From Patescibacteria group bacterium (GTDB lineage Bacteria; Patescibacteriota; Microgenomatia; UBA10105; UBA927), in NCBI GenBank assembly GCA_003545435.1, contig DPYI01000025.1, positions 19,701 through 83,700 of the forward strand: 64,000 bases of DNA. Reading direction: 5' to 3'. Below are positions 1 to 64,000 of the stretch, one piece after another. Every line of letters begins with the position of its first letter. Within the stretch, counting starts at the first letter, position 1. A program made the position numbers and the translations under genes. Under the pieces are notes generated by a model. That model was not told where the DNA came from. It made no database searches and saw nothing but the letters and a program-made list of their open reading frames with translations.

Positions 1-273
1 AAAACGGTTATATTCTATGCCTCCTACGTGCGCTGCAAGATTCATGATTATATCCTGATTTTTGCAGGCCTCCCTTGCTGTTTCTCTATCAGTACAATCT
101 CCTTTGATAAACCTTGCTGTGTCTTTTAAATATCCGATATTTTTTACTTTTCCGTCACGCATCATATCCAGAACCGATACGGAGGCGCCAAGCTTTACTA
201 ATTTCTCTACGACAAAACTTCCGATAAAACCCGTTCCTCCTGTTACCAATACATGCTTATTTTTCCAAAACAT
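1..273 (-). CDS. NAD-dependent epimerase/dehydratase family protein, N-terminal 91 aa only (gene continues beyond window start)
   Basis: Reverse-complement of 1..273 translates MFWKNKHVLVTGGTGFIGSFVVEKLVKLG..., a Rossmann GxxGxxG motif typical of SDR sugar epimerases/reductases; ATG at 273..271; no stop before position 1. Not in the supplied ORF track because it is truncated. Confidence 0.6.
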   Translation of the reverse strand, partial: MFWKNKHVLVTGGTGFIGSFVVEKLVKLGASVSVLDMMRDGKVKNIGYLKDTARFIKGDCTDRETAREACKNQDIIMNLAAHVGGIEYNRF

Positions 274-285
274 AGGGAGTTTTTT

Positions 286-1461
286 TTAAGAAAATATTGA
301 AATCAATGTTTTTATTTCCTTATCCGTCAATTCGGGATTATTTCCGAAATACAATCCCTGTTCATGTGCGATATTTGCATTTGTAGGTATGTCGCGTTTG
401 GCACCATTTACGTATTTTAGATAAAACGGTTGTTTGGTCATGTCCCCTCCGACGATAGGTCGTATTTCTACGAGTCCGTTACATTTTTTTACCAGGTCAT
501 CCCGTATCTTTTGAGTTCTACAGACAATAGGTACAGCAAAATTGGATACAATGTCCATGTGATCATAGCGGATGGGATAATACTGTGCGGTATTTCCGTA
601 AATAATCCTCGCTATGGCGAAAAAATTAGATTGACGTTTTTTTACAATCTGGTCAAGATATGACAGCTGAATATTTCCGACAAATCCCTGAATTTCCGTT
701 GTACGTAAATTGTATCCCAGATCATAAAAGGTATATCGTGAATAAAATGTCTCATTGACATGATGTTTGATGCGGATTTTCAGCTGTCTGTCTTGGGTAA
801 GATTCCTGTCCCATCCGTGAGCACGGACAAACTGCAGCATGGTCTCAAGTTCCGTGTTATCAGTACACACCGCTCCTCCTTCTATCGTCGACATGTGATG
901 ACCTACATAAAATGAAAATGTACTGGCCAGACCAAAATTTCCCAGTTTTTTCCCTTTATAAACCGAGCCGAGTGATTCGCAGTTATCTTCTATCAAAAGA
1001 ATGTCTTTCTTTTTACAGATTCTGTATATTTCATCAATGTCATCACAAAAACCAAGTAAATTCGTCAGAAATAACATTTTTATGGGATGCTTCTGGATCG
1101 TTTTCAGAAGAATTCGGGAAGAAACATTCAGCGTGTCAAGCGCACAATCAATGGGCACAGGTTGAAGCCCCAATTCAATAAGCGGCATGACGTTTGTAGA
1201 CCACGTGAGAGCTGAAAAACCGACTGCATCTCCCTTTTTAATTTTTCCCAGGTTAAGAAGTGCCTGAATGATAGCTAAATTTGCACTGCTGCCGCTGTTG
1301 ACAAATACGCAATGTTTCCGTCCCTGATATTTTGCAAAATTATGTTCGAATTTTCCGCATTCTTTTCCGATACTTAGCATGTGTGCATTTTTTATAAAAA
1401 CACACAGTTTCTGTTTTGTATTCTTTTCGTTGTAGAAGGTTGATTTGATAAGCTTGATCAT
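286..1461 (-). CDS. DegT/DnrJ/EryC1-family PMP/PLP-dependent sugar-modifying enzyme, ColD-like 3-dehydratase candidate
   Basis: 391 aa. VNSGSSANLAII is the DegT fold. The active-site segment FSFYVGHHMSTIEGG has His-His where aminotransferases carry the Schiff-base Lys, as in GDP-4-keto-6-deoxymannose 3-dehydratase (ColD, ~388 aa). Also RAHGWDRNL and IRPIVGGD motifs. Confidence 0.75.
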   Translation of the reverse strand: MIKLIKSTFYNEKNTKQKLCVFIKNAHMLSIGKECGKFEHNFAKYQGRKHCVFVNSGSSANLAIIQALLNLGKIKKGDAVGFSALTWSTNVMPLIELGLQPVPIDCALDTLNVSSRILLKTIQKHPIKMLFLTNLLGFCDDIDEIYRICKKKDILLIEDNCESLGSVYKGKKLGNFGLASTFSFYVGHHMSTIEGGAVCTDNTELETMLQFVRAHGWDRNLTQDRQLKIRIKHHVNETFYSRYTFYDLGYNLRTTEIQGFVGNIQLSYLDQIVKKRQSNFFAIARIIYGNTAQYYPIRYDHMDIVSNFAVPIVCRTQKIRDDLVKKCNGLVEIRPIVGGDMTKQPFYLKYVNGAKRDIPTNANIAHEQGLYFGNNPELTDKEIKTLISIFS

Positions 1462-1494
1462 AAAAATCTAAAATACTGAGCTTGCCGAAGTATA

Positions 1495-2655
1495 TTACAA
1501 AAGACCTCTGAATGCATCGGTAAAAATATGATCCCATCTATATTTCTTTGCAAATGCTAACGCATTTTTCCGCATTATTTCCATTTTTTTCTTATTTTTT
1601 AACAGTGAAACGACTGCACGCGCTAGACACCTTTTATCATACGGAACAATCAGAGAGCATCCCGTTTGAAACGATTCCTCGGCAATCGAACCCACATCAG
1701 TCATAATAACCGGCAATCCGCATGCAAAGTACCTCTTTATTTTCCCCGGTTCTGTATGGGTAACAACAGTGTTTGTTGGCGTATATGAAGCGATACCAAG
1801 AGCGGCCTTTGCTACGCGTTTGTCAGTCGTGTCGGGATCTTCTATGTAGCCAATAAATGTAACATGCTTCTCTAAATTTTTCTCTTTTATCATATGTTCA
1901 AGAGACTTCCGATATGGCCCTTTGCCAATGAGTGAAAAATGAACAGAAGGGACAGCGGGAATGATATACTGCAGGGCTTCGATCACCAGCTGAATTCCCT
2001 GACCTTCGACAATTGACCCCAGATACATAACTTCATTTAAAGAAAGGCGTTTTGGTTTTTCTCTATCATATCTTACCCTGACACCATTCGGCGTCACCTT
2101 CTGATTTGGAAATATTCTCTTCCATCGGCTGGTCCGGGCAACTATCATCTGAGGAGCATAATTCCAAGTAGCATCACAAAACACGGCACACCAGTAATCA
2201 AGCCGATGATAGAGAGCGTTCATGAGTGCATGTGAGAAACGCCTTGGGATATAGTCAATCACATAATAAATACACTGGTTAATTTTTCCCGCCATTCGAA
2301 GGAATAATCCGTTAAATGCATTGAGATTTCCCAGTCCGATATAGTAATCGATTTTCCCCGGTACAGAGAGGGTCCAATAGAGAGTAACGATACTGTCTAT
2401 CCCGTACGCAATTGCTTCCGGAAGAAACGACGTTGTTGGTGCCGTACTTTTTTTTATCATTCTGCCGGATTCATACCATTCCCTATAGGATGATCGAACA
2501 CTATTATCCTCCATGGATCGGTTCCGATGTCCGATAAAGACAAGGGTTTTAATGCGACGAGAAAGTAAAAAATCCCTTAGTTCATGCGGCGGACCGAACA
2601 TCGCATCATGACAGACAATAACAGTGGTTTTTCCTCTAAAATCAGGTTTTTTCAT
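1495..2655 (-). CDS. Glycosyltransferase, GT4-like (GT-B fold)
   Basis: 386 aa soluble protein; C-terminal GYIEDPDT...GLPVIMTDVGSIAEE resembles the GT4 EX7E region; 4-nt overlap with the downstream gene. Confidence 0.55.
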   Translation of the reverse strand: MKKPDFRGKTTVIVCHDAMFGPPHELRDFLLSRRIKTLVFIGHRNRSMEDNSVRSSYREWYESGRMIKKSTAPTTSFLPEAIAYGIDSIVTLYWTLSVPGKIDYYIGLGNLNAFNGLFLRMAGKINQCIYYVIDYIPRRFSHALMNALYHRLDYWCAVFCDATWNYAPQMIVARTSRWKRIFPNQKVTPNGVRVRYDREKPKRLSLNEVMYLGSIVEGQGIQLVIEALQYIIPAVPSVHFSLIGKGPYRKSLEHMIKEKNLEKHVTFIGYIEDPDTTDKRVAKAALGIASYTPTNTVVTHTEPGKIKRYFACGLPVIMTDVGSIAEESFQTGCSLIVPYDKRCLARAVVSLLKNKKKMEIMRKNALAFAKKYRWDHIFTDAFRGLL

Positions 2656-3881
2656 GAAGCGTGCATATCAATAAATTTTTGAAAGACTTTTTTCATATAA
2701 ACGATATGTTTTGGAGTTATTCCAGGATAGACGCCGATCCAAAAGCCGTTGTTCATAATCAAATCAGAATTATGTAATGTACCGGCAACACGGTAATCTT
2801 TTCTTTTTAGATACGCCGGATGTTTCAGGAGATTACCGGCAAAAAGATTCCGCGAACCTATTTTGTGCTCCTCCAGATATTTCACCAATTCAAGCCTCGT
2901 AAACGGCGCGTCATCTTTGACGACCAACATAAAACCAAACCAGCAAGGATCAGCTTCTTTTTCCCACCCGGGAAGTATAAAATACTTCTCGTGTTCCTTG
3001 AAAAAAATATAGAAATCTTGAAAATTTTTTTTCCGTTTTTTGATAAATTTCGGAAGCTTCTCAAGTTGAGCTACGCCAATCGCTGCCTGAAAATCCGTAA
3101 GCTTCACATTGTACCCGATCTGTGAATAAATATATTTATGGTCAAACCCTTTCGGAAGGTTGCCTAATTGCCAGTCAAATCTTTTGCCGCACGTATTGTC
3201 GTATCCTGTGTCGCACCAGCAATCCCGCCCCCAGTCACGGAATTGCCTAACGGAACGGTGAATAAGAGGATTATTGGTAACTACCGCTCCTCCCTCGCCC
3301 ATGGTGATCTGATGCGCCGGATAAAAGGAAAATGTTGCTACTGACCCGAACGCACTTACCGGTTTCCCGTTATATTGTGAACCTAACGCGTCACAGCAGT
3401 CTTCGATAAACCAGAGGTCATATTTCTTTACAAGCTCCATAATGCCCGCCAGCGGCAAGGGATTCCCTAATGTGTGTGCCAGCATAATTGCCTTTGTCCG
3501 TTTTGAGACAGCTTTTTGAATCATCTCGACAGTTGAATTTTTTGTAAGGATGTCCACATCGATAAATACCGGAATACACTGGTTTTGTACTATAGGATTG
3601 ACAGTCGTTGGAAACGCGCATGCTGCGGTAATGACTTCATCCCCCGGCTTCAAAGCCCTTTTCCCAAATACGGCCGATGTTAGAGCGGACAAAGCTAACA
3701 AATTTGCAGATGATCCGGAATTCACTAACGAAACATATTTGATTCCGATATAGGAAGAAAATTCCTTTTCAAACTTTTTTGCAAACCGGCCTTCTGTCCA
3801 CCATCCGTCACGTGCTGCTTGTATTGCGTTTGTTACTTCCTTCTGATCAAACACTTTACCGGTTGCTGGAATGTATTTCAT
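2652..3881 (-). CDS. rfbH: CDP-4-keto-6-deoxy-D-glucose 3-dehydrase (E1, RfbH/DdhC/AscC-like), PMP and [2Fe-2S] dependent
   Basis: 409 aa DegT-fold protein (VNSGSSANLLALSAL); His replaces the PLP Lys (FSFYPAHQITMGEGG); the cysteine pattern EDCC-x57-C-W-C-DTGYDNT-C matches the E1 [2Fe-2S] motif C-X57-C-X1-C-X7-C exactly. Confidence 0.85.
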   Translation of the reverse strand: MKYIPATGKVFDQKEVTNAIQAARDGWWTEGRFAKKFEKEFSSYIGIKYVSLVNSGSSANLLALSALTSAVFGKRALKPGDEVITAACAFPTTVNPIVQNQCIPVFIDVDILTKNSTVEMIQKAVSKRTKAIMLAHTLGNPLPLAGIMELVKKYDLWFIEDCCDALGSQYNGKPVSAFGSVATFSFYPAHQITMGEGGAVVTNNPLIHRSVRQFRDWGRDCWCDTGYDNTCGKRFDWQLGNLPKGFDHKYIYSQIGYNVKLTDFQAAIGVAQLEKLPKFIKKRKKNFQDFYIFFKEHEKYFILPGWEKEADPCWFGFMLVVKDDAPFTRLELVKYLEEHKIGSRNLFAGNLLKHPAYLKRKDYRVAGTLHNSDLIMNNGFWIGVYPGITPKHIVYMKKVFQKFIDMHAS

Positions 3882-3897
3882 GAGACACCTCTGTTTT

Positions 3898-4122
3898 TTA
3901 TTTCTTTGGTTTTGTGAAATAGGCTTCGATTATCAAAAAAACCATTCCTGTGCAAAGGACCATATATGCAAAGGATCCTATCTTTTCAGTATTTCCAAAA
4001 GGATAGAGAATTGTACACAGCATGGCAGATATCAGGGTAATAAAACCTACAGAAATGCAGGCATCAGTCATTATCCGTACCATGCTCGTCAGATGAATCT
4101 GATTATACCTTACTTTTTTCAT
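3898..4122 (-). CDS. Small hydrophobic membrane protein (hypothetical, 74 aa)
   Basis: Fills the only gap between two minus-strand genes; two predicted TM helices; same orientation as the operon. No recognisable motif. Confidence 0.3.
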   Translation of the reverse strand: MKKVRYNQIHLTSMVRIMTDACISVGFITLISAMLCTILYPFGNTEKIGSFAYMVLCTGMVFLIIEAYFTKPKK

Positions 4123-6331
4123 ATTTTCGACTTTTTACATATATCCATAAAACCGTACCTCCGGCAACGGCAGTCAGAAAAATCCCCGCATAGTAAGAGA
4201 GCTGTGGCTGAAAATACAAAAGAAATGACATGCGCAGTTTTCCGTTGGGCAGTTCTTCAACAAACTCTTTCGAATAGGTCTTTTTCAGATACTCCGGATC
4301 CAGATCCCAGCTGTTGGCCCATCCGTACAGAATATTGTGATTGTGGTCAGGAATCTGTATTCCTTTCCGAAAAATTATACTCTTCCCGTAGGATTTTTGA
4401 GGGATAGGGTACAATTTCCACCATCTGGAATAATTTTCCAGAAGCACTAAAGAGACTGTATCAGAAAAACCCGATATCCGGATGCGTATCTGGACCGGAT
4501 TTTCCCTTTCATACTCAAAAGATAGTGAGGGGTCCTCATCTGCCAGTGATACAAGATCGGATCTGCATGTGTCTTTGACACCATACATGTATATGCCGCT
4601 TTTCTCCTGACCCAATATCTCTTTTGACTGAATGTCGAAAGACGCATCCAGGATTGAGATAATGCTTGATTGAGGAATTTCAATTTTCGTCTCATCAGCA
4701 TAATCTGTCCGTACGACAATATGGGAAATTCCCAATTCCCCAGCTTTTGTACAAAAAGATTGTCCTTCTCGTATGAGCCTCATCAAGGTATTGGTTTGTT
4801 TTTTATACGGAAGGTCCACGGAGTAGCCAGTGGGGTCGGGGCTTATGACGGGAACTTTCCATAATTCATAAATGAAATCAATGCCGGAATACCCGTTCAT
4901 TGACTGATTGAATTTCGGATACACACCGTATGTTCCGGGCAAAAGGAGTATGCGCGTCGCTTTTTCCATTTTCAGCCTATTTCCTGCATCAACGTAATAG
5001 TCTGGTATATGAAATGACGTCAGTCCGCCGGCAAAAATAAAACTATACACCAGCCAGCCGATGCATCCTCCGAACACTATGCCTGCTGTCACTCGTAATA
5101 CAGTTCGGAACCTAGCCATTCTCTCTTCAAAAAAAGCAAGCCCCATCATTGAAAGAGAGATATAAAAGAAGAAAAACTCCCAATAGAATTTGCTGACCGG
5201 ACGTCTGAAAATCTGAAATCCGGGTATGTGTTCATACAAAAACTGAAACATATTTCCCCACGGTTCCCTGACCCCTTTTGAAATAAACACTCCTAAAAGA
5301 AGCAGTCCAAAAAAAATGCGGATACCCGGATTTCTCTGTCTTTGAAAAAGTGCATATCCTAAAAAAACTGTCATGAGGAGAAACAAAAGAGGAAGAGGAA
5401 AGCGGAAATAGCCAAAATAGGAAGGCGTATCATACAGTTGACCTTCAGCGCGCCCTAAAAAAATATTTCCTATTGTCGAAAATCCCGTTGCTGCTACTAC
5501 TCCTGACATAAGCGGATTGGTTTCATACTGCGCATGTGAAAAAAATTGTGTCACGAGAAACGGAATAAGCCACCACGAACATGCTAAAATCATGAGTATG
5601 AATACCAAAATATATCGTTTGACCGTCCGAACAGACGGTATACGGGAAAGAAGAATCGAAAAAAGAGCATATGCACTAAAAATTATTGCCAGTATGTATG
5701 GTACGGAGATGCTGTACGCTGCTCCTGACACAGAACTGAAGAACAGGAGAAAAAGAAGCAAAACTTTTTTGTATGATATGTTCTGTTCTTCCAATATATG
5801 AACATAGAACAACAAAATCCAGGGGAAGAGCGCATACAGAACAAGACTCAGGAAATGACCGGGTGCAATAAGACCTATCGGGTATGGTGAAAATCCATAA
5901 AGCTCCGCTCCGATGAAAGACCAAAAGAATGTTCTATGCTTTTTTAAATTCAACGAATGAACCAAATATTCCTGAAGAAACTGAAACATTGATACCTGCG
6001 ACAGGAAAAGAAGAAGGCTGATAAAAAAAAGAACGCTGAAATGAGGAGACACATGAAGCTGGGATAAAACCCACATAATCACATGGTAGGGAAAAAGCGT
6101 TGATAATTGAGGCGTGCTTTCATACCCTGCCGTATGGAGCGGATCATAGACAAACAGGTGGTTTCCAATCTCATATGCAAGGTCAACCGGAGAAGAAAAA
6201 TCACAGCTCCCTGCGAGGGGGTATATCGCATTGGAGCTTTTCCAGAAAAAAGGAGCCAGTGACAGGCAGGCAAAAAAAACGTATGGAAGAATGTTCTTTC
6301 TGTGTGATAGAAGTTTTGTCAAAAGCTTCAT
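4103..6331 (-). CDS. Large polytopic membrane protein (742 aa), putative GT-C-type glycosyltransferase/polymer-modifying enzyme
   Basis: More than 12 hydrophobic segments in the N-terminal 430 aa, a ~250 aa hydrophilic domain, then a C-terminal TM helix; start overlaps the upstream stop (ATGA). Confidence 0.55.
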   Translation of the reverse strand: MKLLTKLLSHRKNILPYVFFACLSLAPFFWKSSNAIYPLAGSCDFSSPVDLAYEIGNHLFVYDPLHTAGYESTPQLSTLFPYHVIMWVLSQLHVSPHFSVLFFISLLLFLSQVSMFQFLQEYLVHSLNLKKHRTFFWSFIGAELYGFSPYPIGLIAPGHFLSLVLYALFPWILLFYVHILEEQNISYKKVLLLFLLFFSSVSGAAYSISVPYILAIIFSAYALFSILLSRIPSVRTVKRYILVFILMILACSWWLIPFLVTQFFSHAQYETNPLMSGVVAATGFSTIGNIFLGRAEGQLYDTPSYFGYFRFPLPLLFLLMTVFLGYALFQRQRNPGIRIFFGLLLLGVFISKGVREPWGNMFQFLYEHIPGFQIFRRPVSKFYWEFFFFYISLSMMGLAFFEERMARFRTVLRVTAGIVFGGCIGWLVYSFIFAGGLTSFHIPDYYVDAGNRLKMEKATRILLLPGTYGVYPKFNQSMNGYSGIDFIYELWKVPVISPDPTGYSVDLPYKKQTNTLMRLIREGQSFCTKAGELGISHIVVRTDYADETKIEIPQSSIISILDASFDIQSKEILGQEKSGIYMYGVKDTCRSDLVSLADEDPSLSFEYERENPVQIRIRISGFSDTVSLVLLENYSRWWKLYPIPQKSYGKSIIFRKGIQIPDHNHNILYGWANSWDLDPEYLKKTYSKEFVEELPNGKLRMSFLLYFQPQLSYYAGIFLTAVAGGTVLWIYVKSRKYEKSKV

Positions 6332-7260
6332 GTGGGTTTTCGTTGAAATAGCAGCTTTATGACTGCTGAAGCTATCAAATGAACAGATAAACCGTTTTGA
6401 TCATGCATATATTCCTGCAAACCGATTTTTTCCGTAAACCTATCAGGGACACCCATGCGCTGAAAGGGCGTTCCCAGCGATGACTCTGCAAGCACTTCGC
6501 TCACCGCACTGCCCAAACCTCCGATAATGCTATGATCCTCAAGGGTAATGACTGCATGTGTTTTTTTCGCACTCTCGAGAATAAGAGGAGCATCAATCGG
6601 CTTTATTGTATGCATGCTGATGACGCGCACCGAGCAGCTCTTTTTTGCAAGCAGCGCTGCCGCTTCCAATGCCCGAGAAACAAGCGTGGAGGTTGCAACA
6701 ATAGTTGCATCGGATCCATCCTGCAGAATGATCCCTTTCCCGATCCGAAAACGCGGTTCTTTGTTGTAAAGAATTTTTTCTCCGGCTTTGCCTAAACGAA
6801 AATACACTGGTGTGTTCGTTGTCAGCATTGCTCTCGTTGCGAGATGAACTTCCGTAGGATCTCCGGGAGCAATAATAGTCATATCAGGAAGTGTTCTTAA
6901 AATGCCGATATCTTCAAGACTATGGTGTGTGTGGCCGTATGGTCCGTAGGAAAATCCTGCTCCAACGCCGACTATCTTTACATTGAGATTCTGATAACAG
7001 ATGTCGTTCCTGATTTGTTCAAAATTGCGCATTGTCACAAAGGGAACAATGGAATATATAACCGGTTTATATCCTTCCATCGCTAAACCGGCAGCAACGC
7101 CGGTCATATTCTGTTCCGCAACCCCGGCATTGAGATACTGTTTCGGAAGTTCCCGCATAAAGTTCTCGAATGCGGAAAACCCCAGATCTCCTGTTAGGAG
7201 AATAATCCGATTGTCCTTTTTGGCTTCTTCCAAAAGCGTCGCGGCAAATGTATTTCTCAT
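6328..7260 (-). CDS. Transketolase, C-terminal (pyrimidine-binding) subunit of a split transketolase
   Basis: 310 aa; GVAEQNMTGVAAGLAMEGYKPVIYSIVPF and C-terminal transketolase domain motifs; adjacent to the N-terminal subunit. Confidence 0.85.
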   Translation of the reverse strand: MRNTFAATLLEEAKKDNRIILLTGDLGFSAFENFMRELPKQYLNAGVAEQNMTGVAAGLAMEGYKPVIYSIVPFVTMRNFEQIRNDICYQNLNVKIVGVGAGFSYGPYGHTHHSLEDIGILRTLPDMTIIAPGDPTEVHLATRAMLTTNTPVYFRLGKAGEKILYNKEPRFRIGKGIILQDGSDATIVATSTLVSRALEAAALLAKKSCSVRVISMHTIKPIDAPLILESAKKTHAVITLEDHSIIGGLGSAVSEVLAESSLGTPFQRMGVPDRFTEKIGLQEYMHDQNGLSVHLIASAVIKLLFQRKPT

Positions 7261-7268
7261 GGGAGTAT

Positions 7269-8090
7269 TTACGAACCTCTGTCTAATATTTCCATTACTT
7301 CTTTATATTCATCTTCCGTAGGAGGTTTATACTGTGATGAAATCTGATTGACGTGTTTTGCGACTCCTCCCCGCCCTTTTATTGTATGCGCGATGATAAC
7401 TGACGGATTCCCTTTGGTGAAAGGAACGGAAGTGAAAGCGTCAACGAGCTGTGTAAAGTTATGACCGTCAACCTCTCGGGCTTCCCAGCCGAATGCTTCC
7501 CATTTCTCAGCAAACGGCTCCAGGTCAAGGACGTTTTTCGTATATCCGAATCCCTGAAGCTTATTGTAATCAACGACAGCAATGAGGTTGTCGAGCTTGT
7601 GCTGTCTGGCAAACAGAACCGCTTCCCATGTGGATCCCTCGTCGCACTCACCGTCAGAAAGGATTGCGTACACTTTCCATTGTTTCCTGCGTTGTTTTCC
7701 GGCAAGAGCAACTCCTGCTGCCATTGCTAGCCCGTGACCAAGGGACCCCGCCGACGCTTCGATACCAAAACTCACATTCCTCGTGGAATGACCGGCGAGC
7801 AAGCCGCTGTCCATCTCATACCCATCTAACACCCGTCTGTCAAAAAACCCCCGCTGGGAAAGAACCGCGTACAATGCTTTCGCATCGTGTGCCTTGCTGA
7901 AAATCAAACGGTCTCGGTTGTCGTTGGAAGGATCTTTTGGAAATACGCGCATAACACGGAAATAGAGGGCAACCAGTATTTCGACACATGACAGCGCTCC
8001 TCCCGTGTGGGCGCTTTGAGCCCGGAAACTCATCATAAGAATTTGTTTTCGGATTTCTATAGCTATCTTTTTCAGTTGTCCTATGGACAT
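7269..8090 (-). CDS. Transketolase, N-terminal (TPP-binding) subunit of a split transketolase
   Basis: 273 aa; SAHTGGALSCVEILVALYF...GHSTRNVSFGIEASAGSLGHGLAMAAGVAL is the TPP-binding transketolase N-domain. Confidence 0.85.
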   Translation of the reverse strand: MSIGQLKKIAIEIRKQILMMSFRAQSAHTGGALSCVEILVALYFRVMRVFPKDPSNDNRDRLIFSKAHDAKALYAVLSQRGFFDRRVLDGYEMDSGLLAGHSTRNVSFGIEASAGSLGHGLAMAAGVALAGKQRRKQWKVYAILSDGECDEGSTWEAVLFARQHKLDNLIAVVDYNKLQGFGYTKNVLDLEPFAEKWEAFGWEAREVDGHNFTQLVDAFTSVPFTKGNPSVIIAHTIKGRGGVAKHVNQISSQYKPPTEDEYKEVMEILDRGS

Positions 8091-9028
8091 ATGTATCCTC
8101 TTTTTTCTGTCTTTTCCACTATATATGTTGGTCTGGACTTGGTCTCCTCTACAATCACCTGAATATATTTACCGATAATGGATAATGCCAGAAGATTCAC
8201 TCCGCCGAAAAAAACTATACTCACCAATATGGTTACTGCTCCCTTTATCGGATTTCCAAAGAGAAAAAAGAAAAGAATATATATGATAATAAATAGAAAA
8301 GATAAAAATACCAATATCAATCCAAACCATATTAACAGATCAAGAGGAAGATAGGAAAACCCGAATACACTCCGTTGGGCGTGCTGGAAATATGATATGA
8401 GCGAGTATGAACTTTTCCCGTGTATCCTTTTTTTCCGTTCATACGGTATATAGGCTGTCGAGAAACCAACCCAAGCGCGAATCCCCCGGGCAAAACGGTA
8501 TTTTTCGGGCAGATGCATCATGGCATTAACGACTCTCCTGGTATATAAGCCAAATCCGCTGCTATTAATCGGAATATTTACGTTTGAGATGATTCTCATA
8601 ATTTTATAAAAAGCTTTTCGTAAAAACACGATAAGCATCGGATCTTCGAGCTTCGTATAAATACCTATAATGCTATCGTATCCCTCTTCCCATTTCTTGA
8701 TAAATGTTGGCAGCAATTCTTCCGGCTCCTGAAGGTCGCAGGGGTACCAAATAACCGCATCGCCCTTAGTAAAATCAAAGCTGGCCTGAGAAGATGCTTC
8801 GGGGCCGAAATTTCTGGAAAGAAAAACACCTCTCACCGCACGATCTTTCTGTACCAGGCGATGAATTTCGATTCTTGTTTTATCAAGGCTGCCGTTATCG
8901 ACAAATATGTATTCGAAATCATACTTTTTTATTCCACGAATGATCTTTCGCAGCCTGCGGTATGCCTCACCAACATTTTCTTCCTCGTTATAACAAGAAA
9001 TGCCGATGGATATCAGTTGTTTTCTCAT
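8081..9028 (-). CDS. GT2 polyprenyl-phosphate sugar glycosyltransferase (GtrB/ArnC/Dpm1-like) with C-terminal TM helices
   Basis: 315 aa; ISIGISCYNEEENV...FVDNGSLDKT GT2 DXD-type N-domain, plus two C-terminal TM helices as in bactoprenol glucosyltransferase GtrB (~305 aa). Confidence 0.75.
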   Translation of the reverse strand: MRKQLISIGISCYNEEENVGEAYRRLRKIIRGIKKYDFEYIFVDNGSLDKTRIEIHRLVQKDRAVRGVFLSRNFGPEASSQASFDFTKGDAVIWYPCDLQEPEELLPTFIKKWEEGYDSIIGIYTKLEDPMLIVFLRKAFYKIMRIISNVNIPINSSGFGLYTRRVVNAMMHLPEKYRFARGIRAWVGFSTAYIPYERKKRIHGKSSYSLISYFQHAQRSVFGFSYLPLDLLIWFGLILVFLSFLFIIIYILFFFLFGNPIKGAVTILVSIVFFGGVNLLALSIIGKYIQVIVEETKSRPTYIVEKTEKRGYICP

Positions 9029-10095
9029 ATTTTTTTTGTTCGCATGGATAAACGTTTCATTTCCGACCAGCTATATCCAAATACCATGAGGAGAGACATA
9101 ATCGGATGGAGAAACCACGCGATATCAGGTTTTGATATAAATCCCTTCACGCTTATATATAAGGGTTGAATGATTGTTAGAGAAAATACTATAAATGCAG
9201 TTAAGTTGCGGCGGTCTTTGGGGGAATGGGAGTTATAGACTAAATATCTCCGTTTTCCCTTCAGGGTATCCGTAAAATACTTTTTTACCTCCACCCGCCT
9301 TATTACCTGATCCATAATATTCGGGCGGGAAACATGAATGATGCTGTTTTTTACGACGCCTACTGTATCATACCCCATACAAAGAAGCTCTCTATATCCG
9401 TCTGTATGGTAGAACGGCTTCCCTTTTCGGACCACTTTCCTAAAAACTTCAGCGCGTATCATACATCCATTATCTCCCATAACAGGCTGGTTATCTTCAG
9501 TGAACCGGACTATAGTATATTTTTGTGTATCTTTTATTATTTCCCCTTTATCATATTTCATCTGATCCATGCGGATTTTATCTGACTTTTTCAAATAGTA
9601 CAGTGTCGGATCGGGGGATCCGATTAATGCAAAGTATTTCGTAAGAATATCATCAGACGGATCGTATCCATTGTGCATGGAAAACGTCGAAAAAACATCT
9701 TTTTCCTTAAAAGGAGCCACCATGTCAGTCAGCCAACTTGACGAAGTCATTATGTTGTCCGATTGTAAAATCAAAACGATGTCTTCCTTGATATATGATA
9801 AAGCCCGGTAATAACGACCTAATCCTTCATTCTGATCATTTATAAAAGATAATATCCGGGGGTGATATTGACGTGCGACGGCAAGCACCTTTTTATGGCT
9901 TCCTCCGTCCAATATATAATGCCGGAATAGCCCCTTATACCGTTGTTTGCGTACAGCCTCAAGACATCTGGTAAACACTGCGATGTTTGGATTAAACGTA
10001 TTGGTGATAATTGCAATGGAAGGATTACTCATGGGTAGTGTGAATCTATAATTCATCTTTTTGTATGGTATTTTTCTGTTTCTTGTACCATGCAT
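9025..10095 (-). CDS. GT2-family glycosyltransferase with C-terminal membrane anchor
   Basis: 356 aa; N-terminal SIAIITNTFNPN... GT2-like; C-terminal hydrophobic helices. Start uncertain (alternative ATGs at 10056 and 10032), which affects the overlap with the SDR gene. Confidence 0.5.
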   Translation of the reverse strand: MHGTRNRKIPYKKMNYRFTLPMSNPSIAIITNTFNPNIAVFTRCLEAVRKQRYKGLFRHYILDGGSHKKVLAVARQYHPRILSFINDQNEGLGRYYRALSYIKEDIVLILQSDNIMTSSSWLTDMVAPFKEKDVFSTFSMHNGYDPSDDILTKYFALIGSPDPTLYYLKKSDKIRMDQMKYDKGEIIKDTQKYTIVRFTEDNQPVMGDNGCMIRAEVFRKVVRKGKPFYHTDGYRELLCMGYDTVGVVKNSIIHVSRPNIMDQVIRRVEVKKYFTDTLKGKRRYLVYNSHSPKDRRNLTAFIVFSLTIIQPLYISVKGFISKPDIAWFLHPIMSLLMVFGYSWSEMKRLSMRTKKI

Positions 10096-10912
10096 GCAAT
10101 CGAAGCAGTGATTGATAAAAAGGCGTAAAAGTTATCTGTGGCATTTCATTTTTCAATCTCGTGATATCGCACGTATATTCATTTGCTAACTCCTTTTTCT
10201 TAACATAAATCATATGCTTTTCTTTCCCCAATCTCGTGATTGTTTTGGCAATCGTCATGAGATTAATCTTCTTTCCGGTTCCGATATTGTATGCTCTGTA
10301 TGCAGGCTTATTTTTAATAAAATGATCAATTATGGGTGCCAAATCCTGAACATCCATATAGTCAAAATAGACATCCTGCTTCATCGTGATTGGTAACCCA
10401 TGGATATATCTGCATAATGCATTTGAAATAAATCGGTGTTGATAATTTTCCCCCTCTCCAAAAATTCCAAAAATCCGAAGGTCTATCATGTTATCGGTTT
10501 GATGAATGTAGTTTGAACATATGTATTTATACAACCCGTATTCATCGTTGGGAATTTGCTTCCCAAAATCTTTTTCCTTGATGTTGACTATCGGATGCCT
10601 CTTGTCGTACACAGCGCCCGATCCGATATGAATCAACCGTTGATAATATTTTCTGCACCGAGCAAGATTAAAAAAAATACAGATATTATCATAAAACATA
10701 CCTTTAACAAATAAATGAGGTCCGTTGCTTCCAACTACGGCGCAATGAATGACGATATCGACTTTATTTATTAAAAAATAGGATTGCACCTTCTTTTCAT
10801 CAAGCAAATCTAATTGTCTGTGATTCGGAGTTAGTAATGTATATTTTTGAGAAAGGGCAGTTTTCAGATGTGTTCCAATAAATCCGGTGGAACCCGTAAT
10901 GAGTATGTTCAT
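10046..10912 (-). CDS. NAD(P)-dependent SDR sugar reductase/epimerase (CDP-abequose/paratose synthase-like size)
   Basis: Start moved to internal MNILITGSTGFIGTHL (ATG 10912); 288 aa; YGLYKYI gives the YxxxK catalytic motif; divergent from the TPP-enzyme gene. Confidence 0.65.
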   Translation of the reverse strand: MNILITGSTGFIGTHLKTALSQKYTLLTPNHRQLDLLDEKKVQSYFLINKVDIVIHCAVVGSNGPHLFVKGMFYDNICIFFNLARCRKYYQRLIHIGSGAVYDKRHPIVNIKEKDFGKQIPNDEYGLYKYICSNYIHQTDNMIDLRIFGIFGEGENYQHRFISNALCRYIHGLPITMKQDVYFDYMDVQDLAPIIDHFIKNKPAYRAYNIGTGKKINLMTIAKTITRLGKEKHMIYVKKKELANEYTCDITRLKNEMPQITFTPFYQSLLRLHAWYKKQKNTIQKDEL

Positions 10913-11042
10913 AATCTTACAACCTGGCAAGTTTCTCCAGTCATCGTCCAGAAAAGCGTTTTTATTTTATCACAATCGATTTAGATTTTTTTCATATTCT
11001 ATCTCTAAGAGATATGCAACTGGCACATACTACCTTCTATTA

Positions 11043-11071
11043 TTGATTTATCCTTTGTGTTTAAGGATAAT
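11043..11071 (+). promoter_or_regulatory. Candidate sigma70-type promoter for the plus-strand TPP-enzyme gene, in the 178-nt divergent intergenic region 10913..11090
   Basis: TTGATT (11043..11048), a 17-nt spacer, then GATAAT (11066..11071); ATG at 11091. Confidence 0.3.
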
Positions 11072-11090
11072 ACCACTGTTACGTAATTTT

Positions 11091-12872
11091 ATGTATTCCC
11101 GCGTTGCTGACTACATTATTGATTACATATACCGGCATGGAACCGACACTATTTTTACCGTTGCCGGAGGCGGAGCAATGTTTCTGAACGATGCGGTAGC
11201 ACTGCATAAGAAAATCACATATATATGCAATCATCATGAACAGGCTTCCGCCATGGCAGCTGAAGCGTATGCAAAAACGAAGGGCCACATTGGCGCGGCT
11301 ATGATCACCTCAGGACCCGGAAGCACGAATGCCATTACCGGCCTTATGGAGGCCTACCAAAATTCAATTCCTGTTATTTTCATCTCCAGCCAAACAAAAA
11401 AATCTCAAATGATTGCGTATTCAGGGATTACTGGATTAAGACAGTTTGGGATTCAGGAAGTGGACATTATTCCGGTCGTCAAACATCTCACTAAGTACGC
11501 AGCTATTGTGGAAAAACCGGAAGACGTACAATACCATTTAGATAAAGCCTATTATGTAGCTCTTTCCGGTCGCCCTGGGCCGGTATGGCTGGATATTCCT
11601 TCTGACGTGGCTTCTTCCTCATTACCCCAACACCGTACCATGTTTACGATTCCGCAACAGATGCACAATGGTGTAACAGATGAACACATTAAAAAAATTA
11701 TTTCTTTGCTACGTAAATCAAAAAAACCTCTCATTATAGCCGGCGGCGGCATAAAACTGGCAAAAACAAGAAATGAATTCCGGGCGTTTATAAACAAATC
11801 AAAAATACCCGTCGTCTGTCCTGATATGGGTATTGATATTCTTGAATACGATAACCCATATTATGTCGGCCACGGAGGCACAAAAGGCGACCGCGCCGCC
11901 AATATCGTCATTCAACAGAGCGATCTTATCATATCTTTGGGGAGCCGCTTGGCAGTACCGTTTATCGGACACGAGTATGACACGTGGGCACCGAATGCCT
12001 ATAAAATTGTTGTGGACATAGACGAAAGCGAACATAAGAAAAAGACGATTACTATAGATTTATTTATACACAGCGATGTCAAACAGTTCCTAAAAAAATT
12101 AAACGCGTGTCTAAACAAATCTTCTATTAAAGACACATGGATACATTATTGTCAGAATATTAAGAAATCATATGCTTTAAAATATGCAACAGTCTCAACT
12201 GATAAAACACAAGAGATAAATATGTATGATGCAATTCACGAAATTTCCAACCAATCCAAACCGAATGATGTTTTTATTACCGATGCAGGAATTACAGCCT
12301 ATGTATCTACTCAGACAATAAAAATTAAAAAAGATCAAAGGCTGATTCTTCCGGGAGCCACTCTCACTATGGGATACAATCTGCCGGCAATAATTGGTGT
12401 TTGGGCAGCTGATCGCCATGCGCGGATAATCTGCATCACCGGAGATGGATCATTTCAGATGAATATCCACGAGTTGGCTGCTATTACGCACAATAAAATA
12501 CCTGTAAAGATATTTATTATGAACAATCACGGGTATCTGGCTATTCGGACGACCCAAAAAATTTTTTTTAATAAGCGTTTGATCGGTGAAGGACCAGAAA
12601 CCGGTGTCTCTTTCCCAAATACAGAAAAAATAGCCCAGGCGTATGGTTTGAAGTATTTCTGCATAGAATTCAAAAAGGACCTTCACAAAACTATTAAAAG
12701 GGTTTTAACCTGTAAAGGTGCAGTCATCTGTGATTGCATCCTGCCATATTGGCAGGACCACATTACCGTATCATCAAAAGAACTTGAAACCGGAAAAATT
12801 GTTTCTCTGCCGATAGATGATATGTATCCCTATCTATCCGATGAAGATAAATTGTCAATAAAATCTATTTAG
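11091..12872 (+). CDS. TPP-dependent acetolactate-synthase-family enzyme (YerE-like candidate C-C bond-forming enzyme)
   Basis: ORF start trimmed to MYSRVADYIIDYIYRHGTDTIF (ATG 11091); 593 aa; three-domain ALS architecture, with a GDGSFQMNIHELAAITHNKIPVKIFIMNNHGY TPP/Mg-binding motif. Confidence 0.8.
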   Translation: MYSRVADYIIDYIYRHGTDTIFTVAGGGAMFLNDAVALHKKITYICNHHEQASAMAAEAYAKTKGHIGAAMITSGPGSTNAITGLMEAYQNSIPVIFISSQTKKSQMIAYSGITGLRQFGIQEVDIIPVVKHLTKYAAIVEKPEDVQYHLDKAYYVALSGRPGPVWLDIPSDVASSSLPQHRTMFTIPQQMHNGVTDEHIKKIISLLRKSKKPLIIAGGGIKLAKTRNEFRAFINKSKIPVVCPDMGIDILEYDNPYYVGHGGTKGDRAANIVIQQSDLIISLGSRLAVPFIGHEYDTWAPNAYKIVVDIDESEHKKKTITIDLFIHSDVKQFLKKLNACLNKSSIKDTWIHYCQNIKKSYALKYATVSTDKTQEINMYDAIHEISNQSKPNDVFITDAGITAYVSTQTIKIKKDQRLILPGATLTMGYNLPAIIGVWAADRHARIICITGDGSFQMNIHELAAITHNKIPVKIFIMNNHGYLAIRTTQKIFFNKRLIGEGPETGVSFPNTEKIAQAYGLKYFCIEFKKDLHKTIKRVLTCKGAVICDCILPYWQDHITVSSKELETGKIVSLPIDDMYPYLSDEDKLSIKSI

Positions 12873-12887
12873 AATTCACGTACGTCA

Positions 12888-13847
12888 TTACCGGTACGAT
12901 TGAGTCTTTTTATACCACACATATGTTTGTTGCAAACCCCTTCTCAATGAATGCGTATTTTTCCATCCCAACGCCCTTATTTTGTTATCATTCAGGTGCT
13001 GATATGGAATTTCACTTTTTGCTGAATTGAGAATTGTGTAGTGTATGTGCTTCTTTAGAATTTTTTCAGTGTTTTTTATCAAATCTAGGACAGAAAAATT
13101 ATTGTCAGATGATATATTAAAAGCCTGACCTGCTGTTCTCTTCATATGCCGGATTAGAAATGCTGTAGCCAGAGCTATATCTTTAACATAAACATAATCC
13201 CGTATATATGTTCCATCGCTTCGAACCTCAAGTACGGAGTTTGTAATCAGCGCTTTACATATTCCGGGAATAATCCTATCAAAATGTATGTCTCCTTCTC
13301 CAAACACGTTGCCAAACCGCGTAACGATAACCGGTAATCCATATGTTTTTCCATACGTCTGGGCTATGAGATCCGTGCAGGATTTGGATACATCATATGG
13401 ATGATCACCTTTCAGGGGGGATTCTTCCGTATACGGTTTGGTTGTCTTTCCGTATGCTTTGTCAGAAGAAGCTACAAGAATACCTTGTATACCGGCTGTA
13501 CGCCTGCATGCCTCCAGCACATGCACAGTACCCATAATGTTTGTTTTAAAAACATCATAGGGATTATCATACGCTTCCTGGACTATCGGAAGAGCCGCCA
13601 GATGGATAACATACGTTGGACTAACTGACGCAAATACTGCTTCAACTTTTTCTCTTTTTGTTATATCTATAATTTGATAATTTGTTTTCTTGTCTAATGA
13701 TTTCAGAAAAAAATACGATTTGCAGGGGTTTTGAATATCTATGACGGTAACGTCATATTTTTTTCGTACTAGCAGTTCTACGAGATGAGCCCCGATGAAT
13801 CCTGCTCCGCCGGTAACCAGTACACGGAGGGGTTCTAATCGTTCCAT
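12888..13847 (-). CDS. CDP-glucose 4,6-dehydratase-like SDR (RfbG/DdhB-like)
   Basis: Start set at MERLEPLRVLVTGGAGFIGAHL (ATG 13847); TNIMGTVHVLEA and HPYDVSKSCTDL (YxxxK) resemble the CDP-glucose 4,6-dehydratase signatures TNVMGTVHLLE and DPYSNSKGCAEL; immediately downstream of rfbF. Confidence 0.65.
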   Translation of the reverse strand: MERLEPLRVLVTGGAGFIGAHLVELLVRKKYDVTVIDIQNPCKSYFFLKSLDKKTNYQIIDITKREKVEAVFASVSPTYVIHLAALPIVQEAYDNPYDVFKTNIMGTVHVLEACRRTAGIQGILVASSDKAYGKTTKPYTEESPLKGDHPYDVSKSCTDLIAQTYGKTYGLPVIVTRFGNVFGEGDIHFDRIIPGICKALITNSVLEVRSDGTYIRDYVYVKDIALATAFLIRHMKRTAGQAFNISSDNNFSVLDLIKNTEKILKKHIHYTILNSAKSEIPYQHLNDNKIRALGWKNTHSLRRGLQQTYVWYKKTQSYR

Positions 13848-14620
13848 ATTTTCCAGGGAGGAGACTGTTCTTTCCATAGAGAGTTTAACCGCTCCACGTC
13901 TGCATAGGTGTCCATAGAATGCCAAAATCCTCTATGGATATACAGAGACAATTCACGTTTTTTTATGAGACGTTTCAATGCCTGGTGTTCCATTTCCCCC
14001 TTTTTAAGGTAATCGAAAAAACTATATTGGAAAATCATGAATCCGCCATTCACCCAATCCCGAAGCACCGGTTTTTCTATAAATTCAGTAATGACATTCC
14101 ATCTATTGATATGAACTAATCCGTATTTGCTCCGGGGGTACACTCCCGTGATAGTACCTGTAGTTTTTTGTTTTTTATGAAATGAGACCAATTCCTTAAC
14201 ATCTATATCCCCCACACCGTCTCCGTAGGTAACCATAAAATCTTCATTGTTTGGAATATAATCCTTTATCCTTAGAATCCGTTCTCCGGGAAGAGTATCA
14301 AGTCCCGTGTCAACAAACGTAATTTTAAAATCATCAATGCGTTTCCCGTCGGTTGTATCTCTGTAAATTTTGGCATACCCTGTTTTTGTCGATAACGTAA
14401 AATCATGAATAAAATATTTCTGATTGAGGAAATAATCCTTTATATATTCACCCTTATATCCCAATGCAATGATAAAGTCATTACATCCGTAATGGGAATA
14501 GATTTTCATAATGTGCCAGAGGATCGGTTTGTTTCCAATAAAAACCATTGGTTTTGGCTTAAATTCTGTTTCCTCTTTCAGGCGATATCCTATTCCGCCG
14601 CACAGAATAACTGTTTTCAT
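13835..14620 (-). CDS. rfbF: Glucose-1-phosphate cytidylyltransferase
   Basis: 261 aa; MKTVILCGGIGYRLKEETEFKPKPMVFIGNKPILWHIMKIYSHYG...PPWKIWND aligns along its whole length with Salmonella RfbF (MKAVILAGGLGTRLSEET...KPKPMVEIGGKPILWHIMK...APWKTWE). Confidence 0.9.
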   Translation of the reverse strand: MKTVILCGGIGYRLKEETEFKPKPMVFIGNKPILWHIMKIYSHYGCNDFIIALGYKGEYIKDYFLNQKYFIHDFTLSTKTGYAKIYRDTTDGKRIDDFKITFVDTGLDTLPGERILRIKDYIPNNEDFMVTYGDGVGDIDVKELVSFHKKQKTTGTITGVYPRSKYGLVHINRWNVITEFIEKPVLRDWVNGGFMIFQYSFFDYLKKGEMEHQALKRLIKKRELSLYIHRGFWHSMDTYADVERLNSLWKEQSPPWKIWND

Positions 14621-14670
14621 AATAATAATTTATTTATAACCTGAATTACGAAATAAATAAAGCTATTTTT

Positions 14671-14770
14671 TGTCATTCCGGACTTGCCTCGCCCGGCAAA
14701 GCCTTGGCGAAGTCGGGATCCGGAATCCAGAGAACAATTGCCTAGATTCCTGCTTTCGGGAGGAATGACA
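14671..14770. repeat. Composite palindromic intergenic element, copy A (TGTCATTCCGGA...GGGAGGAATGACA)
   Basis: 100-nt nested inverted repeats in the 235-nt gap between a gene end and the rfbF start; termini and the internal GTCGGGATCC block are shared with copies B and C. Confidence 0.6.
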
Positions 14771-14854
14771 AGGTAGAACAGCCAAAAAAGTCATTCTCTA
14801 TTTTGTAACTCAAGCTATTATAGCAAAATGGTGCATATTTTACGAAGGTACGTG

Positions 14855-16522
14855 CTACTTCATACAATTCCTAATTCTCAAAACAACATCGTTTGTTATA
14901 TCAATGACCTTATGATCCGTAGAATCATAGTAAAATCCACGAATCTGATCAGAGTTGAATTTATTATTACACGAGTCTTTTTTAAGCAAATCAAGTGAAT
15001 GATAATATCCAAATCCTTGACCTCCGTCTTCAAAATAGCCTTGCTCAAGCATTCCCCAAAATGACATATCATATATTAATTTTTTTGGAATTTTTCCTGT
15101 ATCGTAAAAGAGAACCATAAATGTGAAACCGGGCCCCTGCTGGAGAGGCAGTCTCATGCCGGATACGCCATAAAAGCTTTCTGCGCTTCCCGTTGCATAC
15201 AATACGGGTTTTTCGGGAAGATCCGGGTATATGACCCGGACAGACTGAAGCATATTCTTCCGCTCTTCTCCGATAATTTTCTGATGCCGTATATCGCGGA
15301 TAATATATACACTTTGTTTATAGAGATACCCAACAGTAAATAAGGAAATACAGACTATAACTAATAATCGTAAATTTTTATTTTTATGACTTAATTCAAC
15401 AATTGAGGCTATTAAGCCCGAGATTAATAATCCGCCGGCTGCTGCCGCGAAAGAAAAATATCGGGAATCGAGATATTCACCGTTTCGATTTACTAAAGAA
15501 AACGGAATAAACGACACTACAAGAAGCAGGAATGAAATCAGGATAGCAAAGCGGTATTTTTTCCCAAAAAATAAAACACTGCTCATTCCAATAAACAAAA
15601 GAAGCGTACACCAAAGACCGACAATGTCAGTCATCATCAACTCCTGCACCACATGAATATTTTCAATATGTATGAGGCGTTCATAGCGGGACGAAAAAAC
15701 AATAGTAGATATAAAACGCATAACAGGAAGAGGAATAAATGTTTCACTGAAAGATATAAGGGGATACAGAAACGCATTTATTAGTATCCCTATCATCGGA
15801 GTTCCGCTTGATTCTGTTACTGCAAGCTGACTTTTCCATCCATGTATAAATATATCTGCAATCCGTACAATGATAATGAAAACAATGAATATAAAAAGAC
15901 TTGTATATCGTATGAATTCATCTTTCAATCCACCCAGGTCCCGCTTAGGTGCAGTAAATATGGGAAGAAGAGGCATCCAGGCAATGCTTGATTCCTTAAA
16001 GTAGTATGAAATAACCGCGCAGACAATACACCATATTCTCTTCTTCTTCAAAGCAAGGACAATTGACAGAAGCATAAAAAAAAGCGAGGGAAGAGCGGTA
16101 AATGACGTTGCCAGCCATGATACCGACTGATGACTTGCATAGCACACAGCATAAGATAATCCAGCAACGGTTGCAAAGATATGGGGAATGCCAAGAAGTC
16201 GTGCTATTTTACGAACCAATAATCCATTTATACTATGAACAAAAAGTGCAAATACTGCCCAGGGCAGAACATTCGTGCCGAACATATGAAACAATGAATA
16301 CTTGAGAACAGTGGAAAACGGACGATTTAAACCAACCAGAAGCAGGTGCAACGGAAATACTGACAATTCGACCTCGATTCCTCCAATCTTCGCAAGTCCC
16401 AATGAAACCCATTCATCCTGCTGGTAAAACGTAAATGGGAGATCGCGAAATGCGAAGAGGGCAAAACCTATGATAAGAAGCATTTCAAATACAGATACTA
16501 TGGTATAAGGTTTTTTCCTCAT
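14855..16522 (-). CDS. Polytopic membrane protein, paralog family E (putative GT-C glycosyltransferase/polymerase)
   Basis: 555 aa, more than 12 TM segments; C-terminal domain ...GQGFGYYHSLDLL...KVIDITNDVVLRIRNCMK is paralogous to 16679..18376. Confidence 0.55.
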   Translation of the reverse strand: MRKKPYTIVSVFEMLLIIGFALFAFRDLPFTFYQQDEWVSLGLAKIGGIEVELSVFPLHLLLVGLNRPFSTVLKYSLFHMFGTNVLPWAVFALFVHSINGLLVRKIARLLGIPHIFATVAGLSYAVCYASHQSVSWLATSFTALPSLFFMLLSIVLALKKKRIWCIVCAVISYYFKESSIAWMPLLPIFTAPKRDLGGLKDEFIRYTSLFIFIVFIIIVRIADIFIHGWKSQLAVTESSGTPMIGILINAFLYPLISFSETFIPLPVMRFISTIVFSSRYERLIHIENIHVVQELMMTDIVGLWCTLLLFIGMSSVLFFGKKYRFAILISFLLLVVSFIPFSLVNRNGEYLDSRYFSFAAAAGGLLISGLIASIVELSHKNKNLRLLVIVCISLFTVGYLYKQSVYIIRDIRHQKIIGEERKNMLQSVRVIYPDLPEKPVLYATGSAESFYGVSGMRLPLQQGPGFTFMVLFYDTGKIPKKLIYDMSFWGMLEQGYFEDGGQGFGYYHSLDLLKKDSCNNKFNSDQIRGFYYDSTDHKVIDITNDVVLRIRNCMK

Positions 16523-16571
16523 ATATACATGCAGAGATTAGAATCAATAACAAAACCTGATGGTTTGTCAC

Positions 16572-16654
16572 GTCATTGCGAGCGAAACGAAGTAAAGCGA
16601 AGCAATCTTTAGAATTATAGAGATTGCTTCGTCGTTGCACTCCTCGCAATGACA
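16572..16654. repeat. Composite palindromic intergenic element, copy B (GTCATTGCGAG...CTCGCAATGACA)
   Basis: Perfect 11-bp terminal inverted repeats GTCATTGCGAG/CTCGCAATGAC enclosing a second perfect hairpin CGAAGCAATCT/AGATTGCTTCG; lies between two tandem paralogs. Confidence 0.65.
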
Positions 16655-16678
16655 ATAAATGAGGTTTTGATACTAATT

Positions 16679-18376
16679 CTAATTAATACATCTCATGTCA
16701 ATTTCTTTCCTGATATCGCCTGTGATATCGATAAGTTTTCTTTCATTTCCGAAATAGTATAATCCGATAACCTGATCTGTCCGTAAAGCGCGATCTTTAT
16801 GAAAAAGATTACAAAGCGACTCCTTTTGCCAAAAATACCCAAATCCCTCTCCACCGATTTCCTTATACCCTTCTTCTAAAAACCGGCTTAAATATTTTTC
16901 ACGGATGAGTTGTCTGGGAATCTCATTCCTTTCTCTGAATGCCATCATGATCATAAATCCTGTCCCATATTGAAAGGGAACGACATTATTCTGGTAGAAA
17001 AAATTTCTATCCCCGGAAATATAGAAAATCGGTTTCTCAGAGAGCATCGGCACGATACGATTCATGTCTACAATCAGCTTCTGTATATCCATTGAATAAA
17101 GAACATTCTCATAGACATCCCTCTGAACAAAACTGATCTGTTTCCAGTAAAAAAACAATAATATAAATGCTACAATACATATCGACGGCATGACGCCAAA
17201 GAACCGCCGAAGAATAACAGAGACGTATTCCACACCCACCCCGAATATGAGTCCGAACCCGAAAATAGAATAATAGAGATACCGTGATTCTAAAAAGGAA
17301 GAATTCCTTTCAGGAAGATACATTGCCATCGGTAAGAATGATAAGACATACCAGAGAAGTCCGAATACTAAAAGTCTCCTCCTCTGTTTCATTTTTAAGT
17401 AAACGAGTAAAAACCCCCCAATAAGAATAAAAGAAAGAAGTGTTGATATCATATCGGACAGTATGGTCACGACGATGATATCCTTATTTGCCGCAACCCC
17501 CAGGAATTGATAGAGAAACACGCCAAAATGTTCACTTGTGCGAAAGAGGGTTCGGGGAGATATCATCATATGGGAAATGCTGATGAACGGGTACCAAACG
17601 CTGTTGAATATAATTCTGATAAGAATCTGTGTTGCTGTTGCCATTTCTGCAATGCTTTTAAACTGAAATAGGAGATACATGTTCCACGCAACAAAAAAAA
17701 TAAATAACGCAAAAATTCCTGCATATTTTCTAAAAAACCGTAAAATGTCTATTTTATTCTTGGAAAAAAAATACGGAGAAAACAAAAGGAGCGGCAAAAC
17801 GAAAATACAGCTGTTTTTGAAAAGAAACGCAATATAGAGAAATACAAAAGAAAGAAGGATGAGAACTTTCTTTCCGACGGCGAGAGTGGGCGGACGGATG
17901 ATAAATGCCAGATACACCATCGTGCTACTTAAAGTTGTCTGTACGACTGCACCAAACCATGAGATTGCCTGCTGACCGGAAGTTGGCACGGCAACTGACA
18001 AGATGCAAAGAAGTGACAAGAGAGAGTTTTTTGTCATTTTTTTGACTACAAAATAGGCAAGAATGATATTTATCGATCCGACAGCATAGCCAAATATCAC
18101 AAAAGGAGTCGCGTTTCCCGGAAAATAGTAGAAAAATACGTTATTTATCAGAGACCCGATAAACCGGAACCTTCCAGTAACCTGCAGGAGAATATTAGGA
18201 CTGATGCCGGCAAATAATCCATTTGCAAATACGCTTCCCATCTGTGTCCATTCGTCATTCAAAAAATATATGCGCGGCAAATCCTTAAATGCGATAGCGA
18301 ATGCAAAAAGAGATAGCGCAATTGAGGCGAATGGAATTATTTTTTGAAATTTTTTAGTTATCCGATTTTTTCTCAT
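16679..18376 (-). CDS. Polytopic membrane protein, paralog family E
   Basis: 565 aa; the same architecture and C-terminal motifs (GGEGFGYFWQKESL...KLIDITGDIRKEIDMRCIN) as 14855..16522. Confidence 0.55.
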   Translation of the reverse strand: MRKNRITKKFQKIIPFASIALSLFAFAIAFKDLPRIYFLNDEWTQMGSVFANGLFAGISPNILLQVTGRFRFIGSLINNVFFYYFPGNATPFVIFGYAVGSINIILAYFVVKKMTKNSLLSLLCILSVAVPTSGQQAISWFGAVVQTTLSSTMVYLAFIIRPPTLAVGKKVLILLSFVFLYIAFLFKNSCIFVLPLLLFSPYFFSKNKIDILRFFRKYAGIFALFIFFVAWNMYLLFQFKSIAEMATATQILIRIIFNSVWYPFISISHMMISPRTLFRTSEHFGVFLYQFLGVAANKDIIVVTILSDMISTLLSFILIGGFLLVYLKMKQRRRLLVFGLLWYVLSFLPMAMYLPERNSSFLESRYLYYSIFGFGLIFGVGVEYVSVILRRFFGVMPSICIVAFILLFFYWKQISFVQRDVYENVLYSMDIQKLIVDMNRIVPMLSEKPIFYISGDRNFFYQNNVVPFQYGTGFMIMMAFRERNEIPRQLIREKYLSRFLEEGYKEIGGEGFGYFWQKESLCNLFHKDRALRTDQVIGLYYFGNERKLIDITGDIRKEIDMRCIN

Positions 18377-19392
18377 AATTTCCTATCACGCACGAATGAA
18401 ACATAATACGAAATACGTGGGTATCTCATTATCTTTCTGAACAGCAATTCATCCGACATGCTCCTTATGTGTGCCTGTATGTAGCGTCTCATTTGTAGCG
18501 TTTTTTTACAATTTCGTATATTCCACAGTATCGCTTTTATAATAGACCAGCTAAACTGCAACCTTCCCCGAAGAAATGAATATAAAGCAAAACCAATACA
18601 TAAAAACACATGAATCGGCACTATCATAAGAAGCGCTTTGATCCCAAGATTCTTAAGGTAGGAACTGATCCGATTTTTAAATGAGTGGTACTGAATAAAT
18701 GCGCTGTTCATGGAGCTACTGGTTGCTCCCATTTTATGAAACACAACGGACGCGTGCACATAGATAATGCTGTATCCTGACAGCCAGATGCGGTGGCATA
18801 GATCTGTCTCCTCAAAATAGGCAAAATATGATGGGTCAAAAACATTTCCATCAACTAAAACAGCATCCAAAACCTGTTTCCTAAATAGCATGCATGCTCC
18901 TTTGGCTGTATAAAGGCAGATTCTTCTGTCAAATTTTTTTATATCTTTTTGTCCGAATCCGTAATGATATAAAAATCCCGTTGGTGTAAGAAATGCTCCG
19001 ATGCTGTCCAGCGTATCCGGTTTGTCCATAAGCAAAATTTTGCTTTGTGCTCCGCCAACTGATGCATCTTCTGCCATCTCTTTCACAAGCTCCGACAAAA
19101 ATGCTTCCGTAACTTTTACGTCATTATTCAAAAATAAGATATATTCCCCTTTTGTCTTTTGGTATCCGATGTTATTGGCATTGGAGAATCCCACGTTTTC
19201 ACTATTTTGAATGATGGTAGTCTTTGGATAGTGCTTTTTGACCCACTCGCATGATATATCATCGGAATTGTTGTCAACGAAAATAATTTCAAACTGCTTA
19301 TAGTCCTGTGTATGCAAAGACGTAAAACAGCCATGAAGCCATTTCATGCCATTCCAGTTTACGATAACAATGGAGACCAATCCCTTTTTCAT
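18373..19392 (-). CDS. GT2-family glycosyltransferase (soluble)
   Basis: 339 aa; LVSIVIVNWNGMKWLHGCFTSLHTQ...IIFVDNNSDD is a classic GT2 N-terminal domain. Confidence 0.75.
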   Translation of the reverse strand: MKKGLVSIVIVNWNGMKWLHGCFTSLHTQDYKQFEIIFVDNNSDDISCEWVKKHYPKTTIIQNSENVGFSNANNIGYQKTKGEYILFLNNDVKVTEAFLSELVKEMAEDASVGGAQSKILLMDKPDTLDSIGAFLTPTGFLYHYGFGQKDIKKFDRRICLYTAKGACMLFRKQVLDAVLVDGNVFDPSYFAYFEETDLCHRIWLSGYSIIYVHASVVFHKMGATSSSMNSAFIQYHSFKNRISSYLKNLGIKALLMIVPIHVFLCIGFALYSFLRGRLQFSWSIIKAILWNIRNCKKTLQMRRYIQAHIRSMSDELLFRKIMRYPRISYYVSFVRDRKL

Positions 19393-20234
19393 GCAAATCT
19401 CCCCCTTATATATCCCAGAAAAAGCGCGGTGGTTTCCATGATTTTCATGACGAGCATACCTACTCCGATTGCTGGTTGTTTGAAGAGCCGATCTGAATCG
19501 GAAAAAAACAAGGATAAGCGGGAGAATAGATTTGCCTGCCGCAGGCTTATGAAACGGTTTTCTGTCTTCCGGCTATACGCATACATACGCTTACCATAGT
19601 AATATTTCTTTTTCAAAAGAGCCCATAAAGAAATGTTGTCTTCGTTATGGATGATATACGCAGATATTCTTCCTATCGCAGCATGTCCATATGATGCTTT
19701 CAGTTTTTGAGGGAGATCAAAATCTTCCGGGCCTGTAAGCGTCTCGTCATATCCGCCAAGACGGATAAATGCGCTTCTTTTATAGAACCGGGCTGCCTCA
19801 ATCCATTCCACTCCTTCATAATACGTCCTTTCTAATGCTTTGCACTTAGCTAAAAAATTCTTGCCTTTTGACTTCTCCGGGATAACCATTGCCTGGTAGG
19901 GAGCGGTTCCTTTTTGGGATTTTTGCATTGCTTCTACACACTCCTCTATGACTTTTGGTGTCAGTTCCATATCCGCATCAATAAAAACAAAATACGTTCC
20001 CGTTGCTTTTGAGACTCCGAAATTCCGTTGGGCAGACCGTTCCGGACCTTTATCATAGACTCGCGCACCCAGCTTTTTCGCAATTGCCTTTGTCGCGTCC
20101 GTTGAGGCATTATCTACGACAACTGTCTCTACATGAGCATATGTTTGCTTATGGACGCTGCGTATGCAAGCCCTGATATGGGACTCCTCATTCCTAGCAG
20201 GAATAATAACGGAAACCACGCATTTATCTCTCAT
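19389..20234 (-). CDS. GT2-family glycosyltransferase
   Basis: VVSVIIPARNEESHIRACIRSV...VVVDNASTDAT; start trimmed to MRDKCVV (ATG 20234) to avoid overlap with the upstream FkbM gene. Confidence 0.7.
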   Translation of the reverse strand: MRDKCVVSVIIPARNEESHIRACIRSVHKQTYAHVETVVVDNASTDATKAIAKKLGARVYDKGPERSAQRNFGVSKATGTYFVFIDADMELTPKVIEECVEAMQKSQKGTAPYQAMVIPEKSKGKNFLAKCKALERTYYEGVEWIEAARFYKRSAFIRLGGYDETLTGPEDFDLPQKLKASYGHAAIGRISAYIIHNEDNISLWALLKKKYYYGKRMYAYSRKTENRFISLRQANLFSRLSLFFSDSDRLFKQPAIGVGMLVMKIMETTALFLGYIRGRFA

Positions 20235-21066
20235 AATCTGTAGCATAGGCGCTTTTTTGCTTAAACAGAATATCAACAGAAGTTATCTTTCCTTCTTCTT
20301 CATATTGCCGCCCGATACGTTCAATAATAAACGGATGTCGAAAATGTGTTAGATAAGAAATGACTTTTCCCAAATCCCCGGAATTCGGCCTGTGCAAACT
20401 GGCTTCTATCAATACATAACGGCATTTCTTCAGCGTCTGTTTAGCTGATATGAGAACGGTGTATTCGCTTCCTTCGGTATCGATTTTCAATAGGTCGATA
20501 ATGTTGGTCTTTCTTACACAATCAATATCATCTAATCTCATTCCCGGAACAACCTCAATCCTATCCTTATCTGAATAGGGAAAAAAAGATGACAGAAGCG
20601 TTGTTTGGGGAATATGCATCTTCATGGTTTTCGAAATCCCTACTGCCAGATGAACGGATGAAGGATCATTTTTTTTCAGGAACCTGTATGCTTCTTCTAT
20701 CGGTTCGACACTGCAAACATGCTTGGCAGAGAGGTAGCTATAAGAAAAAAAATTAAACTGACCGATATTCGCGCCAATATCTATAATCGTACTCCCTTTT
20801 TTTATATATCCTTCCATAAACGCATTATCCACGTAAACGCTCTGAAGAAAGGAAATTCCGAATTGGTCGTTAAAGTGATAGGTTCGTCCGAAGATGTGTA
20901 TCTTTCCCGATATCGGCATATTGATGATCTTTTTTATGGATAGCACCACAAGGAGATAGTATTTTTTTAGGAGAAACTCTAATTTTAGAGTATCAGGAAG
21001 GTGAAGCAGACAAAACTGCCAATCAAGTTCCAAAGAACGAAAAATAAACCACCATATCATTTTCAT
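20224..21066 (-). CDS. FkbM-family SAM-dependent methyltransferase
   Basis: 280 aa; GSTIIDIGANIGQFNFFSY... Rossmann motif with FkbM-type architecture; overlaps the upstream gene stop. Confidence 0.65.
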   Translation of the reverse strand: MKMIWWFIFRSLELDWQFCLLHLPDTLKLEFLLKKYYLLVVLSIKKIINMPISGKIHIFGRTYHFNDQFGISFLQSVYVDNAFMEGYIKKGSTIIDIGANIGQFNFFSYSYLSAKHVCSVEPIEEAYRFLKKNDPSSVHLAVGISKTMKMHIPQTTLLSSFFPYSDKDRIEVVPGMRLDDIDCVRKTNIIDLLKIDTEGSEYTVLISAKQTLKKCRYVLIEASLHRPNSGDLGKVISYLTHFRHPFIIERIGRQYEEEGKITSVDILFKQKSAYATDYER

Positions 21067-22754
21067 AACTCGTGTTTACTTCTGACAGGCCTCTCCCCGG
21101 CTCGGTTTATCATCTCAGGTGATATAATCTGATTTCTCCTATAGATTACCACAACGCTCCCGTCACTTGGTACTATCACTTCACCGATTGCTTGGTATGC
21201 ATGGGGATAAACATCCAAAATTTCATGAAAACAACCAGAAGATACCCCGTCAACAGGTGATGATACGTTTCTGGCAATAATGTAATCTTTATTTAAAAAA
21301 TCCATCATATTGAACGTTCCAATGCTGGATACATAGGAAAAAAGAAATACTCCGTTTGTCAAATAGTGTTCAATGGAATAGAGTGCATTAGTCAGAGGCT
21401 CATGGACAATCAAGACCGACACCTTTGTTGGCTTCTCCCTGCTGTCTTTTGCAATTATTGACACGACACTGTTTGCGTGAATATACTCTTTTACCGGAGG
21501 CCAGACCATGGATGTAAGATAAATCCTTCGCGGATGCTGGATAAAAGAAGGGAGAACGATATCCTTGAGCCCCTGTTTTCCCATAATTCCTATCCCCCAC
21601 AGACACCCGAAATAACTCATGACACTGAATGTGCTTATGAGAATAAATAGCGTCCAATAAAGACGAGGAGCTTTAATGCCTGTCAGCCAAATCCCGGAAA
21701 GCACGGCGATAATCGGATAAAGAGGAACAATAAACCGATCATCTTTCCACAAAAACGCCGCGGAAAAAACAATGTACGGAATCATGAAACTTAGGAGCAA
21801 TCCGCCGTATTTTGTAATCCGGAAAAAACAGAACCCGCATCCCAGGAGGAACAACATAAAATAGAAAACTGTATTTTGGGAAATAATGTTTAGGTAGTAC
21901 ACGAGCGTTTTGACAGACCAGGGATTTGCGTATTCAATCCCTTTGTATGCTGTTACCCATGCCGAGCTGTTTATACTGTTCCTTCGAACATAATCGAAAA
22001 ACAGAGAAATATTGGGAATGTAATAAAGAAACAAGGACAACATAACTGATAGAATTATGAAAATAAATGCATTTGATAACCGAATTATCTTTTGACTTTT
22101 TCTTTCTTTTTTCCATGAAACAACAAGGATAGACAATTCCCATAGTATTGCTCCTGAAATGAATATCGGTGCTACCCATCGCGTCAGGGATCCTCCAACA
22201 AACATAAGGGCTGCATAAACGCTCATCCGTCTGTTTAAAAATCCGTTACTTTTTAAAAGAAACAGCATCGATAAGGAAACCCACATGGTTGTTGCCGTTT
22301 CAGAATAAGCAAAATGCATATAAAAGAGAGGAAATCCCATTCCTGCAAAAATCAGAGAGGCAAGAACAGCGCTTCGCGTATTACCAAATTCTTTTACAAT
22401 AAAGTAGATAGCCAAAAGTGTCACGATAAAGTATATTCCGTTTACAAGAAGAGAGACAAAATAGCTTTGTTCCGGCCCGGTGATCGTAAGGACGATTGCA
22501 CTTATGAGAGGATAGAGCGGTTGCCTGTAGTCACTGGCCTTCATAAGTCTCGCCCATAGATCCGGAGAAGGAGACCGCAGTAGAGAGTAAAATGTTCTGG
22601 ATAATCCCACGTAATGGTGCTCGTCCCACTGCGGATACTGTCTGGTTTTTGAAATATATAGCATGTGACCGATAAAAATTCCTATGCATATGAAAGTCAG
22701 AAACAGTGTAGGAATATCACTCTTGGCTATCAATCTCATTTTTTTAATAATCAT
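21063..22754 (-). CDS. ArnT/PMT-like GT-C glycosyltransferase (GT39/GT83-like)
   Basis: Start trimmed to MIIKKMRL (ATG 22754); TM1 followed by PQWDEHHYVGLSRTF, the DE motif of ArnT/PMT lipid-linked sugar transferases; more than 10 TM segments; C-terminal soluble domain. Confidence 0.6.
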   Translation of the reverse strand: MIIKKMRLIAKSDIPTLFLTFICIGIFIGHMLYISKTRQYPQWDEHHYVGLSRTFYSLLRSPSPDLWARLMKASDYRQPLYPLISAIVLTITGPEQSYFVSLLVNGIYFIVTLLAIYFIVKEFGNTRSAVLASLIFAGMGFPLFYMHFAYSETATTMWVSLSMLFLLKSNGFLNRRMSVYAALMFVGGSLTRWVAPIFISGAILWELSILVVSWKKERKSQKIIRLSNAFIFIILSVMLSLFLYYIPNISLFFDYVRRNSINSSAWVTAYKGIEYANPWSVKTLVYYLNIISQNTVFYFMLFLLGCGFCFFRITKYGGLLLSFMIPYIVFSAAFLWKDDRFIVPLYPIIAVLSGIWLTGIKAPRLYWTLFILISTFSVMSYFGCLWGIGIMGKQGLKDIVLPSFIQHPRRIYLTSMVWPPVKEYIHANSVVSIIAKDSREKPTKVSVLIVHEPLTNALYSIEHYLTNGVFLFSYVSSIGTFNMMDFLNKDYIIARNVSSPVDGVSSGCFHEILDVYPHAYQAIGEVIVPSDGSVVVIYRRNQIISPEMINRAGERPVRSKHEL

Positions 22755-22770
22755 ACATATCAGCGAATCA

Positions 22771-24090
22771 TTACTGTTCGTTGTATTGAAGTATCGCAAA
22801 TGCCGATAGAATGCTGATAATGACAAGTGTGGCATACGTGGCAACAATTCCAATCCGTTTGCTCCAGTTTCCTTTAATAAATACCGGAAGACTGATACAC
22901 GCGCATAAAAAAAGCCACATCCGATGAATAACAAATGAAAAACCAAAAACCGGAACCCAAACCATTTCAAAAAGGGATAATCCTAAAAGCGTTAAAACAG
23001 GGCACATAATATGCGGTATTTTACCGATTCCTTCTTTCAAAAAGACAGCAAATGAAACCGCAAAAAACGGATAGAACGGATACCGGTACCATCCGTGACC
23101 CAATTCGCTGGGTATTGCAAAAAGAAACACCAGAAGATAGGACAGAAATCCAACGATGATGCCAATGTGTCTTTTGTAGTTAGCGGATATTACGACAAAA
23201 AGAACGATCCATCCCATATAAACCCATCCGTCAAGAAACGATCTGTCTGTAAGAAGCGGATCCTGAAATATTTTAAAGAAACTTCCGAAGCTTAATTGAT
23301 ATCGGTTCAGCTGAAGTTTCCATAATCCAAAAAAAACTTCTCTTCCGTATGCCATTCCATAGAAACAAAAAGCGGTAATACTCAATGCCGCCATGGCAAT
23401 GACACCGAATCCTTCTTTCTTCTTCTTATGAGAAAAAAAATACAGTGCAGAGGCAAGCGGCGCGGATATCCATGGAACTTTCGAAAGAGGTAATAAAAAA
23501 GAGAGGATAAAAACTAAAATGAGATACGTCTTATTTTTTTTGTCCACATACAATTTTGCCAAACCAAGACTTGTAAGAAATAACGGTATAAAAAAATTTT
23601 CATTCTGTAAAATGCGTGATCCGATAGCTATAGACGGAAATATAGAGTAAATTCCCGCACTTATAATCCCTGTTGTTGATCCATAAAAACTTGCAGCAAA
23701 GAAAAATACCGCAGCAATACTAAATATACCAAGGACAAAAGCAAGCGGACGAATGGTTGGAATTTCCACATCATCAAAATCCCGAACCCCGAATAGCATA
23801 TTGGACATGCCAGCAATCAGACCGAAAAAGGGCGGATGCTCAAGATAAGGGCGCACAAGACGAAAAAGTGTATGATCAGGATTCTGATAAAAGGTTACAT
23901 CTTTATATTGAGGATGCGGAGACCACGAAACAGGCACGCCTTCGGTAAGCAAACTTATTCCTAAATAGGACCATGCAAATTCATCAAACGTCGCACCTTC
24001 CCTGGGCCATATGTAAAGGTTTTTGTAACGTAACAGTCCGCCGATTGTTAAAATCAGTAACAATATCAAAATAACAGATAATTTTTTCAT
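22771..24090 (-). CDS. Polytopic membrane protein with N-terminal DE motif (putative small GT-C glycosyltransferase)
   Basis: 439 aa; signal/TM1 then EGATFDEFAWSYLG (DE loop motif), followed by about 11 TM segments. Confidence 0.5.
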   Translation of the reverse strand: MKKLSVILILLLILTIGGLLRYKNLYIWPREGATFDEFAWSYLGISLLTEGVPVSWSPHPQYKDVTFYQNPDHTLFRLVRPYLEHPPFFGLIAGMSNMLFGVRDFDDVEIPTIRPLAFVLGIFSIAAVFFFAASFYGSTTGIISAGIYSIFPSIAIGSRILQNENFFIPLFLTSLGLAKLYVDKKNKTYLILVFILSFLLPLSKVPWISAPLASALYFFSHKKKKEGFGVIAMAALSITAFCFYGMAYGREVFFGLWKLQLNRYQLSFGSFFKIFQDPLLTDRSFLDGWVYMGWIVLFVVISANYKRHIGIIVGFLSYLLVFLFAIPSELGHGWYRYPFYPFFAVSFAVFLKEGIGKIPHIMCPVLTLLGLSLFEMVWVPVFGFSFVIHRMWLFLCACISLPVFIKGNWSKRIGIVATYATLVIISILSAFAILQYNEQ

Positions 24091-25208
24091 AAGACTTGCC
24101 TGACTGCCTCTTTTAAAAACGCATCACTTTTTTTCCCTGCATCGGTCCACGTCAACGATTCAGCCCATGTATGAGCATTTGTTTGGTATTTTTTATATAT
24201 CTCTCTATCCTGATACAGATGTAGCGAAGCACGGGCTAACTCTATAGGTGAATTATCAGTAATAACAATTCCGGTATGTCCGTCACGTACGACATCACGA
24301 AGTCCGGCAACGTTATAAACAACCGATGGAGTATATAAAAAGCCTGCTTCTAATACTACCAATCCCCACCCTTCTTTTACCGAAGCATGTAACAGAATAT
24401 GCGCTTTCGCCATTCGTATAAGTTTTTCTTTTTCATTCAACTTACCAAACCATGTTACTTTTTCATATATACCGTATTCACGGATCATCGATACAATTTT
24501 TTTTACATATCGATCTTCTCCGCCGCCTACAATCCATAATTTGGCTAAGGGTAATTCTTTTTGAACAAATGCGAACGCTTTTACCACTTCTTCTATGCCT
24601 TTCATTTTTACCACACGGCTAACGAAAATGAATGTCGGTACTTTTTCTTTTTTTACATGAACTTGTAACGCTATGTGGCGGGTAAAATTCGGAATCGGAC
24701 AATGAATGACCGTGATTTGATTCCGTTTGATTCCCCGCTCCATAAGCTCATGACCGGTAGATTCTGCATCTGTCCAAAACAATTTCTTGCGATATAACCG
24801 AAGATACCATTCTTCCATATGCTTCCCGATCCAGGATATGGGAGGGTTATACATAAAATTCCATATGTCCCCAGCGATTTCATGTATAAATACAATGATC
24901 GGTTTACTGGTACATAAAGGAGAAAAAAAAGGAATTCCATGAACCTCATCAACTATCAAATCATATTCATGGCTATGGAGAAGCAGATAGAATGGTGCAA
25001 GAAGATAAACAGTCTGTGACCCTGCCTGACGAAGGATACGTACATTATCAATCAGTTCCTCTTTTTTGGCTCCTTTATATCCGGAAGTGAACCATGTTAC
25101 TTTGTGTCCCGCGTGAACCCACCATTTTGCATATTCCATCGTGACTGCTTCAGCTCCCCCGCTTTTCGGATGTCTGGTATCTCTCCAATTGAGTATTAAT
25201 ATACGCAT
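24087..25208 (-). CDS. GT4-family glycosyltransferase (GT-B fold)
   Basis: 373 aa; C-terminal GGGEDRY...EGWGLVVLEAGFLYTPSVVYNVAGLRDVV is the GT4 EX7E region. Confidence 0.75.
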   Translation of the reverse strand: MRILILNWRDTRHPKSGGAEAVTMEYAKWWVHAGHKVTWFTSGYKGAKKEELIDNVRILRQAGSQTVYLLAPFYLLLHSHEYDLIVDEVHGIPFFSPLCTSKPIIVFIHEIAGDIWNFMYNPPISWIGKHMEEWYLRLYRKKLFWTDAESTGHELMERGIKRNQITVIHCPIPNFTRHIALQVHVKKEKVPTFIFVSRVVKMKGIEEVVKAFAFVQKELPLAKLWIVGGGEDRYVKKIVSMIREYGIYEKVTWFGKLNEKEKLIRMAKAHILLHASVKEGWGLVVLEAGFLYTPSVVYNVAGLRDVVRDGHTGIVITDNSPIELARASLHLYQDREIYKKYQTNAHTWAESLTWTDAGKKSDAFLKEAVRQVL

Positions 25209-25211
25209 ACA

Positions 25212-26003
25212 TTATCCTATGTTTATTCTGAAATTTAATTCCGGATCAAACCTCCATTTACGTTTATTAGTATTATCATAATAATGGAGAATATAAAGAC
25301 GATAAAAAACCGCAAGTGTGTCCTGCAACATATTTTTCACGGTATATATAACCTTTTTGGATGTAATACTTGATTGTACGTTTGCAAAATCCAGTTCAAC
25401 CGGAGCTTCATATATGCGTGTATAGCCTAAATAATAGGAAACAGCCAGCATTTCAATATCAAAAGCGAACTGTTTTACCAGAAGTCTTGGAAGGACATCT
25501 TCCAGAAGCTTCCTTTTATATATTTTCATCCCGACCTGCGTATCAGTGATATTAAGTCCAAAAAGAATTCTAACTATCTTCTGATACACCCACGAATAGA
25601 TCTTCCTAACCCAAGGGTAGATAATTTTCGAACCAGGATGACGTTTGCTTCCGATCACGATATCTGCTTTTTGGTATAAAAATTGTGTAATCATAAGCGG
25701 TAATGCGGATACGTTCAGATCTCCTCCGGCATCCATAAAACCGATGACATCCCCTGTTGCATGCGCAAATCCATATCTGACAGCATACCCTTTCCCGTGA
25801 TTTGTTTTATACCCTGCAATAATTATCCGTTTGTCCTTTATTTTCTGTATTTCTTCCCTGCTGTTGTCTAGCTCCCCGTCTATTACCGGTATTATCTCAA
25901 AAGGGACGGAAAGAGTTGATAAAGCCTTAATAGCTGATTGGATGTCCCGTTTAATCGTGTGCTCTTGCTTATATACGGGAATGATGAGAGAAAATTTCTT
26001 CAT
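25212..26003 (-). CDS. GT2 polyprenyl-phosphate sugar synthase (Dpm1-like)
   Basis: 263 aa; FSLIIPVYKQEH...IPVIDGELDNS...GFMDAGGDL are GT2 DXD motifs, at the size of Dol-P-Man/Glc synthases. Confidence 0.7.
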   Translation of the reverse strand: MKKFSLIIPVYKQEHTIKRDIQSAIKALSTLSVPFEIIPVIDGELDNSREEIQKIKDKRIIIAGYKTNHGKGYAVRYGFAHATGDVIGFMDAGGDLNVSALPLMITQFLYQKADIVIGSKRHPGSKIIYPWVRKIYSWVYQKIVRILFGLNITDTQVGMKIYKRKLLEDVLPRLLVKQFAFDIEMLAVSYYLGYTRIYEAPVELDFANVQSSITSKKVIYTVKNMLQDTLAVFYRLYILHYYDNTNKRKWRFDPELNFRINIG

Positions 26004-27262
26004 GCTGATTGTATTGAAGACGTCTTACTATACATATAGTAAAGAAATGCAGATACCGCAAATAAGAAGGTCACTCCGATATTTACGGAAATAACCTCCA
26101 TAATGGAATGATGGAAAAATGAAATAAAAACGATCTGAGTTATTGCAGCACAGACCGTTATAAACCATATAGAAAGTCTATTGATCGCAAGGCAGGCCAG
26201 AACAAAAACATTTCCCAACGAATACAGTGAAATAAAAGACGCAAAATAACCCAGGTATAAAGCTGCACCGCTGTAAGATGAACCAAAAAGAAGATGAATT
26301 ACTAACGCGGGTTTAATAAAGTAGATGAATGTGATTCCTATAGAAATAGCACACACTAATCCAAGTGCTACAACAAAGATTTTTCCTATTGGTTCTTTTT
26401 TTACCGATCGTTCAGACAAAACCGGAAATAAAACAGTCACAATAGCACTTGATGCGTAGAATATTACTTTCCCGAGAGTTGCAATTGCTGAATATAATCC
26501 TGCTTCCTGCGGAGTGAGAAAATGCCTGACCAGTACTATATCCATTGAATACAGCGATGTAAGCCCTAAAAGACTGATAAATGTGGGAATGCTGAATAAA
26601 ATCAGAGATTTTTTGGTAAGCGGAAACGGCTTACGTGCAGCGGTAAAAATAAATCTCATTGGAAAATACAAAAGTCCTAATGTTATAAAAGCAGCCAGAC
26701 CGGTACCTATCATGGTCCATTCTACCCCGAACCAGGCAAGAGGCGTACTGATAGAGAACTTTAAAAACATTCCTACACTGCTAAACACAGAGACCCACAA
26801 AAAAAGCTGAAAACCCTGCAATACGCTCAGATTTACTGCTGTAAAAATTGAAACTACGAAAATGAGAAATATCCAAAGCAGAGACCTGGGAGTAGTAAGA
26901 TTAAGAAATGATCCCAACAGAGGAATCAGCATGATAAATACTATGCATGAAATGCAGGTTATTTTCACAAGAATTTTCACCATTCGAAAGTAAAGGTCTT
27001 TTGCCTCACCCCGTGCATTGCCGGCCTTACACTCTGAAAAATATTTTGTAAGTACGGTTTGAAGTACTACCATTGGGACGCCAAAGATATAAAGAAGCGA
27101 TATGAGGGAGGATAATTCTCCGTATCCCACTGGTCCGAGTATGCGTCCTGCGAACAAATGATAAAGGTAGGATCCGATATTTGAAATCATGCTCCCTACA
27201 AAAACAATCGCACTCCCCCGCATGAGCGTATTGGAGGTAATTTTCGTAAGTAATTTGTGCAT
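26000..27262 (-). CDS. Wzx-like oligosaccharide flippase / polysaccharide biosynthesis protein (MOP superfamily)
   Basis: 420 aa, about 12 TM segments; N-terminal LMRGSAIVFVGSMISNIGSYLYHLFAGRILGPVGYGELS is typical of Wzx/'polysaccharide biosynthesis protein' flippases. Confidence 0.65.
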   Translation of the reverse strand: MHKLLTKITSNTLMRGSAIVFVGSMISNIGSYLYHLFAGRILGPVGYGELSSLISLLYIFGVPMVVLQTVLTKYFSECKAGNARGEAKDLYFRMVKILVKITCISCIVFIMLIPLLGSFLNLTTPRSLLWIFLIFVVSIFTAVNLSVLQGFQLFLWVSVFSSVGMFLKFSISTPLAWFGVEWTMIGTGLAAFITLGLLYFPMRFIFTAARKPFPLTKKSLILFSIPTFISLLGLTSLYSMDIVLVRHFLTPQEAGLYSAIATLGKVIFYASSAIVTVLFPVLSERSVKKEPIGKIFVVALGLVCAISIGITFIYFIKPALVIHLLFGSSYSGAALYLGYFASFISLYSLGNVFVLACLAINRLSIWFITVCAAITQIVFISFFHHSIMEVISVNIGVTFLFAVSAFLYYMYSKTSSIQSA

Positions 27263-27296
27263 ATACTTGTCTTATACAGAATACGTTCATTCATCT

Positions 27297-27389
27297 TGTC
27301 ATTGCGACCCCGCCTTTGGCGGGGGAAGCAATCTTTATAATAAAGATCGCTTCGTCTCCCGACGTAACGTCGGGATCCTCGCGATGACA
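27297..27389. repeat. Composite palindromic intergenic element, copy C (GTCATTGCGACC...CTCGCGATGACA)
   Basis: Termini match copies A and B; three internal hairpins (CCCCGCC-TTTG-GCGGGGG; GAAGCAATCTTTA/TAAAGATCGCTTC; TCCCGACG-TAA-CGTCGGGA); lies between the flippase start and the GT2 stop. Confidence 0.65.
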
Positions 27390-27435
27390 GAGTGCGTAAG
27401 TTATGATATACAATAAGTTCGTTCTCATCTTTTTG

Positions 27436-28116
27436 TTAAACTCTGTTTTTGATGAGCGTCCATAAAGCTACCACTCCGTCAATCCACGTTAACTTTTTCC
27501 CTTCTTCGAATTTCCTGCCGAAGTATGATATGGGGACTTCATATATCTGATATCCTTTTTTTAGTATTTTTGCGGTAAATTCCGGCTCAAAATCAAATCG
27601 TTTCGCCTTCAGTGTCATTCCGTCAATAACTTTTCTTCTGAATACTTTGTATCCGGTCTCCATATCGGTAATGTTCGTATTATAAAGAATATTGGTTATA
27701 AAAGTTACAAATTTATTCCCCAATGCATACATATACATTGTAGAAAGATGAGGTCCCAAAAATCGCGACCCATAGACGACATCAACATGCGGATTATCAA
27801 ATGGAGACAGAAGCGTTTCATAATCTTTGGGGTTGTATTCAAGGTCTGCATCTTGAATAAGAACAAGATCTCCACTGGCGTACTTTAGACCTTCAATGAT
27901 CGCGCTTCCTTTCCCTTCGTTATGTATTTTATAAATAATCCTGTTTATCTTCTGCCATTTTTTCAACAACATCGGCGTCTTATCTGATGACCCATCATCA
28001 ACAACAATCACCTCCTTCACCCATCCGGGCTTTTTCCAGGATTCAACAGCCCCCAAAATGGCGTCAACAGTTCTCTCTTCGTTATAGACCGGGATAATTA
28101 TAGATAATTTGTTCAT
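27436..28116 (-). CDS. GT2 polyprenyl-phosphate sugar synthase (Dpm1/ArnC-like, soluble)
   Basis: Start set at MNKLSIIIPVYNEERTV (ATG 28116, ATGA overlap with the upstream stop); VVDDGSSDKT and DADLEYNP motifs. Confidence 0.8.
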   Translation of the reverse strand: MNKLSIIIPVYNEERTVDAILGAVESWKKPGWVKEVIVVDDGSSDKTPMLLKKWQKINRIIYKIHNEGKGSAIIEGLKYASGDLVLIQDADLEYNPKDYETLLSPFDNPHVDVVYGSRFLGPHLSTMYMYALGNKFVTFITNILYNTNITDMETGYKVFRRKVIDGMTLKAKRFDFEPEFTAKILKKGYQIYEVPISYFGRKFEEGKKLTWIDGVVALWTLIKNRV

Positions 28117-29207
28117 GCTACAAACCATCCTCTCAAAAACAAAGCCGATAAAATAATCTGAAGGATAACAAACAACAGTACAATGCTGTATTGTAAAGAC
28201 CGATTATCCAATTTACCGAGTATCAAAAAAAGAGGAAACGCAGAAAGAATATATCGGGGCATGGAAGATAACGTGCCCGTTAAAGTCGGAAGTGTTATCA
28301 CCAGAAAACTGTACATAAGGTCAGACCATGACGTCTTCATTTTCCATCCTAACCACAAGACGCAATAACCAAACAGTGTTGCGATTAATTCTACTATAGA
28401 TATGAAATAGGAAACCGGTGTCGGCTGGAGAAACGCAGTAAACAGAATCTTTAAATACCGCCACACAACCTGAGGCAATATGATAATACCATCGGTGCGA
28501 TTGGCTCCGAAGAGAGGCTGCATGTGGAAAAAATATAACGGATCACCTTTTGCTACGTATAAATATGTCATATACACAATAAGTCCCATAGGAATACATA
28601 AGATCGAAACAATGTCGCGGAGCAATATTTTTTTGGGCTTCTGACTAATATATTCAATTGCTGCATAAAACAATAATAACGCTCCAAATAGTTTTGTGGC
28701 GCTTGCTAACGCTCCAAATATTCCCGCCCACATCCATAATTTTCTTTTTGAAAATACATACACGAGCACGGAAAGAAGAAAAAATAATCCTTCTGTATAC
28801 ACTGCACAGAAAAAAAAGCTTGTTGGAAAGGTAATTAAAAAAACTACTGTCCACAAAGCGGTATGTTTATTTGTTCCGTATACATAGGAATGGAAAATAA
28901 GAACACCGATACTATATGAGGCCAATGAAATATATGTTCCTATTATCCAATATGGTACATCAAATAATTTTCTAAACGATGAGATAAGTATGGGGTAAAA
29001 CGGGAAGAAAGCTTCGCTTAAATGAAAATATCCATATTCGGCTATACGTAAATAATAAATACCGTCATGGTTTGCCCACGGACTGGGTCCGTTATATCCT
29101 ATATGTAACGGCACCATAGAGGAATATCTCTCGACGATATACAATGCTATCCGCCAAATCATCAATAACAAAATGACATTCCTGCTAATTTCCCAAAACT
29201 TTCTCAT
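28113..29207 (-). CDS. Polytopic membrane protein (364 aa), GT-C/mannosyltransferase-like (DUF2029/PIG-V-like guess)
   Basis: About 10 TM segments, an early periplasmic-loop acidic motif (RIAEYGYFHLSEAFFPFYP). Function inferred from context only. Confidence 0.45.
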   Translation of the reverse strand: MRKFWEISRNVILLLMIWRIALYIVERYSSMVPLHIGYNGPSPWANHDGIYYLRIAEYGYFHLSEAFFPFYPILISSFRKLFDVPYWIIGTYISLASYSIGVLIFHSYVYGTNKHTALWTVVFLITFPTSFFFCAVYTEGLFFLLSVLVYVFSKRKLWMWAGIFGALASATKLFGALLLFYAAIEYISQKPKKILLRDIVSILCIPMGLIVYMTYLYVAKGDPLYFFHMQPLFGANRTDGIIILPQVVWRYLKILFTAFLQPTPVSYFISIVELIATLFGYCVLWLGWKMKTSWSDLMYSFLVITLPTLTGTLSSMPRYILSAFPLFLILGKLDNRSLQYSIVLLFVILQIILSALFLRGWFVA

Positions 29208-30234
29208 ACGATCGCAGTGTTGCTTTTGCTGTACGTTGCCAGGAAAATGTATGCATCCATGTGTGCCCGCGCTGAATTAATGTATTCCGTTCATCCATCG
29301 TAAAAAGTAAAATCCTTTTCATACCGTCCGCAATAGAATGATAATCGTTCGGATCGACCATGATTGACGGTCCTGCAATTTCCGACAGACTGGAAGAAGA
29401 GCTGCAGACAACCGGACACCCCAAAGACATAGCTTCAAGCACAGGAAGCCCGAATCCTTCATACAATGATGGTTGAATAAGCGCTTGGGCATGAATATAG
29501 AGTGAGACAAGAATTTCATCGTCCACATATCCTGTTTTTATAACCTGCTTTGCGATGCCAAGTTCTGATATCATTGCCATAATTTCCCGTGTCTGAATAA
29601 GCGATTGATCTAAAAATGCCTTTCCGACCAGAACGAGTTGGATGAACGACGGATAATCCTTAATACATGATGAGAATGCTTTTAGAAGACCGGGAATATT
29701 TTTATTCCAATTAACGTCACCAACATAGAGCACATATGTGTTTTTTATCCCATACTGTTTTTTAATCAACTCAAATTTCTTTGATAAAATATTTTTTTGC
29801 AGGGAAGGAGCCAGATAAATAACATCAATATCATCTTTGCCAACGCCGATACATTTTTCAATATCTCTCTTTGAACATTCGGAGTCTGTTATGATTCTCT
29901 GTTTTCTTTTCAATGAATATTTTTGAATCTCCCATTTGATGCTTCCCCGCAGTCCTTTTGGAAAATGCGCAGGATATACGATCGGAATAAGATCGTGAAC
30001 GGTTACCACAGTAGGTTTTGGAGAGCATATCGGAAGCGTCAAAAAGAACGGGTCAAAATAAGGGTAATGGATAATATCGGTTTGACGCGGAATCTGTTCT
30101 CTGTGGTGAAACAGATAATACGTATGACGGGATTCGTACGTTTCCAATGCTTTTACGAGATTTTTGGTATACCCGCCTATTCCGCGGTTAGTGTGGCCTC
30201 CATAAAAAGGAGATGTGTCTATGGCGATTCTCAT
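29185..30234 (-). CDS. GT4-family glycosyltransferase
   Basis: Start set at MRIAIDTSPFYGG (ATG 30234); C-terminal YEGFGLPVLEAMSLGCPVVCS is the GT4 signature. Confidence 0.75.
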   Translation of the reverse strand: MRIAIDTSPFYGGHTNRGIGGYTKNLVKALETYESRHTYYLFHHREQIPRQTDIIHYPYFDPFFLTLPICSPKPTVVTVHDLIPIVYPAHFPKGLRGSIKWEIQKYSLKRKQRIITDSECSKRDIEKCIGVGKDDIDVIYLAPSLQKNILSKKFELIKKQYGIKNTYVLYVGDVNWNKNIPGLLKAFSSCIKDYPSFIQLVLVGKAFLDQSLIQTREIMAMISELGIAKQVIKTGYVDDEILVSLYIHAQALIQPSLYEGFGLPVLEAMSLGCPVVCSSSSSLSEIAGPSIMVDPNDYHSIADGMKRILLFTMDERNTLIQRGHTWMHTFSWQRTAKATLRSYEKVLGN

Positions 30235-31804
30235 ATACCCCAAGTATACCCCATAAAGTAAGCCAAACCAACACAAGAATGGATAACGTATCTGCGAATT
30301 TTCTCATGAGCGTCCGGGAAAACACGACGCGTACGCGGTGTTCTCCTGAAGGAACAAAAAATCGTATTGTTCCGTCAATCTGATATTCTATCCCAATACT
30401 CTGATTATCTACCCTGACTGCCCATCCCGGAAAATAAAGAATCGGAATATCCACTTGGGCACCTGTTTCAGAAGCAACAATGAACTGTTTATCTAGATAG
30501 CTATTTTTGGAAAAACTTCCCTTAACTTTTCCATTTACTACTCTCAGCAGATATTCTGAACGTTTGTTCTTCCAGCCGGTCCAGATAGTCGAAAAACTAT
30601 TCCCCATGGATGATGTACCGTCAGTAAAATTTTTCCTCGACATATAATAGTAACCGTCACGCGGTGAATATACTACGGGGCGGGTATATGAATAGGAAAA
30701 AATAACTGATAGAAAAATAATGATAATTGATGCGATGCGCATACGAAAATGATAGGAAACATATGCTCCCGTAAACGCAGTAGCAGGTATCACAAATGAA
30801 AGGAAACGCCAAGGATATTGAACATACTGAAGAAATGGTATGTACTTCCACAAAAGAAATGTCCATGAAAGCGTAAAAATAACGGCGAATATGCATACCA
30901 TGGCAACGTACCGATAAAACCGGTTTATTTCTTTACCTTTTTCTTTTACACTAACAAAAATGGACATAAAAAAAATTAAAAGCGGTACGATACCGATTTG
31001 TAGAGACATTTTATTTCCGCTAAACATCTGACCGGACAGCGCTGTTCCCCAGGAAGGAATGATAAGTTCATATGCCTCAGCAAAATGTTCTTGAACTTGT
31101 ACCGTATTCAATCCGACTACATAGACACTCTCCGCAATTGCAGGAATCCAGAAATAGGAAGATAATAAAATCCCGATGAGAATACCGATTGTATACCGTT
31201 TATTCCGCAAAAGAGCAACTCCGAAAAGAAACGGTATAAAAAGCATTGCCAGTATATTATGGCTGAGCACCAATCCTGCGATAGCAAACGAAAATGGTAT
31301 GAACATCCCGTATTCACAGAACATTAATCCGGCAAACACAAACGCAATTGCCCATACCTCACCCACAGAACCTCTTACATAAAGATCGACGAACCAGTAC
31401 GGTACGAATGCTGCCGATATGGCTCCGACCGTTGCTGCTTTTACATGAAACAGCTTCTTGAGCCACAGAAATGAAAAAATTCCTGATGAAATATACCCAA
31501 ATGCCAGGCTGATCTTAAATGCATCAACCGCATGAAATCCTATCCGTTGGATGATTGCTCCTATGTAGTTTGGAAGCGGGTAATGAAAAAGAAAAATGGG
31601 GATTCCGTATCCGCTGTTCATGTTCGGTGCCCATCGGGGAATCAGGTAACCTTCTGAAATCATGCGGTAAAATTCAATAAAACGGATGATGTGATATTCG
31701 CCGTCATGAGTCGGAATATATTCTTTTCGAAAAAAGGGGGAACTCGCAAAAACAGTAAAAAGAAAAACAATGAAAATTCCGAATACTATTTTTCTATTTT
31801 TCAT
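30188..31804 (-). CDS. Polytopic membrane protein, paralog family A (HDGxxHxxR N-terminal motif)
   Basis: 538 aa; PTHDGEYHIIRFIEFY...IPRWAPNMNSGYGIPIF is conserved with 37300..38970 and 39833..41521; about 13 TM segments plus a C-terminal soluble domain. Confidence 0.55.
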   Translation of the reverse strand: MKNRKIVFGIFIVFLFTVFASSPFFRKEYIPTHDGEYHIIRFIEFYRMISEGYLIPRWAPNMNSGYGIPIFLFHYPLPNYIGAIIQRIGFHAVDAFKISLAFGYISSGIFSFLWLKKLFHVKAATVGAISAAFVPYWFVDLYVRGSVGEVWAIAFVFAGLMFCEYGMFIPFSFAIAGLVLSHNILAMLFIPFLFGVALLRNKRYTIGILIGILLSSYFWIPAIAESVYVVGLNTVQVQEHFAEAYELIIPSWGTALSGQMFSGNKMSLQIGIVPLLIFFMSIFVSVKEKGKEINRFYRYVAMVCIFAVIFTLSWTFLLWKYIPFLQYVQYPWRFLSFVIPATAFTGAYVSYHFRMRIASIIIIFLSVIFSYSYTRPVVYSPRDGYYYMSRKNFTDGTSSMGNSFSTIWTGWKNKRSEYLLRVVNGKVKGSFSKNSYLDKQFIVASETGAQVDIPILYFPGWAVRVDNQSIGIEYQIDGTIRFFVPSGEHRVRVVFSRTLMRKFADTLSILVLVWLTLWGILGVYENRHRHISFLWRPH

Positions 31805-31805
31805 A

Positions 31806-33290
31806 TCAGCGTTCTTTTATCCGCTCCTCAACTGTAAGGGTGCCAAATGAAGCCGAAGTTTGTAGGGTACCCCAATGTTCAACCGTATTTTTATGCCAAT
31901 CAAATTGAAAACGCGGATTTGATATGTCTTTTTGTATAATAACATAGAGTAGTTCATCGTGCTCTTCATCCGGCAGGATATAATTGTGTTTTGTTCCGTA
32001 ATACCAAAAAAGATATTCCCATCCGCTTTGCCAGAAATACGGTATGGTGTAAGACTGAAAATAAAATTGTCTGCCTTGAGCTTTTTTATAAATATATTCA
32101 ATAGTGCCTAATTGATCCTGATAATGAAGGTCGGGTTGTGTGGATTGAAAAAAAATCCGTTTATTCGTCGGAAGATTCATAAACCAAAGCGATACGTTTG
32201 AAAAGATAATGAGAAGAAAAACGAAAATACCAAGAGATGCACTAAATTTTTCGTAAATAACGTAAACTGCATACGCCATGCCAAGAAGCAGTCCTACTGC
32301 AAGAAAAACATACAGTTGAACAAGTGCTCCATGACGAAGAATAATCAGTATGATATTCGGAATAAGCAGCCATAGCAAAAGAAGATGAAGATATTGACTT
32401 TTCTTACTGCGAATGAACAGAATCGTAAAAATACTTGCCAGAATAGCTATGGTTATTATTGTGTTTGGTAAACCCAGTACATCCATGGATGAATCAATAA
32501 ACGTAGACGTAACTGAGTTAAACGACTGTGAAAATGACGTGTAATATCCTTTCACGCCGGTACACAATGCAAAAAGGCTTTTGGAAATAAGAAATTTGTG
32601 TCTTATGTCAAACAACGCGAAATTACCTACGGAAAACAATATCGCGGTACACAAAGAAATAATGATGATGGGAATTATTTTTGATCGACGAATAATCTTT
32701 TTATAATAACAAATAAAAATTCCCAAACCGGTTGCAGCAACTAAAAGAAAATTAATGAACTCCGATTGCCCCATGAGACCATATGAGATGGCCGCTCCTG
32801 GGAGGTACCATTTTCTTCCTTTCAGAAACTTTATCAGAAAAAGAAAAAATAGTGCCGAAAGCGGAATAGTAAGGGGTTGTCCGGATAACCAACGGGAATA
32901 GGATATAGCTCCGTATGAAACCGTATAAAGAGATGCACTTATATACGCTATTTTACTATTGCCCGTTATTTCAAGCGCAACCAAATAGATGAGAAATACG
33001 GTAAGACTTTGTATGAGTGTAAAAAAAAGCGCAACGATGTACGGATCTCCGCCTGAGAAAAAAAACGGAATAACGGCTAAATAATAATAAATCGGTCCGT
33101 GAAATACTCCCCCTATATCGGTTTTCGGACCTATAAGAGTGTATTTATGAGAAACAACGATGTCACGGATAATTTTAAAATCATTCCCCTGTTCCGGCCC
33201 GAAAAAGAGGTTATCAGGAAATAAATACGATCGTAAAAAAAAACCTAAAACAGCAAGTCCTGTGAGAATAAGAAGAATTTTTTTATTCAC
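31806..33290 (-). CDS. Polytopic membrane protein, paralog family B (GxxQGxxxK...GPxxxGG motif)
   Basis: 494 aa; GPEQGNDFKIIRDIVVSHKYTLIGPKTDIGGVFHGPIYYYLAVIPF is homologous to 41526.., 43071.. and 56510.. Confidence 0.55.
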   Translation of the reverse strand: MNKKILLILTGLAVLGFFLRSYLFPDNLFFGPEQGNDFKIIRDIVVSHKYTLIGPKTDIGGVFHGPIYYYLAVIPFFFSGGDPYIVALFFTLIQSLTVFLIYLVALEITGNSKIAYISASLYTVSYGAISYSRWLSGQPLTIPLSALFFLFLIKFLKGRKWYLPGAAISYGLMGQSEFINFLLVAATGLGIFICYYKKIIRRSKIIPIIIISLCTAILFSVGNFALFDIRHKFLISKSLFALCTGVKGYYTSFSQSFNSVTSTFIDSSMDVLGLPNTIITIAILASIFTILFIRSKKSQYLHLLLLWLLIPNIILIILRHGALVQLYVFLAVGLLLGMAYAVYVIYEKFSASLGIFVFLLIIFSNVSLWFMNLPTNKRIFFQSTQPDLHYQDQLGTIEYIYKKAQGRQFYFQSYTIPYFWQSGWEYLFWYYGTKHNYILPDEEHDELLYVIIQKDISNPRFQFDWHKNTVEHWGTLQTSASFGTLTVEERIKER

Positions 33291-34480
33291 GCGTTTTTAT
33301 AAATGTTATAATTTTTATAATAATTATAAACGTTATAACAAATCCATAGAACAACCGGAATAATGGTCAGTACAATTCTCAATACCGGCCCCGGCCCCTC
33401 ATAATATCCCATTGCCATATACGGTACATGACGCAACTCTAATCCGATTGATACTGCAATACAAAATTGCCAAACCCGGGCATATTTGGAATACGGAAGG
33501 AAAGCAGCTGCAGAAAGAAACCATACCGCATACCAGGGATATAACTCTTCCCGTACGGGAGCAAAAACTATGAAAACCAAAAAAAGAAGGCATGAGACGA
33601 TACACATAAGACGACTATATGTCGTCTTACGGAAAAAAAGTAAAGGAAGTAATACTATCGTTGCGCCTTTAATAAAAATCGACAGGGTAAACATACATAA
33701 CCCCACCAGACGATTCACCCATTCCTTTTTTTGCCACAAAAGTAAACCTACACATGCCAAAACCATCATGACAATATCGTTATGCCCGGATACAAGCACC
33801 TCAATGAGAATGAGTGGGTTCAAAGCAAAAAATATGACGTTCTGCATTTTTTTTGTTATATGCCATATCAAATAACTCATGCCAAAATAAAAAAGTGCTG
33901 TAATACATTTAAAAGCAATGATGGTTTGCCAAATATTTCCCATCCCTAACGTATGAGGGATCCAAGTCAAAAGAAGCCACGCGGGTCCGTACAAAGCGAC
34001 CTTATTAGCTGCTCTGGTAAACGCAAGATTCGGATCATTGTAAATTTCAATTGGCATCACTACATAAGGATTTTCATGCCAAGCAAATGCAACCTTTGAG
34101 GTGGCAATATAATTAAACAGATCATACGAGAGAAACGGGTAAGAAAGTATCAATAATGCGCATACGATGACGGTGCGTGACAAAAATTGCCGATATCCGT
34201 ACTTTTCAGGATGTACCGACTGAATCGTTTTCCACCATAATACGAAAAGACACAGTAGTATCAATATGAATATTCCAGCAGTTTGCATTCTGTAAGAACG
34301 CATACTAATAGCAAGCTGGCTAAGAATGGCTTGAAATATGGGATTGTCGGTTAACCGAAGATTCACGTCAACAAACGCATATGAAAAAATTGAAATTATC
34401 ACTGAAGTAGCAATCCAAAAAGGAAAATAAATCATAGAGCAATTATATTTTTTCAAAAATAAGGATCTGGGCATTATCAA
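33287..34480 (-). CDS. Polytopic membrane protein (397 aa), putative GT-C glycosyltransferase
   Basis: About 11 TM segments; no soluble domain; start may be the internal MIYFPFW (34435). Confidence 0.45.
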   Translation of the reverse strand: MIMPRSLFLKKYNCSMIYFPFWIATSVIISIFSYAFVDVNLRLTDNPIFQAILSQLAISMRSYRMQTAGIFILILLCLFVLWWKTIQSVHPEKYGYRQFLSRTVIVCALLILSYPFLSYDLFNYIATSKVAFAWHENPYVVMPIEIYNDPNLAFTRAANKVALYGPAWLLLTWIPHTLGMGNIWQTIIAFKCITALFYFGMSYLIWHITKKMQNVIFFALNPLILIEVLVSGHNDIVMMVLACVGLLLWQKKEWVNRLVGLCMFTLSIFIKGATIVLLPLLFFRKTTYSRLMCIVSCLLFLVFIVFAPVREELYPWYAVWFLSAAAFLPYSKYARVWQFCIAVSIGLELRHVPYMAMGYYEGPGPVLRIVLTIIPVVLWICYNVYNYYKNYNIYKNA

Positions 34481-36731
34481 ATATCTTTTTTATTTTTAAT
34501 GTTTGTATTTCATATTCAGAAATATCTGAACCCAGATATTTCGGGATCACTATCAATCTATTATCATAATCGGTTAATTGGAGAATGTGATTGGCGGGTC
34601 GTGCAACAACTTCCCATTTTGTATTTGTTATTTTTGGAAGGATTTGAAAATAATTATACAGCAACGGTTTTATTGCTTTATATATCGGCCGAATTGAATT
34701 TTCAAATTGCTCTACATATATCACGTTCTTTTTGCTGTTCTTTATAGCCTGAAGCGAATTAATCTCATAGCGGGTAATGGCTAATTTGCTGCGTGAAAAC
34801 ATGACGGTACATGCGACCATGCCTATAACAACCGGTAATGACACATACATCAATGCTTTATTCCGTACTAAACCTGTCTGTTTAATCATATAAACCATAC
34901 TACCTGATAAAAGTGCTGTAAATAATACAAAAAATACGATTACGTATATACTAGTAGATTTATCAAGCGGAAAATACGGCAGATGGAAGTACAAAAAAGT
35001 AGTCAGGGAAAAAAATATATAATATAGTATTTTTATCCCCCTTTTTGGATGTACTGTATCCGAAAAAAAATGCAGAACAATCAAAATAATAAACGGCAGA
35101 ATTTTGGCAATGACCAGCGTTTCAAAAATTGAAGGAATGTGTATGAGAAAAAGAATGGTAAAAAGAACTGTTTCCTTACTATCAAAAAGAAAAATAGATT
35201 GACTCGTAAGAAAAGAGGATGCGAAGATTAACGGCACTGTCAATGGAATAAAAGATCTTATTGCGGAATACATATTTTTTTTCTTCATAAAAATTATCAA
35301 AAAATAGAAGGAAAATATTCCGAATAAATATGATCGTAAGCTCGTGTGTTGATCTTTTTTCCCAAAATCATAAACTTTCTCACTTTTATTCTCTCCCATA
35401 AACAGCTTCATGCTTGTTGGCCTAAACGAAGAGATAATAGTATTCCCTGTATACAGTAAAACTTCATTATTATGTTCTTCCAGTCTCATCGGTTCTGCAG
35501 TAACTTTAAGAAGCGTCTTACTGTCCGGAAATCTCACTGAATCGATAATTTCGGGTGTCGTAATTCTCAGTCTGGACTGACTATTCGGAAGTAAGCTGAA
35601 ATCCTCCTCTATTTTATTGGAATAATCTCTCAGATCAACAAGATACACTGAATCGTTATTTTTTTGCAGGGAAGCTCTATAATTTTCAGATACATACCAG
35701 AAAGATTGGTTATCAGAATCATAGTCTTGAGACAAAAAGTATGATGTATACGGAAAAACCTTCCGTTGCTCTAAAAAATGGCGTGCAAAATCTTTTACAA
35801 ATAAAATAGCAGTTTTCTTTTCCTTTTCTAATTCCTTTGCCTTCAACAGCATCGTTCTATAGTTTTTATTGAAATCTTCCTCTGTGCCGCCATTTTCCAA
35901 CCCCATCACCATAGTATGAAATGGCTTTGTAAGAAAAATTCCTGCCAGATAATTGACATAATCAGTTCCATATCCTTTCATGGGATAATCCTGTACACTG
36001 AAAAGAGGATCAGCATACCCCTCCAATGGATCTCGTGCAGCCCATTGGAGAATAACAACTTTTGAACTATCCTCAAACGATTCTGCAGGAATTGCTTCGT
36101 TTGTTTTTGAGGCGATATACGGAATGCTCCACGGGGTTCCCCAAAATGAATAGAAGTCCAAATTAAACTGATCAGAAGCCCGGAGCGCAGCCGTGATGCC
36201 GTATTTTTTCTGCATGTACGAAAGTGAATCTCCTCCGACCCACCATGCTCCGACTGTTTTTGGATAATATCCAAAGATTTGCTTAAATTTTGAAAATGCT
36301 TTATCTATCAATATCCTCCGTTCGTTTACGTCATATGAGACCAAAAATAATCCATCGGAAAAATACCACGCACCTTGTCCTCTGTAGAGAATGTTTGCTT
36401 TTTGTGCAGAATTTCTATCGATTTCAAGAAGCAGGCCAAATTCCTGTCCGGACATTTCATTTTTTGCCAGGTCAATAATATTTTGATCTTCCAATACACT
36501 ATACTGCATTAACCACGTGGCATTGACACCTAAATCCCGTGTTACCTGCCACTGCGCTCTCAGACTGGATACCAAATCATCATTTTCGTGTCCAAGACCA
36601 CTTCCTCTGATTAAGTTTATGACAGTTATTGCCGGAGACGGATTGTCTTTTTGTGCAAAAATCTTTTGTAAAAAACAGGATAGGAAAAAAATAATTACGT
36701 ATATGGAAAATACCCATCTTTTTAAAATCAT
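34443..36731 (-). CDS. Large membrane protein with N-terminal extracytoplasmic carbohydrate-processing-like domain and C-terminal multi-TM domain
   Basis: Start trimmed to the signal-peptide-like MILKRWVFSIYVIIFFLSCFLQKIFAQ (ATG 36731); a ~500 aa soluble domain (WWVGGDSLSYMQKKYGITAALRASDQFNLDFYSFWGTPW), then about 8 TM helices. Confidence 0.5.
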   Translation of the reverse strand: MILKRWVFSIYVIIFFLSCFLQKIFAQKDNPSPAITVINLIRGSGLGHENDDLVSSLRAQWQVTRDLGVNATWLMQYSVLEDQNIIDLAKNEMSGQEFGLLLEIDRNSAQKANILYRGQGAWYFSDGLFLVSYDVNERRILIDKAFSKFKQIFGYYPKTVGAWWVGGDSLSYMQKKYGITAALRASDQFNLDFYSFWGTPWSIPYIASKTNEAIPAESFEDSSKVVILQWAARDPLEGYADPLFSVQDYPMKGYGTDYVNYLAGIFLTKPFHTMVMGLENGGTEEDFNKNYRTMLLKAKELEKEKKTAILFVKDFARHFLEQRKVFPYTSYFLSQDYDSDNQSFWYVSENYRASLQKNNDSVYLVDLRDYSNKIEEDFSLLPNSQSRLRITTPEIIDSVRFPDSKTLLKVTAEPMRLEEHNNEVLLYTGNTIISSFRPTSMKLFMGENKSEKVYDFGKKDQHTSLRSYLFGIFSFYFLIIFMKKKNMYSAIRSFIPLTVPLIFASSFLTSQSIFLFDSKETVLFTILFLIHIPSIFETLVIAKILPFIILIVLHFFSDTVHPKRGIKILYYIFFSLTTFLYFHLPYFPLDKSTSIYVIVFFVLFTALLSGSMVYMIKQTGLVRNKALMYVSLPVVIGMVACTVMFSRSKLAITRYEINSLQAIKNSKKNVIYVEQFENSIRPIYKAIKPLLYNYFQILPKITNTKWEVVARPANHILQLTDYDNRLIVIPKYLGSDISEYEIQTLKIKKIFDNAQILIFEKI

Positions 36732-36760
36732 AGATGTTAGATTGTTAATAATTGTGCGTA

Positions 36761-37303
36761 TTATTCTGAAAGTTCCGAAACTGTTCGTCCCCTGATTGCG
36801 ACTGACTGAAGAATAAGAGATTGTATATCTAATTGGATAGATGCACTTTTCTCCGGCACCCACAGAAATGATTTTGGTACTGTTGCGTTTATAGTAGTAA
36901 GAACTTCCGTATGTTTCACAGCAGCCGACCGAACTGTTTCTGATAGATTCCGAACGTCTTTCCCCTCCAACATAGCTTTACGGATATATTCAGGTATGAC
37001 TGAAAATTCTTCGTTTGAGCGATTTAAAGCATCAACCGCCAAGAGATACTGCTGATACTCAAATAGCGTTTTTGCTTCCACTACGTATTTATCCGAAAGT
37101 CCGATATGGTATTTAATTTGTGCAATATTACCGAAATACCAATATCCTTTCAGGATATCGAGAATTCTAGATACGTTATACAGCTTATTTCCCGGCATAT
37201 AAGAAGGGTATGGAAGAGTGTACGCTGCGCGTACCAATGACCAATGACCAATGACCAATGACAAAAAAATAGCTATACCGGCATGTAACAGGAATTTCTT
37301 CAT
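36761..37303 (-). CDS. Small secreted/periplasmic protein with signal peptide (hypothetical, 180 aa)
   Basis: MKKFLLHAGIAIFLSLVIGHWSLVRAAY signal peptide; the h-region is encoded by a (CCAATGA)x4 heptamer tract. Confidence 0.45.
   Translation of the reverse strand: MKKFLLHAGIAIFLSLVIGHWSLVRAAYTLPYPSYMPGNKLYNVSRILDILKGYWYFGNIAQIKYHIGLSDKYVVEAKTLFEYQQYLLAVDALNRSNEEFSVIPEYIRKAMLEGKDVRNLSETVRSAAVKHTEVLTTINATVPKSFLWVPEKSASIQLDIQSLILQSVAIRGRTVSELSE
37234..37261. repeat. Perfect heptanucleotide tandem repeat (CCAATGA)x4 inside the 5' end of CDS 36761..37303
   Basis: Read directly from the sequence: gtaCCAATGACCAATGACCAATGACCAATGAcaaaaaaa; encodes LSLVIGHWSLV on the minus strand. Confidence 0.9.
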
Positions 37304-38970
37304 AGGTTCTTCCCCTTCTTTTGTATCATTATTCCCAAGATATATACAACTGCAATAACGCTCACGATGTCAGAAAACAGCCGGTACCACGGTTCACCGA
37401 AGCGGAACACGGCTTTATGGATGCCCGGCGGCACTGTTATCCGAAGACGCTGGTATTCGTCTTTACTATACAAAATCGGCACGGATGTACCGTCCAGCGA
37501 AGCACGCCATCCCGGAAAATAGGATACATTTGCTCTAAATTCTAAGGGCGTATTTGTATCGATAATAAATTCCTGAAAATTCGATTTCCATACCGTTCTT
37601 TTGGATGTACCTGATTCCGACGGAAACAGGTCTCCATCGGACTTTGGGTCCTCATGAATTCTTGGAGCCAGTCTTGGCATATGTTCGTCTTTTGAGGTAG
37701 TACTGAATCCATACGTCGGATGCCGGTCAAAAGGATTTGTAAAATCGGTATACATATTCACCCGTATATGATTCCGGTTAGCATATAAAAGCAGTGAAAC
37801 TCCAATTATGCAGCCAACGATTTTACATAATCGCGGAACTTCAATGAAAGAGACTATATATCCTGCTGATACTGAACACCCTAAAACAATAATTCCCAAA
37901 AATCTCCAGGGAATCTGTATCATCCGGAAAAGAGAAAAATTGTCCCATATAAATTTTGAAACGGGAAGCATAAAAAAAAGTGCGGAAAAAGTAATTCCAA
38001 TAAAAAATAGAATAAACCAGTCTTTCTTCAGAACAATTTTTTTCCGGATTAGGAGAGTGCTTATATATATGACGCTTACTGTAAAAAACCCGATATGAAG
38101 AAGTCCAATTTGCGGCGACATTTTTCCGGGCATGATTCCTTGTTTATAAGCACCGAATCCCCACGGCGAATAGAGAACTTCCCGAATCGTCGGAAAGAAA
38201 AAAGGATAATCTTCGCTCAGTTCTGCTAATTTAGTCAATCCGGTCTCTGATATAAGAGGAATCCAAAAAAATGAGGTAACGCACGCAATAAGGATGCATG
38301 CGAGAACAAATTTTTTTAGTATGTGTTTTCGGTAAGAAGAAAAACATAATTGAATGGAAAAATATAGGAGTATCACCGGTACTCCGATTAACGCTGTCCC
38401 GTTATGGGAAAGCATAAATAAACTTCCTATTACTATCAATAAACCGAATTTTTCTCCTTTGGTCCTAAATAATCTATCTGTGCAAAAAAGAAGCAATGGT
38501 AGAAGCGCCAGGGCAAGGCTCTCCGCAGGATTCCCCCGAACATACATATTGAGAAACCTATACGGTACAAATATATAAAACAGCGCTGATATGAACGATG
38601 CAATCATCGATACGTGGGACAGCATGAACACGTACATAGAGACACTCCCGATAAAAATCGACAGGATAAAAAGCAGTTTAAAGGATGCAACAAAGGAAAA
38701 GCCGCCCAGATGGAATATTTCTCCTAAAAAATACACAAAAGGGTAGTTAAAGTTAAAAAAGGGATATCCAAGACCATAATTAATCCTCTTTGCGATCCGA
38801 ACCGGTATTTGTCCATCCTTCCAGGCCTCATCATATTCGATCATTCTGATAACGTGTCCTTCGCCGTCATGAGACGTGTAAAAAGAAGAGTTAAAGAGTT
38901 TCCAGCACGCAAGGAGGGAAAATATGATAATGAGAAAAATAAACAAACCGTGTTTGGCTGGGTTACTCAT
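37300..38970 (-). CDS. Polytopic membrane protein, paralog family A
   Basis: 556 aa; TSHDGEGHVIRMIEYDEAW...RINYGLGYPFFNFNYPF is homologous to 30188.. and 39833.. Confidence 0.55.
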   Translation of the reverse strand: MSNPAKHGLFIFLIIIFSLLACWKLFNSSFYTSHDGEGHVIRMIEYDEAWKDGQIPVRIAKRINYGLGYPFFNFNYPFVYFLGEIFHLGGFSFVASFKLLFILSIFIGSVSMYVFMLSHVSMIASFISALFYIFVPYRFLNMYVRGNPAESLALALLPLLLFCTDRLFRTKGEKFGLLIVIGSLFMLSHNGTALIGVPVILLYFSIQLCFSSYRKHILKKFVLACILIACVTSFFWIPLISETGLTKLAELSEDYPFFFPTIREVLYSPWGFGAYKQGIMPGKMSPQIGLLHIGFFTVSVIYISTLLIRKKIVLKKDWFILFFIGITFSALFFMLPVSKFIWDNFSLFRMIQIPWRFLGIIVLGCSVSAGYIVSFIEVPRLCKIVGCIIGVSLLLYANRNHIRVNMYTDFTNPFDRHPTYGFSTTSKDEHMPRLAPRIHEDPKSDGDLFPSESGTSKRTVWKSNFQEFIIDTNTPLEFRANVSYFPGWRASLDGTSVPILYSKDEYQRLRITVPPGIHKAVFRFGEPWYRLFSDIVSVIAVVYILGIMIQKKGKNL

Positions 38971-39851
38971 GAACGAATTCTACAGAATTTCTTGGTTTTC
39001 CGATACGCAATCGGATAGTGCAGGGCCGAAAATAAAGAAAAGAGAAATCCGTATATCCCGTCCAATATACCCTTGTAACGGATGGCGAGAGCGAAAAATG
39101 TAACCATAGGTTTTACCACTAAATAGTCCAGAGCCACTACGAATGAATTTCTTGTGTCATGTATGATATTTTGCGAAAGGAGCGATGTGTAACGATCCGC
39201 ACCCTGCCAATACTTCTTCCAAGTCGGATGAGACATGTGAATGAGATCGTGTGAAAGCCATCCGACTGCCCCATCGATGGCGATCTGCTCATGGACGCTT
39301 TTACTTGGAAAATGCGCTGTACCGTTTTTGACTAACCGTATAACTCCGTCTGGATAGGTGCCCGCGTAGGTCATGGGGTGCCCTAAAAAATAATTACGAC
39401 GCGGTACAAAAAATGCCGCTGTATCTCTCTTGTTTGTACCAGTCTGTTCATCCCGATCAAAAACAAGCTGCTGATGTCTTTCAAATAATTTTTTCTTATT
39501 CGGATCTATAACACGCTCTCTAAGTTGTTGTTGGGACATATGAATAACTTTCAGAATTTCATCCTGTAGGTCCGGCGTAACTATTTCGTCTGCATCCAAT
39601 TGTAAAATCCAATCTCCCGTACAAGCGTCCAATGCTTTCTGTTTATTGATATGAAATATTGGCGGATTATCGGTTTGGATGATTTTTGCATCAAAATCTC
39701 TTGCTATCTCAATAGTCCTATCGGTTGACCCTCCGTCTACGACAACGATTTCATCAGCAATATCAGCAATAGATGAAAGGCAGGATTTTATATTGCTTTC
39801 TTCGTTTTTTACCGCCATTGCAACCGATAAAACTATTTTCTTTTTCTGCAT
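38967..39851 (-). CDS. GT2-family glycosyltransferase (soluble)
   Basis: Start at MQKKKIVLSVAMAVKNEESNIKSCLSS...VVVDGGSTDRT (ATG 39851). Confidence 0.75.
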   Translation of the reverse strand: MQKKKIVLSVAMAVKNEESNIKSCLSSIADIADEIVVVDGGSTDRTIEIARDFDAKIIQTDNPPIFHINKQKALDACTGDWILQLDADEIVTPDLQDEILKVIHMSQQQLRERVIDPNKKKLFERHQQLVFDRDEQTGTNKRDTAAFFVPRRNYFLGHPMTYAGTYPDGVIRLVKNGTAHFPSKSVHEQIAIDGAVGWLSHDLIHMSHPTWKKYWQGADRYTSLLSQNIIHDTRNSFVVALDYLVVKPMVTFFALAIRYKGILDGIYGFLFSLFSALHYPIAYRKTKKFCRIRS

Positions 39852-41521
39852 ACAATAAAAACGCATCCGGATAATACAATAAGCAGAACCGATGCTAAGC
39901 TTATCATAGTAGCCACACGACGACGTTTCGTATCAGTAAATTTAACAACCACATAGTGATCGCCTTCATCTATCCAGAATGTCATGAGTCCTCGATACGT
40001 TGAATCCTGAAATTGAAGTCCTGCAGAAATTCCGTCAACATAAATTTTCCAACCGGGGAAATACAGTGTATTTTCAACCAGACGTGTTTGCTTCGTTGCT
40101 CGCACTCGATATTCATGTATAGTTGATAAACGTCTCTCTGCCTCGATTTTCGCGTCTCCGTCAATAACCTCCATCGGATTGGCAGGAGTATGTTCCATAA
40201 ATCGTACGGACCAAATCGGGCTGCTTTCTCCTGTATCTGTAGTCCCTGCATAAATACCGGCATATGATGTATCCCCGTCTGCTGCGTACCCTTTCGGATG
40301 CCACATATATATAGTTGAAGCTATTATCAACAAACTGCACACGATAATGTATGAGCTGCAATAACGCGAAAGAAAGCGAGCCAATACCGACGGTAATTCG
40401 ACTATTCCTATTCCGCCAATAACTGCAGCAATAAATGTGGTTAAGCTTAAAAATCTCCAGGGAAACTGAAAATTCTGAAGAATTTTAATCCTTGTCCAAA
40501 TAAATTCGGACGCGGAGGTCATTATAAATAAAGAAAAAATGAATATCATGAGGGAAGCAGCCAGTAGAATCCGTACCCTCATGTTTTTCGATTTCAATAT
40601 AATAATAATTGATGTTATTAATCCTATCCATTGAAAATATCCAATGGATTTTGTAAGAGTCGCAGTTCCTCCGTAATTCCAAGGCGAATAAAAAAACCAT
40701 GAAAATGGTACAAAACGGGTCATCGCTTCTCCTGCGGTTACAATATTTCTCAGCGTGTATTTACCTTCAAAAAATGCAGGGATCCAAAAAAATGCGGAAA
40801 GACCAAAGCCGAGGAGTATAAAGTATAAAGTATTAAGCATAAAGTATAAAGATAGTTTTGATTCATAAACGTAAAGATAAAGAACATATAATCCAATAAC
40901 GGGTAAAAACATGAGCGATATAGCATTGTGAGATAAAATAAATAATGCAAATGACACAGTTAATCCAATTCCATGCTTGACACTTGATACGTGATACCTG
41001 ATACTCTTTTCCCGTATTGCAAGTTTGTAAAGGAAATAACAAATCAGGGGCGGAAAAACAAAAGCCGCGTGTTCACCTATGGCACCCCTTACATAAAGGT
41101 CAACAAACCGATACGGAGCAAATCCATAAAGAAGCGCACCAACAAATCCTACCTTCGTTCCCCACACCTCTTTCATCCATACATACATGGTTAGCAGGCT
41201 TGCTATATAGCTGATAACAAAAACGGCCTTAGTCGCATCCACAAATGAAAATCCGATAAAATGAAGCACGGATGCCGTATACGAAGAAAATGGATAGAGA
41301 AACATTAAGATGGGATGACCATAGCCCCAATTTAAATTTCCCGCCCAACGGGGAATCAGAATCCCCTCCTGTAATGAAGCATAAAAATTAGCAATTCGAA
41401 CCACATGATCCCTGCCATCATGCGTTATCGGAAGTCCGGGATGGAAAAAACTTATAAGAGGCAATAAGGATATGCCCAAAATAATAAGAGGAATAAGTGA
41501 TAGTAAGGTACATTTTTTCAT
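39833..41521 (-). CDS. Polytopic membrane protein, paralog family A
   Basis: Start trimmed to MKKCTLLSLIPLIILG (ATG 41521); ITHDGRDHVVRIANFY...IPRWAGNLNWGYGHPILMFLYPF; contains a degenerate heptamer tract at 40816..40850. Confidence 0.55.
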   Translation of the reverse strand: MKKCTLLSLIPLIILGISLLPLISFFHPGLPITHDGRDHVVRIANFYASLQEGILIPRWAGNLNWGYGHPILMFLYPFSSYTASVLHFIGFSFVDATKAVFVISYIASLLTMYVWMKEVWGTKVGFVGALLYGFAPYRFVDLYVRGAIGEHAAFVFPPLICYFLYKLAIREKSIRYHVSSVKHGIGLTVSFALFILSHNAISLMFLPVIGLYVLYLYVYESKLSLYFMLNTLYFILLGFGLSAFFWIPAFFEGKYTLRNIVTAGEAMTRFVPFSWFFYSPWNYGGTATLTKSIGYFQWIGLITSIIIILKSKNMRVRILLAASLMIFIFSLFIMTSASEFIWTRIKILQNFQFPWRFLSLTTFIAAVIGGIGIVELPSVLARFLSRYCSSYIIVCSLLIIASTIYMWHPKGYAADGDTSYAGIYAGTTDTGESSPIWSVRFMEHTPANPMEVIDGDAKIEAERRLSTIHEYRVRATKQTRLVENTLYFPGWKIYVDGISAGLQFQDSTYRGLMTFWIDEGDHYVVVKFTDTKRRRVATMISLASVLLIVLSGCVFIVCRKRK

Positions 41522-41525
41522 ACTT

Positions 41526-43019
41526 CTATTGTGCCATACGTTTCTCAATAAGAAAACCTGATGGCAGCTCTTTTGTAGAAACAACAGCTCCGTCCTTCAC
41601 AACCGTTTCCAACCACCCTTTATATGACCACGGTTTTCCTGCATCCGGCTCCATGAGAAGATAAAACACGCCGCGTTTCTCGTTATGGGGAACATAATGG
41701 TACTTCTTTGTTCCGATCCACCAAAAAAGATAATCATACGGATACGTATAGACAGGGGGAGTAAACACTAATACTCCGAATGGCGTGCCTTTTGCGTCTT
41801 GAAATATCGCTTCTATTGCCTCCGTTCTTCCTTTAATTTTTTGAGTCCCGCCGAAATCGTCATAGTCATGTTTCCACATCTGGCGCGTATACGGAATTAC
41901 AGACTGAATTAATTTTACAAAAAACAGGAGAATTATTATTTTACCAAAAATATTCTTTCTAAAAAGATAAGAACACAATAGTCCCACAAGCACTATGTAC
42001 AGAATGGGTAATTCCAGCAGCCACCACTCCCATAGAACTGCTTTATAAAAAAGAAATATAACGAAAATGATGCATGGAATACTAAATAAACTTATGAGAA
42101 ATAGTTTATATTCCTTCTTTATTTTTCTATCGCATATGATTATTCCCAATAAAACGACACATGCCGGGATGAACAGTGTTCTATATGGAAAAAAAGGGAA
42201 AGTACCGAATAAATTTGAGGAAAAAACCGCCACATGATCATAAAAAAGTTTTGACAAAGAAGGAGGGTGGGGTTGGGTTGGTGCTGTTACTGCCATTCGC
42301 CATATGCCTTTTAGATTTAAAAATTGGTGCCGAAGATCAAAAATCAATATCGGAATTAACGGAATGAATCCCCCGATCATGCTATCCTTAAGAACATCCG
42401 GACGGATTTTTGTTGTACCGAATACTATAATGCACGTTGCAATCCCCAATGTTGCTGCCGTCGCAATTTCAAAATGCGTCATGAGTCCTAAAAGAAAAAA
42501 AATGAAAAACCACGAACGATGACCGCCCTGAAACATCCGGTAGAGTGCCTCTACATAAAAAACCGTAATAAGCGGGATGACAAAGGGGGGCCATGCAAAT
42601 CGCGATTGAATGGCTATAGACGGAGATATGGCTATCAAAAAACTGATACAAAATCCTGCAACTCTTCCAAACCTGAGGGAAAAAATGTAATACGCAAGAA
42701 TGACAGTGCTTAATCCTATGCAGAACATGAGAAAAAGCTGACCATAAGGATTACCCTGAAAAAACAAAAATGGGATTGCCAAAAGATAATACCATCCGGC
42801 TCCCTGAAAAAATCCTCCCCCGCCGCCGACTTCGTCTCCGATAAGAGGCAGCGCATGATCAATGACAATTGACTTTGCAGCAAGCCAATGTTTCCCCTGA
42901 TCAAAACCAAAAAGGAAGTTCTTATTCAGAACTTCGATGGAACGTGGGGCGCTGGCAATACAAAGCAGGAAAAAACAGATAAAAAGTGAAATAGCAGTCT
43001 CCCTTTTAATCAATTTCAT
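41526..43019 (-). CDS. Polytopic membrane protein, paralog family B (tandem duplicate of 43071..44579)
   Basis: 497 aa; GFDQGKHWLAAKSIVIDHALPLIGDEVGGGGGFFQGAGWYYLLAIPFLFFQGNPYG is near-identical to the neighbouring paralog; AAAGGA RBS-like sequence upstream. Confidence 0.6.
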   Translation of the reverse strand: MKLIKRETAISLFICFFLLCIASAPRSIEVLNKNFLFGFDQGKHWLAAKSIVIDHALPLIGDEVGGGGGFFQGAGWYYLLAIPFLFFQGNPYGQLFLMFCIGLSTVILAYYIFSLRFGRVAGFCISFLIAISPSIAIQSRFAWPPFVIPLITVFYVEALYRMFQGGHRSWFFIFFLLGLMTHFEIATAATLGIATCIIVFGTTKIRPDVLKDSMIGGFIPLIPILIFDLRHQFLNLKGIWRMAVTAPTQPHPPSLSKLFYDHVAVFSSNLFGTFPFFPYRTLFIPACVVLLGIIICDRKIKKEYKLFLISLFSIPCIIFVIFLFYKAVLWEWWLLELPILYIVLVGLLCSYLFRKNIFGKIIILLFFVKLIQSVIPYTRQMWKHDYDDFGGTQKIKGRTEAIEAIFQDAKGTPFGVLVFTPPVYTYPYDYLFWWIGTKKYHYVPHNEKRGVFYLLMEPDAGKPWSYKGWLETVVKDGAVVSTKELPSGFLIEKRMAQ

Positions 43020-43025
43020 AGAATC

Positions 43026-43061
43026 CTTTACTGTAATTCAATCGATTGAATTACAGTAAAG
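43026..43061. promoter_or_regulatory. Perfect 36-bp palindrome between tandem family-B paralogs (candidate operator/terminator/recombination site)
   Basis: CTTTACTGTAATTCAATCGATTGAATTACAGTAAAG is fully self-complementary; it lies 6 nt after the stop of 43071..44579 and 6 nt before the RBS of 41526..43019. Confidence 0.6.
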
Positions 43062-43070
43062 TAAGTCGAA

Positions 43071-44579
43071 TTAATTACTGCTCTTTATGGTTCGTTTTTC
43101 AATAATAAATCCTGACGGAAGTTGCCATGTTTTTTCGATGGTACCGTCTTTAATAACCGTCTCTATCCAACCCTTATGCCTCCATGGCTCTCCTGTATCC
43201 GGTTCAATCAAAAGATAAAATATACCCTTTTTTTCACTCGGGGGTATGTATCCGTATTGGCTTTGTCCGTACCACCATATGAGATAGTCGTAGGCATATG
43301 TATAGATGGGAGGCGTAAAAACAAGAAGGCCGAATTTTTCTCCCTGAGCATCTTTAAAAATAACGTCCAGCGCATCTTTTTTCCCCTTAATCTTATGAAC
43401 ACCGCCATAATCCGACAATTCATTTTGAAATGACTGATGTGTTTTTTGTCCGTATGACAGAATCATGAGTCCTAAGATGCTTACAACAATACATTTCATG
43501 ATCAGCCCCTGTTTCCATGCATAAGAGGTGATAATGCCCCCTAATACGGTATATATCACTGTAAGTTCCGATATCCACCATGGCCATAAATCGTCTTTAT
43601 AAAATATAAATACAAAAAAAAGAACTGCCGGCAACAGACATAAAAATCCGATAAAACGTTTCTTAACGAGAGGAATTTTTCTGTCCATAATCATCGCAAT
43701 TGATCCAGCTGCCATAAAACCTACAAGGTAAATTTTCGGAATATAGGTAACCTGAAAAGCCCGGTAAAACTCATCGGAAAATATCATCCTGTGATTAGAT
43801 AGTATCTTCAGATACTCAATGGTTGAACCAACATATCGTTTTGATCCGGTAAGGGTTTCCAATACTCCTCTGCTGTTTAGAAAATCATGCCGAATATCAA
43901 ATATGATCAGCGGAAAAAGAGGTATCAAAAAGCATACTAAACCAAAAAGCAAATATCTTATTGGAATTTTTTCCTTCATGAGAAATGTTCCGAAAATGAT
44001 GACTGTCGAGATAAAAAGTGAACCCGCTGTGGCTATTTCAAAATGCGCCATAAGACCTATGGTAAAAAATACCCCTAAAATATACCGGTATTTTTTTTCA
44101 CAAACCAAGTAAACATTCCGCAACAAGACAACGGTAAGAAAAGGTATAACAAACGGAGGCCATGCAAATCGTGAATTAGAAATAAGAATAGGAGCAAGTG
44201 AAAGCATAAACGCAACCGCCAACACTTCTTTTTTGCTTAATAATGTATAAAAAAGCGACAGAAACAGAATAATTATTCCGACTCCGATACCAAACATTAA
44301 AACGACTGCTCCATATGGATCGCCTTGAAAAAAGAAAAACGGAATTGCCAAAAGATAATACCATCCGGGCCCCTGAAAAAAACCTCCCCGCCCGCCCACT
44401 TCATCTCCTATAAGCGGAAATTTGTGGTCAATGACAATTGATTTTGCCGCAAGCCAATGTTTTCCCTGATCAAACCCGAAAACATAATTCCCGCTGATAA
44501 GTTCAATCAACCGCGGCATTGCGGCAAGTATAATAATCCCCACACTGACGAGAATAACGACGAGTGCTTTTTTGTTCAT
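43071..44579 (-). CDS. Polytopic membrane protein, paralog family B
   Basis: 502 aa; GFDQGKHWLAAKSIVIDHKFPLIGDEVGGRGGFFQGPGWYYLLAIPFFFFQGDPYG; C-terminal GIFYLLIEPDTGEPWRHKGWIETVIKDG. Confidence 0.6.
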   Translation of the reverse strand: MNKKALVVILVSVGIIILAAMPRLIELISGNYVFGFDQGKHWLAAKSIVIDHKFPLIGDEVGGRGGFFQGPGWYYLLAIPFFFFQGDPYGAVVLMFGIGVGIIILFLSLFYTLLSKKEVLAVAFMLSLAPILISNSRFAWPPFVIPFLTVVLLRNVYLVCEKKYRYILGVFFTIGLMAHFEIATAGSLFISTVIIFGTFLMKEKIPIRYLLFGLVCFLIPLFPLIIFDIRHDFLNSRGVLETLTGSKRYVGSTIEYLKILSNHRMIFSDEFYRAFQVTYIPKIYLVGFMAAGSIAMIMDRKIPLVKKRFIGFLCLLPAVLFFVFIFYKDDLWPWWISELTVIYTVLGGIITSYAWKQGLIMKCIVVSILGLMILSYGQKTHQSFQNELSDYGGVHKIKGKKDALDVIFKDAQGEKFGLLVFTPPIYTYAYDYLIWWYGQSQYGYIPPSEKKGIFYLLIEPDTGEPWRHKGWIETVIKDGTIEKTWQLPSGFIIEKRTIKSSN

Positions 44580-44583
44580 CTTA

Positions 44584-46284
44584 TCAGTCCTTTCTATCTT
44601 TTATTTCAATCGCTGACATGCCGTTTAAGAATGTAATATGTGCGTTATTTCCATGCGGGATTTCGCTTGTGGAACCGACATAGAGAATACTCCCGTCAAA
44701 TTCCTCGGTTTGCCAATGAAGCGGCCGGAATTCATACTTATCAAATGCATTCCCCCGCTCTGCAAAACTTCCTGATTTTGTTCCGCCTCCTTCTAAATAT
44801 TTCACTGGATCGAACTGGGTATAAAACAGATAGAACATGTATGATTGTTCAAGTCCTGTTGATACGACGACCTTTTTATATTTGTTTTTTACCAACTCCG
44901 TATATGCTACTGCTTCTTTATATCCGTATTGCCAGTGCTGAGAATACTCCCTGTTCATAATAAGGAAATATTGAACACAATAGTATGTAATATTAAACAG
45001 TGCAAAACAAAAAATAACAGTCAGAAAACAATAAAAGACTATCTGCTTCATCTTTGATTTTTGATCCGTCGGCTGACGGATGATTTTTGATCTTACGAAT
45101 ACGATTCCAACCGCGGTAACTATTTGAAATATCGGAAGAAATACTAATGTTCGAATTGCATGCGGGAGTCCAGACGTCGGAGCAGCAGCAATTGGAGAGA
45201 TAAGAAACCAACCAAATAAAAATTGACAGACTTTTCCTTTGTTTCTTGCAAGGATATATAACCCGATAAGGAAAAACGGTAATTCCCAAATGTACAAAAG
45301 ACCCATATCAGGAGCATGATGACGGGGATTGTCTCCTGTTAAAAAAAGCCATTTCAGTGAAAAATGAGACAAATATCCTGACGCAATGGTTTTTGCATAT
45401 ACAAGACGTCTGTTGTCCAATAGTTCTCCCATGATGTCATGATTTTTTTTATCCTCTTCTATCTTGGGAATTGTTCTTCCCAAAAGTCCGATTTGATCGG
45501 AGAATGAACTTGTCCCTTTGAGCCGAAGCACTGCAGTTTTATCGAAAAGAACCGGAATAATCGGCAATACGGTCAAAAATCCGACGATGACGGCCCCTAA
45601 TACGAATCGCCTCTTGTCTTTTGACAACAATTCCTTTCTCCATGTGACGACAAGAAGAATCACAAGAAGAGGAAGAAAAATCCTCTCGCTGTGATATGCA
45701 TATAAACCAAGGCCAAACAGAAATGCCGATAAAAAAAGAAATCCCCTTTTCCGTAATCCCGCAAGGAAACACGTTACTGCCCAAATATTTATCGTAATTC
45801 CGGAATTTGCCTCAAAAGCTATTCGGGAAAACTGGATGTGCCAGGGAGAGATAGCGAGAAAAAAACTAGAGAGTAGAGCAATGAGGGCAACCGAATCTTT
45901 ATAATCTTTATAATTGTTATAATTTTTATTTAATTGAACAGGAAGTACCAAGACTAAAAAATAGACTCCAACAACAGCCAATATCCCCATAACAGCAGAG
46001 GGTAGGCGTGTTGACCACACGCTTAATCCAAATAGAGCTACGGACGGAACTGTCAAGTACGTGTATAGCGGAGGCTTATAATCATCAAATGAACGGATCG
46101 AAAGAGGAAGAAATGTTCCATATTCATCCTTTCCTGTTTTTGAAATCGAATATGCATTATATCCTAAAGCCGTTTCATCCCAATCCGGACTGGGAGGCAC
46201 GTCACCCAATTGATACAATCGGAAAAAACCGGCTATCAGAACAATCAGGCTTACAAGAATCGCTTGTTTTATTTTCTCATTCAT
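44584..46284 (-). CDS. ArnT/PMT-like GT-C glycosyltransferase (GT39-like), paralog family C
   Basis: 566 aa; TM1 then PPSPDWDETALGYNAYSISKTGKDEYG (DE motif); more than 10 TM segments; C-terminal soluble domain ending LNGMSAIEIKDRKD. Confidence 0.65.
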   Translation of the reverse strand: MNEKIKQAILVSLIVLIAGFFRLYQLGDVPPSPDWDETALGYNAYSISKTGKDEYGTFLPLSIRSFDDYKPPLYTYLTVPSVALFGLSVWSTRLPSAVMGILAVVGVYFLVLVLPVQLNKNYNNYKDYKDSVALIALLSSFFLAISPWHIQFSRIAFEANSGITINIWAVTCFLAGLRKRGFLFLSAFLFGLGLYAYHSERIFLPLLVILLVVTWRKELLSKDKRRFVLGAVIVGFLTVLPIIPVLFDKTAVLRLKGTSSFSDQIGLLGRTIPKIEEDKKNHDIMGELLDNRRLVYAKTIASGYLSHFSLKWLFLTGDNPRHHAPDMGLLYIWELPFFLIGLYILARNKGKVCQFLFGWFLISPIAAAPTSGLPHAIRTLVFLPIFQIVTAVGIVFVRSKIIRQPTDQKSKMKQIVFYCFLTVIFCFALFNITYYCVQYFLIMNREYSQHWQYGYKEAVAYTELVKNKYKKVVVSTGLEQSYMFYLFYTQFDPVKYLEGGGTKSGSFAERGNAFDKYEFRPLHWQTEEFDGSILYVGSTSEIPHGNNAHITFLNGMSAIEIKDRKD

Positions 46285-47977
46285 ATATCACGAGAATCGG
46301 ATTACCGTTTAATACGTTAACCGTATGCAATATTTTTTTATCTCTTGTTTCAGTTCCTGCTGGAGCAATATAAAGACACGTACCGGTGCAATCCTCAGGC
46401 ATATCGCTCGTAAAATGGTATTTCCCAAATCCATACACATGGTAAAACCCTGCTGCATCAAACGATGCGTTTTTCGTACGGAAGAATTCATGAGGATCCG
46501 TTTTATTATAGAAAAGAGTGTACATATATGGTCTGCCGATTGATCCAGTCATATATATCGTGTCATAGTTGCTTTCGATAGGTTGGATGAACTGCAGTGC
46601 TTGTTTGTATCCGTATTGCCACTCGCCGGAGAATTCCTTTGGGTAATGAACGTAATAATTGTGGAGATAATATATAACGCCGAAGCCATAGAAAGATGCG
46701 AGCAATAAACAAAAAGCAAACAAGAATACTTTCCTTGTCAGCTTCATTTTTATACGTAATACTGTCGTTAGTATCCCGTATGCTGTGAATATCTGCCACG
46801 TAGGAAGGCTATTGAGGGTCCGCAGGGCATGCGGTGTCTCCCTGGCAACAGCAGCAGGGGCTATTGCCATGATCATCCAATATAAAAGAAAGAGTGCAAT
46901 TGATCGATGTTGTACCAACATCGATAATACCCCTATCGCAACAAACGGAGCTTCAATCAGATACAACTGTCCCACATCCTGTATGGAAAATTTCGGATTT
47001 CCGTCGCCTTTTATAAATAAATATTCCGGCTGGAAATGATCAAGAAAATGGAGCATATAGCTCCTGGCATACCCAACGCGGCGGTTAAACAGTATTTTTG
47101 CCCACCATGCATGCCTGGCTTCTTCAATTCTTCTGTTGGAAACAAGAACAATCTCCGGATCACTGAAAATATTTACTTCCGTAAAACGAAGTCTGGCCTC
47201 TTTTGAGAGTAAATGAGGAATGATCGGAATCATGAAAAAAACTGCAATAATGACACCTGCTCCAAAAAAGCGCAGGTGTTTCTTTACGGCATTTCGTCCC
47301 ATAAAAAGCAGTCCTCCTGCCATAAGCGGAACAAAATACCGAGCACTGTTAAACGTATAGACAGCTCCGACAAACGGAATCCATGCTGCAATCCATAATT
47401 TCGGCCTGTCTATGGCCTTTAACACAGCGATGATTCCCAGTACGACAAAAAATAAAGCGATATTTGCCTCAAATCCTGCCCGGGACAAATTAATATGCCA
47501 TGGGGAGATTGCCAACAGCAAACTTGATAACAAAGCAATTTGAAATTTGAAATTTGAAATTTGAAATTTATTTGAAAATTGAAAATTGGATTTTGAAAAT
47601 TTGCTGTTGTTAAAATCAGATCTAAATAATTCAATAACTAAAAAATACGTAAGCAGTATCGTCAGCGTCCCAAAAAGGGCAGAAGGAAAACGCACTGCAA
47701 ACTCATTTAATCCAAAAACGGCAACAGATGGTACAGTAAGATAAATGCCAAGAGGCGGTTTATAATCTCCATAGGCAGTAAACGTATCCAGAGGAAAAAA
47801 TCGACCATGCTCATCCTTGCCGGTTTTGAGAATCGAATAGGCATTGTACCCGATTGATACTTCGTCCCAAGAAAGAGACGGTGGATTTCCAGACAGCTGA
47901 ACAGTGCGGAGAAAAAAAGCAAAAATAGTAATAATAAACAATAAGCAAAATTGCTTTTTCATACAAATTACTATCAC
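46277..47977 (-). CDS. ArnT/PMT-like GT-C glycosyltransferase (GT39-like), paralog family C
   Basis: 566 aa; PPSLSWDEVSIGYNAYSILKTGKDEHG; contains a low-complexity loop NNSKFSKSNFQFSNKFQISNFKFQ encoded by heptamer repeats. Confidence 0.65.
   Translation of the reverse strand: MIVICMKKQFCLLFIITIFAFFLRTVQLSGNPPSLSWDEVSIGYNAYSILKTGKDEHGRFFPLDTFTAYGDYKPPLGIYLTVPSVAVFGLNEFAVRFPSALFGTLTILLTYFLVIELFRSDFNNSKFSKSNFQFSNKFQISNFKFQIALLSSLLLAISPWHINLSRAGFEANIALFFVVLGIIAVLKAIDRPKLWIAAWIPFVGAVYTFNSARYFVPLMAGGLLFMGRNAVKKHLRFFGAGVIIAVFFMIPIIPHLLSKEARLRFTEVNIFSDPEIVLVSNRRIEEARHAWWAKILFNRRVGYARSYMLHFLDHFQPEYLFIKGDGNPKFSIQDVGQLYLIEAPFVAIGVLSMLVQHRSIALFLLYWMIMAIAPAAVARETPHALRTLNSLPTWQIFTAYGILTTVLRIKMKLTRKVFLFAFCLLLASFYGFGVIYYLHNYYVHYPKEFSGEWQYGYKQALQFIQPIESNYDTIYMTGSIGRPYMYTLFYNKTDPHEFFRTKNASFDAAGFYHVYGFGKYHFTSDMPEDCTGTCLYIAPAGTETRDKKILHTVNVLNGNPILVIYE
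47537..47603. repeat. Heptanucleotide tandem repeat (AATTTGA)x4 perfect plus degenerate copies, inside CDS 46277..47977
   Basis: Read directly: AATTTGAAATTTGAAATTTGAAATTTGAAATTTATTTGAAAATTGAAAATTGGATTTTGAAAATTTG. Confidence 0.9.
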
Positions 47978-48058
47978 ATTGCTAAAGATATGCTTTATTG
48001 TACCATGTAATGAAAGATGGATTTATTATATACTCATAGAAGAGAAAGATTCATTACC

Positions 48059-50482
48059 ATGAAACGCCTTATTCCCTACGGAATATTGATTGGAATTATT
48101 GCGTTATTTTTTTATAAAACTGTTTTGTTTCAGAAAATTCCTTTTGCAGGAGATCTGTTGCTTACAAGCTATGCGCCATGGCGCCATGTATCGTATTCCG
48201 GCTATGTTGCCGGAGCAGTTCCCTCTAAAGATCAGTATTTTGACGTCCTCAGGGAACTTTACCCATGGAAAACCGAGGTCTTACGTCAAATTCGTGAAAA
48301 AACAATTCCTTTGTGGAATCCATACAACTTTTCCGGCGGTCCGCTTCTTGCAAATTACCAATCGCAGATTTTTTATCCCTTAACCATTCTGTATTTTTTG
48401 CTTCCCCAAATCACTGCCTGGACATTACTCATCATTCTTCAACCAATACTCGGGAGTATATTTACCTATTTATTTGCGACATCTATCGGAATAAGTATGG
48501 GCGGGGCAATCATTGCTGCCGTCGCATTTAATTTTTCCAGCTTTGCCAATGTCTGGATGGAGTTTAATACCGTCTGGCATACAATTTTATGGCTTCCCCT
48601 CCTTCTTTATTTTGTTGAAAAGGGTATAAGAAACAAACATCTTACTGTCATTGAACAGGTTATTTTCGTTTTTGCAGTATTTTCCTCTATGACAGCAGGA
48701 CACCCGCAGGATTTTATCACTATGTTCTTCTTTTTCCTCATATATAAAGCTGCGCGCATCGCATCAGTAAAAAATTGGTCTCTCAAGGAAAAAATTATCC
48801 TTAGTACCCGCTTCCTGATGCTTACGACGATATCTTTTTTATTGGCCGCTCCGCAGCTTTTACCCACCATTGAACTGTTCAAAAATTCTGCCCGCGTCCC
48901 CCATGACTACCAATTTGTCTTAGATACAATACTTTTCCAACCCTGGCAACTGGGTCTTATTGCAGTTCAGGATTTTTTTGGCAATCCTGCAACAAAAACA
49001 TATTTTCTTTCTGATACATATGTCGGAAAAGTACTATCGATAGGCGTTGTGGGATTATTCCTCTCGTTTTTTTCTCCCTATTCTTCAAAACGGAAATGGC
49101 ATAGCACATTTTTTATTTTCGCGTGCATAGGACTGCTTCTTTTTACCTTTAATACGCCGGTTGCCCGGCTGTTTCACCGATATCCGCTACCGATCCTTTC
49201 TACAGGTGCGCCGACAAGAATCCTTTTTCTTTTTTGTCTCTCGCTTTCCGTATTGGGAGGCTTTGGTTTTGATACACTGTTGGGTTCAAAAAAAATTTTC
49301 TGGAAACCCTTGGTGACTATTGGGGTGATTATCGTTTTTCTTTGGGGATTTGCACTTCTTCATCCGCAATTTCCCGGTTTAACATACACCCAACAGTCCT
49401 TTTTAACCATGAAAAAGGCCATACTCTTCTCCACTGGATGTATTGGTCTTTCCATGCTTCTTATGTATGTGGGCATGTATAAACGGATTATACTTTATGG
49501 ATTTATTGTTCTTCTCTGTGGAGAACTATTCTGGGGATTTAATAAATTTAATCCATTTGTCCCAAAAGAGTTTGTATACCCTGATAATCCGCTCCTAACA
49601 TTTTTTCAAGAAAAGGGAGGGGTTGACCGCATATGGGGCTATGGAACAGCACAAATAGAGGCAAATTTTACGACTCAGTACCGGCTTTTTTCTACCGACG
49701 GAACGGACCCCCTCAATCTCAAATGGTATAACGAATTTATCCAGACAAGCCGCGATGGAAATATTGCAAAAACATTCAACCGAACCACCAGATCCGACGC
49801 ATACGTAGCACCGGGATACGGACAACGCGATTTACCCGATAATATATATAGACTGCGTGTCATGGACAGCTTGGGAGTCAAATATATTATCGACCGGACG
49901 GAAAACCCAAAAGACAACACGACATTTTCCGGTGAAAGATTTAAGGAAATCTGGCGCCAACAAGATTGGAAGGTGTATGAAAATCTCAAAGCCGCACCCA
50001 GATATTTCCTCACTGATTCGTTTCTCACCTATGATACCCCTGAGGAATTTGAACAGAAATTCTTTGATCCAACGATCAATCCTAAACAAACAATTCTTCT
50101 TATGAAAAAGGACGGGATTAGTCTCCCTCAACACACAAAGGGGTTGGCAACTGTGGAGTTGGTTTCGTATAAGCCAAATAAAGTATTATTTAAAACGCAT
50201 GCAGACTCAACCAAGCTTCTTTATCTCTCTGATACATACGATACCGGCTGGAAAGCGACTGTTGACACTATGTTAACTCCTGTCTATAGGGCAAACTATG
50301 CATTCCGTGCAGTCATCGTTCCTGCCGGGAACCATACCATCACTTTTTCCTATCAACCGGATTCATTTCTGTGGGGTATGCGGTTTATGTTTCTTGGGAT
50401 AGGCTCAATAACTGCGCTTGTTGGCTTTCAATTGGTTGTTCAGCATAAAAGACGCGATGTTCAAAAAACCAAGAAAAAATAA
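48059..50482 (+). CDS. YfhO-family membrane glycosyltransferase (GT-C), paralog family D
   Basis: Start trimmed to MKRLIPYGILIG (ATG 48059); LYPWKTEVLRQIREKTIPLWNPYNFSGGPLLAN and C-terminal DTYDTGWKATVD...YRANYAFRAVIVPAGNHTITFSYQP match the YfhO-family signatures. Confidence 0.7.
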   Translation: MKRLIPYGILIGIIALFFYKTVLFQKIPFAGDLLLTSYAPWRHVSYSGYVAGAVPSKDQYFDVLRELYPWKTEVLRQIREKTIPLWNPYNFSGGPLLANYQSQIFYPLTILYFLLPQITAWTLLIILQPILGSIFTYLFATSIGISMGGAIIAAVAFNFSSFANVWMEFNTVWHTILWLPLLLYFVEKGIRNKHLTVIEQVIFVFAVFSSMTAGHPQDFITMFFFFLIYKAARIASVKNWSLKEKIILSTRFLMLTTISFLLAAPQLLPTIELFKNSARVPHDYQFVLDTILFQPWQLGLIAVQDFFGNPATKTYFLSDTYVGKVLSIGVVGLFLSFFSPYSSKRKWHSTFFIFACIGLLLFTFNTPVARLFHRYPLPILSTGAPTRILFLFCLSLSVLGGFGFDTLLGSKKIFWKPLVTIGVIIVFLWGFALLHPQFPGLTYTQQSFLTMKKAILFSTGCIGLSMLLMYVGMYKRIILYGFIVLLCGELFWGFNKFNPFVPKEFVYPDNPLLTFFQEKGGVDRIWGYGTAQIEANFTTQYRLFSTDGTDPLNLKWYNEFIQTSRDGNIAKTFNRTTRSDAYVAPGYGQRDLPDNIYRLRVMDSLGVKYIIDRTENPKDNTTFSGERFKEIWRQQDWKVYENLKAAPRYFLTDSFLTYDTPEEFEQKFFDPTINPKQTILLMKKDGISLPQHTKGLATVELVSYKPNKVLFKTHADSTKLLYLSDTYDTGWKATVDTMLTPVYRANYAFRAVIVPAGNHTITFSYQPDSFLWGMRFMFLGIGSITALVGFQLVVQHKRRDVQKTKKK

Positions 50483-52729
50483 AGAAACAGCGCTTATCCA
50501 TATTCCAATCGTATAAGACAAAGGAGTATATCTCAATACAACTTCTGATTCTCCGGCAGGCACCAATACTGCCCGAAAATTATAATTTGCCCTATAGAGA
50601 TGTTCTTTTTTCCCATTCACTGTAACCGTCCAGCCCGGAGTATGCGCATCCGATATATAAAAAAGGGCAGGCGTATCGGTTATAACCAAAAAACGTTGAC
50701 TGTTTACGTCAGAAGAACGGAGCTCTGCTGATCCCGTGCCTGTTGATAATTCCTTTTCTAAGGACTCCTCAAGGAGTACCGTCGTCCTCAAGTCGGTTTT
50801 TTTATTTCGTATGTCTTCAAGAATCGCCTTTCCGGACAATCCGGACTGCGCCTGATAGAAAAGGCCGAATCTCGGATGGGCATCCTTATTTATATACACA
50901 TCGTGACGTTCATCTTTATAAACCGGACTAAAATTATTCTGAAATAATAAAGAGCCGAAATAAGCAATGGAGGGGTTGTTACCATCTATGGTAACAACGT
51001 AGGATACCCCTAGAACATCAAAAAGATATTTCAGGTTCTTCGTGAAAGCAAATTGATAGTTATTTGTAGGAAAATCCTCCTGTGCTTTTCCCTCAAGAGC
51101 TTTTAATAGTTCGGCGGTTCGGGACAAATACAGCGGATTATATGTTTCTATGCTGAAAATATGTAAGACTGAAGGCACTTCACCCCCTACCAAACCATAC
51201 GTTCTTTGCAGAGTCCCTTCCGTTTTTTCTCTCACAAACTGAACAACCGGAATGTCCGGATACATAAATTTACTATTGGAAAACGTCAAAAATCGGTACC
51301 CCATCCGAAAAAGATCAAAATAGCTTAAGGCAAGAATTGCTACAACGAAGATACATCCTGTTAGGTAATATTTTTTACGTTTGTACATATATAAGCCTAG
51401 AATGACAAAAAATGTGCATGCGACAGCTACAGAAAACTTCAGGTTTCTTACCGTAGCACCGAAAAATACTATATATGTATTCAAAACATACGCCCCGGCA
51501 CATAATACCAGTATTCCGATGATATATGCCGCCGTCCATCTGAGCATCCGCCGATTATTCTGATTTTTCCGAAAAATATCCAATCCGTACCCGGAAAGAA
51601 CCGCGCCTGAAAAAAGCGCGATGAAAAAAAGTCTTCCTCCTGAACCGCTTGTTACAAGGGGAATATGAAGATATGAAAGGAGCAATCCAAACGGCCACAT
51701 AGAAAATACTATGGATAGGACAAATATAATTCCAAAAAAACGGATCGTCGGATCATTTCTTATGCGCGAAAACGCAAACAGCGTAAAAAACAGAGGCACC
51801 AGTCCGTAATATCCGCCTGTTTCGATATACCCGACATGAAGATCCATTGATGCCGGGTGGCCGAATATATCAGGAGAAAAAATCCGAAGTAACTCCTGCG
51901 GACGGATCAAGCCTTCAGAAAAAAGCGTTTTCGTCAATCCCATTCCCCTTCCTGACAAAGAAAACAGTTCTATGCCCGGTATAAGCTGTACTGCCGCAAT
52001 TCCGCATCCGATGATCATCGCACAGAAAATCATCAGAACGTCTTTCCAGGAACTTCGGTAAGATCGACCGATGAAAAAAACGAAAGCAATGACTATTCCA
52101 TATTCATATGCGACCATTTGCAGGTGCCCGGCAAAGAAGGCAAACGCAATACCGATGCTAAGTCCGGTTAAGTATACCCATTGCTTTTTTGCAAGATATT
52201 CATATGCACAGTAACAAAGAAACGGCAACCATATAAGCGTATGTCCATCCGATCCGAATTCTAAAAATCCGACCATGAGTGAAGAATACGCAAAAGCAAC
52301 TGACGCCAACAAACTTCCCCCTACGGAAACAGCTAATTTCCGCATCAAAAGATAACAGAAAAAGAATGCAAGGAAAAGCTGAAAAAACAACAATGCGTTC
52401 CACGCTGATATTTCACCGAACATGAAAAGAAGGTTAAACGGATAAAAAACCATTGGCTTCATACTCGCCATGAAAGGCATTCCGGTAAATTGATACGGAT
52501 TCCATAAAGGAATTATTCCATGCGTCAAAGATGCAAATGTCATATGGCGCCAGGGATACATCTGGATAACACTATCAAGCATGTAGGAATTTTTTATGAG
52601 AATTTGACTGGCCAATAACCAAGGAGCTGAATTGCATACAAGAAGATCAAGCGGCAGAAGTATAAGTCCAGAAAATATTGGATAGATAAAAATCAAAGAC
52701 GCGATAATTCCAATAATAAATCCAACCAT
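50405..52729 (-). CDS. YfhO-family membrane glycosyltransferase, paralog family D
   Basis: 774 aa; MYPWRHMTFASLTHGIIPLWNPYQFTGMPFMAS...DAHTPGWTVTVNGKKEHLYRANYNFRAVLVPAGESEVVLRYTP; its 3' end overlaps the 3' end of the convergent plus-strand paralog by 78 nt. Confidence 0.7.
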   Translation of the reverse strand: MVGFIIGIIASLIFIYPIFSGLILLPLDLLVCNSAPWLLASQILIKNSYMLDSVIQMYPWRHMTFASLTHGIIPLWNPYQFTGMPFMASMKPMVFYPFNLLFMFGEISAWNALLFFQLFLAFFFCYLLMRKLAVSVGGSLLASVAFAYSSLMVGFLEFGSDGHTLIWLPFLCYCAYEYLAKKQWVYLTGLSIGIAFAFFAGHLQMVAYEYGIVIAFVFFIGRSYRSSWKDVLMIFCAMIIGCGIAAVQLIPGIELFSLSGRGMGLTKTLFSEGLIRPQELLRIFSPDIFGHPASMDLHVGYIETGGYYGLVPLFFTLFAFSRIRNDPTIRFFGIIFVLSIVFSMWPFGLLLSYLHIPLVTSGSGGRLFFIALFSGAVLSGYGLDIFRKNQNNRRMLRWTAAYIIGILVLCAGAYVLNTYIVFFGATVRNLKFSVAVACTFFVILGLYMYKRKKYYLTGCIFVVAILALSYFDLFRMGYRFLTFSNSKFMYPDIPVVQFVREKTEGTLQRTYGLVGGEVPSVLHIFSIETYNPLYLSRTAELLKALEGKAQEDFPTNNYQFAFTKNLKYLFDVLGVSYVVTIDGNNPSIAYFGSLLFQNNFSPVYKDERHDVYINKDAHPRFGLFYQAQSGLSGKAILEDIRNKKTDLRTTVLLEESLEKELSTGTGSAELRSSDVNSQRFLVITDTPALFYISDAHTPGWTVTVNGKKEHLYRANYNFRAVLVPAGESEVVLRYTPLSYTIGIWISAVSLFFLGFLNIASFMLNNQLKANKRSY

Positions 52730-52753
52730 ATAATTCAGATAGTATATCAGAAA

Positions 52754-54106
52754 TTATATATTCCTTTTTTCTTTTTTTGGAAATGTCATGTTCGGAAATA
52801 CTGTTGATACATAAAAAACAACAGCAATAAGTACGATAAAGATGCTTATCAGCCATTGAACATGTTTCTGTCCCCATACAGCATAAGGAAAACCGGCGAG
52901 TAGAAAGGGGTGATATACGATATACATATTTATAAAATGAAGGATGCTTAAGGCGAAAAGTCCTGCCATATACCATGGTAAGCATACCGCAAGAATTGTC
53001 AACAATGGAAAAATCGGATACATATATCTTTCGTGCATGCGAGGCAGTACTAAAAATGCAAGAAGCGAGATTATGAATAAATTCCGAATAAGAAAGATGG
53101 TTGAAATTTTTTTTTGAAGAAGATTCAATGCAATTGGTATGAGAAATATAAAAAATATCAGTATCCCATACCAAAAAAGAGGAATACCGTAAAACGCGGA
53201 TGTGTCGCTTGGCGATCCAACCAAATGCATAACGGAAAAGTGAAAAGAATCTTCTATCCCTTCCGGAATTGCATGCGGACGAAATATCATCCACCACACA
53301 TTCAATGCATACGCTGTGATATTTGTCATCTCACCTATTGCGTTATTTTTAATAAACAGAGATATCCATATTAAAGGATTATTGTTTACCGGCAAGGTAA
53401 AAATAAATACAAAACATATCGCAGGAATCAGATATGTGATGTATTTCCCTTTTGGCATATTTTTCCACCACAGAAGGAGCATGAACGGTAGATTGTAGAG
53501 TAATGATAACTTTGTGTAGATACTGAGTAGAAACAACAGTATGCTGGGAAATATTTTTTTATTAAGCAAAAAGTATAGCGAGGCGATAAAAAAGCAATTT
53601 ACTACTGCATCCATCTGGCCCCAGACAGTGCTGTTATAGATAATCACTGGGTTAAAAAGAAATAATCCCATTCCGATATACGGCTGTAGAACATTGGGTG
53701 TAATTTTTTTTAAAATAAAGTAAATGGCGCTTCCGATAATAAGATCAGACAGTATAGGCGGAACACGGAATAAGAGAGTAATCAGGGTTACATTTAACCA
53801 TGGCAGAGATCCTGCAGGCACATGCATCACAGCTAAAACAATTTTACTGATTTGTATACCTATAAAATACATGCACGATAGGATATAGAGAAGGCCCGGA
53901 GGCTGGTTGTTTGGAAGCGTTCCGAATTGAAGGTGTGCGGATTTATACGTATCTGCAAATCCATAAAGGAACGCGATGCGTGCCCAATCTTTATACCGAA
54001 GTATGTCGGTATGTTCGCGTATATCTATAATATGAGACAGGATAACAATACGAAGTAATAATGCTAAAACTATTATAAAAATAAGCCAAAAATATTTTTT
54101 TCTCAT
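52754..54106 (-). CDS. Polytopic membrane protein (about 450 aa), putative GT-C mannosyltransferase-like (DUF2029/GT87-like guess)
   Basis: Start trimmed to MRKKYFWLIFIIV (ATG 54106); about 12 TM segments; periplasmic loop KDWARIAFLYGFADTYKSAHLQFG. Confidence 0.45.
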   Translation of the reverse strand: MRKKYFWLIFIIVLALLLRIVILSHIIDIREHTDILRYKDWARIAFLYGFADTYKSAHLQFGTLPNNQPPGLLYILSCMYFIGIQISKIVLAVMHVPAGSLPWLNVTLITLLFRVPPILSDLIIGSAIYFILKKITPNVLQPYIGMGLFLFNPVIIYNSTVWGQMDAVVNCFFIASLYFLLNKKIFPSILLFLLSIYTKLSLLYNLPFMLLLWWKNMPKGKYITYLIPAICFVFIFTLPVNNNPLIWISLFIKNNAIGEMTNITAYALNVWWMIFRPHAIPEGIEDSFHFSVMHLVGSPSDTSAFYGIPLFWYGILIFFIFLIPIALNLLQKKISTIFLIRNLFIISLLAFLVLPRMHERYMYPIFPLLTILAVCLPWYMAGLFALSILHFINMYIVYHPFLLAGFPYAVWGQKHVQWLISIFIVLIAVVFYVSTVFPNMTFPKKEKRNI

Positions 54107-56496
54107 TTTTTCAATCGTAAAATGAAAAATATCCCGATAAGAATAGCTGTGCATACGGATAGCAAGCTTCCGAGTGTAATCGAATTTGGCTGATATGTAA
54201 AAATAATAGTATGCTCACCTTCAGGAACTGATATTGCCCGAAATGCATAATTTGCCCTATAGATTTTTACTTCTTTATCATCCACAAATGCTCTCCATCC
54301 AGGATAGTAATTATCTGTTATGACCAGAAGTCCATCAGATGGAGATGCCACGCGTAGGGACAGAAAATTCTCCTTGTATGAAATTATTCCTACGACGGCG
54401 TTATCTGTATTGATTTTAGCATTCGTTTCATTTTTTCCTTTAATAGGTTCTTCTATGAGTACGGTTTTCGTCGGATCGAATGAATCGTCAAATAATCGTT
54501 CTAATAGAAGATCATCGTCAGCAATCACCTCTGAATCAGCCAATACAGAAATATGGGGAAGCATTGACGTGTTTTTTGCAATAATCCATGTATCATCTTC
54601 CCAGAGAATTTGACCAGAGTTTATTTGCTTCTTGTGATACTCCTCTTTTTTGTAAAGCACATTTCCTACGCTAACCAACTGCATGAGCCGTGCTATTCTT
54701 TTCTGCATAATCGGATTGCCTTCATCCCATCCGCTGAAGGTAACATCACTTCTGGTCAAACCTTTGGATGTGTCTCCTGTCTTTGCCCAGGAGAATAATT
54801 CTCCATATCTCTTAAGATAAAGCGGTTCGTAATACTGTGGGTCAAAAAAACGGAAGTATGATGCGATGTTTGTCGGAATCTCAGCATCGCCCACTCCGAC
54901 AATGCGATCGTATACTGTCAATTGTTTTATGCGGTCAATAACTTCTACAGAAGGTAATATGCGGGATTCAGAAGAAAACGGGAGAAATTTATTCGCATTA
55001 TATAATCCGGAAAAACAATAAATACTCATTATCATCAGTGCCGCAAAAATCCCGATTTTTTTGTACAGCCAAACTCCAAAAAGTGCAATACCGAACACAA
55101 CACACTCTAATATGATATTCCTTGCGGTCGTATCCCGTAATGCAACGAGCCAGCAATTGTGAGTAACTGAATCTAAACATGATACATGGGTAGAGGCGGA
55201 AAAAAGAGTAAAAATAACAATAATGCTTATAATCCCTATACACATCAATGCCGGCTTACGAAGCGGTACCTTCCCCTTCAAAAAGTTATCAAATCCCATT
55301 CCTGCCAATATGGCTATTGAAAATGCAGTAAGGAAAAAAAATCTAGACGGAATACCTGTTCCGATTATCGGGATAGGCAGACTATATATCCATCTGGATA
55401 AAGGCCAATTGAGTGTCAAAAGGAACGTCAGACATATGACAATTTCATAAAATAGCCTGACATACCTCCTTTTATCCAATACATTCTTTCCTATCAATAC
55501 CGTTACAAAAAAAATGGGTATCATGCCCATATAGAGGGCTGTTTCAACGTAATCTTTTCTTTCCCAGAAATTATACGTTGCGGGATTGCCGAAAAAATTT
55601 GGTATAAAGAGCGTTATGAAGTGATCTATCGGGAGCAAAAACCGATCAAATATAAACTGTGAGGCGCTGTGCGTCATGTTTGAATTTCTATACAATTCCA
55701 ACGTGGGAAGAAGCTGAACAGCCGAAAGACCCATTCCTAAAAGGAATGATGCCCCAAGAGGAAAAATTGAAATGCGTTCCATACGGCATAGAGAGAGTGC
55801 ATAGCATCCGCTTATCAAAAGAACATACAGTACCATCTGCGGTTGTCCTGATATCATCATAAAAAAGACCATACATGGAATCAAAAACAACAATTTTGTT
55901 GAGGTATTTTCCCTATACTGTTCAATGATTGCCAAAATATAGGGAAGACACGAAGCAACATAGAGATATTCTCCGAATTCGTATCTCACGACTGCAAAAC
56001 CGGATAGCAAAAACGTAACAATGCTAAATACCGATGCGATTCTTGAAAATCCCAGTTTCCTCGTATACCACCAGCACCCGAGAGAAAAGAGAATCGGCTG
56101 AAGCATAATATACATTGTCCAGGCTGCGTGTCCGGTAAATAAAAGAAATAAAAGCGTTGTCGGAGTAAAAAATCCGGCATGCATAGTAGCCAGTAGTGGC
56201 ATACCGCTTCCGTTATACGGATTCCAAAGCGGCAAGGAACCGTTCTGTATACTCTCCTTTATGAGAATTTTATAGGGATAGAGCTGACGGAATACATCAT
56301 CCAGCACCGGTTTATGCGCTATTCCTAAAGATCTTGCGTAGGACGTCTCGCTTTTCCACGGTTCGTACCAAGCGATAAGATAATTCCCCGGAAAGGGAAT
56401 CATCCCAATAAAGGACTTCCAGAAAAGAAGTACGGTGATTCCCAGAGATATGGCTATAGGAAAAATAATTCGAAACACCGACTTTTTGGAAATCAT
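54103..56496 (-). CDS. YfhO-family membrane glycosyltransferase, paralog family D
   Basis: Start trimmed to MISKKSVFRIIFPIAI (ATG 56496); LYPYKILIKESIQNGSLPLWNPYNGSGMPLLAT...DNYYPGWRAFVDDKEVKIYRANYAFRAISVPEGEHTIIFTYQP. Confidence 0.7.
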   Translation of the reverse strand: MISKKSVFRIIFPIAISLGITVLLFWKSFIGMIPFPGNYLIAWYEPWKSETSYARSLGIAHKPVLDDVFRQLYPYKILIKESIQNGSLPLWNPYNGSGMPLLATMHAGFFTPTTLLFLLFTGHAAWTMYIMLQPILFSLGCWWYTRKLGFSRIASVFSIVTFLLSGFAVVRYEFGEYLYVASCLPYILAIIEQYRENTSTKLLFLIPCMVFFMMISGQPQMVLYVLLISGCYALSLCRMERISIFPLGASFLLGMGLSAVQLLPTLELYRNSNMTHSASQFIFDRFLLPIDHFITLFIPNFFGNPATYNFWERKDYVETALYMGMIPIFFVTVLIGKNVLDKRRYVRLFYEIVICLTFLLTLNWPLSRWIYSLPIPIIGTGIPSRFFFLTAFSIAILAGMGFDNFLKGKVPLRKPALMCIGIISIIVIFTLFSASTHVSCLDSVTHNCWLVALRDTTARNIILECVVFGIALFGVWLYKKIGIFAALMIMSIYCFSGLYNANKFLPFSSESRILPSVEVIDRIKQLTVYDRIVGVGDAEIPTNIASYFRFFDPQYYEPLYLKRYGELFSWAKTGDTSKGLTRSDVTFSGWDEGNPIMQKRIARLMQLVSVGNVLYKKEEYHKKQINSGQILWEDDTWIIAKNTSMLPHISVLADSEVIADDDLLLERLFDDSFDPTKTVLIEEPIKGKNETNAKINTDNAVVGIISYKENFLSLRVASPSDGLLVITDNYYPGWRAFVDDKEVKIYRANYAFRAISVPEGEHTIIFTYQPNSITLGSLLSVCTAILIGIFFILRLKK

Positions 56497-56509
56497 GATA
56501 GTATGGCGT

Positions 56510-57982
56510 TTATTGCACCAGTTGTCGCCACTCTTCCGTCCATGCATAAATAGATGACGGATTGATGCGTATCCACTGTTCTTCGACAAGACGGGCACTG
56601 GATGAAGCTGAAAGGTCTGCTATCGTTCCTGAAGCCGTCGAAATAATCGGCGCAAGAAGACCATCCTGTGTCCTTCTTCGTGTAAAACCAATTGCTCTCC
56701 CCTCATCGGATAACAGATTTTTTTCATCCATATAAAGAACAATAGGTACTGACCTTGGTGCTTCTTCATATTTCCAATCATAAAAAGCAAATGTTTCACC
56801 CGGATACATCTGAGTGAGCATACTACGAACCTCTTTTGACGCTCTTGCTGTCAAATTGATGTGTTCAGAAAACACTTCATTTCCCGTTTTCATCATGGTA
56901 AACACAAAAACAACGAAAATCAGTGCTATGCCGAGATGTCGTTTGATGCAGTATACCCGATACAGCACCCAGGCCGTAATCAAAATGATGAACGGATGAG
57001 TGAATGTGATAAAACTGGAGTAAATCGGAACCCTGGTATATCTGACGAGCACAGTCATGAATCCAAACGAAAGAAATATAAAAAGCCAAGATGTATTCAT
57101 CTTCTTTCGGATTATTTGCAGCACAAAAAAACCAACAGCCAATACCGCAATCAGAATGGCAATCTGTGGAAGTCCGCCGATAATATGCGCCCATTCTTTC
57201 GGCCAAAATTCCGATAAGTATGTAAGCCACCGTCTTCCCAGAACATCAAGTGATATGTTAAATTGATCAAATCTGTAATAATATATCATGTTTTTAATAT
57301 TCACAAATTCATTCGATGTATCCCAAAGAACTATAGGAAGCATCGGAAGAAGCGCTCCAAAAAGAGCAATCAATAAAAATCGTATTTTCGTTTTTCCTCC
57401 TAATATAAATGCCATAAGAACCGGTATTCCCAACGACATACCCTGAAGATGGATCGACGCTCCGAAACCGGCAAAAAAACCCATTCCGAATGCCGAAAGC
57501 AAAGTCTTTTTTTTCATATACCAGATGGCGCAAACAATGGTAAGGAAAGAAAAAATAGGAATTGGGGTTTGATTGGTCAGATTTACTGACTGGGCAATCT
57601 GAGCAGTCGAGAGAGCAGTCAGACCGGCAAGCAGCAAACCGAAAAAACCATTTTCCATTCTTTTCCCCAACATTCCCATTCCGATAATGAGAAGTCCATA
57701 CAATGCCGTTAAAAAAATCCAGGGGGATACAACTGAATATCTACATATGACGGTCGGAACCATGAGCAGCCAGTACCACGTTCCGGAAGTCTGAAATGGT
57801 CCTGCTGAGGAAAACGGACCAACTAACGGAATTTTGCCTTCCTTCAGGGCTTCACGGGCAACAATAGCATCATGAGCCTGATCGTATGCAAGGCCAAAAC
57901 GTTCAGAATAATTCCAAAACCTCAATATGCATCCCAATAGAGTAATGCTAAAAAGAACAATAAGAAATGTATTTTTTTTCAT
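56510..57982 (-). CDS. Polytopic membrane protein, family-B-related
   Basis: 490 aa; AYDQAHDAIVAREALKEGKIPLVGPFSSAGPFQTSGTWYWLLMVP parallels the GFDQGKHW...GDEVGG...GWYYLLAIPF motif of family B. Confidence 0.5.
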   Translation of the reverse strand: MKKNTFLIVLFSITLLGCILRFWNYSERFGLAYDQAHDAIVAREALKEGKIPLVGPFSSAGPFQTSGTWYWLLMVPTVICRYSVVSPWIFLTALYGLLIIGMGMLGKRMENGFFGLLLAGLTALSTAQIAQSVNLTNQTPIPIFSFLTIVCAIWYMKKKTLLSAFGMGFFAGFGASIHLQGMSLGIPVLMAFILGGKTKIRFLLIALFGALLPMLPIVLWDTSNEFVNIKNMIYYYRFDQFNISLDVLGRRWLTYLSEFWPKEWAHIIGGLPQIAILIAVLAVGFFVLQIIRKKMNTSWLFIFLSFGFMTVLVRYTRVPIYSSFITFTHPFIILITAWVLYRVYCIKRHLGIALIFVVFVFTMMKTGNEVFSEHINLTARASKEVRSMLTQMYPGETFAFYDWKYEEAPRSVPIVLYMDEKNLLSDEGRAIGFTRRRTQDGLLAPIISTASGTIADLSASSSARLVEEQWIRINPSSIYAWTEEWRQLVQ

Positions 57983-58061
57983 AACTACTGCATAAGATGA
58001 ATATCTCTTAATTCCTATTCTTTTATAATTGATAATAGTATACTACGCTTATATACCTTTC

Positions 58062-59771
58062 ATGAAGCATACGATTGCACTTTTATTTATAATTTTCTTT
58101 GCTTCAATAATCCGGCTTCTGCTCTTGGACAGAATTCCAACTGCGGTAAGCGGGGATGAGCTGACATATATTGTCACTTCCCGTTCAGTGTATCTAACCG
58201 GTTCTGACATAACAGGAACCTGGCCATTATGGAAAAGCTCTCTATTTCAATATCCCCCTAAAGAACATCAGGCGGAATTACCATACCTTATCATTCTTCC
58301 TTTCGTAGGTTGGTTTGGAAATTCCTTTTTCTGGATCAGATTTCCGTTTGCTGTAATGGGAGTATTAATCGTACTTCTTATGTATCTCATAACGAAACGT
58401 CTTTTTGATAAACAAACAGGGATTGTTGCTGCAGTCTTTGCAGCTGTTAATCCATGGTTGGTATATATGAGCCGGACTGCTTATGAGATGATTCCCGCAA
58501 CGCTGTTTATTCTCTCTTCGATATATTATATTCTGGACAAACAAAAAAAACATATCTATCTGGCTATTCCGTTTCTTATCCTTGCTTTTTATTCCTACAT
58601 CGGCACAAAACTCATCATTCTTCCCCTCATACTTCTTGTTGTTTTCTATGCACGCAACACTTCCCGTAGGAAAAACACACTGCTGCCCCACATCGTCATT
58701 ACTCTTACTGGAATTTTTCTCGTATGCTTCTTTGTCCTTATGCAGAAAGGACAGGGTGGCTCCAGAATGGGAGATTTGTTTCTTCCCAGTGACTCCACCA
58801 TTCAACAAACAGTCGATCAAATGCGTAAAATAACCATTGACAATCCTGTCCGAAATGTACTGATTAATAAAGCCACCGTTTATATATGGACGCTTGCAGG
58901 AAAAGCATTCGCTGCTTTTTCTCCTACGTATCTCTTTTTTGAAGGAGATCTTTTTTTCTCTCTCTGGCATGGTTTTCTCTATGTTATTGATGCACTGTTT
59001 ATTTGCATCGGATTCATCTTTCTTGCATATAAAGATAAAAGGCTTGGACTGTTTTTTGCTCTGCTTCTGTTCCTTTCCATTTTCCCTCAGCTTTTCCATA
59101 AAAATCAGGCCAACTTCTCCAGCCATACAGCACTTCTTATACCTTTTTTGATCATCCTATCCGCCTACGGTGTACGCCAAATCATCGGTATATTCAGTTC
59201 AAAAAACATTCGAAGGCTTGCTGGATTGGTTTTTGCGTTTCTTTATCTTGGGTGTGTCGTGTATTTCCTTCATACGTATTTTTTCCGTTATCCCCTGCAG
59301 GAACGCAATGAATTCCACGTACGGACGCTCTCACGGTATCTTAAACTTACCGAAAATAGGGATACTCGAGTATTTATAAAAACTCCGCATCCTTACAACG
59401 TATTTAAAAAATATGTATTTTATACAAACAATATCCAAAAATCTTCAATACCGATTCTTCGGAAAGCGTATACCAATAAGAATTATACTCTGGGAAACAT
59501 CGTATTTCTTCCCTGTTATACAGATATCCCCAGTGATGGCATATCCTCTTCACTCATCATTGATTCTGATTGTTCAGAGACTATCAATGGACAGGGAAAT
59601 ATACATATTGCACGGCTTGTCGATGGAGGATCTTCCTACACCATATACTTTGATAGAATATGTGGAGATTTTTCTTTAAAAAGATATCCGTATGGCATAA
59701 CGTGGGACGATCTTTCTGTTGAGAAGATGCCTCTCAAGAAATTCTGCGAAACCTACATATCCGAATATTAG
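58062..59771 (+). CDS. ArnT/PMT-like GT-C glycosyltransferase (DE motif)
   Basis: Start trimmed to MKHTIALLFIIFFASIIRLL (ATG 58062); TM1 followed by IPTAVSGDELTYIVTSRSVY (DE motif); about 12 TM segments; C-terminal soluble domain. Confidence 0.6.
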   Translation: MKHTIALLFIIFFASIIRLLLLDRIPTAVSGDELTYIVTSRSVYLTGSDITGTWPLWKSSLFQYPPKEHQAELPYLIILPFVGWFGNSFFWIRFPFAVMGVLIVLLMYLITKRLFDKQTGIVAAVFAAVNPWLVYMSRTAYEMIPATLFILSSIYYILDKQKKHIYLAIPFLILAFYSYIGTKLIILPLILLVVFYARNTSRRKNTLLPHIVITLTGIFLVCFFVLMQKGQGGSRMGDLFLPSDSTIQQTVDQMRKITIDNPVRNVLINKATVYIWTLAGKAFAAFSPTYLFFEGDLFFSLWHGFLYVIDALFICIGFIFLAYKDKRLGLFFALLLFLSIFPQLFHKNQANFSSHTALLIPFLIILSAYGVRQIIGIFSSKNIRRLAGLVFAFLYLGCVVYFLHTYFFRYPLQERNEFHVRTLSRYLKLTENRDTRVFIKTPHPYNVFKKYVFYTNNIQKSSIPILRKAYTNKNYTLGNIVFLPCYTDIPSDGISSSLIIDSDCSETINGQGNIHIARLVDGGSSYTIYFDRICGDFSLKRYPYGITWDDLSVEKMPLKKFCETYISEY

Positions 59772-60646
59772 CAATAGTTCTTCAGTCGTTTTAGAAAGAT
59801 CGGGAAGAAAAAAGGTAATGCGCGGCAAAATCCTTTCACCATAATTGCATCTCCCCGTATTATACTTGTACACAATCGTATTGGAATCCATATCGTACCC
59901 AAAAAGAGTTGATATGCTGATGCGTGTTTCCAGATAAAGAAAAACTGATTGCGGAAAGCGGTTTCTTTTATCATATTCCTGGAATAACGCTGAAAAATTT
60001 TTCCGTCTTCATGAAAATGCTTTACCACACTCTTCGGTTCAAATAATACCCGGTATCCCTTTTTTTTGGCTCGATATGAAAGGTCAATATCTTCCCAATA
60101 AAAGGGGTTATATATCGTATCCATACCTCCTAATTCATTCCATATGGTACGTCTGAAGGCACTACTTCCGCCGGACACCCACGCAGTGTCCGTTTTATCT
60201 ACTTCTCCCCGTTTATGTATATAAAACCCTTTTTCCCATCGACCGATTCCCCTGCCCCGCAAAACTATTTTCCCTTTCTCTATGCTTTTATCCATACACC
60301 CTACGGCAAATACAGTCGGATCGGAAAAATGAGAAATAAGCGGCTCAAGAAATCCTTTTTCCGGTTCAACATCAGTGTTCAGAAGCACAACGATATCGGT
60401 TTTGGCTTCCCGTACACCCACATTGACCGTAGAAGCAAACCCCTCATGCCTGTCTTTTCTAATAGTCCTGATATCGGGAAAATTCTCCTGTATATATGAA
60501 ACAGACTCATCAGTAGAACAATCATCGACAATGATAAGTGTTGCACTCCCGCTGTGCTTTGCCACCTCGCTGAGATGTTTCTCCAACAACAGTTTTCCAT
60601 TCCAATTCGGTATGATGATACTGACGGACATTTTTGGTGTCTTCAT
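59768..60646 (-). CDS. GT2-family glycosyltransferase (soluble)
   Basis: 292 aa; MSVSIIIPNWNGKLLLEKHLSEVAKH...IIVDDCSTDESV; 4-nt convergent overlap with 58062..59771. Confidence 0.75.
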   Translation of the reverse strand: MKTPKMSVSIIIPNWNGKLLLEKHLSEVAKHSGSATLIIVDDCSTDESVSYIQENFPDIRTIRKDRHEGFASTVNVGVREAKTDIVVLLNTDVEPEKGFLEPLISHFSDPTVFAVGCMDKSIEKGKIVLRGRGIGRWEKGFYIHKRGEVDKTDTAWVSGGSSAFRRTIWNELGGMDTIYNPFYWEDIDLSYRAKKKGYRVLFEPKSVVKHFHEDGKIFQRYSRNMIKETAFRNQFFFIWKHASAYQLFLGTIWIPIRLCTSIIRGDAIMVKGFCRALPFFFPIFLKRLKNYC

Positions 60647-62337
60647 GGGGTTTTTATATTTCCTTGGGCAATATATATTGCCGGTGTTCCGTCTAAATAG
60701 TTAATGCGATACAAAGGATCAATAGTAGGGGAAAATTCCTTCGGCAAACCTACAAATAATGTTCTCTTTTTGCTAAAATCATCCAAACTGAATTTGTGGA
60801 ACTCAAATATGTCATACGTATTCCCCTCTTCTCCCCATCCTCCGGATTTCGTCCCTCCCTGTTTGCTATACAAAGCCGGATCGTATTTTGAATAATACAG
60901 CATAAATATATAAGGCCATTCCAATGCCGAAGAAACAACAATGCGATCATAAGAACTTTTATTTTTCATAAGATATTCCGTCATTTCCTTCCTCCCGTAT
61001 ACCCAATCTTTGGATCTTTCATAAGGGATATGCAATATATATTGATGTACATAGTAGTATGAAGATAAACAAATCACGAAACCGAAAATTCCCATAAAAA
61101 TATGTACAGGAATCCTTTTTTCCCGTAAAAAATCATATACACAAAAAACGCCATGCGCTGTGATGATCATTAAAGGAATTGTCATGCCCAAAACCCGTAT
61201 GGCATGAGGTATGTCCCAAGTAATCGACGCAGGAATTGGAGCAATAAGAATCCATAAAATAATATATATCGCCTCACGTTTATCGGATTTTTGTACAAGA
61301 TAATAAAGTCCTAACGGGATAAAAGGAAGCATCCACAAAAAGCAAAGTCCGACAAACGGAGTATGATGCTGTTTTTCATCGTAATCAAAAAAAAGAAAAG
61401 CGGGAGAAAAATGGGTAAAATATCCTTTCAAAACAATATCGGCAGATGTAAATACTGTGTTGTCATGGAATAATCTTCTCGGGAGATTAATACCAAGTTT
61501 CGCATCATAAAACATCTCTTTCTCTTTTTGTTTATATATATCAAGTGCCTGCTGAGTGCTAAATACGCTTGTTCCTTTTACCCGAATATGAACATTATAA
61601 AAAAGCGTGTCACCAATGAGAATAGTGCCGAAAAATCCTGCCGCTACAATAAATCTGACCAAATCATTTTTATTTACTTTCCTCAGATCTTTCCAATAAA
61701 GAAGTGTTAGCACAAGGCCGAGCATGGGTGCAAGAACACGGAAACTTAGGTAAGAGTAGGTTGCCAAACCAAACGAAAGAACCGAAAGCAGAAGAAGTCC
61801 GGGTCTATGCTTCATTCCATAAAGAAACAGAGTTGCCCCCAATGTGATAAAAAAGAGTCCAACGTTAGCCTCAGCAGCCATCCTGGAAAATTGAATGTGC
61901 CACGGAAGAATTGCCAGAAGAAAAGAGGAAAGAAGAGGTATTCGTTCATTGTTAATTGTTGATTGCTTATTGATTGTTGCATTTTGTCCAAGCGCACAAA
62001 GTCCCTTCACAAGAAAAAACAAAGATAACACAGTTAGTACCCCGAAAAATGCTGAAGGGAATCTGACGCTAAAGTCGTTATATCCAAATACTGCAATAGA
62101 TCCGACCGTTAGATATGCATAAACGGGAAGTTTGTAATCATCCAATGATCGGAAATATACCGGCAGAAATTTCCCAAATTCGTCTTTCCCGGTTTTGAGA
62201 ACGGAATACGCATTGTATCCGAATGCTGCTTCATCCCAATTTAAAGACGGCGGGACTGACGGAAACTTATAAAACCGGAAAAATACCGCTATCAAGAGAA
62301 TGCATCCTAACGCAATTTTCACAAAACGCTTCTCCAT
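60643..62337 (-). CDS. ArnT/PMT-like GT-C glycosyltransferase (GT39-like), paralog family C
   Basis: Start trimmed to MEKRFVKIALGCILL (ATG 62337); PPSLNWDEAAFGYNAYSVLKTGKDEFG is homologous to 44584.. and 46277.. Confidence 0.65.
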   Translation of the reverse strand: MEKRFVKIALGCILLIAVFFRFYKFPSVPPSLNWDEAAFGYNAYSVLKTGKDEFGKFLPVYFRSLDDYKLPVYAYLTVGSIAVFGYNDFSVRFPSAFFGVLTVLSLFFLVKGLCALGQNATINKQSTINNERIPLLSSFLLAILPWHIQFSRMAAEANVGLFFITLGATLFLYGMKHRPGLLLLSVLSFGLATYSYLSFRVLAPMLGLVLTLLYWKDLRKVNKNDLVRFIVAAGFFGTILIGDTLFYNVHIRVKGTSVFSTQQALDIYKQKEKEMFYDAKLGINLPRRLFHDNTVFTSADIVLKGYFTHFSPAFLFFDYDEKQHHTPFVGLCFLWMLPFIPLGLYYLVQKSDKREAIYIILWILIAPIPASITWDIPHAIRVLGMTIPLMIITAHGVFCVYDFLREKRIPVHIFMGIFGFVICLSSYYYVHQYILHIPYERSKDWVYGRKEMTEYLMKNKSSYDRIVVSSALEWPYIFMLYYSKYDPALYSKQGGTKSGGWGEEGNTYDIFEFHKFSLDDFSKKRTLFVGLPKEFSPTIDPLYRINYLDGTPAIYIAQGNIKTP

Positions 62338-62341
62338 ATTG

Positions 62342-64000
62342 TTATTCATAACGTAATTGTACTGTGTGAATACCCGCCGGGACAACTATTCCTATAAAAA
62401 TATAGTTGGTTCTGAATGTCTTTACCTTCTTTCCATCTACAAACGCTTTCCAATTTTTGTGGTATATATTTCCGATAAAAAGTAATCTCTGGGCATTCGT
62501 CTGAACCGAAACGTCAATGGCGTTGTCCCTATATGTTGTTATATCTGCTCTCTCTTCAGATGAAATCGGGTCTTTATCGGTGTAAACTTCTTCCTCAATG
62601 ACTCCCTGTGTCCCCATCTGAAACGAGGGAGCGTACAGAGCCTCAATAATCTTTTTTTCTTCCCGTATCACGTCAACATGGTCAAGCAGGTATACCCGAG
62701 GGAGCACGCCCATAAACTCATACACTCTCGTTTGGCCTTCCTGCATGATTTTTTGAAAACGACTATCAAGAATATCTGAAAGGGAAAGAACAAAACGTAC
62801 TCCAAGAAGCTTAAATAAAGGAGAGGTAATATTTTTAGGTGTCACAATGCGGTTAAAACCGAACGGTCCGGTTATATTCGGTTCTCCCCGTTCCATAGCT
62901 GCTATAAACTTTTCATATCTGACACTATACAAAGGATCGTACCCGGATATTGATTCGATGCCGTAATACAAGCTCACATTCGGCGGCATGATTCTGTCGT
63001 CCACGGAGGTTATCCGATACGGTTTTGGTTGTTTTTCAAAAAAAGAAATAATTTCTGTTTTTGGAAAAAATAGACGTGAATCAGTAAACGGAGTAAATTT
63101 CCATGCAAAACGCGACAGATCAAAAAAAGATATACCTATAATGAGTACTGCTCCGGTCAAGGGGATAACCATATTTCGTCTCTTGTTCATTAATTCAAAA
63201 ACAGTACGAATGATAACCACAAGGAAAATTAAAATGCATATAAAAGTCGGAAAAAGGATGTTCCGGCTAGTTACGTCTAATTGTTCCTTTGGAATTCCAT
63301 ACGTATTATTTTTTACTACATACCATATGCATCCAAATAATATTGCTGCCACGGCCACTGTTATTACCGTATATTTTTTCCTGCTGTTATGTATCCAATC
63401 TTCTAATCCGATTGCTGCCAACACGCACAGTCCGACATCAACAATGGCAAGCAGTCTTGTCGGTTGAAGCGATGAAAGGATCGGAATCCGAAAAACATAC
63501 GGTGTGCCAGAAACAGGTGTGGGAAGAGCAAATAGAAGTCCGATAAGTACTACAGAAAACCAAAATGCTATATGACGTTTTTTCTTTGAAAAGATTGAAT
63601 ACAGTACAAAAAATAATCCAGCTATTCCGATATATCCGCAAAACTCCCCGTAATTCCATATCCCCCAATAGTTTAGAGTAGCAGGGTTACCAAAAAAATC
63701 AGGGGTCACAAACTGTATAAGATTTTGAAAAGGAAGAAAAAATCCTTCATTTTTAACTAATGCTCCGTCCTGTAATCTGCTCATACCCGGGAGTTCTGAA
63801 AGAACGGGTATCCAATGGACAGATGTCAATAACATAAACAAACCGAGACTTCCCGCAATTTCCAAAAATACACCTGTACGAAAAATAGCGGATGGTTTTT
63901 GATCTAAAAAACGGAAAATCGCGTAGGCAATCAATAAAATAAAGGAATATAAAAATACCTGACTGTGTCCGGCAAAATATTGTGCTGCTAAAACCAAACC
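62342..64000 (-). CDS. YfhO-family membrane glycosyltransferase, C-terminal about 550 aa (gene start lies beyond the window end)
   Basis: The ORF runs to position 63997 with no N-terminal LWNPY region in the window; C-terminal NIYHKNWKAFVDGKKVKTFRTNYIFIGIVVPAGIHTVQLRYE matches the YfhO C-terminal signature. Confidence 0.6.
   Translation of the reverse strand, partial: GLVLAAQYFAGHSQVFLYSFILLIAYAIFRFLDQKPSAIFRTGVFLEIAGSLGLFMLLTSVHWIPVLSELPGMSRLQDGALVKNEGFFLPFQNLIQFVTPDFFGNPATLNYWGIWNYGEFCGYIGIAGLFFVLYSIFSKKKRHIAFWFSVVLIGLLFALPTPVSGTPYVFRIPILSSLQPTRLLAIVDVGLCVLAAIGLEDWIHNSRKKYTVITVAVAAILFGCIWYVVKNNTYGIPKEQLDVTSRNILFPTFICILIFLVVIIRTVFELMNKRRNMVIPLTGAVLIIGISFFDLSRFAWKFTPFTDSRLFFPKTEIISFFEKQPKPYRITSVDDRIMPPNVSLYYGIESISGYDPLYSVRYEKFIAAMERGEPNITGPFGFNRIVTPKNITSPLFKLLGVRFVLSLSDILDSRFQKIMQEGQTRVYEFMGVLPRVYLLDHVDVIREEKKIIEALYAPSFQMGTQGVIEEEVYTDKDPISSEERADITTYRDNAIDVSVQTNAQRLLFIGNIYHKNWKAFVDGKKVKTFRTNYIFIGIVVPAGIHTVQLRYE

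Follow-up and report, generated by a model that had tools for sequence, protein, structure and literature searches.

Judged by homology and by their catalytic motifs, the enzymes of the first three steps of 3,6-dideoxy-sugar biosynthesis are genuine in an uncultured Microgenomates (CPR) bacterium, and the likeliest product of the locus, to go by its gene content, is a C-4-branched, yersiniose-type sugar and not a classical O-antigen sugar. The genes lie within the first 14,620 positions of a 64,000-nucleotide stretch of contig DPYI01000025.1 (the window; Table 1). Beyond the three core steps the pathway is one that we infer, and the proposal as a whole, which combines a CDP-sugar core, a general reductant, ThDP-type branching, polyprenyl delivery and a separate ColD/ColC-like route, is advanced with moderate confidence. 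The features described in an earlier note on this DNA were all found where it had placed them, on the minus strand; its reading of a cytidylyltransferase/4,6-dehydratase/E1 core lacking an E3 is upheld, and its views on the completeness of the module, the roles of two further SDRs and the unexpectedness of such genes in CPR bacteria are not.

Table 1. Features of the dideoxy-sugar locus (positions in the window)
Feature	Position	Strand	Details
Glucose-1-phosphate cytidylyltransferase (RfbF/DdhA-like)	13835..14620	-	261 aa; TIGR02623, PDB 1tzf
NDP-hexose 4,6-dehydratase, Asp-Lys (CDP-glucose) type	12888..13847	-	319 aa; SDR motifs
YerE/JanthE-like ThDP-dependent carboligase, candidate C-4 acyl-branching enzyme	11091..12872	+	593 aa
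Extended SDR, proposed YerF-like reductase partner of ThDP enzyme	10046..10912	-	288 aa
Weak GT2-like protein, C-terminal membrane segments	9025..10095	-	356 aa; Glyco_tranf_2_3 E=5e-4, NodC-like E=1e-7
GtrB/ArnC/PgfS-like GT2	8081..9028	-	315 aa; Pfam Glycos_transf_2
Split transketolase N-terminal (PP-domain) subunit	7269..8090	-	273 aa; Pfam Transketolase_N
Split transketolase C-terminal (Pyr-domain) subunit, non-canonical active site	6328..7260	-	310 aa
GT-C-type polytopic membrane glycosyltransferase	4103..6331	-	742 aa; Pfam GT-C_AftD E=1.9e-6
Small hydrophobic ORF	3898..4122	-	74 aa; called in public annotation
E1 CDP-4-keto-6-deoxy-D-glucose 3-dehydrase (RfbH/DdhC/AscC), PMP + [2Fe-2S]	2652..3881	-	409 aa
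GT4 glycosyltransferase	1495..2655	-	386 aa; Pfam Glycos_transf_1, Glyco_trans_1_4
ColD-like, Fe-S-free NDP-4-keto-6-deoxyhexose 3-dehydratase	286..1461	-	391 aa
GDP-fucose-synthase/ColC-like 3,5-epimerase-4-reductase, N-terminal part	1..273	-	runs off window; whole protein 322 aa

The CDP-4-keto-3,6-dideoxy-D-glucose core

In the first step the RfbF-like enzyme would convert glucose-1-phosphate and CTP to CDP-glucose. As had been noted earlier, this cytidylyltransferase and Salmonella RfbF, which are 43% identical, can be aligned over their whole length; residues 2-259 match residues 4-258 of the Salmonella typhi protein (259 residues; 1tzf, E=6.7e-63). The alignment to TIGR02623 is also full length (1-259 against 1-255 of 255; E=5.5e-82), with a score of 275 bits that is slightly under the 300.25 cutoff. 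The enzyme is of the CDP type and not the dTDP/UDP type, and a homologue is present in 57 of the 83 related E1 loci compared here.

The end of rfbF overlaps the start of the dehydratase gene, the product of which would carry CDP-glucose to CDP-4-keto-6-deoxyglucose. In this protein SSDKAYG aligns with STDEVYG of a dTDP-glucose 4,6-dehydratase and YDVSK forms the Yx3K motif. An Asp-Lys couple is the signature of CDP-glucose dehydratases (PMC8987622) and its presence bears out the earlier description of a CDP-glucose 4,6-dehydratase-like SDR adjoining rfbF. The exact SSDKAYG recurs in 47 of 64 dehydratase homologues from E1 loci. By overall similarity the protein is equidistant from RfbG (30% identity) and RfbB (29%), and it reaches neither NCBIfam cutoff, scoring 170 with the CDP model, where 278 is required, and 185 with the dTDP model, where 365 is required.

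Deoxygenation at C-3 by a PMP/[2Fe-2S] E1, giving CDP-4-keto-3,6-dideoxy-D-glucose, would be the third step, and the candidate protein is, on sequence grounds, a true E1/RfbH 3-dehydrase, as had been claimed. It scores 636.2 bits against the NCBIfam RfbH equivalog NF011936 (cutoff 423), is 53% identical to Salmonella RfbH and finds its top solved structure in the Yersinia pseudotuberculosis E1 (3bcx, E=8.9e-149, residues 3-406 aligned); its best match is an E1 and not a Lys-bearing aminotransferase. The cysteine motif C163-x57-C221-x1-C223-x7-C231 is exact and the PLP lysine is replaced by His190 (sequence context FYPAHQITMGEGG), which aligns with H220 of the Yersinia E1, the residue altered in the 3bb8 H220K entry. 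All of 203 E1 homologues have H190, C221, C223 and C231, and 198 of them also have C163. Cysteines outside the motif drift (C88 in 76, C102 in 71 and C313 in 115), so the motif is constrained and is not a chance pattern.

ThDP-dependent enzymes and proposed sugar branching

Simple reduction of the 4-keto product appears unlikely, and its capture by ThDP-dependent C-C ligases encoded in the same cluster more likely. The first candidate, a YerE/JanthE-like protein encoded on the strand opposite to the other pathway genes, contains the Pfam domains TPP_enzyme_N, _M and _C and a GDG-x24-NN motif. JanthE, a characterised YerE-like enzyme (PMC12247030), is its top solved structure (8rph, 319 bits), the best AHAS being a plant acetolactate synthase (234 bits); PpYerE (5ahk, 212 bits) scores below the plant enzyme, so that JanthE and gene context are the grounds for the label YerE-like. 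The protein's scores of 358 and 362 are too low for the two AHAS equivalogs, the cutoffs of which are 538 and 738, respectively. In a neighbour-joining tree, which carries no support values and has E. coli IlvI, IlvB and Gcl as outgroups, homologues from E1 loci cluster apart from E. coli IlvB/IlvI. In 40 of the 83 loci such a homologue is found no more than 10 kb from E1; no aldolase gene was found near the enzyme in this locus. The carboligase would place an acyl group from a 2-keto acid onto C-4, pyruvate being the simplest guess, and the side chain would then be reduced by the SDR at 10046..10912 in the manner of YerF. This SDR matches Pfam Epimerase and RmlD_sub_bind and has only weak PDB matches; its homologues occur in 14 of the 83 loci, every one of which also carries the ThDP enzyme (Fisher p=8.8e-6).

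The second ligase candidate is a non-canonical split transketolase, whose possible contribution is a C2 ketol branch. Each of the two ThDP systems may have a sugar of its own, and one such substrate could be what the ColD-like enzyme described below makes. The N-terminal subunit keeps the equivalents of E. coli TktA H26, H66, H100, D155 and N185. In the C-terminal subunit, with the Carboxydothermus split transketolase 6yaj as top PDB match (E=3e-66), E411 and H473 (TktA numbering) are kept, H461 is replaced by Gly and E468-D469 by Pro-Tyr, and S385 falls in a gap; the canonical 6yaj retains the His and the Glu-Asp. Split transketolases occur in nine of the 83 loci, contiguous with E1 in four (L008, L010, L022 and L060), against a chance expectation for a single-copy housekeeping gene of about one in 83 (the author's estimate for a 20 kb span and a genome of ~2 Mb).

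It is possible, although we think it the less probable reading, that this transketolase is an ordinary pentose-phosphate enzyme, or one otherwise unrelated to branching, that lies in the glycan locus by chance, leaving the YerE-like enzyme alone to branch the sugar. Cofactor-binding and core catalytic residues are intact and the nearest structure comes from a functional split transketolase, but H461, D469 and S385 are lost. The two genes have a GC content of 46-48% against 39% for the window, as might be expected of a conserved housekeeping gene or of one inserted recently; such genes nevertheless recur beside E1, with coding regions that overlap those of E1 or glycosyltransferases, and are nearly exclusive with YerE-like genes (both are present in one of the nine transketolase loci, p=0.02). 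The closest metagenomic relatives of the C-terminal subunit sit with RfbF, the dehydratase and E1, and canonical-motif split transketolases appear at just 42-45% identity, without CDP-sugar genes. Acceptance of a ketone is still unproven for any transketolase (PMC12247030), a point that favours the ordinary role. The E1-linked split transketolase clade is the most novel element of the locus.

The earlier note had described a complete-looking module for a plain CDP-3,6-dideoxyhexose, with the two further SDRs as 4-ketoreductase or epimerase. Both SDRs exist; the module has neither an E3 nor an RfbS/RfbJ-like 4-ketoreductase, and the YerE/JanthE-like enzyme, the split transketolase and the ColD-like dehydratase had been overlooked. 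Together these last three shift the predicted product from a plain to a C-branched 3,6-dideoxyhexose. For the plain sugar to be made, the SDR at 10046..10912 would have to reduce the E1 product at C-4 and/or an epimerisation follow, giving an abequose-, paratose-, tyvelose- or ascarylose-type sugar, and the ThDP enzyme and the transketolase would have unrelated jobs. We regard this as unlikely: the core genes are present and SDRs are available within the cluster, but the SDR in question gave no hit with the paratose synthase or the 2-epimerase of Salmonella and its homologues are confined to loci with the ThDP enzyme, while the SDR at 1..273 is GDP-fucose-synthase/ColC-like and pairs with the ColD-like gene. 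Both the ThDP enzyme and a transketolase are absent within 10 kb in 35 of the 83 E1 loci, so unbranched sugars are indeed made in this E1 clade; the enrichment of ThDP enzymes near E1 nonetheless argues for branching here.

A proposed second 3-deoxygenation route

The ColD-like and ColC-like genes would constitute a second, separate and Fe-S-independent 3-deoxygenation route. The ColD-like protein has ColD/WbdK as its top PDB match (2gms, E=3.2e-57), its GHHMSTIEGG aligns with SHHIATMEGG, the segment that holds ColD His188, and a CxC cluster motif was not found in it. The complete SDR (13609..14577 of locus L001) matches GDP-L-fucose synthase 7ll6 (E=2.8e-53), its SSACVYP and SSH aligning with the Ser-x-Cys and His of that enzyme, and scores 203 bits, below cutoff, against NCBIfam Fcl. 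Orthologues of the ColD-like gene (66% identity) are found in E1 loci L009 and L011, and in L009 the pair is kept (66 and 69% identity).

Electron supply

A six-frame scan of the window detected no Fer2 or Fer4 cysteine motif, and Salmonella RfbI found no tblastn or phmmer match in the window or in two flanking loci of the same contig, in agreement with the absence of a DdhD-like reductase noted earlier. Neither 80 kb of the source contig, nor the surroundings of any of the 83 related E1 loci, nor an Azospirillum plasmid locus yielded an E3. The small hydrophobic ORF is not a ferredoxin, its translation having no Fe-S cysteine motif. The two electrons required by E1 are probably supplied by a general ferredoxin or flavodoxin system and not by a dedicated, linked E3; general ferredoxin/flavodoxin reductase pairs serve as the electron source of SpnQ (PMC8987622). 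It is highly improbable that this E1 homologue instead acts as a transaminase or a ColD-style hydrolytic dehydratase without reductive deoxygenation, for although no E3 is found and SpnQ has aminotransferase activity when a reductase is not supplied, E1 itself did not transaminate in SpnQ-like conditions (PMC8987622), the locus already encodes a separate Fe-S-free ColD-like enzyme, and the conservation of the cluster cysteines and His among homologues indicates continuing selection for electron transfer by way of the cluster.

Glycosyltransferases and proposed delivery

The GtrB/PgfS-like GT2 is probably, from its family matches, a polyprenyl-phosphate glycosyltransferase (NCBIfam scores of 226 bits for PgfS and 116 bits for ArnC, each under its cutoff), and its homologues are found in 29 of the 83 E1 loci, often beside E1. 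Like the GT-C gene, which overlaps the end of the C-terminal transketolase gene, it overlaps pathway genes; the start of the GT4 gene overlaps the end of E1 and the weak GT2-like gene overlaps both of its neighbours. The GtrB/PgfS-like enzyme would load the yersiniose-type branched 3,6-dideoxyhexose(s) onto polyprenyl phosphate, and GT-C enzymes would then pass the branched sugar to a cell-surface acceptor. An outer membrane is not known from CPR bacteria, and the acceptor can therefore not be an O-antigen in the usual sense.

Distribution of E1 relatives

The presence of E1 in a CPR bacterium, earlier thought unexpected, is not so. GTDB species genomes contain at least 594 relatives, distributed over CPR, Archaea, Chloroflexi, Clostridia, Acidobacteriota and other phyla; among the CPR homologues, many already carry the NCBI name RfbH. 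Genes for 3,6-dideoxy sugars of this kind are common over many phyla.

Comparison with known systems

The core resembles ddhABCD (rfbFGHI) of Y. pseudotuberculosis and Salmonella enterica in its RfbF (43%), its E1 (53% to RfbH, the His and all four motif cysteines being conserved) and the Asp-Lys couple of its dehydratase. It differs in the absence of E3 (RfbI/DdhD), of an RfbS/RfbJ-like 4-ketoreductase and of the RfbE 2-epimerase, in a dehydratase of a divergent SSDKAYG clade (30% to RfbG), and in a CPR host that, as far as is known, has no LPS-bearing outer membrane.

SpnQ of the spinosyn forosamine pathway, compared with this E1 by description, is likewise a 3-dehydrase of the Fe-S/PMP type whose cluster contains no cognate E3 (PMC8987622); its substrate is a dTDP-2,6-dideoxy sugar of secondary metabolism, whereas partner genes here indicate a CDP-glucose-derived substrate and a surface glycan. 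The ColD-like protein shares with ColD of the GDP-L-colitose pathway a His at the His188 position and the lack of an Fe-S motif, and the adjacent GDP-fucose-synthase/ColC-like SDR retains Ser-x-Cys and His; unlike in that pathway, neither a GDP-mannose 4,6-dehydratase nor a mannose-1-phosphate guanylyltransferase was found in the 80 kb of contig.

Yersiniose A, erwiniose and caryophyllose are assigned a scheme of DdhABC(D), a ThDP enzyme (YerE/ErwE) and a reductase (YerF/ErwF), so that E1 product, carboligase and reductase are combined in one cluster (PMC9306805), as here, where the ThDP enzyme is closest to the YerE-like JanthE and the SDR co-occurs with it strictly. The present locus lacks an E3 and an ErwI-type aldolase (CPR locus L007 does have an HMGL-like gene), has an additional split transketolase, and its carboligase has the canonical GDG in the ThDP-binding motif where JanthE has CDG. 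Split-gene transketolases have been proposed to effect hydroxyacetyl branching in miharamycin and amipurimycin biosynthesis, likewise as two-gene enzymes in a sugar-modification cluster beside a keto-sugar-forming enzyme, with candidates reported from Streptomycetes only, in secondary metabolism (PMC12247030). Those described here, compared with the Streptomyces enzymes by description, lie beside E1 in CPR, Omnitrophota, Margulisiibacteriota, Chloroflexi, Acidobacteriota and gammaproteobacterial MAGs, and branching by transketolase is a prediction for both groups.

Gene organization

The window is the reverse complement of approximately positions 26,366-90,365 of LCFF01000001.1 (GCA_000998865.1), a contig of the groundwater CPR member Microgenomates group bacterium GW2011_GWC1_43_11, and an identical 409-aa E1 protein turns up on over 20 contigs, which derive from several samples. 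Between positions 1 and 14,620 nearly all genes lie on the minus strand, and the start and stop codons of many of them overlap. As judged from their sequences, a cytidylyltransferase, an Asp-Lys 4,6-dehydratase and a PMP/[2Fe-2S]-dependent 3-dehydrase (E1; RfbH/DdhC/AscC) very probably form the core of the locus.

Predicted genes at positions 1..14,620 of the window
Feature	Coordinates	Strand	Remarks
RfbF-like cytidylyltransferase	13835..14620	-	first in transcription order
4,6-dehydratase-like SDR	12888..13847	-	
ThDP enzyme	11091..12872	+	convergent with the dehydratase gene
SDR294 (SDR)	10046..10912	-	
Weak GT2-like protein	9025..10095	-	
GtrB/PgfS-like GT2	8081..9028	-	
Split transketolase, N subunit (TK-N)	7269..8090	-	
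Split transketolase, C subunit (TK-C)	6328..7260	-	
GT-C membrane protein	4103..6331	-	
74-aa membrane ORF			between the GT-C protein and E1 in gene order
E1 3-dehydrase	2652..3881	-	
GT4	1495..2655	-	
ColD-like protein	286..1461	-	
Start of a further SDR	1..273	-	runs off the window

Core enzymes

The E1 protein scores 636.2 bits against the NCBI RfbH equivalog model NF011936 (cutoff 423), matches the DegT Pfam family (E = 4.5e-91), finds its best match over nearly its whole length in 3bcx, the sequence of the Yersinia pseudotuberculosis E1 crystal structure (E = 8.9e-149), and is 53% identical to Salmonella RfbH. The [2Fe-2S] cysteines are exactly spaced (C163-x57-C221-x-C223-x7-C231), and His190 corresponds to H220 of the Yersinia enzyme, replacing the PLP-binding Lys; the column can be recognised from the mutant entry 3bb8, whose H220K substitution places Lys there. 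In all 203 aligned homologues (203/203) this His and three cluster cysteines are unchanged, and the fourth cysteine is found in 198, whereas the remaining, non-cluster cysteines are kept in just 71 to 159 of the 203, which argues that the motif is under selection and has not arisen by chance. An earlier note had described an E1-type (RfbH/AscC) enzyme with an exact iron-sulfur motif and His for Lys, and these results bear it out; the predicted activity of the protein should be PMP- and Fe-S-dependent deoxygenation at C-3. The same note had considered 3,6-dideoxyhexoses unexpected in this possibly CPR-like locus, a surprise that is not warranted because close CPR homologues of E1 are already automatically annotated as RfbH. 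The E1 module adds one more member to a family that is already well known.

Residues 2-259 of the RfbF-like protein align with residues 4-258 of the 259-residue Salmonella RfbF (1tzf; E = 6.7e-63), in keeping with the end-to-end alignment reported previously. The protein covers TIGR02623 completely (1-255 of 255; E = 5.5e-82), yet at 275.1 bits lies below the cutoff of 300.25; the next-best families match at E values of 1e-22 or weaker. The adjacent SDR had been called CDP-glucose 4,6-dehydratase-like, a description that stands for the catalytic motifs, as both the Yx3K dyad (YDVSK) and the Asp-Lys couple (SSDKAYG) are present, but not for the curated models, where the protein falls below both cutoffs (170 bits vs 278.45 for the CDP model TIGR02622; 185 vs 365 for the dTDP model). 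Its identity to RfbG (30%) and to RfbB (29%) is about equal. The Asp-Lys couple aligns with Asp-Glu of dTDP-glucose dehydratase and is the signature of CDP-glucose 4,6-dehydratases (2022 review, PMC8987622). When the window's dehydratase was aligned with 63 others from E1-linked loci, the identical SSDKAYG heptapeptide was present in 47 of the 64 sequences and the canonical T[TS]DKCY form in 12.

Distribution of E1 loci

Searching one genome per GTDB species yielded at least 594 relatives of E1. The top 80 of these (54-68% identity), together with three CPR loci fetched by exact protein, formed a set of 83 loci, each of which was searched with the window proteins over up to 10 kb of flank. Members of the best 80 belong to CPR (Gottesman-, Roizman- and Shapirobacteria, WWE3), gammaproteobacterial MAGs, Archaea (Methanoregula, Methanobacterium), Omnitrophota, Chloroflexi, Acidobacteriota, Planctomycetota, Elusimicrobia, Deinococcota, Clostridia and Bacteroidota. 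Homologues of the dehydratase were detected at 63 of the 83 loci, of RfbF at 57, of the ThDP enzyme at 40, of the GtrB-like GT2 at 29 and of the split transketolase at nine. The ThDP enzyme and the transketolase are nearly exclusive of each other, occurring together at one locus of the 83 (p = 0.02). Three loci from Methanoregula and Methanobacterium MAGs (L019, L021 and L072) carry an E1 of 57-61% identity with RfbF, dehydratase and ThDP enzyme, and because of this gene content branched 3,6-dideoxyhexose synthesis may extend to Archaea; L019 and L021 additionally encode a homologue of SDR294. No paper joining CPR or Patescibacteria with dideoxyhexose, rfbH, CDP-glucose or tyvelose was found among the top-ranked literature matches.

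Absence of a linked E3 reductase

The classical Fer2-FNR reductase partner of E1 (E3; RfbI/DdhD/AscD) was sought with Salmonella RfbI, a 324-aa ORF in the unannotated gap between rfbC and rfbF of NZ_CP022016.1, using tblastn and phmmer on the window, its two flanking loci (record positions 19,720-100,080 together) and the 83 other E1 loci. Nothing better than E = 0.045 was obtained, and RfbI scored 676 bits against its own Salmonella locus as a positive control. A regex search for plant-type or 4Fe-4S ferredoxin cysteine motifs gave no match in any frame of the window. The previous observation that no E3 is visible in the window therefore holds, and no DdhD-like reductase was detected in the flanks either. 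The rfbFGH locus of an Azospirillum plasmid is similarly devoid of E3 within 8 kb, and, with the window and the 83 other loci also lacking it, absence of a linked E3 is the rule in this E1 clade and not a defect of the present locus.

Regex scans covered Fer2, Fer4 and FNR motifs; the Fer2 pattern does match Salmonella RfbI, and the FNR pattern was not relied upon because the GGTGFAP of the Salmonella protein would escape it. The few Fe-S motif candidates were rejected as E3, being radical-SAM/SPASM proteins, a methyltransferase, a DUF362 protein and one Fer4/LdpA_C protein (in the Microgenomates locus L007). A conserved alternative reductase was also discounted, as Fer4-motif proteins occur in just four of the 83 loci and none is conserved. 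In the Salmonella plasmid locus (L177, 5028..6002), the rfbI gene forms an uninterrupted 324-aa ORF that includes the Fer2 motif, RSYS and GGTGFAP, yet the PLSDB gene table for NZ_CP022016.1 does not list it; a gap in PLSDB gene tables does not signify absence of a gene.

The ThDP enzyme and its SDR partner

The ThDP enzyme, which the earlier note had missed along with the split transketolase and the ColD-like protein, comprises the three ThDP domains of the decarboxylase type with a canonical GDG-x24-NN motif, and is encoded between the dehydratase and the SDR, 7 kb from E1. Its best solved relative is JanthE (8rph; 319 bits), a characterised YerE-like ketone-accepting carboligase (PMC12247030). 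Acetolactate synthase (AHAS) structures score at most 234 bits, above the 212 bits of the YerE-like PpYerE; identity as an AHAS was nevertheless rejected, as the protein lies far below the NCBIfam AHAS cutoffs and clusters with E1-linked enzymes, and a small-subunit gene is absent from the listed annotation. In a neighbour-joining tree (without support values), the E1-linked ThDP enzymes, including that of the window, are placed apart from E. coli IlvB and IlvI.

SDR294 had been put forward as a possible 4-ketoreductase or epimerase, a role that is not sustained: it bears no detectable similarity to paratose or abequose synthase, and its homologues, present at 14 of the 83 E1 loci, are in all 14 cases accompanied by the ThDP enzyme (Fisher p = 8.8e-6). 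Two paralogous ThDP enzymes are present in each of the E1 loci L012 (a Roizmanbacteria MAG) and L013 (a gammaproteobacterial MAG).

The E1-linked split transketolases

The non-canonical split transketolases linked to E1 are the most interesting by-product of this analysis. The window enzyme and six other E1-linked transketolases all keep H26, H66, H100, D155, N185, E411 and H473 of E. coli TktA, the residues for cofactor binding and core catalysis (numbering checked on the K-12 sequence). At the sites that bind sugar phosphate and aldose, H461 is replaced in the window enzyme by Gly, D469 by Tyr and R520 by Lys, and S385 falls in a gap; across the E1-linked enzymes H461 is Gly or Ala, D469 is Tyr, Ala or Gln, S385 is gapped and R520 is mostly Lys. 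The nearest solved structure, the functional split transketolase 6yaj of Carboxydothermus hydrogenoformans (E = 3e-66), keeps His, Glu-Asp and Arg at the positions altered in the window enzyme, which scores below the NCBIfam transketolase cutoffs (202 vs 488 and 243 vs 488). In four loci the genes for TK-N, TK-C and E1 adjoin one another. In a reciprocal metagenome scan with TK-C, which agreed with this linkage, the nearest relatives (62-72% identity) carry the motif G[VI]GAG[FY]SYGPY[GA]HTHH and adjoin RfbF, dehydratase, E1 or GtrB-like GT2 genes, and the canonical ATHAG..VGEDGASHQ motif appears only at 42-45% identity, without CDP-sugar genes.

It is conceivable, if on balance doubtful, that the window transketolase (H461 to Gly, E468-D469 to Pro-Tyr) belongs to an unrecognised clade that serves as an alternative to YerE and adds a C2 branch to CDP-4-keto-3,6-dideoxyglucose. 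Were this so, CPR and several other uncultured phyla would have surface glycans with hydroxyacetyl- or dihydroxyethyl-branched 3,6-dideoxyhexoses made by an E1 running without E3, and the present organism would produce either two sugars with different branches or a single, doubly modified one.

The transketolase genes (6328..8090) have GC contents of 45.7% and 48.5%, compared with a window mean of 39.4% and 35% to 42% in their neighbours, and this may reflect recent acquisition or strong amino-acid constraint.

A ColD-like module and the surrounding glycosylation island

The best PDB match of the ColD-like protein is ColD/WbdK (E = 3.2e-57); it has His at the position of ColD His188 (GHHMSTIEGG vs SHHIATMEGG) and no CxC Fe-S motif. 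The SDR starting at position 273, read whole from the fetched locus L001, resembles GDP-fucose synthase, the family of ColC, and keeps the epimerase/reductase Ser-x-Cys and His. The pair is kept in a Nealsonbacteria locus at 66% and 69% identity, and would form a separate module for 3-deoxygenation of an NDP-hexose, independent of the E1 pathway.

The entire window, with at least 80 kb of its contig (14,855..64,000 and the flanks L090 and L091), makes up a single glycosylation island, with some 20 large polytopic GT-C-type membrane proteins (PMT_2, YfhO, PTPS_related, or without a Pfam match) and, among their genes, GT2 and GT4 genes, a Wzx-like flippase (26000..27262) and an FkbM methyltransferase (20224..21066). 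On the plus strand, a 580-aa ORF at 58029..59771 matches PMT_2 (E = 1e-10) and STT3. The public annotation of LCFF01000001.1 instead calls an opposite-strand 253-aa ORF without a Pfam match at 58365..59126 (minus strand), which is probably a gene-calling error that masks a GT-C glycosyltransferase.

To the left of the window, and downstream of the ColD-like/ColC-like pair, L091 (12108..21176) encodes an Acyl_transf_3 acyltransferase, a GT4, a second GDP-fucose-synthase-like SDR (302 bits), a WbqC-family protein, two GH130-like proteins, a B12-binding radical SAM enzyme, a formyltransferase and a methyltransferase, suggesting that sugars are modified further, for example by C-methylation or N-formylation. 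CPR glycosylation loci repeatedly encode a DUF5667 protein (window 36761..37303; L008 14593..15144; L009 11208..11762), which adjoins E1 in L009 and lies approximately 3.3 kb from it in L008.

Proposed pathway and implications

The core enzymes would yield CDP-4-keto-3,6-dideoxy-D-glucose, with electrons presumably supplied to E1 by a general, unlinked reductant. At C-4 this keto sugar would then receive a branch from the YerE-like enzyme acting with the SDR, from the split transketolase, or from both, after which the GtrB/PgfS-like GT2 would load the product onto polyprenyl phosphate and GT-C enzymes would pass it to an extracytoplasmic acceptor. That the end product is a branched sugar is somewhat favoured. 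Since C-4 would be a tertiary alcohol after branching, a 4-ketoreductase would not be needed, which fits the absence of an RfbS-like enzyme. The locus is new in its combination of an E3-less E1, two ThDP-dependent candidates for branching, a second dehydratase of the ColD type and delivery by a GtrB-like GT2 and GT-C enzymes.

Branched deoxysugars are known mainly from pathogen LPS and antibiotics. CPR bacteria live attached to host cells; to our knowledge the present organism is without LPS, and we know of no chemical characterisation of CPR surface glycans. The locus predicts a Microgenomates surface carrying rare branched deoxysugars. The survey shifts the textbook picture of E1, built on Salmonella and Yersinia O-antigens, towards an enzyme that is widespread across phyla, usually without a linked E3, and is coupled to a ThDP-dependent branching candidate at more than half of the 83 loci. 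Ketone-accepting ThDP enzymes are wanted for the synthesis of chiral tertiary alcohols. Ketone-accepting transketolases are as yet merely predicted, from Streptomyces alone (PMC12247030), and the E1-linked split transketolases are concrete new candidates for such biocatalysts.

Comparison with known systems

A precedent for an E1-type enzyme fed by general reductant pairs is provided by the E1 homologue SpnQ, which uses general ferredoxin or flavodoxin reductase pairs (PMC8987622). The ColD pathway, in which GMD and ManC supply GDP-4-keto-6-deoxymannose, is not matched: neither was detected in 80 kb of contig, where the ColC-like SDR is the one adjacent partner of the ColD-like protein. The split transketolases predicted to branch keto sugars are all from Streptomycetes, none having been shown to work (recent review, PMC12247030), and the E1-linked clade would be a plausible extension of this group.

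The gene set of the present locus type (E1 core, ThDP enzyme and SDR) matches the scheme for yersiniose, erwiniose and caryophyllose, in which a YerE-type enzyme acylates the E1 product CDP-4-keto-3,6-dideoxyglucose at C-4 and a YerF-type reductase then reduces the side chain (PMC9306805). An erwiniose-like layout is found in L007 (1939..11245 of the fetched locus, from the 1.02-Mb Microgenomates contig JBAQFJ010000001.1), where RfbF is followed by dehydratase, Fer4/LdpA_C iron-sulfur protein, HAD, HMGL-like aldolase, ThDP enzyme, SDR, E1 and methyltransferase. The Fer4/LdpA_C protein is possibly a dedicated Fe-S electron carrier, although it is not conserved in other loci. In the erwiniose cluster an aldolase adjoins the ThDP enzyme, as does the HMGL-type aldolase in this CPR locus.

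Follow-up and report, generated by a model that had tools for sequence, protein, structure and literature searches.

The window, a stretch of 64,000 nucleotides, derives from an uncultured groundwater Microgenomates bacterium (candidate phyla radiation). Its gene order is best explained if it opens within a very large glycan-synthesis island, where two nucleotide-sugar modules meet in one packed minus-strand gene string. The features concerned are as follows.

1 to 273, minus strand: Fcl/ColC-like extended SDR, predicted NDP-4-keto-3,6-dideoxyhexose epimerase/4-reductase, first 91 of 322 codons (PDB and NCBIfam matches)
286 to 1461, minus strand: predicted ColD-type (iron-sulfur-free, His188) PLP/PMP-dependent NDP-4-keto-6-deoxyhexose 3-dehydratase, 391 aa (Pfam, PDB and Foldseek matches)
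898 to 900, minus strand: His188 codon of the ColD-like ORF, at the Schiff-base Lys position of aminotransferases (alignment with ColD His188)
1495 to 2655, minus strand: GT4 glycosyltransferase, 386 aa (Pfam Glycos_transf_1)
2652 to 3881, minus strand: predicted E1 (RfbH/DdhC/AscC), CDP-4-keto-6-deoxy-D-glucose 3-dehydratase with a [2Fe-2S] motif, 409 aa (NCBIfam and 3bcx matches)
3189 to 3395, minus strand: four putative [2Fe-2S] ligands of E1, Cys163, Cys221, Cys223 and Cys231 (motif scan, alignment to Yersinia E1)
3312 to 3314, minus strand: E1 codon for His190, the counterpart of Yersinia E1 His220 (alignment)
6328 to 8090, minus strand: split transketolase-like ThDP enzyme, N-terminal half 7269 to 8090 and C-terminal half 6328 to 7260 (Pfam Transketolase_N, Transket_pyr, Transketolase_C)
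10046 to 10930, minus strand: extended SDR, 294 aa, candidate YerF-like side-chain or C4 reductase of the E1 branch (Pfam Epimerase/RmlD_sub_bind)
10887 to 12872, plus strand: AHAS-family ThDP enzyme, candidate YerE-like branching enzyme (Pfam TPP_enzyme_N/M/C)
12888 to 13925, minus strand: NDP-glucose 4,6-dehydratase with the motif SSDKAYG...YDVSK (NCBIfam and PDB matches)
13835 to 14620, minus strand: RfbF-type glucose-1-phosphate cytidylyltransferase (TIGR02623, PDB 1tzf)

Two PMP-dependent 3-dehydratases about 1.2 kb apart had been proposed in the first-pass annotation. Both ORFs are present on the minus strand with 1190 bp between them; the gap holds one GT4 gene, which shares 4 nt with the stop end of the E1 gene. 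Because of their E-values, neither assignment is a chance match.

The protein encoded by 286 to 1461 contains FSFYVGHHMSTIEGG and belongs to Pfam DegT_DnrJ_EryC1 (6.8e-61). Its top PDB match is E. coli ColD (2gms, E 3.2e-57, HMMER), a GDP-4-keto-6-deoxy-D-mannose 3-dehydratase, and ColD is also the best Foldseek match (TM 0.79). In the HMMER alignment to 2gms, His188 pairs with ColD His188, the residue altered in PDB entries 3b8x and 2r0t (H188N, H188K). The sequences EDNCES, RAHGWDRNL and EIRPIVGG match LEDNCES, RAHGWTRNL and ECRPIVTG of ColD, while position 187 is Gly instead of Ser; identity is 34.5% to ColD and 29% to E1. The motif scan detected neither a C-x-C motif nor a Cys cluster in the protein. 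His occupies the Schiff-base column in all 43 orthologs and in 110 of 110 full-length family representatives, 109 of which are without a C-x-C-x(6-8)-C motif. Copies of the protein with 100% identity are encoded on 22 contigs. The predicted assignment to an iron-sulfur-free, His188 ColD-type enzyme, and not to a Lys-type aminotransferase, is thus confirmed.

The product of 2652 to 3881 passes the NCBIfam RfbH equivalog NF011936 (636.2 bits, cutoff 423) and matches Y. pseudotuberculosis E1 (3bcx) with 499 bits (E 9e-149); it is approximately 54–60% identical to E1. Its His190 pairs with E1 His220, the position mutated to Lys in entry 3bb8 (H220K). The cysteines, spaced as Cys163-x57-Cys221-x1-Cys223-x7-Cys231, are aligned with the Yersinia E1 sequence CCDALG...RDCYCAPGCDNTC. 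At the sequence level the earlier reading as an Fe-S-containing E1 type is likewise confirmed: the protein is a textbook E1/RfbH, and the residue that might have made it a Lys-type aminotransferase is His.

The absence of both gmd and a ColC-type reductase nearby had also been claimed. The first part holds, since neither gmd nor manC was found in record positions 22384-100080 (~78 kb) of the 108.6-kb contig. The second does not: an Fcl-like SDR (window 273..1) begins 12 bp past the ColD-like stop, and it was overlooked because the window start cuts the gene after 91 codons. The complete gene lies at L001:11189-12157, and its translation opens with MFWKNKHVLVTGGTGFIGS. GDP-L-fucose synthase is its top match both in NCBIfam (203 bits, under cutoff) and in PDB (7ll6, E 2.8e-53). 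A further Fcl-like gene is located three genes beyond the first one, outside the window; GDP-fucose synthase is the closest match for both SDRs.

A separate module surrounds the E1 gene. The cytidylyltransferase matches PDB 1tzf over its full length (E 6.7e-63; runner-up 3e-15) and scores 275 bits against TIGR02623 (cutoff 300). The 4,6-dehydratase, which probably starts further downstream than the listed TTG, scores 185 bits as dTDP-glucose and 170 bits as CDP-glucose 4,6-dehydratase (NCBIfam), both under cutoff. The AHAS-family enzyme falls under the cutoff of every NCBIfam acetolactate-synthase model; it is called as 593 aa, with a start probably near 11091. YerE is described as a branching enzyme (PMC9306805). 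Among 80 E1-centred metagenome loci, about 34 have a YerE-like ThDP homolog (27–43% identity) beside E1, and 5–6 of the 80 have a split transketolase. The order N-terminal half, C-terminal half, E1 is found again in L052, L054, L067, L073, L134 and L136, and L124, a truncated 2.4-kb contig, has the N-terminal half only, downstream of E1. The order ThDP enzyme, SDR, E1 occurs in L050 and L051; homologs of the 294-aa SDR (39–58% identity) co-occur with E1 in L057, L061, L063, L065, L135 and L136. These data support an E1 module of cytidylyltransferase, 4,6-dehydratase, YerE-like ThDP enzyme, reductase and split transketolase, set apart from the ColD-like gene.

The ColD-like clade is conserved among candidate-phyla bacteria (54–83% identity); the functions of all its members are predicted. 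In 26 of 43 loci the ColD-like gene has an Fcl-like SDR ortholog beside it or in its vicinity; in 16 loci GT4 orthologs (cluster 5) adjoin the ColD-like/Fcl-like genes (61% identity and the same position in L052). The product of the ColD/Fcl module is probably transferred by this GT4. Five relatives (L040, L043, L045, L047, L048) have tight gmd-colD-fcl operons, and in L020, L024, L029, L032, L033 and L038 Gmd and/or ManC is encoded within 10 kb of the ColD-like gene. The gmd-linked loci belong to one 11-leaf NJ clade with the window protein, with E. coli ColD outside, and have the motifs VGHH, RAHGWDRN and EIRPI/VxGD in common. The pairing of E1 with a ColD-like gene is seen again in at least 5 other candidate-phyla lineages, in varied arrangements (18 bp apart in L137); YerE-like/SDR or transketolase genes remain adjacent to E1 in L050, L134 and L052.

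The best-supported reading, already offered in the first-pass annotation, is that two different rare dideoxy sugars are made, one colitose-like and one a CDP-linked branched 3,6-dideoxy sugar. The Fcl-like and GT4 genes cluster with the ColD-like gene, and none of the 80 E1-centred loci has a ColD-like gene. In module A, the cytidylyltransferase and 4,6-dehydratase would supply CDP-4-keto-6-deoxy-D-glucose. E1 would form the PMP ketimine, His190 would take the C4' proton and the 3-OH would leave; the glucoseen intermediate would then undergo single-electron reduction through the [2Fe-2S] cluster (mechanisms after PMC8987622 and PMC10440746). In a weak test, no E3 (DdhD/AscD) gene that would encode the electron donor was found in the window. 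The 4-keto-3,6-dideoxy product is probably C4-branched by the YerE-like enzyme and/or the split transketolase, and its reduction by the 294-aa SDR would give a yersiniose-like sugar.

Module B would consist of the GT4, the ColD-like enzyme and the Fcl/ColC-like SDR (273..1 and beyond). His188 could perform the same 3-elimination without an iron-sulfur cluster, and hydrolysis of the PMP-bound enamine would release the 3-deoxy-4-ketosugar and ammonia, PMP being regenerated by L-glutamate. Epimerization and reduction by the SDR could then yield a colitose-like 3,6-dideoxy-L-hexose, transferred by the GT4. The substrate is somewhat more probably than otherwise GDP-4-keto-6-deoxy-D-mannose, formed by a Gmd that would be encoded elsewhere in the genome. 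The gmd-linked relatives of the same clade, the common motifs and the GDP-fucose-synthase-like SDRs argue for this origin. Counted against it are the low identity to ColD and Gly187, whereas characterised ColDs are mutually 62–67% identical (PMC10440746). Furthermore, among loci at about 70% identity or more, Gmd occurs within 10 kb only in L024 (8 kb away), and the sole 4,6-dehydratase pathway seen near them is of the CDP-glucose type.

It is possible, though rather doubtful, that CDP-4-keto-6-deoxy-D-glucose made in the locus itself, or a CDP-mannose-configured derivative, is the substrate of the ColD-like enzyme. The enzyme would then tap the same pool as E1 but be driven by glutamate, needing neither an iron-sulfur cluster nor E3, and the Fcl-like SDR could turn its product into a CDP-linked 3,6-dideoxy-L-hexose, ascarylose for example. 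The absence of gmd from the ~78 kb inspected favours this alternative; in the window and its flanks, NDP-hexose 4,6-dehydration is represented solely by the RfbF-type enzyme and the D-K-motif dehydratase, and the failure to find an E3 adds a weak point. Such pairs occur no more than 10 kb from the ColD-like gene in 10 of the 43 loci, as well as in L137 and L138, and never with gmd; L010/L050, L018/L134 and L138/L135 each have a single pair, placed between the ColD-like module and the E1 module. In six relatives, the ColD-like/Fcl-like pair is followed within a few genes by one for a CDP-tyvelose-2-epimerase-like SDR. The recurring co-occurrence of the two enzyme types could reflect a shared substrate pool. 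However, the pair lies between the modules or, as in L052, upstream of both, and its position therefore assigns it to neither enzyme; E1 accounts for it, since E1-centred loci without a ColD-like gene usually have the same pair. A 4,6-dehydratase of any type is missing within 10 kb of many ColD-like/Fcl-like loci, and a lack of linkage therefore tells little. Members of the same clade in tight gmd-colD-fcl operons do not differ in their motifs, and the partner SDRs are closest to GDP-sugar enzymes. The literature search found no ColD-type enzyme acting on a CDP-sugar, and a 2022 review gives the 3-dehydratase specificities as GDP, CDP (E1) and dTDP (SpnQ) only (PMC8987622).

Action on another NDP-4-keto sugar, such as a dTDP/UDP sugar or the GDP-6-deoxy-4-keto-heptose of Campylobacter jejuni HS:5, or a clade with related but different PMP chemistry, is unlikely. 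C. jejuni ColD-type enzymes do take heptose substrates (PMC10440746), hardly any member of the very large His-type iron-sulfur-free family (675 representatives at E<=1e-30) has been characterised, and the divergence from ColD noted above would fit; but heptose-pathway genes were not seen in the locus, and the colitose scheme fits the conserved Fcl-like pairing and the gmd of relatives. That 286 to 1461 encodes an ordinary DegT-family sugar aminotransferase, whose 4-amino sugar might feed the PurN-like formyltransferase found with WbqC downstream (~9 kb) and with no Lys-type DegT close by, is very improbable and contradicted by the alignment, as His188 and its counterparts replace the Schiff-base Lys and the nearest homologs of known function are dehydratases (in the PDB search, aminotransferases trail by at least 95 bits).

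SpnQ (dTDP-4-keto-2,6-dideoxyglucose 3-dehydratase, spinosyn pathway) is an iron-sulfur E1-type enzyme without a dedicated E3, as may also be the case for the window E1, and is served by ferredoxin or flavodoxin reductases of general function (PMC8987622). It differs in its dTDP 2,6-dideoxy substrate and secondary-metabolite context, and DdhC is a far nearer relative of the window E1. The C. jejuni HS:5/HS:11 C3-dehydratase (GDP-6-deoxy-4-keto-heptose) shares the PLP-dependent ColD-type mechanism, which draws on glutamate and liberates ammonia (PMC10440746); unlike the window protein, it belongs to the ColD clade proper (62–67% identity to ColD) and acts on a heptose.

ColD (WbdK; E. coli O55:H7, Y. 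pseudotuberculosis) resembles the window protein in its DegT/aspartate-aminotransferase fold, His188 for Lys, lack of an iron-sulfur cluster, length class, the EDNCES, RAHGW.RNL and RPIV.G motifs, the adjacent Fcl/ColC-like SDR and the gmd-linked operons of clade relatives. The window protein stands in a separate candidate-phyla clade, and its substrate is predicted. E1 of Y. pseudotuberculosis and Salmonella (DdhC/RfbH/AscC) shares with the window E1 the catalytic His, C-x57-C-x-C-x7-C and linked rfbF/rfbG-type genes; the residue after the catalytic His is Gln in the window E1 and His in theirs.

The arrangement of both known 3-dehydratase types, which strip activated sugars of the 3-hydroxyl, in one locus has a precedent in Yersinia. 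The cluster of Y. pseudotuberculosis O:6, with ddhDABC and yer genes next to gmd-colA-colB-manB-manC, makes yersiniose A and L-colitose (PMC5399914). Given this and the gmd-colD-fcl operons of close relatives, a novel substrate, suggested earlier as one of two possibilities, does not follow from the pairing alone. The Yersinia cluster includes gmd, manB, manC and ddhD (E3), none of which is in the window locus, while the latter has the extra split transketolase and belongs to a candidate-phyla bacterium without a classical O-antigen. In both, one polysaccharide locus combines ddhC/E1 and yer-type genes (ThDP branching enzyme and reductase) with a ColD-type pathway, represented in the window by E1, the YerE-like ThDP enzyme, the SDR and the ColD-like/Fcl-like pair.

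Both of the 3-dehydratase genes that the first-pass annotation had placed in this locus are present, and they are of distinct types. The E1 type is recognized by the RfbH equivalog model and the cysteine motif, the ColD type by His188 and the lack of this motif; when the two products are aligned against ColD and E1, the active-site residue is His in each, not Lys. The genes are 1190 bp apart, separated by a glycosyltransferase gene which overlaps the E1 stop codon by 4 nt. The base composition of the window is ~39% G+C, and nearly every gene is on the minus strand.

286..1461, minus strand: ColD-like 3-dehydratase, 391 aa, DegT_DnrJ_EryC1 (Pfam PF01041, 6.8e-61)
1495..2655, minus strand: GT4 glycosyltransferase
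2652..3881, minus strand: E1 (RfbH/DdhC/AscC), 409 aa, DegT_DnrJ_EryC1 (NF011936, 636.2 bits, cutoff 423)

The product of 2652..3881 can be aligned over its full length with E1 of Yersinia pseudotuberculosis (3bcx, 499 bits). Its His190 is equivalent to the catalytic His220, the position occupied by Lys in the H220K entry 3bb8. Cys163, Cys221, Cys223 and Cys231 are matched to the Yersinia E1 cysteines and form an exact C-x57-C-x1-C-x7-C pattern, which we take to be the [2Fe-2S] ligand spacing of E1. A 74-codon ORF (3898..4122, minus strand), called in all assemblies, lies between E1 and the GT-C gene; its hydrophobic product is predicted to be a small membrane protein and has no family match.

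Among solved relatives, E. coli ColD (2gms, E 3.2e-57) ranks first for the product of 286..1461, which falls below the RfbH equivalog cutoff (NF011936, 213 bits vs 423). The fold-type I (DegT/aspartate aminotransferase) PLP/PMP fold is indicated by Pfam, by the AlphaFold (AF2) model (pLDDT 80, pTM 0.83) and by Foldseek, where ColD came top (TM 0.79), followed by E1 and then GDP-perosamine synthase. His188 corresponds to ColD His188, which is mutated in the entries 3b8x and 2r0t, and the motifs EDNCES, RAHGWDRNL and EIRPIVGG match those of ColD in the alignment. The C-x-C-x7-C motif was not found in this ORF, where the region equivalent to the E1 cysteines reads RAHGWDRNLTQDRQLK, without Cys. 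Arg219 and Arg334 match conserved ColD arginines; E1 shares both, so they do not discriminate between GDP and CDP. Position 187 is Gly (VGHH) in the window protein, as it is throughout the candidate-phyla clade, gmd-linked members included. ColD has Ser187 here, the residue altered in the aminotransferase-converting variant S187N/H188K (PDB 3gr9); regarding Ser187 as a ColD-defining feature is our own judgement.

The window protein is outside the characterized ColD sequence clade. A scan of 1.84 billion representatives returned 675 members of the His-type iron-sulfur-free family at E<=1e-30. His is invariant at the Schiff-base column in 34 close homologs and in all 110 full-length family representatives examined. 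Judging by sequence, the family is very large, and the clade of characterized ColDs accounts for only a small part of it.

Microgenomates group bacterium GW2011_GWC1_43_11 encodes a 100% identical counterpart of each product. Both counterparts are publicly named "DegT/DnrJ/EryC1/StrS aminotransferase", though the Schiff-base Lys (SF..xK motif) of Lys-type NDP-sugar aminotransferases is replaced by His in both. An aminotransferase reading of 286..1461 was rejected, since the Lys position is His188 in every alignment. The database names should be corrected to dehydratases in both cases.

In both enzyme types PMP forms a ketimine at C4 of an NDP-4-keto-6-deoxyhexose, the active-site His takes the C4' proton and the 3-OH is expelled (PMC8987622; PMC10440746). 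In E1, the resulting PMP-glucoseen is reduced via the [2Fe-2S] cluster with electrons from E3; in ColD, the adduct is hydrolyzed to an enamine, which tautomerizes with loss of ammonia, and PMP is restored from glutamate (PMC8987622; PMC10440746). The residues and motifs for both routes are present in the window, for which we infer the substrates, the products and the E1 electron donor.

No ferredoxin-reductase-type Pfam family, as expected of an E3 (DdhD/AscD) partner, was found among the called genes of the window and its flanks. A crude regular expression for the plant-type ferredoxin Cys motif matched no ORF of the window either, but it is a weak test, having hit almost nothing across 84 E1-centred loci. 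Since no E3 is encoded nearby, electrons are likely to be supplied to E1 by a general ferredoxin system like the one that serves SpnQ, or by a Fer4-type protein. In L050, a related locus on a 1.02-Mb Microgenomates contig, the E1 module (L050:3746-7235) includes a 331-aa Fer4/LdpA_C protein with two 4Fe-4S motifs. From its sequence it is a candidate electron donor for E1; it has no homolog in the window.

The first-pass annotation had also stated that no ColC-type reductase is recognizable nearby, which proved to be an artefact of the window edge. A 322-aa extended SDR opens 12 bp past the stop of the ColD-like gene; its codons 1-91 correspond to window positions 273..1, and the remainder is on the contig beyond the window start. 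Its nearest family is GDP-L-fucose synthase, and its nearest structures are GDP-L-fucose synthases (E 2.8e-53) and GDP-mannose 3,5-epimerase, which assigns it by sequence to the ColC/Fcl class. Three genes beyond it lies a gene for another Fcl-like SDR, which scores 302 bits with the Fcl model. This stretch of the same contig (L001:12108-21107), 3' of the ColD-like gene, carries acyltransferase_3, the second Fcl-like SDR, WbqC, two GH130-like proteins, a B12-binding radical SAM enzyme (PhpK/HpnJ-like), a PurN-like formyltransferase and a SAM methyltransferase. Despite the formyltransferase, no Lys-type sugar aminotransferase was found within 10 kb. The earlier statement that gmd is missing nearby did stand: neither gmd nor manC was found in the window and its 10-kb flanks, or in the ~78 kb of the contig that were inspected.

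Orthologs of the ColD-like gene were collected from 42 candidate-phyla loci of Microgenomates, Levybacteria, Saccharibacteria, Woesebacteria, Parcubacteria and Moranbacteria (54-82% identity); the ORFs of all ColD-like loci were clustered and the frequent clusters annotated. The Fcl-like SDR accompanies the ColD-like gene in 26/43 loci and an ortholog of the GT4 gene in 16/43. Eight loci encode a Gmd homolog (TIGR01472, 385 bits) and four encode ManC. Tight operons are formed in the order gmd, ColD-like, Fcl-like (L045, L043), ColD-like, gmd, Fcl-like (L047, L048) or gmd, ColD-like (L040). A neighbor-joining tree built from 122 family members places the window protein in an 11-leaf clade with the gmd-linked proteins. 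This clade leaves out E. coli ColD, just as the 7-leaf clade of ColD leaves out the window protein. All active-site motifs, including Gly187-His188, are common to the window protein and its gmd-linked relatives. The gmd operons and the shared clade and motifs are the chief argument for regarding this clade as the candidate-phyla counterpart of ColD, with the Fcl-like SDR as its ColC. Numerous ColD-like/Fcl-like loci have no 4,6-dehydratase of whatever type within 10 kb, so the missing gmd linkage in the window is weak evidence.

Several records bearing orthologs are titled "uncultured Gammaproteobacteria"; their content is Patescibacteria-like. Eight relatives (L014-L019, L021, L025) encode a 311-aa SDR whose motif is ASTSHVYG...YETSK. 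In six of these loci its gene immediately precedes the ColD-like gene; in L014 and L016 it is also on the upstream side, at a distance of 1-3 genes. This motif is near that of Gmd, with Glu replaced by His. A role as a second 4,6-dehydratase was rejected, GalE-type epimerases being the closest among solved structures and the motif being T-S-H, not D-E/D-K. A CDP-tyvelose-2-epimerase-like SDR (9rl0/1orr, E ~1e-38) is found a few genes 3' of the ColD-like gene in L013 and L015-L019. Together the two SDRs could provide a route from CDP-glucose via CDP-mannose to a 3,6-dideoxy sugar; both are absent from the window.

Upstream of E1 the order is a GT-C membrane protein, a split transketolase, two GT2s, a 294-aa SDR and then a divergently transcribed AHAS-family ThDP enzyme, past which lie an NDP-glucose 4,6-dehydratase and an RfbF-type glucose-1-phosphate cytidylyltransferase.

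6328..8090, minus strand: split transketolase-like ThDP enzyme, N- and C-terminal halves as separate genes
10887..12872: candidate YerE-type enzyme, three-domain ThDP protein (TPP_enzyme_N/M/C), below every AHAS cutoff
12888..13925: NDP-glucose 4,6-dehydratase, S-D-K motif (SSDKAYG)
13835..14620: RfbF-type cytidylyltransferase (1tzf, E 6.7e-63; TIGR02623, 275 bits, cutoff 300)

The gene 10887..12872 is a YerE-type candidate by its domains and its gene association, AHAS-family genes of this kind occurring with E1 and a YerF-like reductase/SDR in many loci. YerE is a ThDP enzyme attaching a pyruvate-derived two-carbon branch to the E1 product CDP-4-keto-3,6-dideoxy-D-glucose, and YerF reduces this branch (PMC9306805). 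By this comparison the E1 of the window appears to form a yersiniose-type branch together with the AHAS-like enzyme and the 294-aa SDR.

The window holds both this YerE-like enzyme and the split transketolase, and a split transketolase directly upstream of E1 recurs in L052, L054, L067, L073, L134 and L136. It may be an alternative or additional branching catalyst, with the 4-keto-3,6-dideoxy sugar as acceptor of a two-carbon ketol group; we know of no characterized transketolase in a sugar-branching role. In L050, a HAD hydrolase and an HMGL-like aldolase adjoin the ThDP enzyme, a set which recalls the ErwE/ErwF system for longer acyl-branched sugars (PMC9306805).

Beyond these genes, 14855..64000 (~50 kb, mostly minus strand; L005, L006) is one unbroken glycosylation island. 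Its large multi-pass membrane proteins (YfhO, PMT_2, MptA_B/GT-C-like; 450-830 aa) number more than 15; their genes are interspersed with those of GT2 and GT4 enzymes and of an FkbM methyltransferase. For a ~1 Mb genome this is a very large investment.

Pairing of E1 with the ColD-like gene is not unique to this genome. In a first neighbourhood screen of 42 genome loci, the 10 kb around the ColD-like gene had been free of E1, and no ColD-like gene occurs in the 80 E1-centred metagenome loci (53-76% identity). One locus with both was nevertheless found in L052/53, L137, L010+L050, L018+L134 and L138+L135, and uniqueness was rejected. The order E1, GT4, ColD-like, Fcl-like is kept in L052/L053 (E1 77% and ColD-like 83% identical), and in three further genomes the two genes are 15-17 kb apart in one locus. 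In L137, 18 bp separate the ColD-like gene from the end of an upstream gene for a 439-aa E1-like protein (L137:8664-9983). This protein has 48% identity to the E1 of the window; it carries SFYPPHH, only one Cys in its EDNCD motif and an altered cysteine spacing, C-x-C-x10-C, and may represent a third iron-sulfur 3-dehydratase subtype. The combination of E1 with a ColD-like enzyme is thus a recurring feature of Microgenomates-type glycan islands, not a one-off.

Gene order around E1 in related loci

L050: cytidylyltransferase, dehydratase, Fer4 protein, HAD, HMGL-like, ThDP enzyme, SDR, E1
L052: cytidylyltransferase, dehydratase, SDR, GT2, TK_N, TK_C, E1, GT4, ColD-like, Fcl-like
L134: cytidylyltransferase, dehydratase, aminotransferase, acetyltransferase, GT2, TK_N, TK_C, E1
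L138/L135: similar order

The earlier proposal of two dideoxy sugars holds in that two branches explain the locus best; the supposed absence of a ColC reductase has to be dropped from it. We lean, by a modest degree, towards two independent branches. E1 would yield a CDP-linked, probably C-branched 3,6-dideoxyhexose, and the ColD-like enzyme with the Fcl-like SDR would yield a colitose-like sugar from GDP-4-keto-6-deoxymannose made elsewhere in the genome.

In the main rival reading, which appears rather unlikely, the substrate of the ColD-like enzyme would be the CDP-4-keto-6-deoxyglucose that the locus itself supplies. An RfbF-like gene and a 4,6-dehydratase lie within 10 kb of the ColD-like gene in 10/43 loci, never with gmd. 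However, this linkage is weakened as evidence for a CDP substrate: where contigs were followed, the pair either precedes both modules or separates the ColD-like one from that of E1, a position that assigns it to neither enzyme, and the branching genes remain next to E1 (L050, L052, L134, L138/L135). Moreover, E1-centred loci carry the pair without a ColD-like gene: among the 80, most have it, ~34 have the AHAS-like ThDP enzyme and 5-6 the split transketolase. A literature search found no ColD-type enzyme acting on CDP-sugars.

Slightly more doubtful still is the full form of such a switch, in which the Microgenomates ColD-type enzyme would have turned to the CDP-4-keto-6-deoxyhexose of the loci's only 4,6-dehydratase pathway, giving an iron-sulfur-free, reductase-free, glutamate-driven CDP-3,6-dideoxyhexose route beside E1 from one substrate pool. 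If true, it would be the first ColD-type enzyme for a CDP-sugar, which would be new biochemistry, and would account for the recurring pairing of iron-sulfur-type and ColD-type genes in minimal genomes without E3. Use of a CDP-sugar would also add a fourth substrate class to the nucleotide-sugar 3-dehydratases and provide a reductase-free biocatalyst for CDP-dideoxy sugars.

With two independent branches, as preferred here, tiny-genome organisms would devote genes of their very large glycosylation islands to two or more rare 3,6-dideoxy sugars, of which one is probably C-branched. The ColD-like enzymes form a subfamily conserved in candidate-phyla bacteria, with 54-83% identity inside the clade and Gly187.

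Two mechanistically different 3-dehydratases per polysaccharide locus are a known arrangement, because Yersinia pseudotuberculosis O:6 produces both L-colitose and yersiniose A (PMC5399914); with this direct precedent, a specialist would find the arrangement ordinary. In contrast to Yersinia O:6, the host of the window belongs to the candidate phyla radiation, and its locus lacks gmd, manBC and E3 and has an extra transketolase. The window enzyme shares with ColD the fold, the His at 188 and the lack of the [2Fe-2S] Cys motif, but it has Gly187 instead of Ser187 and is 34.5% identical to ColD, whereas characterized ColDs are 62-67% identical to one another (PMC10440746). The Fcl-like SDR adjoins the ColD-like gene in the window, and gmd does so in the same-clade loci L040, L043, L045, L047 and L048.

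Follow-up and report, generated by a model that had tools for sequence, protein, structure and literature searches.

Two putative ThDP-dependent sugar-branching cassettes in a surface-glycan island of a CPR bacterium

The 64,000-nucleotide stretch of DNA analysed here, which we call the window, is one large surface-glycan island in the tiny genome of a groundwater CPR bacterium (Gottesmanbacteria/Microgenomates). It probably carries two independent ThDP-dependent branching cassettes that would act on CDP-4-keto-3,6-dideoxyhexose, one with a YerE-like enzyme and the other with a two-gene transketolase-like (TK-like) enzyme. The identity of the genes, the state of their active sites and their conserved synteny have been observed, and from these we infer the substrates, the products and the order of the steps. 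An ORF check of the window recovered every ORF of the original prediction at its coordinates (Table 1), and these genes have homologues with 60-74% identity across many CPR genomes, which shows that they are real genes and not chance ORFs. Only one plus-strand gene had been predicted in the first 48 kb, and indeed the YerE-like ORF is the only credible one before position 48017. The remaining plus-strand ORFs of at least 100 aa before that position run antisense within longer genes of the minus strand, and the single one that was tested had no Pfam match.

Table 1. Features of the two cassettes and of the genes around them, by position in the window
Feature	Position	Strand	Basis or remark
Second DegT-family protein, ColD-like	286..1461	-	Motif FYVGHH
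GT4-family glycosyltransferase (Pfam 'group 1')	1495..2655	-	Glycos_transf_1, Glyco_trans_1_4; shares operon with E1
E1, CDP-6-deoxy-L-threo-D-glycero-4-hexulose 3-dehydrase (DdhC/AscC/RfbH)	2652..3881	-	PMP and [2Fe-2S] dependent
74-aa ORF	3898..4122	-	Annotated in NCBI and ENA records, between GT-C gene and E1; no Pfam match
Large GT-C-type membrane glycosyltransferase	4103..6331	-	Weak GT-C_AftD match, 26.6 bits
TK-like ThDP enzyme, C-terminal (Pyr + C domain) subunit, TK-C	6328..7260	-	Transket_pyr, Transketolase_C: 115 and 111 bits
TK-like ThDP enzyme, N-terminal (PP-domain) subunit, TK-N	7269..8090	-	Transketolase_N 115 bits
GT2 polyprenyl-phosphate sugar synthase, PgfS/ArnC type	8081..9028	-	Glycos_transf_2 domain
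GT2-like glycosyltransferase (GT2b)	9025..10095	-	Weak Glyco_tranf_2_3 match
Extended SDR, candidate YerF-like reductase of branch (or C4) ketone	10046..10912	-	Epimerase, RmlD_sub_bind domains
Divergent intergenic region, SDR / YerE-like gene	10913..11090	.	178 bp; sequence and annotated gene ends
YerE-like ThDP-dependent lyase, ALS/decarboxylase superfamily	11091..12872	+	593 aa; TPP_enzyme_N/M/C domains
NDP-hexose 4,6-dehydratase (DdhB-like)	12888..13925	-	Epimerase and GDP_Man_Dehyd domains
Glucose-1-phosphate cytidylyltransferase (DdhA/RfbF-like), CytT	13835..14620	-	NTP_transferase domain; would make CDP-glucose

The CDP-hexose trunk

The cytidylyltransferase, the 4,6-dehydratase and E1 would together make CDP-4-keto-3,6-dideoxy-D-glucose. 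The cytidylyltransferase scored 275 bits across the full TIGR02623 profile, which is slightly below the cut-off of 300, and its orthologues, with 40-71% identity, are present in most of the TK/E1 and E1 loci. The 4,6-dehydratase scored 170-185 bits against the CDP- and dTDP-glucose 4,6-dehydratase models, under both cut-offs, and since its domain does not begin until residue 34, translation probably starts near 13835. E1 scored 636 bits against the RfbH equivalog (cut-off 423) and matched the Yersinia E1 (PDB 3bcx) over its full length with 499 bits, and it retains both the FYPAHQ His of the active site and the Fe-S cysteines in the motif EDCC...RDCWCDTGYDNTC. Judged by these features it is a genuine Fe-S/PMP 3-dehydrase, predicted to make the 4-keto-3,6-dideoxy acceptor. 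Compared to the E1/E3 systems (AscC/AscD and DdhC/DdhD) it corresponds to E1 as a full orthologue, His and [2Fe-2S] motif included, whereas a dedicated E3 reductase is found neither in its region nor in 51 of the 52 related E1 loci. This situation resembles that of SpnQ, which relies on general cellular reductases. The ColD-like protein scored 197 bits against WbdK/ColD (2gms, 3gr9) as compared to 151 bits against E1. It probably acts as a second sugar 3-dehydratase, given that Lys is replaced by His and that Fe-S cysteines are lacking.

The TK-like pair and its neighbours

The translational coupling that had been predicted for the operon of the TK-like pair is seen as a 10-nt overlap between the GT2 gene and TK-N, a spacing of 8 nt from TK-N to TK-C, and a 4-nt overlap between TK-C and the GT-C gene. 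The GT2 protein scored 226 bits as PgfS and 116 bits as ArnC, both under the cut-off; this co-translated PgfS/ArnC-like protein and the GT-C protein may pass the finished sugar via polyprenyl-phosphate to a surface acceptor. GT2b is a conserved 5' neighbour of the pair in CPR loci, with orthologues directly 5' of TK-N in loci L001, L005 and L012 (42-44% identity) and near the pair in L013 and L014 (37-42% identity). A cassette of GT2, TK-N, TK-C and E1 or another DegT-family gene recurs in other CPR genomes. Outside the CPR, the same clade of TK-like proteins lies within CDP-sugar clusters of Elusimicrobia, Chloroflexi, Acidobacteria, Planctomycetes, an archaeon and others, and the pairs often directly adjoin E1 or another DegT-family gene. 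Operons of CytT, 4,6-dehydratase, E1, (SDR or DegT), TK-N and TK-C are found in Chloroflexi (Anaerolineales, Ktedonobacterales) and Thermodesulfobacteria, and this form of operon is also present in Myxococcales, Acidobacteria and an archaeon. An E1 of at least 49% identity within 10 kb was present in 17 of the 56 TK loci outside the catabolic sister clade and in none of the 26 loci of that clade (p=9e-4), and any DegT-family gene was present in 33/56 and 2/26, respectively (p=8e-6). The sister clade adjoins ROK and SDR sugar-catabolic genes, from which it follows that the TK-like family handles varied sugars. It is very likely that the TK-like pair takes part in nucleotide-sugar modification. 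It would transfer a two-carbon unit onto a keto-sugar nucleotide, and this unit would be either hydroxyacetyl, with a ketose or hydroxypyruvate as its source, or acetyl, with pyruvate as its source. We tentatively propose that the acceptor may be the E1 product.

A somewhat unlikely alternative is that the pair serves glycan biosynthesis without branching the E1 product, and that it acts on another keto-sugar nucleotide, for example before E1 or at a ketone that is later aminated by an aminotransferase, or that it produces an acyl unit or a precursor in the form of an unusual ketose or heptose. In many TK-like loci a Lys-type aminotransferase and a GNAT replace or accompany E1; both are just 5' of TK-N in L001, L011 and L018, and in L016 the aminotransferase is 5' of the pair and the GNAT just 3' of TK-C. 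Thus, the acceptor need not be the E1 product. Several clades have aminotransferases without E1, L001 and L003 have heptose genes (GmhA, kinase, HAD) close to the pair, and the catabolic neighbours of the sister clade point the same way. However, the commonest direct neighbour in the clade to which the window's pair belongs is E1 or a His-type dehydratase homologue, heptose genes were not found in the window or in most TK-like loci, and neither a carrier protein nor a lipoyl partner that could serve acyl transfer was seen.

It is much less probable that the pair stands in for E3 (AscD/DdhD) by oxidising the ThDP-bound carbanion and delivering the electrons to the [2Fe-2S] cluster of E1. What speaks for it is that the E1 of the window is a true Fe-S enzyme, that no E3-like reductase was found in the window and 10 kb beyond (about 74 kb) or in any of the 17 loci with E1 and TK, and that CytT, 4,6-dehydratase, E1, TK pair and SDR correspond gene for gene to ddhABCD plus a reductase. 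Among the 52 E1-centred loci, however, an E3-like gene occurs in one and a TK-like pair in 2-3, so neither is normally near E1, and the CPR E1 loci L007-L009 are without a TK within 10 kb. Furthermore, many TK-like pairs adjoin a DegT protein without the Fe-S cysteines, or Lys-type aminotransferases without E1, and an obvious redox cofactor site is absent from the TK-like proteins.

The best PDB matches of TK-N and TK-C were the two subunits of the split transketolase of Carboxydothermus hydrogenoformans, 6yak (202 bits) and 6yaj (227 bits), respectively. With this enzyme and with E. coli TktA, whose numbering is used here, the pair shares the fold and, with the former, the subunit split. TK-N keeps His26, His66, His100 and the ThDP-binding Asp155 and Asn185, and TK-C keeps the cofactor Glu411 and His473. 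In TK-N, however, Gly154 is changed to Ser (GDG to SDG) and His261 to Gln, and in TK-C His461 is changed to Gly, Asp469 to Tyr, Gln474 to His and Arg520 to Lys. Four canonical catalytic or substrate-binding residues (His261, His461, Asp469 and Arg520) are therefore altered, and these alterations are conserved across the clade. The motifs SDGEC.EG and G[SA]LGHG were common to all 120 of the nearest TK-N homologues, and GEDG was found in about one among the best 150 cluster representatives of TK-C relatives. In transketolase, Asp469 binds the alpha-hydroxyl of the acceptor, and from this enzymology the loss of the Asp fits a 3-deoxy-4-keto acceptor. The best explanation of these sequences is a predicted competent ThDP enzyme that is not the pentose-phosphate transketolase, and the name 'transketolase' overstates what is presently known of the pair. 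That it is the ordinary pentose-phosphate enzyme, placed in a glycan operon by chance, was the alternative allowed in the original prediction, and it is favoured by a bona fide split transketolase being the best solved relative. We regard it as highly improbable in view of the four lost residues, a summed score of the two halves of 445 bits where the best TK equivalog has a cut-off of 488, and a micro-synteny with CDP-sugar, E1 and DegT genes that holds across phyla, all clade relatives examined being in glycan or CDP-sugar clusters. Also, in a complete Microgenomates genome the presumed housekeeping TK genes share an operon with a class I aldolase outside the glycan clusters.

Two-subunit ThDP enzymes that branch sugars, or are proposed to do so, come from antibiotic pathways. 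In miharamycin and amipurimycin biosynthesis, the proposed role of split-gene transketolases is to attach a hydroxyacetyl branch to a keto sugar; there are 13 Streptomyces homologues, and every known example belongs to an antibiotic cluster of Streptomyces, none of them characterised. Set beside these by description, the pair in the window is likewise a two-gene TK-fold ThDP enzyme in a sugar-modification cluster with a keto-sugar intermediate. Unlike the Streptomyces enzymes, its clade is found in gene clusters for cell-surface glycans, in CPR and in many other phyla, with CDP-sugar and E1 genes and specific losses of canonical residues. The alpha-keto acid dehydrogenase-2 type E1 alpha/beta pairs (AviB1/B2, AlmDI/DII and KbDH-alpha/beta), which add acetyl branches to deoxysugars, have the same layout of a PP-domain and a Pyr-domain ThDP subunit and place a C2 branch on a keto sugar. 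The known ones come from actinomycete antibiotic pathways, and they are a different family; the pair in the window scored 18.7 bits against Pfam E1_dh, under the cut-off of 22.

The YerE-like enzyme and its SDR partner

An NCBI protein of equal length matches the YerE-like ORF with 100% identity, which shows that translation starts at the ATG at 11091 and not at the upstream GTG at 10887. Its best PDB match was JanthE (8rph), a characterised YerE-like enzyme, with 319 bits and about 31% identity, whereas AHAS structures scored at most 235 bits. In a tree the ORF clusters with JanthE, apart from E. coli IlvB, IlvI and Gcl. The AHAS motifs RFDDR and QWQ read RLAVP and TTQ in the ORF, and thereby the acceptor-binding Arg and Trp are lost. 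Among 52 independent E1-centred metagenome loci of at least 8 kb each, 26 have a YerE-like gene with the motif GY.SIR.TQ, and none of these genes is AHAS-like. The ORF is divergently paired with the SDR, as had been predicted. Orthologues of the SDR (37-64% identity) adjoin the YerE-like gene in L007, L011 and L026, those in L008 and L009 adjoin another YerE-like paralogue, and in L017, L019 and L020, loci without YerE, they are immediately 5' of TK-N. The solved relatives of the SDR are distant (GDP-fucose synthase and RmlD, at most 41 bits), and its annotated start is at 10912, with a TTG ORF that extends to 10930.

Taken together, the match to JanthE, the tree, the lost Arg and Trp, the pairing with the SDR and the frequency in E1 loci uphold the YerE/YerF reading of the original prediction, and a YerE-like function is very probable from these comparisons. 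The idea that the ORF serves the biosynthesis of branched-chain amino acids as an acetolactate synthase (IlvB) can practically be dismissed, since the AHAS models that are its highest-scoring NCBIfam matches, and the label 'acetolactate synthase' on near-identical cluster-mates in some public records, are contradicted by scores far under every AHAS equivalog cut-off (362 vs 738; 359 vs 538), by the residues and the tree, by the location of its relatives within E1/CDP-sugar loci and by the absence of ilvN, ilvC and ilvD from the 74 kb of the window and 10 kb beyond.

Like YerE of Yersinia pseudotuberculosis (yersiniose A), JanthE, ErwE and MygE, the ORF encodes a three-domain ThDP enzyme of the ALS fold, and it is encoded with genes for CDP-4-keto-3,6-dideoxyglucose and an adjacent NAD(P)H reductase. 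This likeness was measured via JanthE, the closest solved relative and a member of the same tree group, which has the motif CDG whereas the ORF has the canonical GDG. The window differs from these systems in its CPR host and in having no E3 reductase, and it is without the donor-forming genes that are found as ErwI/ErwJ and in the CPR loci L008 and L009. In the YerE/YerF scheme the acceptor is exactly the E1 product. We propose that the YerE-like enzyme, after decarboxylation of an alpha-keto acid, attaches the acyl anion equivalent, probably acetyl from pyruvate, to the C4 ketone of CDP-4-keto-3,6-dideoxyhexose; pyruvate is the most likely donor because a donor-making aldolase or aminotransferase is not encoded here. 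The SDR would then reduce the new ketone and the final product would be a yersiniose-like 4-C-(1-hydroxyethyl)-3,6-dideoxyhexose.

One sugar or two

The original prediction had both ThDP enzymes contribute to one branched dideoxyhexose. The YerE-like part of it and E1 are supported, but the two ThDP systems are separate cassettes that usually occur apart and need not build one sugar. YerE-like genes are rarer in TK-positive E1 loci (2/19 vs 26/50, p=0.002, in two samples that differ in taxonomic make-up), which is expected if two alternative enzymes serve one step. Both systems are nevertheless together in the window, L011 and L026, and this co-presence is redundant if both do the same step. 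As a putative C2 transferase the TK-like pair would be an alternative to YerE and not its partner. The YerE-like enzyme is a probable sugar brancher of a known kind, and the TK-like pair is a putative variant that occurs with CDP-sugar genes in many phyla.

Glycan island and predicted trunk pathway

Mapping of ORFs together with Pfam and NCBIfam searches shows that all 64 kb of the window belong to a single surface-glycan island, which continues for at least 10 kb past the left edge of the window (L090) and thus takes up at least 74 kb of contig in all. The window holds more than 20 glycosyltransferases, a flippase and many membrane proteins of GT-C, PMT_2 and YfhO type; counted over the window and L090, the membrane proteins include about seven of PMT_2 type, four of YfhO type and two PTPS_related proteins, and several ORFs of 500-800 aa in the island are without a Pfam match. 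An Rfam scan of the window gave no matches. Almost all genes of the window lie on the minus strand, including nearly all of those in positions 1-48000, and the cumulative GC skew declines steadily over the whole window. Strand disparity and one-directional replication have been reported in Microgenomates (PMC7143001), and the strand bias and falling GC skew found here are in line with that pattern.

Genes of the sugar-modifying module, in window positions
Gene product	Position	Strand
Glucose-1-P cytidylyltransferase (CytT)	13835-14620	−
4,6-dehydratase	12888-13925	−
ALS-family ThDP enzyme	11091-12872	+
SDR	10046-10912	−
GT2-like	9025-10095	−
PgfS/ArnC-like GT2	8081-9028	−
TK-N	7269-8090	−
TK-C	6328-7260	−
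GT-C	4103-6331	−
E1 dehydrase	2652-3881	−
GT4 (Pfam group 1)	1495-2655	−
ColD-like dehydratase	286-1461	−

The ORF map and the domain scans bore out the gene coordinates of the original prediction. Its proposal that the split transketolase (TK-N and TK-C, the TK-like pair) is translationally coupled into the minus-strand operon is supported by the junctions, since GT2 and TK-N overlap by 10 nt, TK-N and TK-C are 8 nt apart, and TK-C overlaps GT-C by 4 nt, which argues for coupling from GT2 through TK-N and TK-C to GT-C. Exact-match look-ups assign the window to Candidatus Gottesmanbacteria ("Microgenomates group bacterium GW2011_GWC1"; assembly GCA_000998865.1, contig LCFF01000001.1), and in that record both TK genes are named "hypothetical protein". 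The G+C contents of the two TK-like genes are 45.7% and 48.5%, as against a window mean of 39.4% and values that are also lower in their neighbours; amino-acid composition or lateral acquisition could account for this.

The CDP-sugar 3-dehydrase (E1) scores 636 bits against the RfbH equivalog, for which the cut-off is 423, and aligns end to end with the Yersinia pseudotuberculosis E1 (PDB 3bcx) at 499 bits. It retains the His that replaces the aminotransferase Lys (FYPAHQ), and the unusual [2Fe-2S] cysteine motif EDCC...RDCWCDTGYDNTC, of the type C-x57-C-x-C-x7-C, is kept. The genes for CytT, the 4,6-dehydratase, E1 and the SDR all lie within 12 kb, and the first three are, by sequence, the predicted route to CDP-4-keto-3,6-dideoxyglucose. 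No E3, the AscD/DdhD-type reductase of E1, was found: in the window and the 10 kb beyond it there was neither a protein with a Fer2, FAD_binding_6 or NAD_binding_1 domain nor an ORF with a plant-type Fe-S motif. The search detected its positive control, L165, and this is also the only one of the 80 E1-centred metagenome loci (L099-L178), or one of the 52 that are at least 8 kb long, in which an E3/AscD-like FNR-ferredoxin reductase lies beside ddh-type genes. The textbook pairing of E1 with E3 looks like an exception among the sampled environmental E1 loci. The ColD-like dehydratase is a second member of the DegT family in the window, with His for Lys, no Fe-S cysteines and a score of 197 bits to WbdK/ColD, and its sequence suggests a second, E1-independent route of 3-deoxygenation in the same operon, perhaps to a colitose-type sugar.

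The YerE-like enzyme and its relatives

The ALS-family ORF matches Pfam TPP_enzyme_N, M and C with 107, 110 and 117 bits and has the cofactor Glu (HEQ) and the ThDP motif ITGDGSFQMN (GDG-N). Its best solved relative is JanthE (PDB 8rph), a characterised YerE-like enzyme, which it matches over the full length with 319 bits, whereas the best acetohydroxyacid synthase (AHAS) reaches 235. In a neighbour-joining tree with JanthE, the sole characterised YerE-like member compared, and with E. coli IlvB, IlvI, Gcl and PoxB as references, the ORF and its CPR relatives group with JanthE and apart from IlvB. The arginine of the AHAS motif RFDDR, which holds the acceptor keto acid by its carboxylate, is replaced both in the ORF (RLAVP) and in JanthE (RLAIP), and so is the Trp of the AHAS Q-W-Q motif (TTQ and HTQ, respectively). 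With 362 bits for a cut-off of 738 and 359 bits for one of 538, the AHAS equivalog scores fall far short, and no ilv genes were found in the window by Pfam or NCBIfam. An assignment of the ORF as an AHAS (IlvB, IlvI or IlvG) was rejected on the equivalog models, the Arg and Trp residues and the ilvN/ilvC context. The original prediction of a YerE homolog thus holds by score, by tree and by the lost RFDDR and QWQ residues, and the enzyme is a YerE-like candidate for joining an alpha-keto acid to a ketone or keto sugar by acyloin addition. In the published scheme YerE adds a pyruvate-derived acetyl group to CDP-4-keto-3,6-dideoxyglucose and YerF reduces the product; the gene set of the window fits this scheme, as had been anticipated from the pairing of the ALS-family ORF with the SDR. 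The YerE/YerF-like module belongs to an already known type.

CPR homologues with 62-71% identity also sit with E1 (L007-L009), and in each an SDR orthologue adjoins a YerE-like gene. In an unbiased scan of E1-centred metagenome contigs, in which 52 loci of at least 8 kb were analysed, a YerE-like gene was found near E1 in 26; RFDDR occurs in none of these 26 genes, all of which show either a motif of the GY.SIR.TQ type or a QFQ variant related to it. The E1-adjacent ALS-family proteins of L101, L114, L117, L129, L131, L139 and L145 have RLD.RQTG and G(M/I)I(K/R)QFQ, not GY.SIR.TQ, and going by these motifs they may be a second sugar-branching ThDP subfamily or true YerE orthologues. The 'YerE' BLAST match in L068 is a true AHAS (RFSDR, QWQ) and was left out.

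In the Patescibacteria locus L009 there are three YerE-like paralogues (L009:5312-11782 and L009:18246-20033) together with an ErwI/ErwJ-like 4-hydroxy-2-oxovalerate aldolase, an acetaldehyde dehydrogenase and a DHDPS-family aldolase, and by analogy this likeness to the erwiniose cluster would imply longer-chain branched sugars in CPR. In the Roizmanbacteria locus L008 (L008:8823-14733) an aspartate kinase, an ASA dehydrogenase, a homoserine dehydrogenase and a class I/II aminotransferase flank the YerE-like gene and are a plausible dedicated route to a 4-hydroxy-2-oxobutanoate branch donor. It is plausible that the extra genes of both loci are sources of longer hydroxy-keto-acid donors; since donor-making genes of this kind are absent from the window, a common donor, for example pyruvate, would be the simplest guess for it.

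Residues and neighbourhood of the TK-like pair

Among solved structures the TK-like pair is closest to the split transketolase of Carboxydothermus, matching its two chains with 202 and 227 bits. When the residues were mapped onto E. coli TktA and onto the WHG motif, Asp155, Asn185 and Glu411 of the ThDP machinery were found to be kept, as were His26, His66, His100 and His473, whereas Gly154 is Ser, His261 is Gln, His461 is Gly (Gly100 of TK-C), Asp469 is Tyr (Tyr108 of TK-C), Gln474 is His and Arg520 is Lys. Arg358 and Ser385 appear conserved in HMMER alignments to the human and Carboxydothermus transketolases, their mapping to E. coli TktA being unreliable. A conserved VDGHN histidine was considered as His261 and was ruled out by the alignment to E. 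coli TktA and the Carboxydothermus WHG. The pair, whose active site lies at a subunit interface, therefore has the fold and ThDP residues of a transketolase but lacks the canonical residues at His261, His461, Asp469 and Arg520. In canonical transketolases the aldose acceptor is held at its alpha-hydroxyl by Asp469 (Asp477 in yeast) and at its phosphate by His461 and Arg520. The loss of these three residues argues against the normal pentose-phosphate substrates, and such losses would be expected for a 3-deoxy-4-keto acceptor, which has no alpha-hydroxyl.

The same non-canonical motif was present in all four of the CPR cassettes first examined, in all of the nearest 120 TK-N homologues and in 80 of 80 loci from GTDB genomes, and, with clustering at 50%, about one of the 150 best representatives has GEDG; the family is thus large and non-canonical. 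The 90%-identity cluster to which the window TK-N belongs is represented by an 86-aa fragment, so that TK-N misses itself in homologue searches. The pair was seen in CPR, Chloroflexi, Acidobacteria, Planctomycetes, Elusimicrobia, Thermodesulfobacteria and at least one archaeon. The genes of L010, L011 and L013 for the TK-like proteins, E1 and CytT are 61-71% identical to those of the window; these records are titled 'uncultured Gammaproteobacteria', and this taxonomy may be wrong.

The order GT2, TK-N, TK-C, DegT/E1 recurs in three other CPR genomes. The 80 GTDB-genome loci split into several clades, of which the GPYG clade of the window, a Saccharibacteria/Doudnabacteria clade and several non-CPR clades are in CDP-sugar clusters. 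Typical is an operon of CytT, 4,6-dehydratase, E1, an SDR or DegT protein, TK-N and TK-C, which was found in Anaerolineales, Ktedonobacterales, Thermodesulfobacterium, Myxococcales, Acidobacteria, Phycisphaerae, Elusimicrobia and an archaeon. An E1 of at least 49% identity lies within 10 kb in 17 of 56 CDP-sugar-type loci and in 0 of 26 loci of the YRCGYKG sister clade (p=9e-4), and with a DegT-family gene of any kind counted, the figures become 33 of 56 and 2 of 26 (p=8e-6). Around the sister-clade genes lie classical SDRs, ROK proteins and sugar-binding proteins, a neighbourhood of catabolic type. This clade of non-canonical split TK-like proteins comes from Clostridia, Lentisphaerae and Victivallales (YRCGYKG loci: L028, L033, L038-L044, L046, L050, L051, L054-L057, L059, L061-L063, L066, L068, L071, L073, L083, L087, L089) and is probably an uncharacterised sugar-catabolic transketolase-like enzyme.

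The DegT neighbours of the TK-like pair are of three kinds, namely the Fe-S E1, His-type homologues without the cysteines, and Lys-type aminotransferases, often accompanied by a GNAT protein. In L017, L019 and L020, none of which has YerE, a YerF-like SDR is immediately upstream of TK-N. In a Thermodesulfobacterium locus a sulfotransferase gene (L067:6475-7323) is directly upstream of E1, TK-N and TK-C, a hint that the modified sugar may also occur in sulfated form. The setting of the pair in the window and in all clade relatives examined is a glycan operon; in a complete Microgenomates genome the presumed housekeeping transketolase genes share an operon with a class I aldolase.

A possible second route to branched sugars

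The reading of the TK-like pair that fits best is that it would be an alternative branching enzyme. Its associates are enzymes that produce or consume keto sugars, a new branch ketone could be processed by a suitably placed reductase or aminotransferase, and E1 loci with the pair carry a YerE-like gene less often (2 of 19) than the comparison set does (26 of 50; p=0.002, in samples that differ in taxonomy). There is also a precedent, still only proposed: according to a ThDP review, split-gene transketolases, reported so far from Streptomyces only, are proposed to add a hydroxyacetyl branch to keto sugars, and the review names a ketone-accepting transketolase as an activity that biocatalysis lacks. 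As described, the miharamycin and amipurimycin split transketolases are in concept like the TK-like pair, which is also split and lies in a sugar-modifying cluster with a keto-sugar intermediate; the likeness rests on its operon position in the window, the E1 in the same operon and the conserved synteny. With canonical split transketolases the pair shares the fold but not the residues, and it differs from the alpha-KADH2 type, Pfam E1_dh being below the cut-off. A search of the accessible literature on transketolase genes in O-antigen, CDP-sugar and dideoxyhexose clusters gave the ThDP review as the only relevant source and no link of transketolase-fold genes to CDP-sugar/E1 clusters.

In this mechanism the TK-like pair would extend CDP-4-keto-3,6-dideoxyhexoses by a branch, hydroxyacetyl or acetyl, and would be an evolutionary alternative to YerE. 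Both ThDP systems together were seen in the window, L011 and L026, which is unusual, and since it has both, the window probably directs the synthesis of two modified sugars or of a single, doubly elaborated one. The full proposal, that the pair is a widespread and unrecognised nucleotide-sugar-modifying ThDP class which branches CDP-4-keto-3,6-dideoxyhexoses, with two C-branched sugars or one doubly elaborated sugar made from the window, is put forward tentatively.

It is very improbable that the TK-like pair instead stands in for E3 as the electron source of the Fe-S E1. E3 is indeed absent from every locus that has both E1 and the pair; however, E1 loci are generally without E3 (present in 1 of 52) and also without the pair (present in 2-3 of 80), the CPR loci with E1 and YerE (L007-L009) have no TK nearby, and the DegT proteins next to many TK-like pairs lack an Fe-S cluster. 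A supply of sedoheptulose-7-phosphate for heptoses was dropped as a general explanation because heptose genes are absent from the window and most loci, GmhA, a kinase and a HAD protein being near the pair only in L001 and L003. That the pair is the pentose-phosphate transketolase of the organism located here by chance, the alternative kept in the original prediction, is very unlikely, since the changed residues and the synteny shared with relatives both speak against it. Functions assigned here beyond the domains, the residue states and the gene neighbourhoods are what we infer.

Branched 3,6-dideoxyhexoses are immunodominant, strain-defining sugars, and enzymes of the YerE type are sought as biocatalysts for chiral tertiary alcohols. 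With a YerE-like gene in about half of the sampled environmental E1 loci, acyl-branched dideoxyhexoses may be far commoner than the few structures known so far would indicate. CPR bacteria, with their reduced genomes, invest in such branched-sugar chemistry, and a glycan island of at least 74 kb is a large outlay for such a bacterium. The TK-like pair offers a candidate that can be tested for a second way of making branched sugars, by an enzyme of transketolase fold. In CPR genomes, HMM-based scoring of "transketolase present" may count this paralogue as pentose-phosphate capacity, and the main value of the finding is a concrete candidate enzyme family together with a caution for pentose-phosphate-pathway calls in these genomes.
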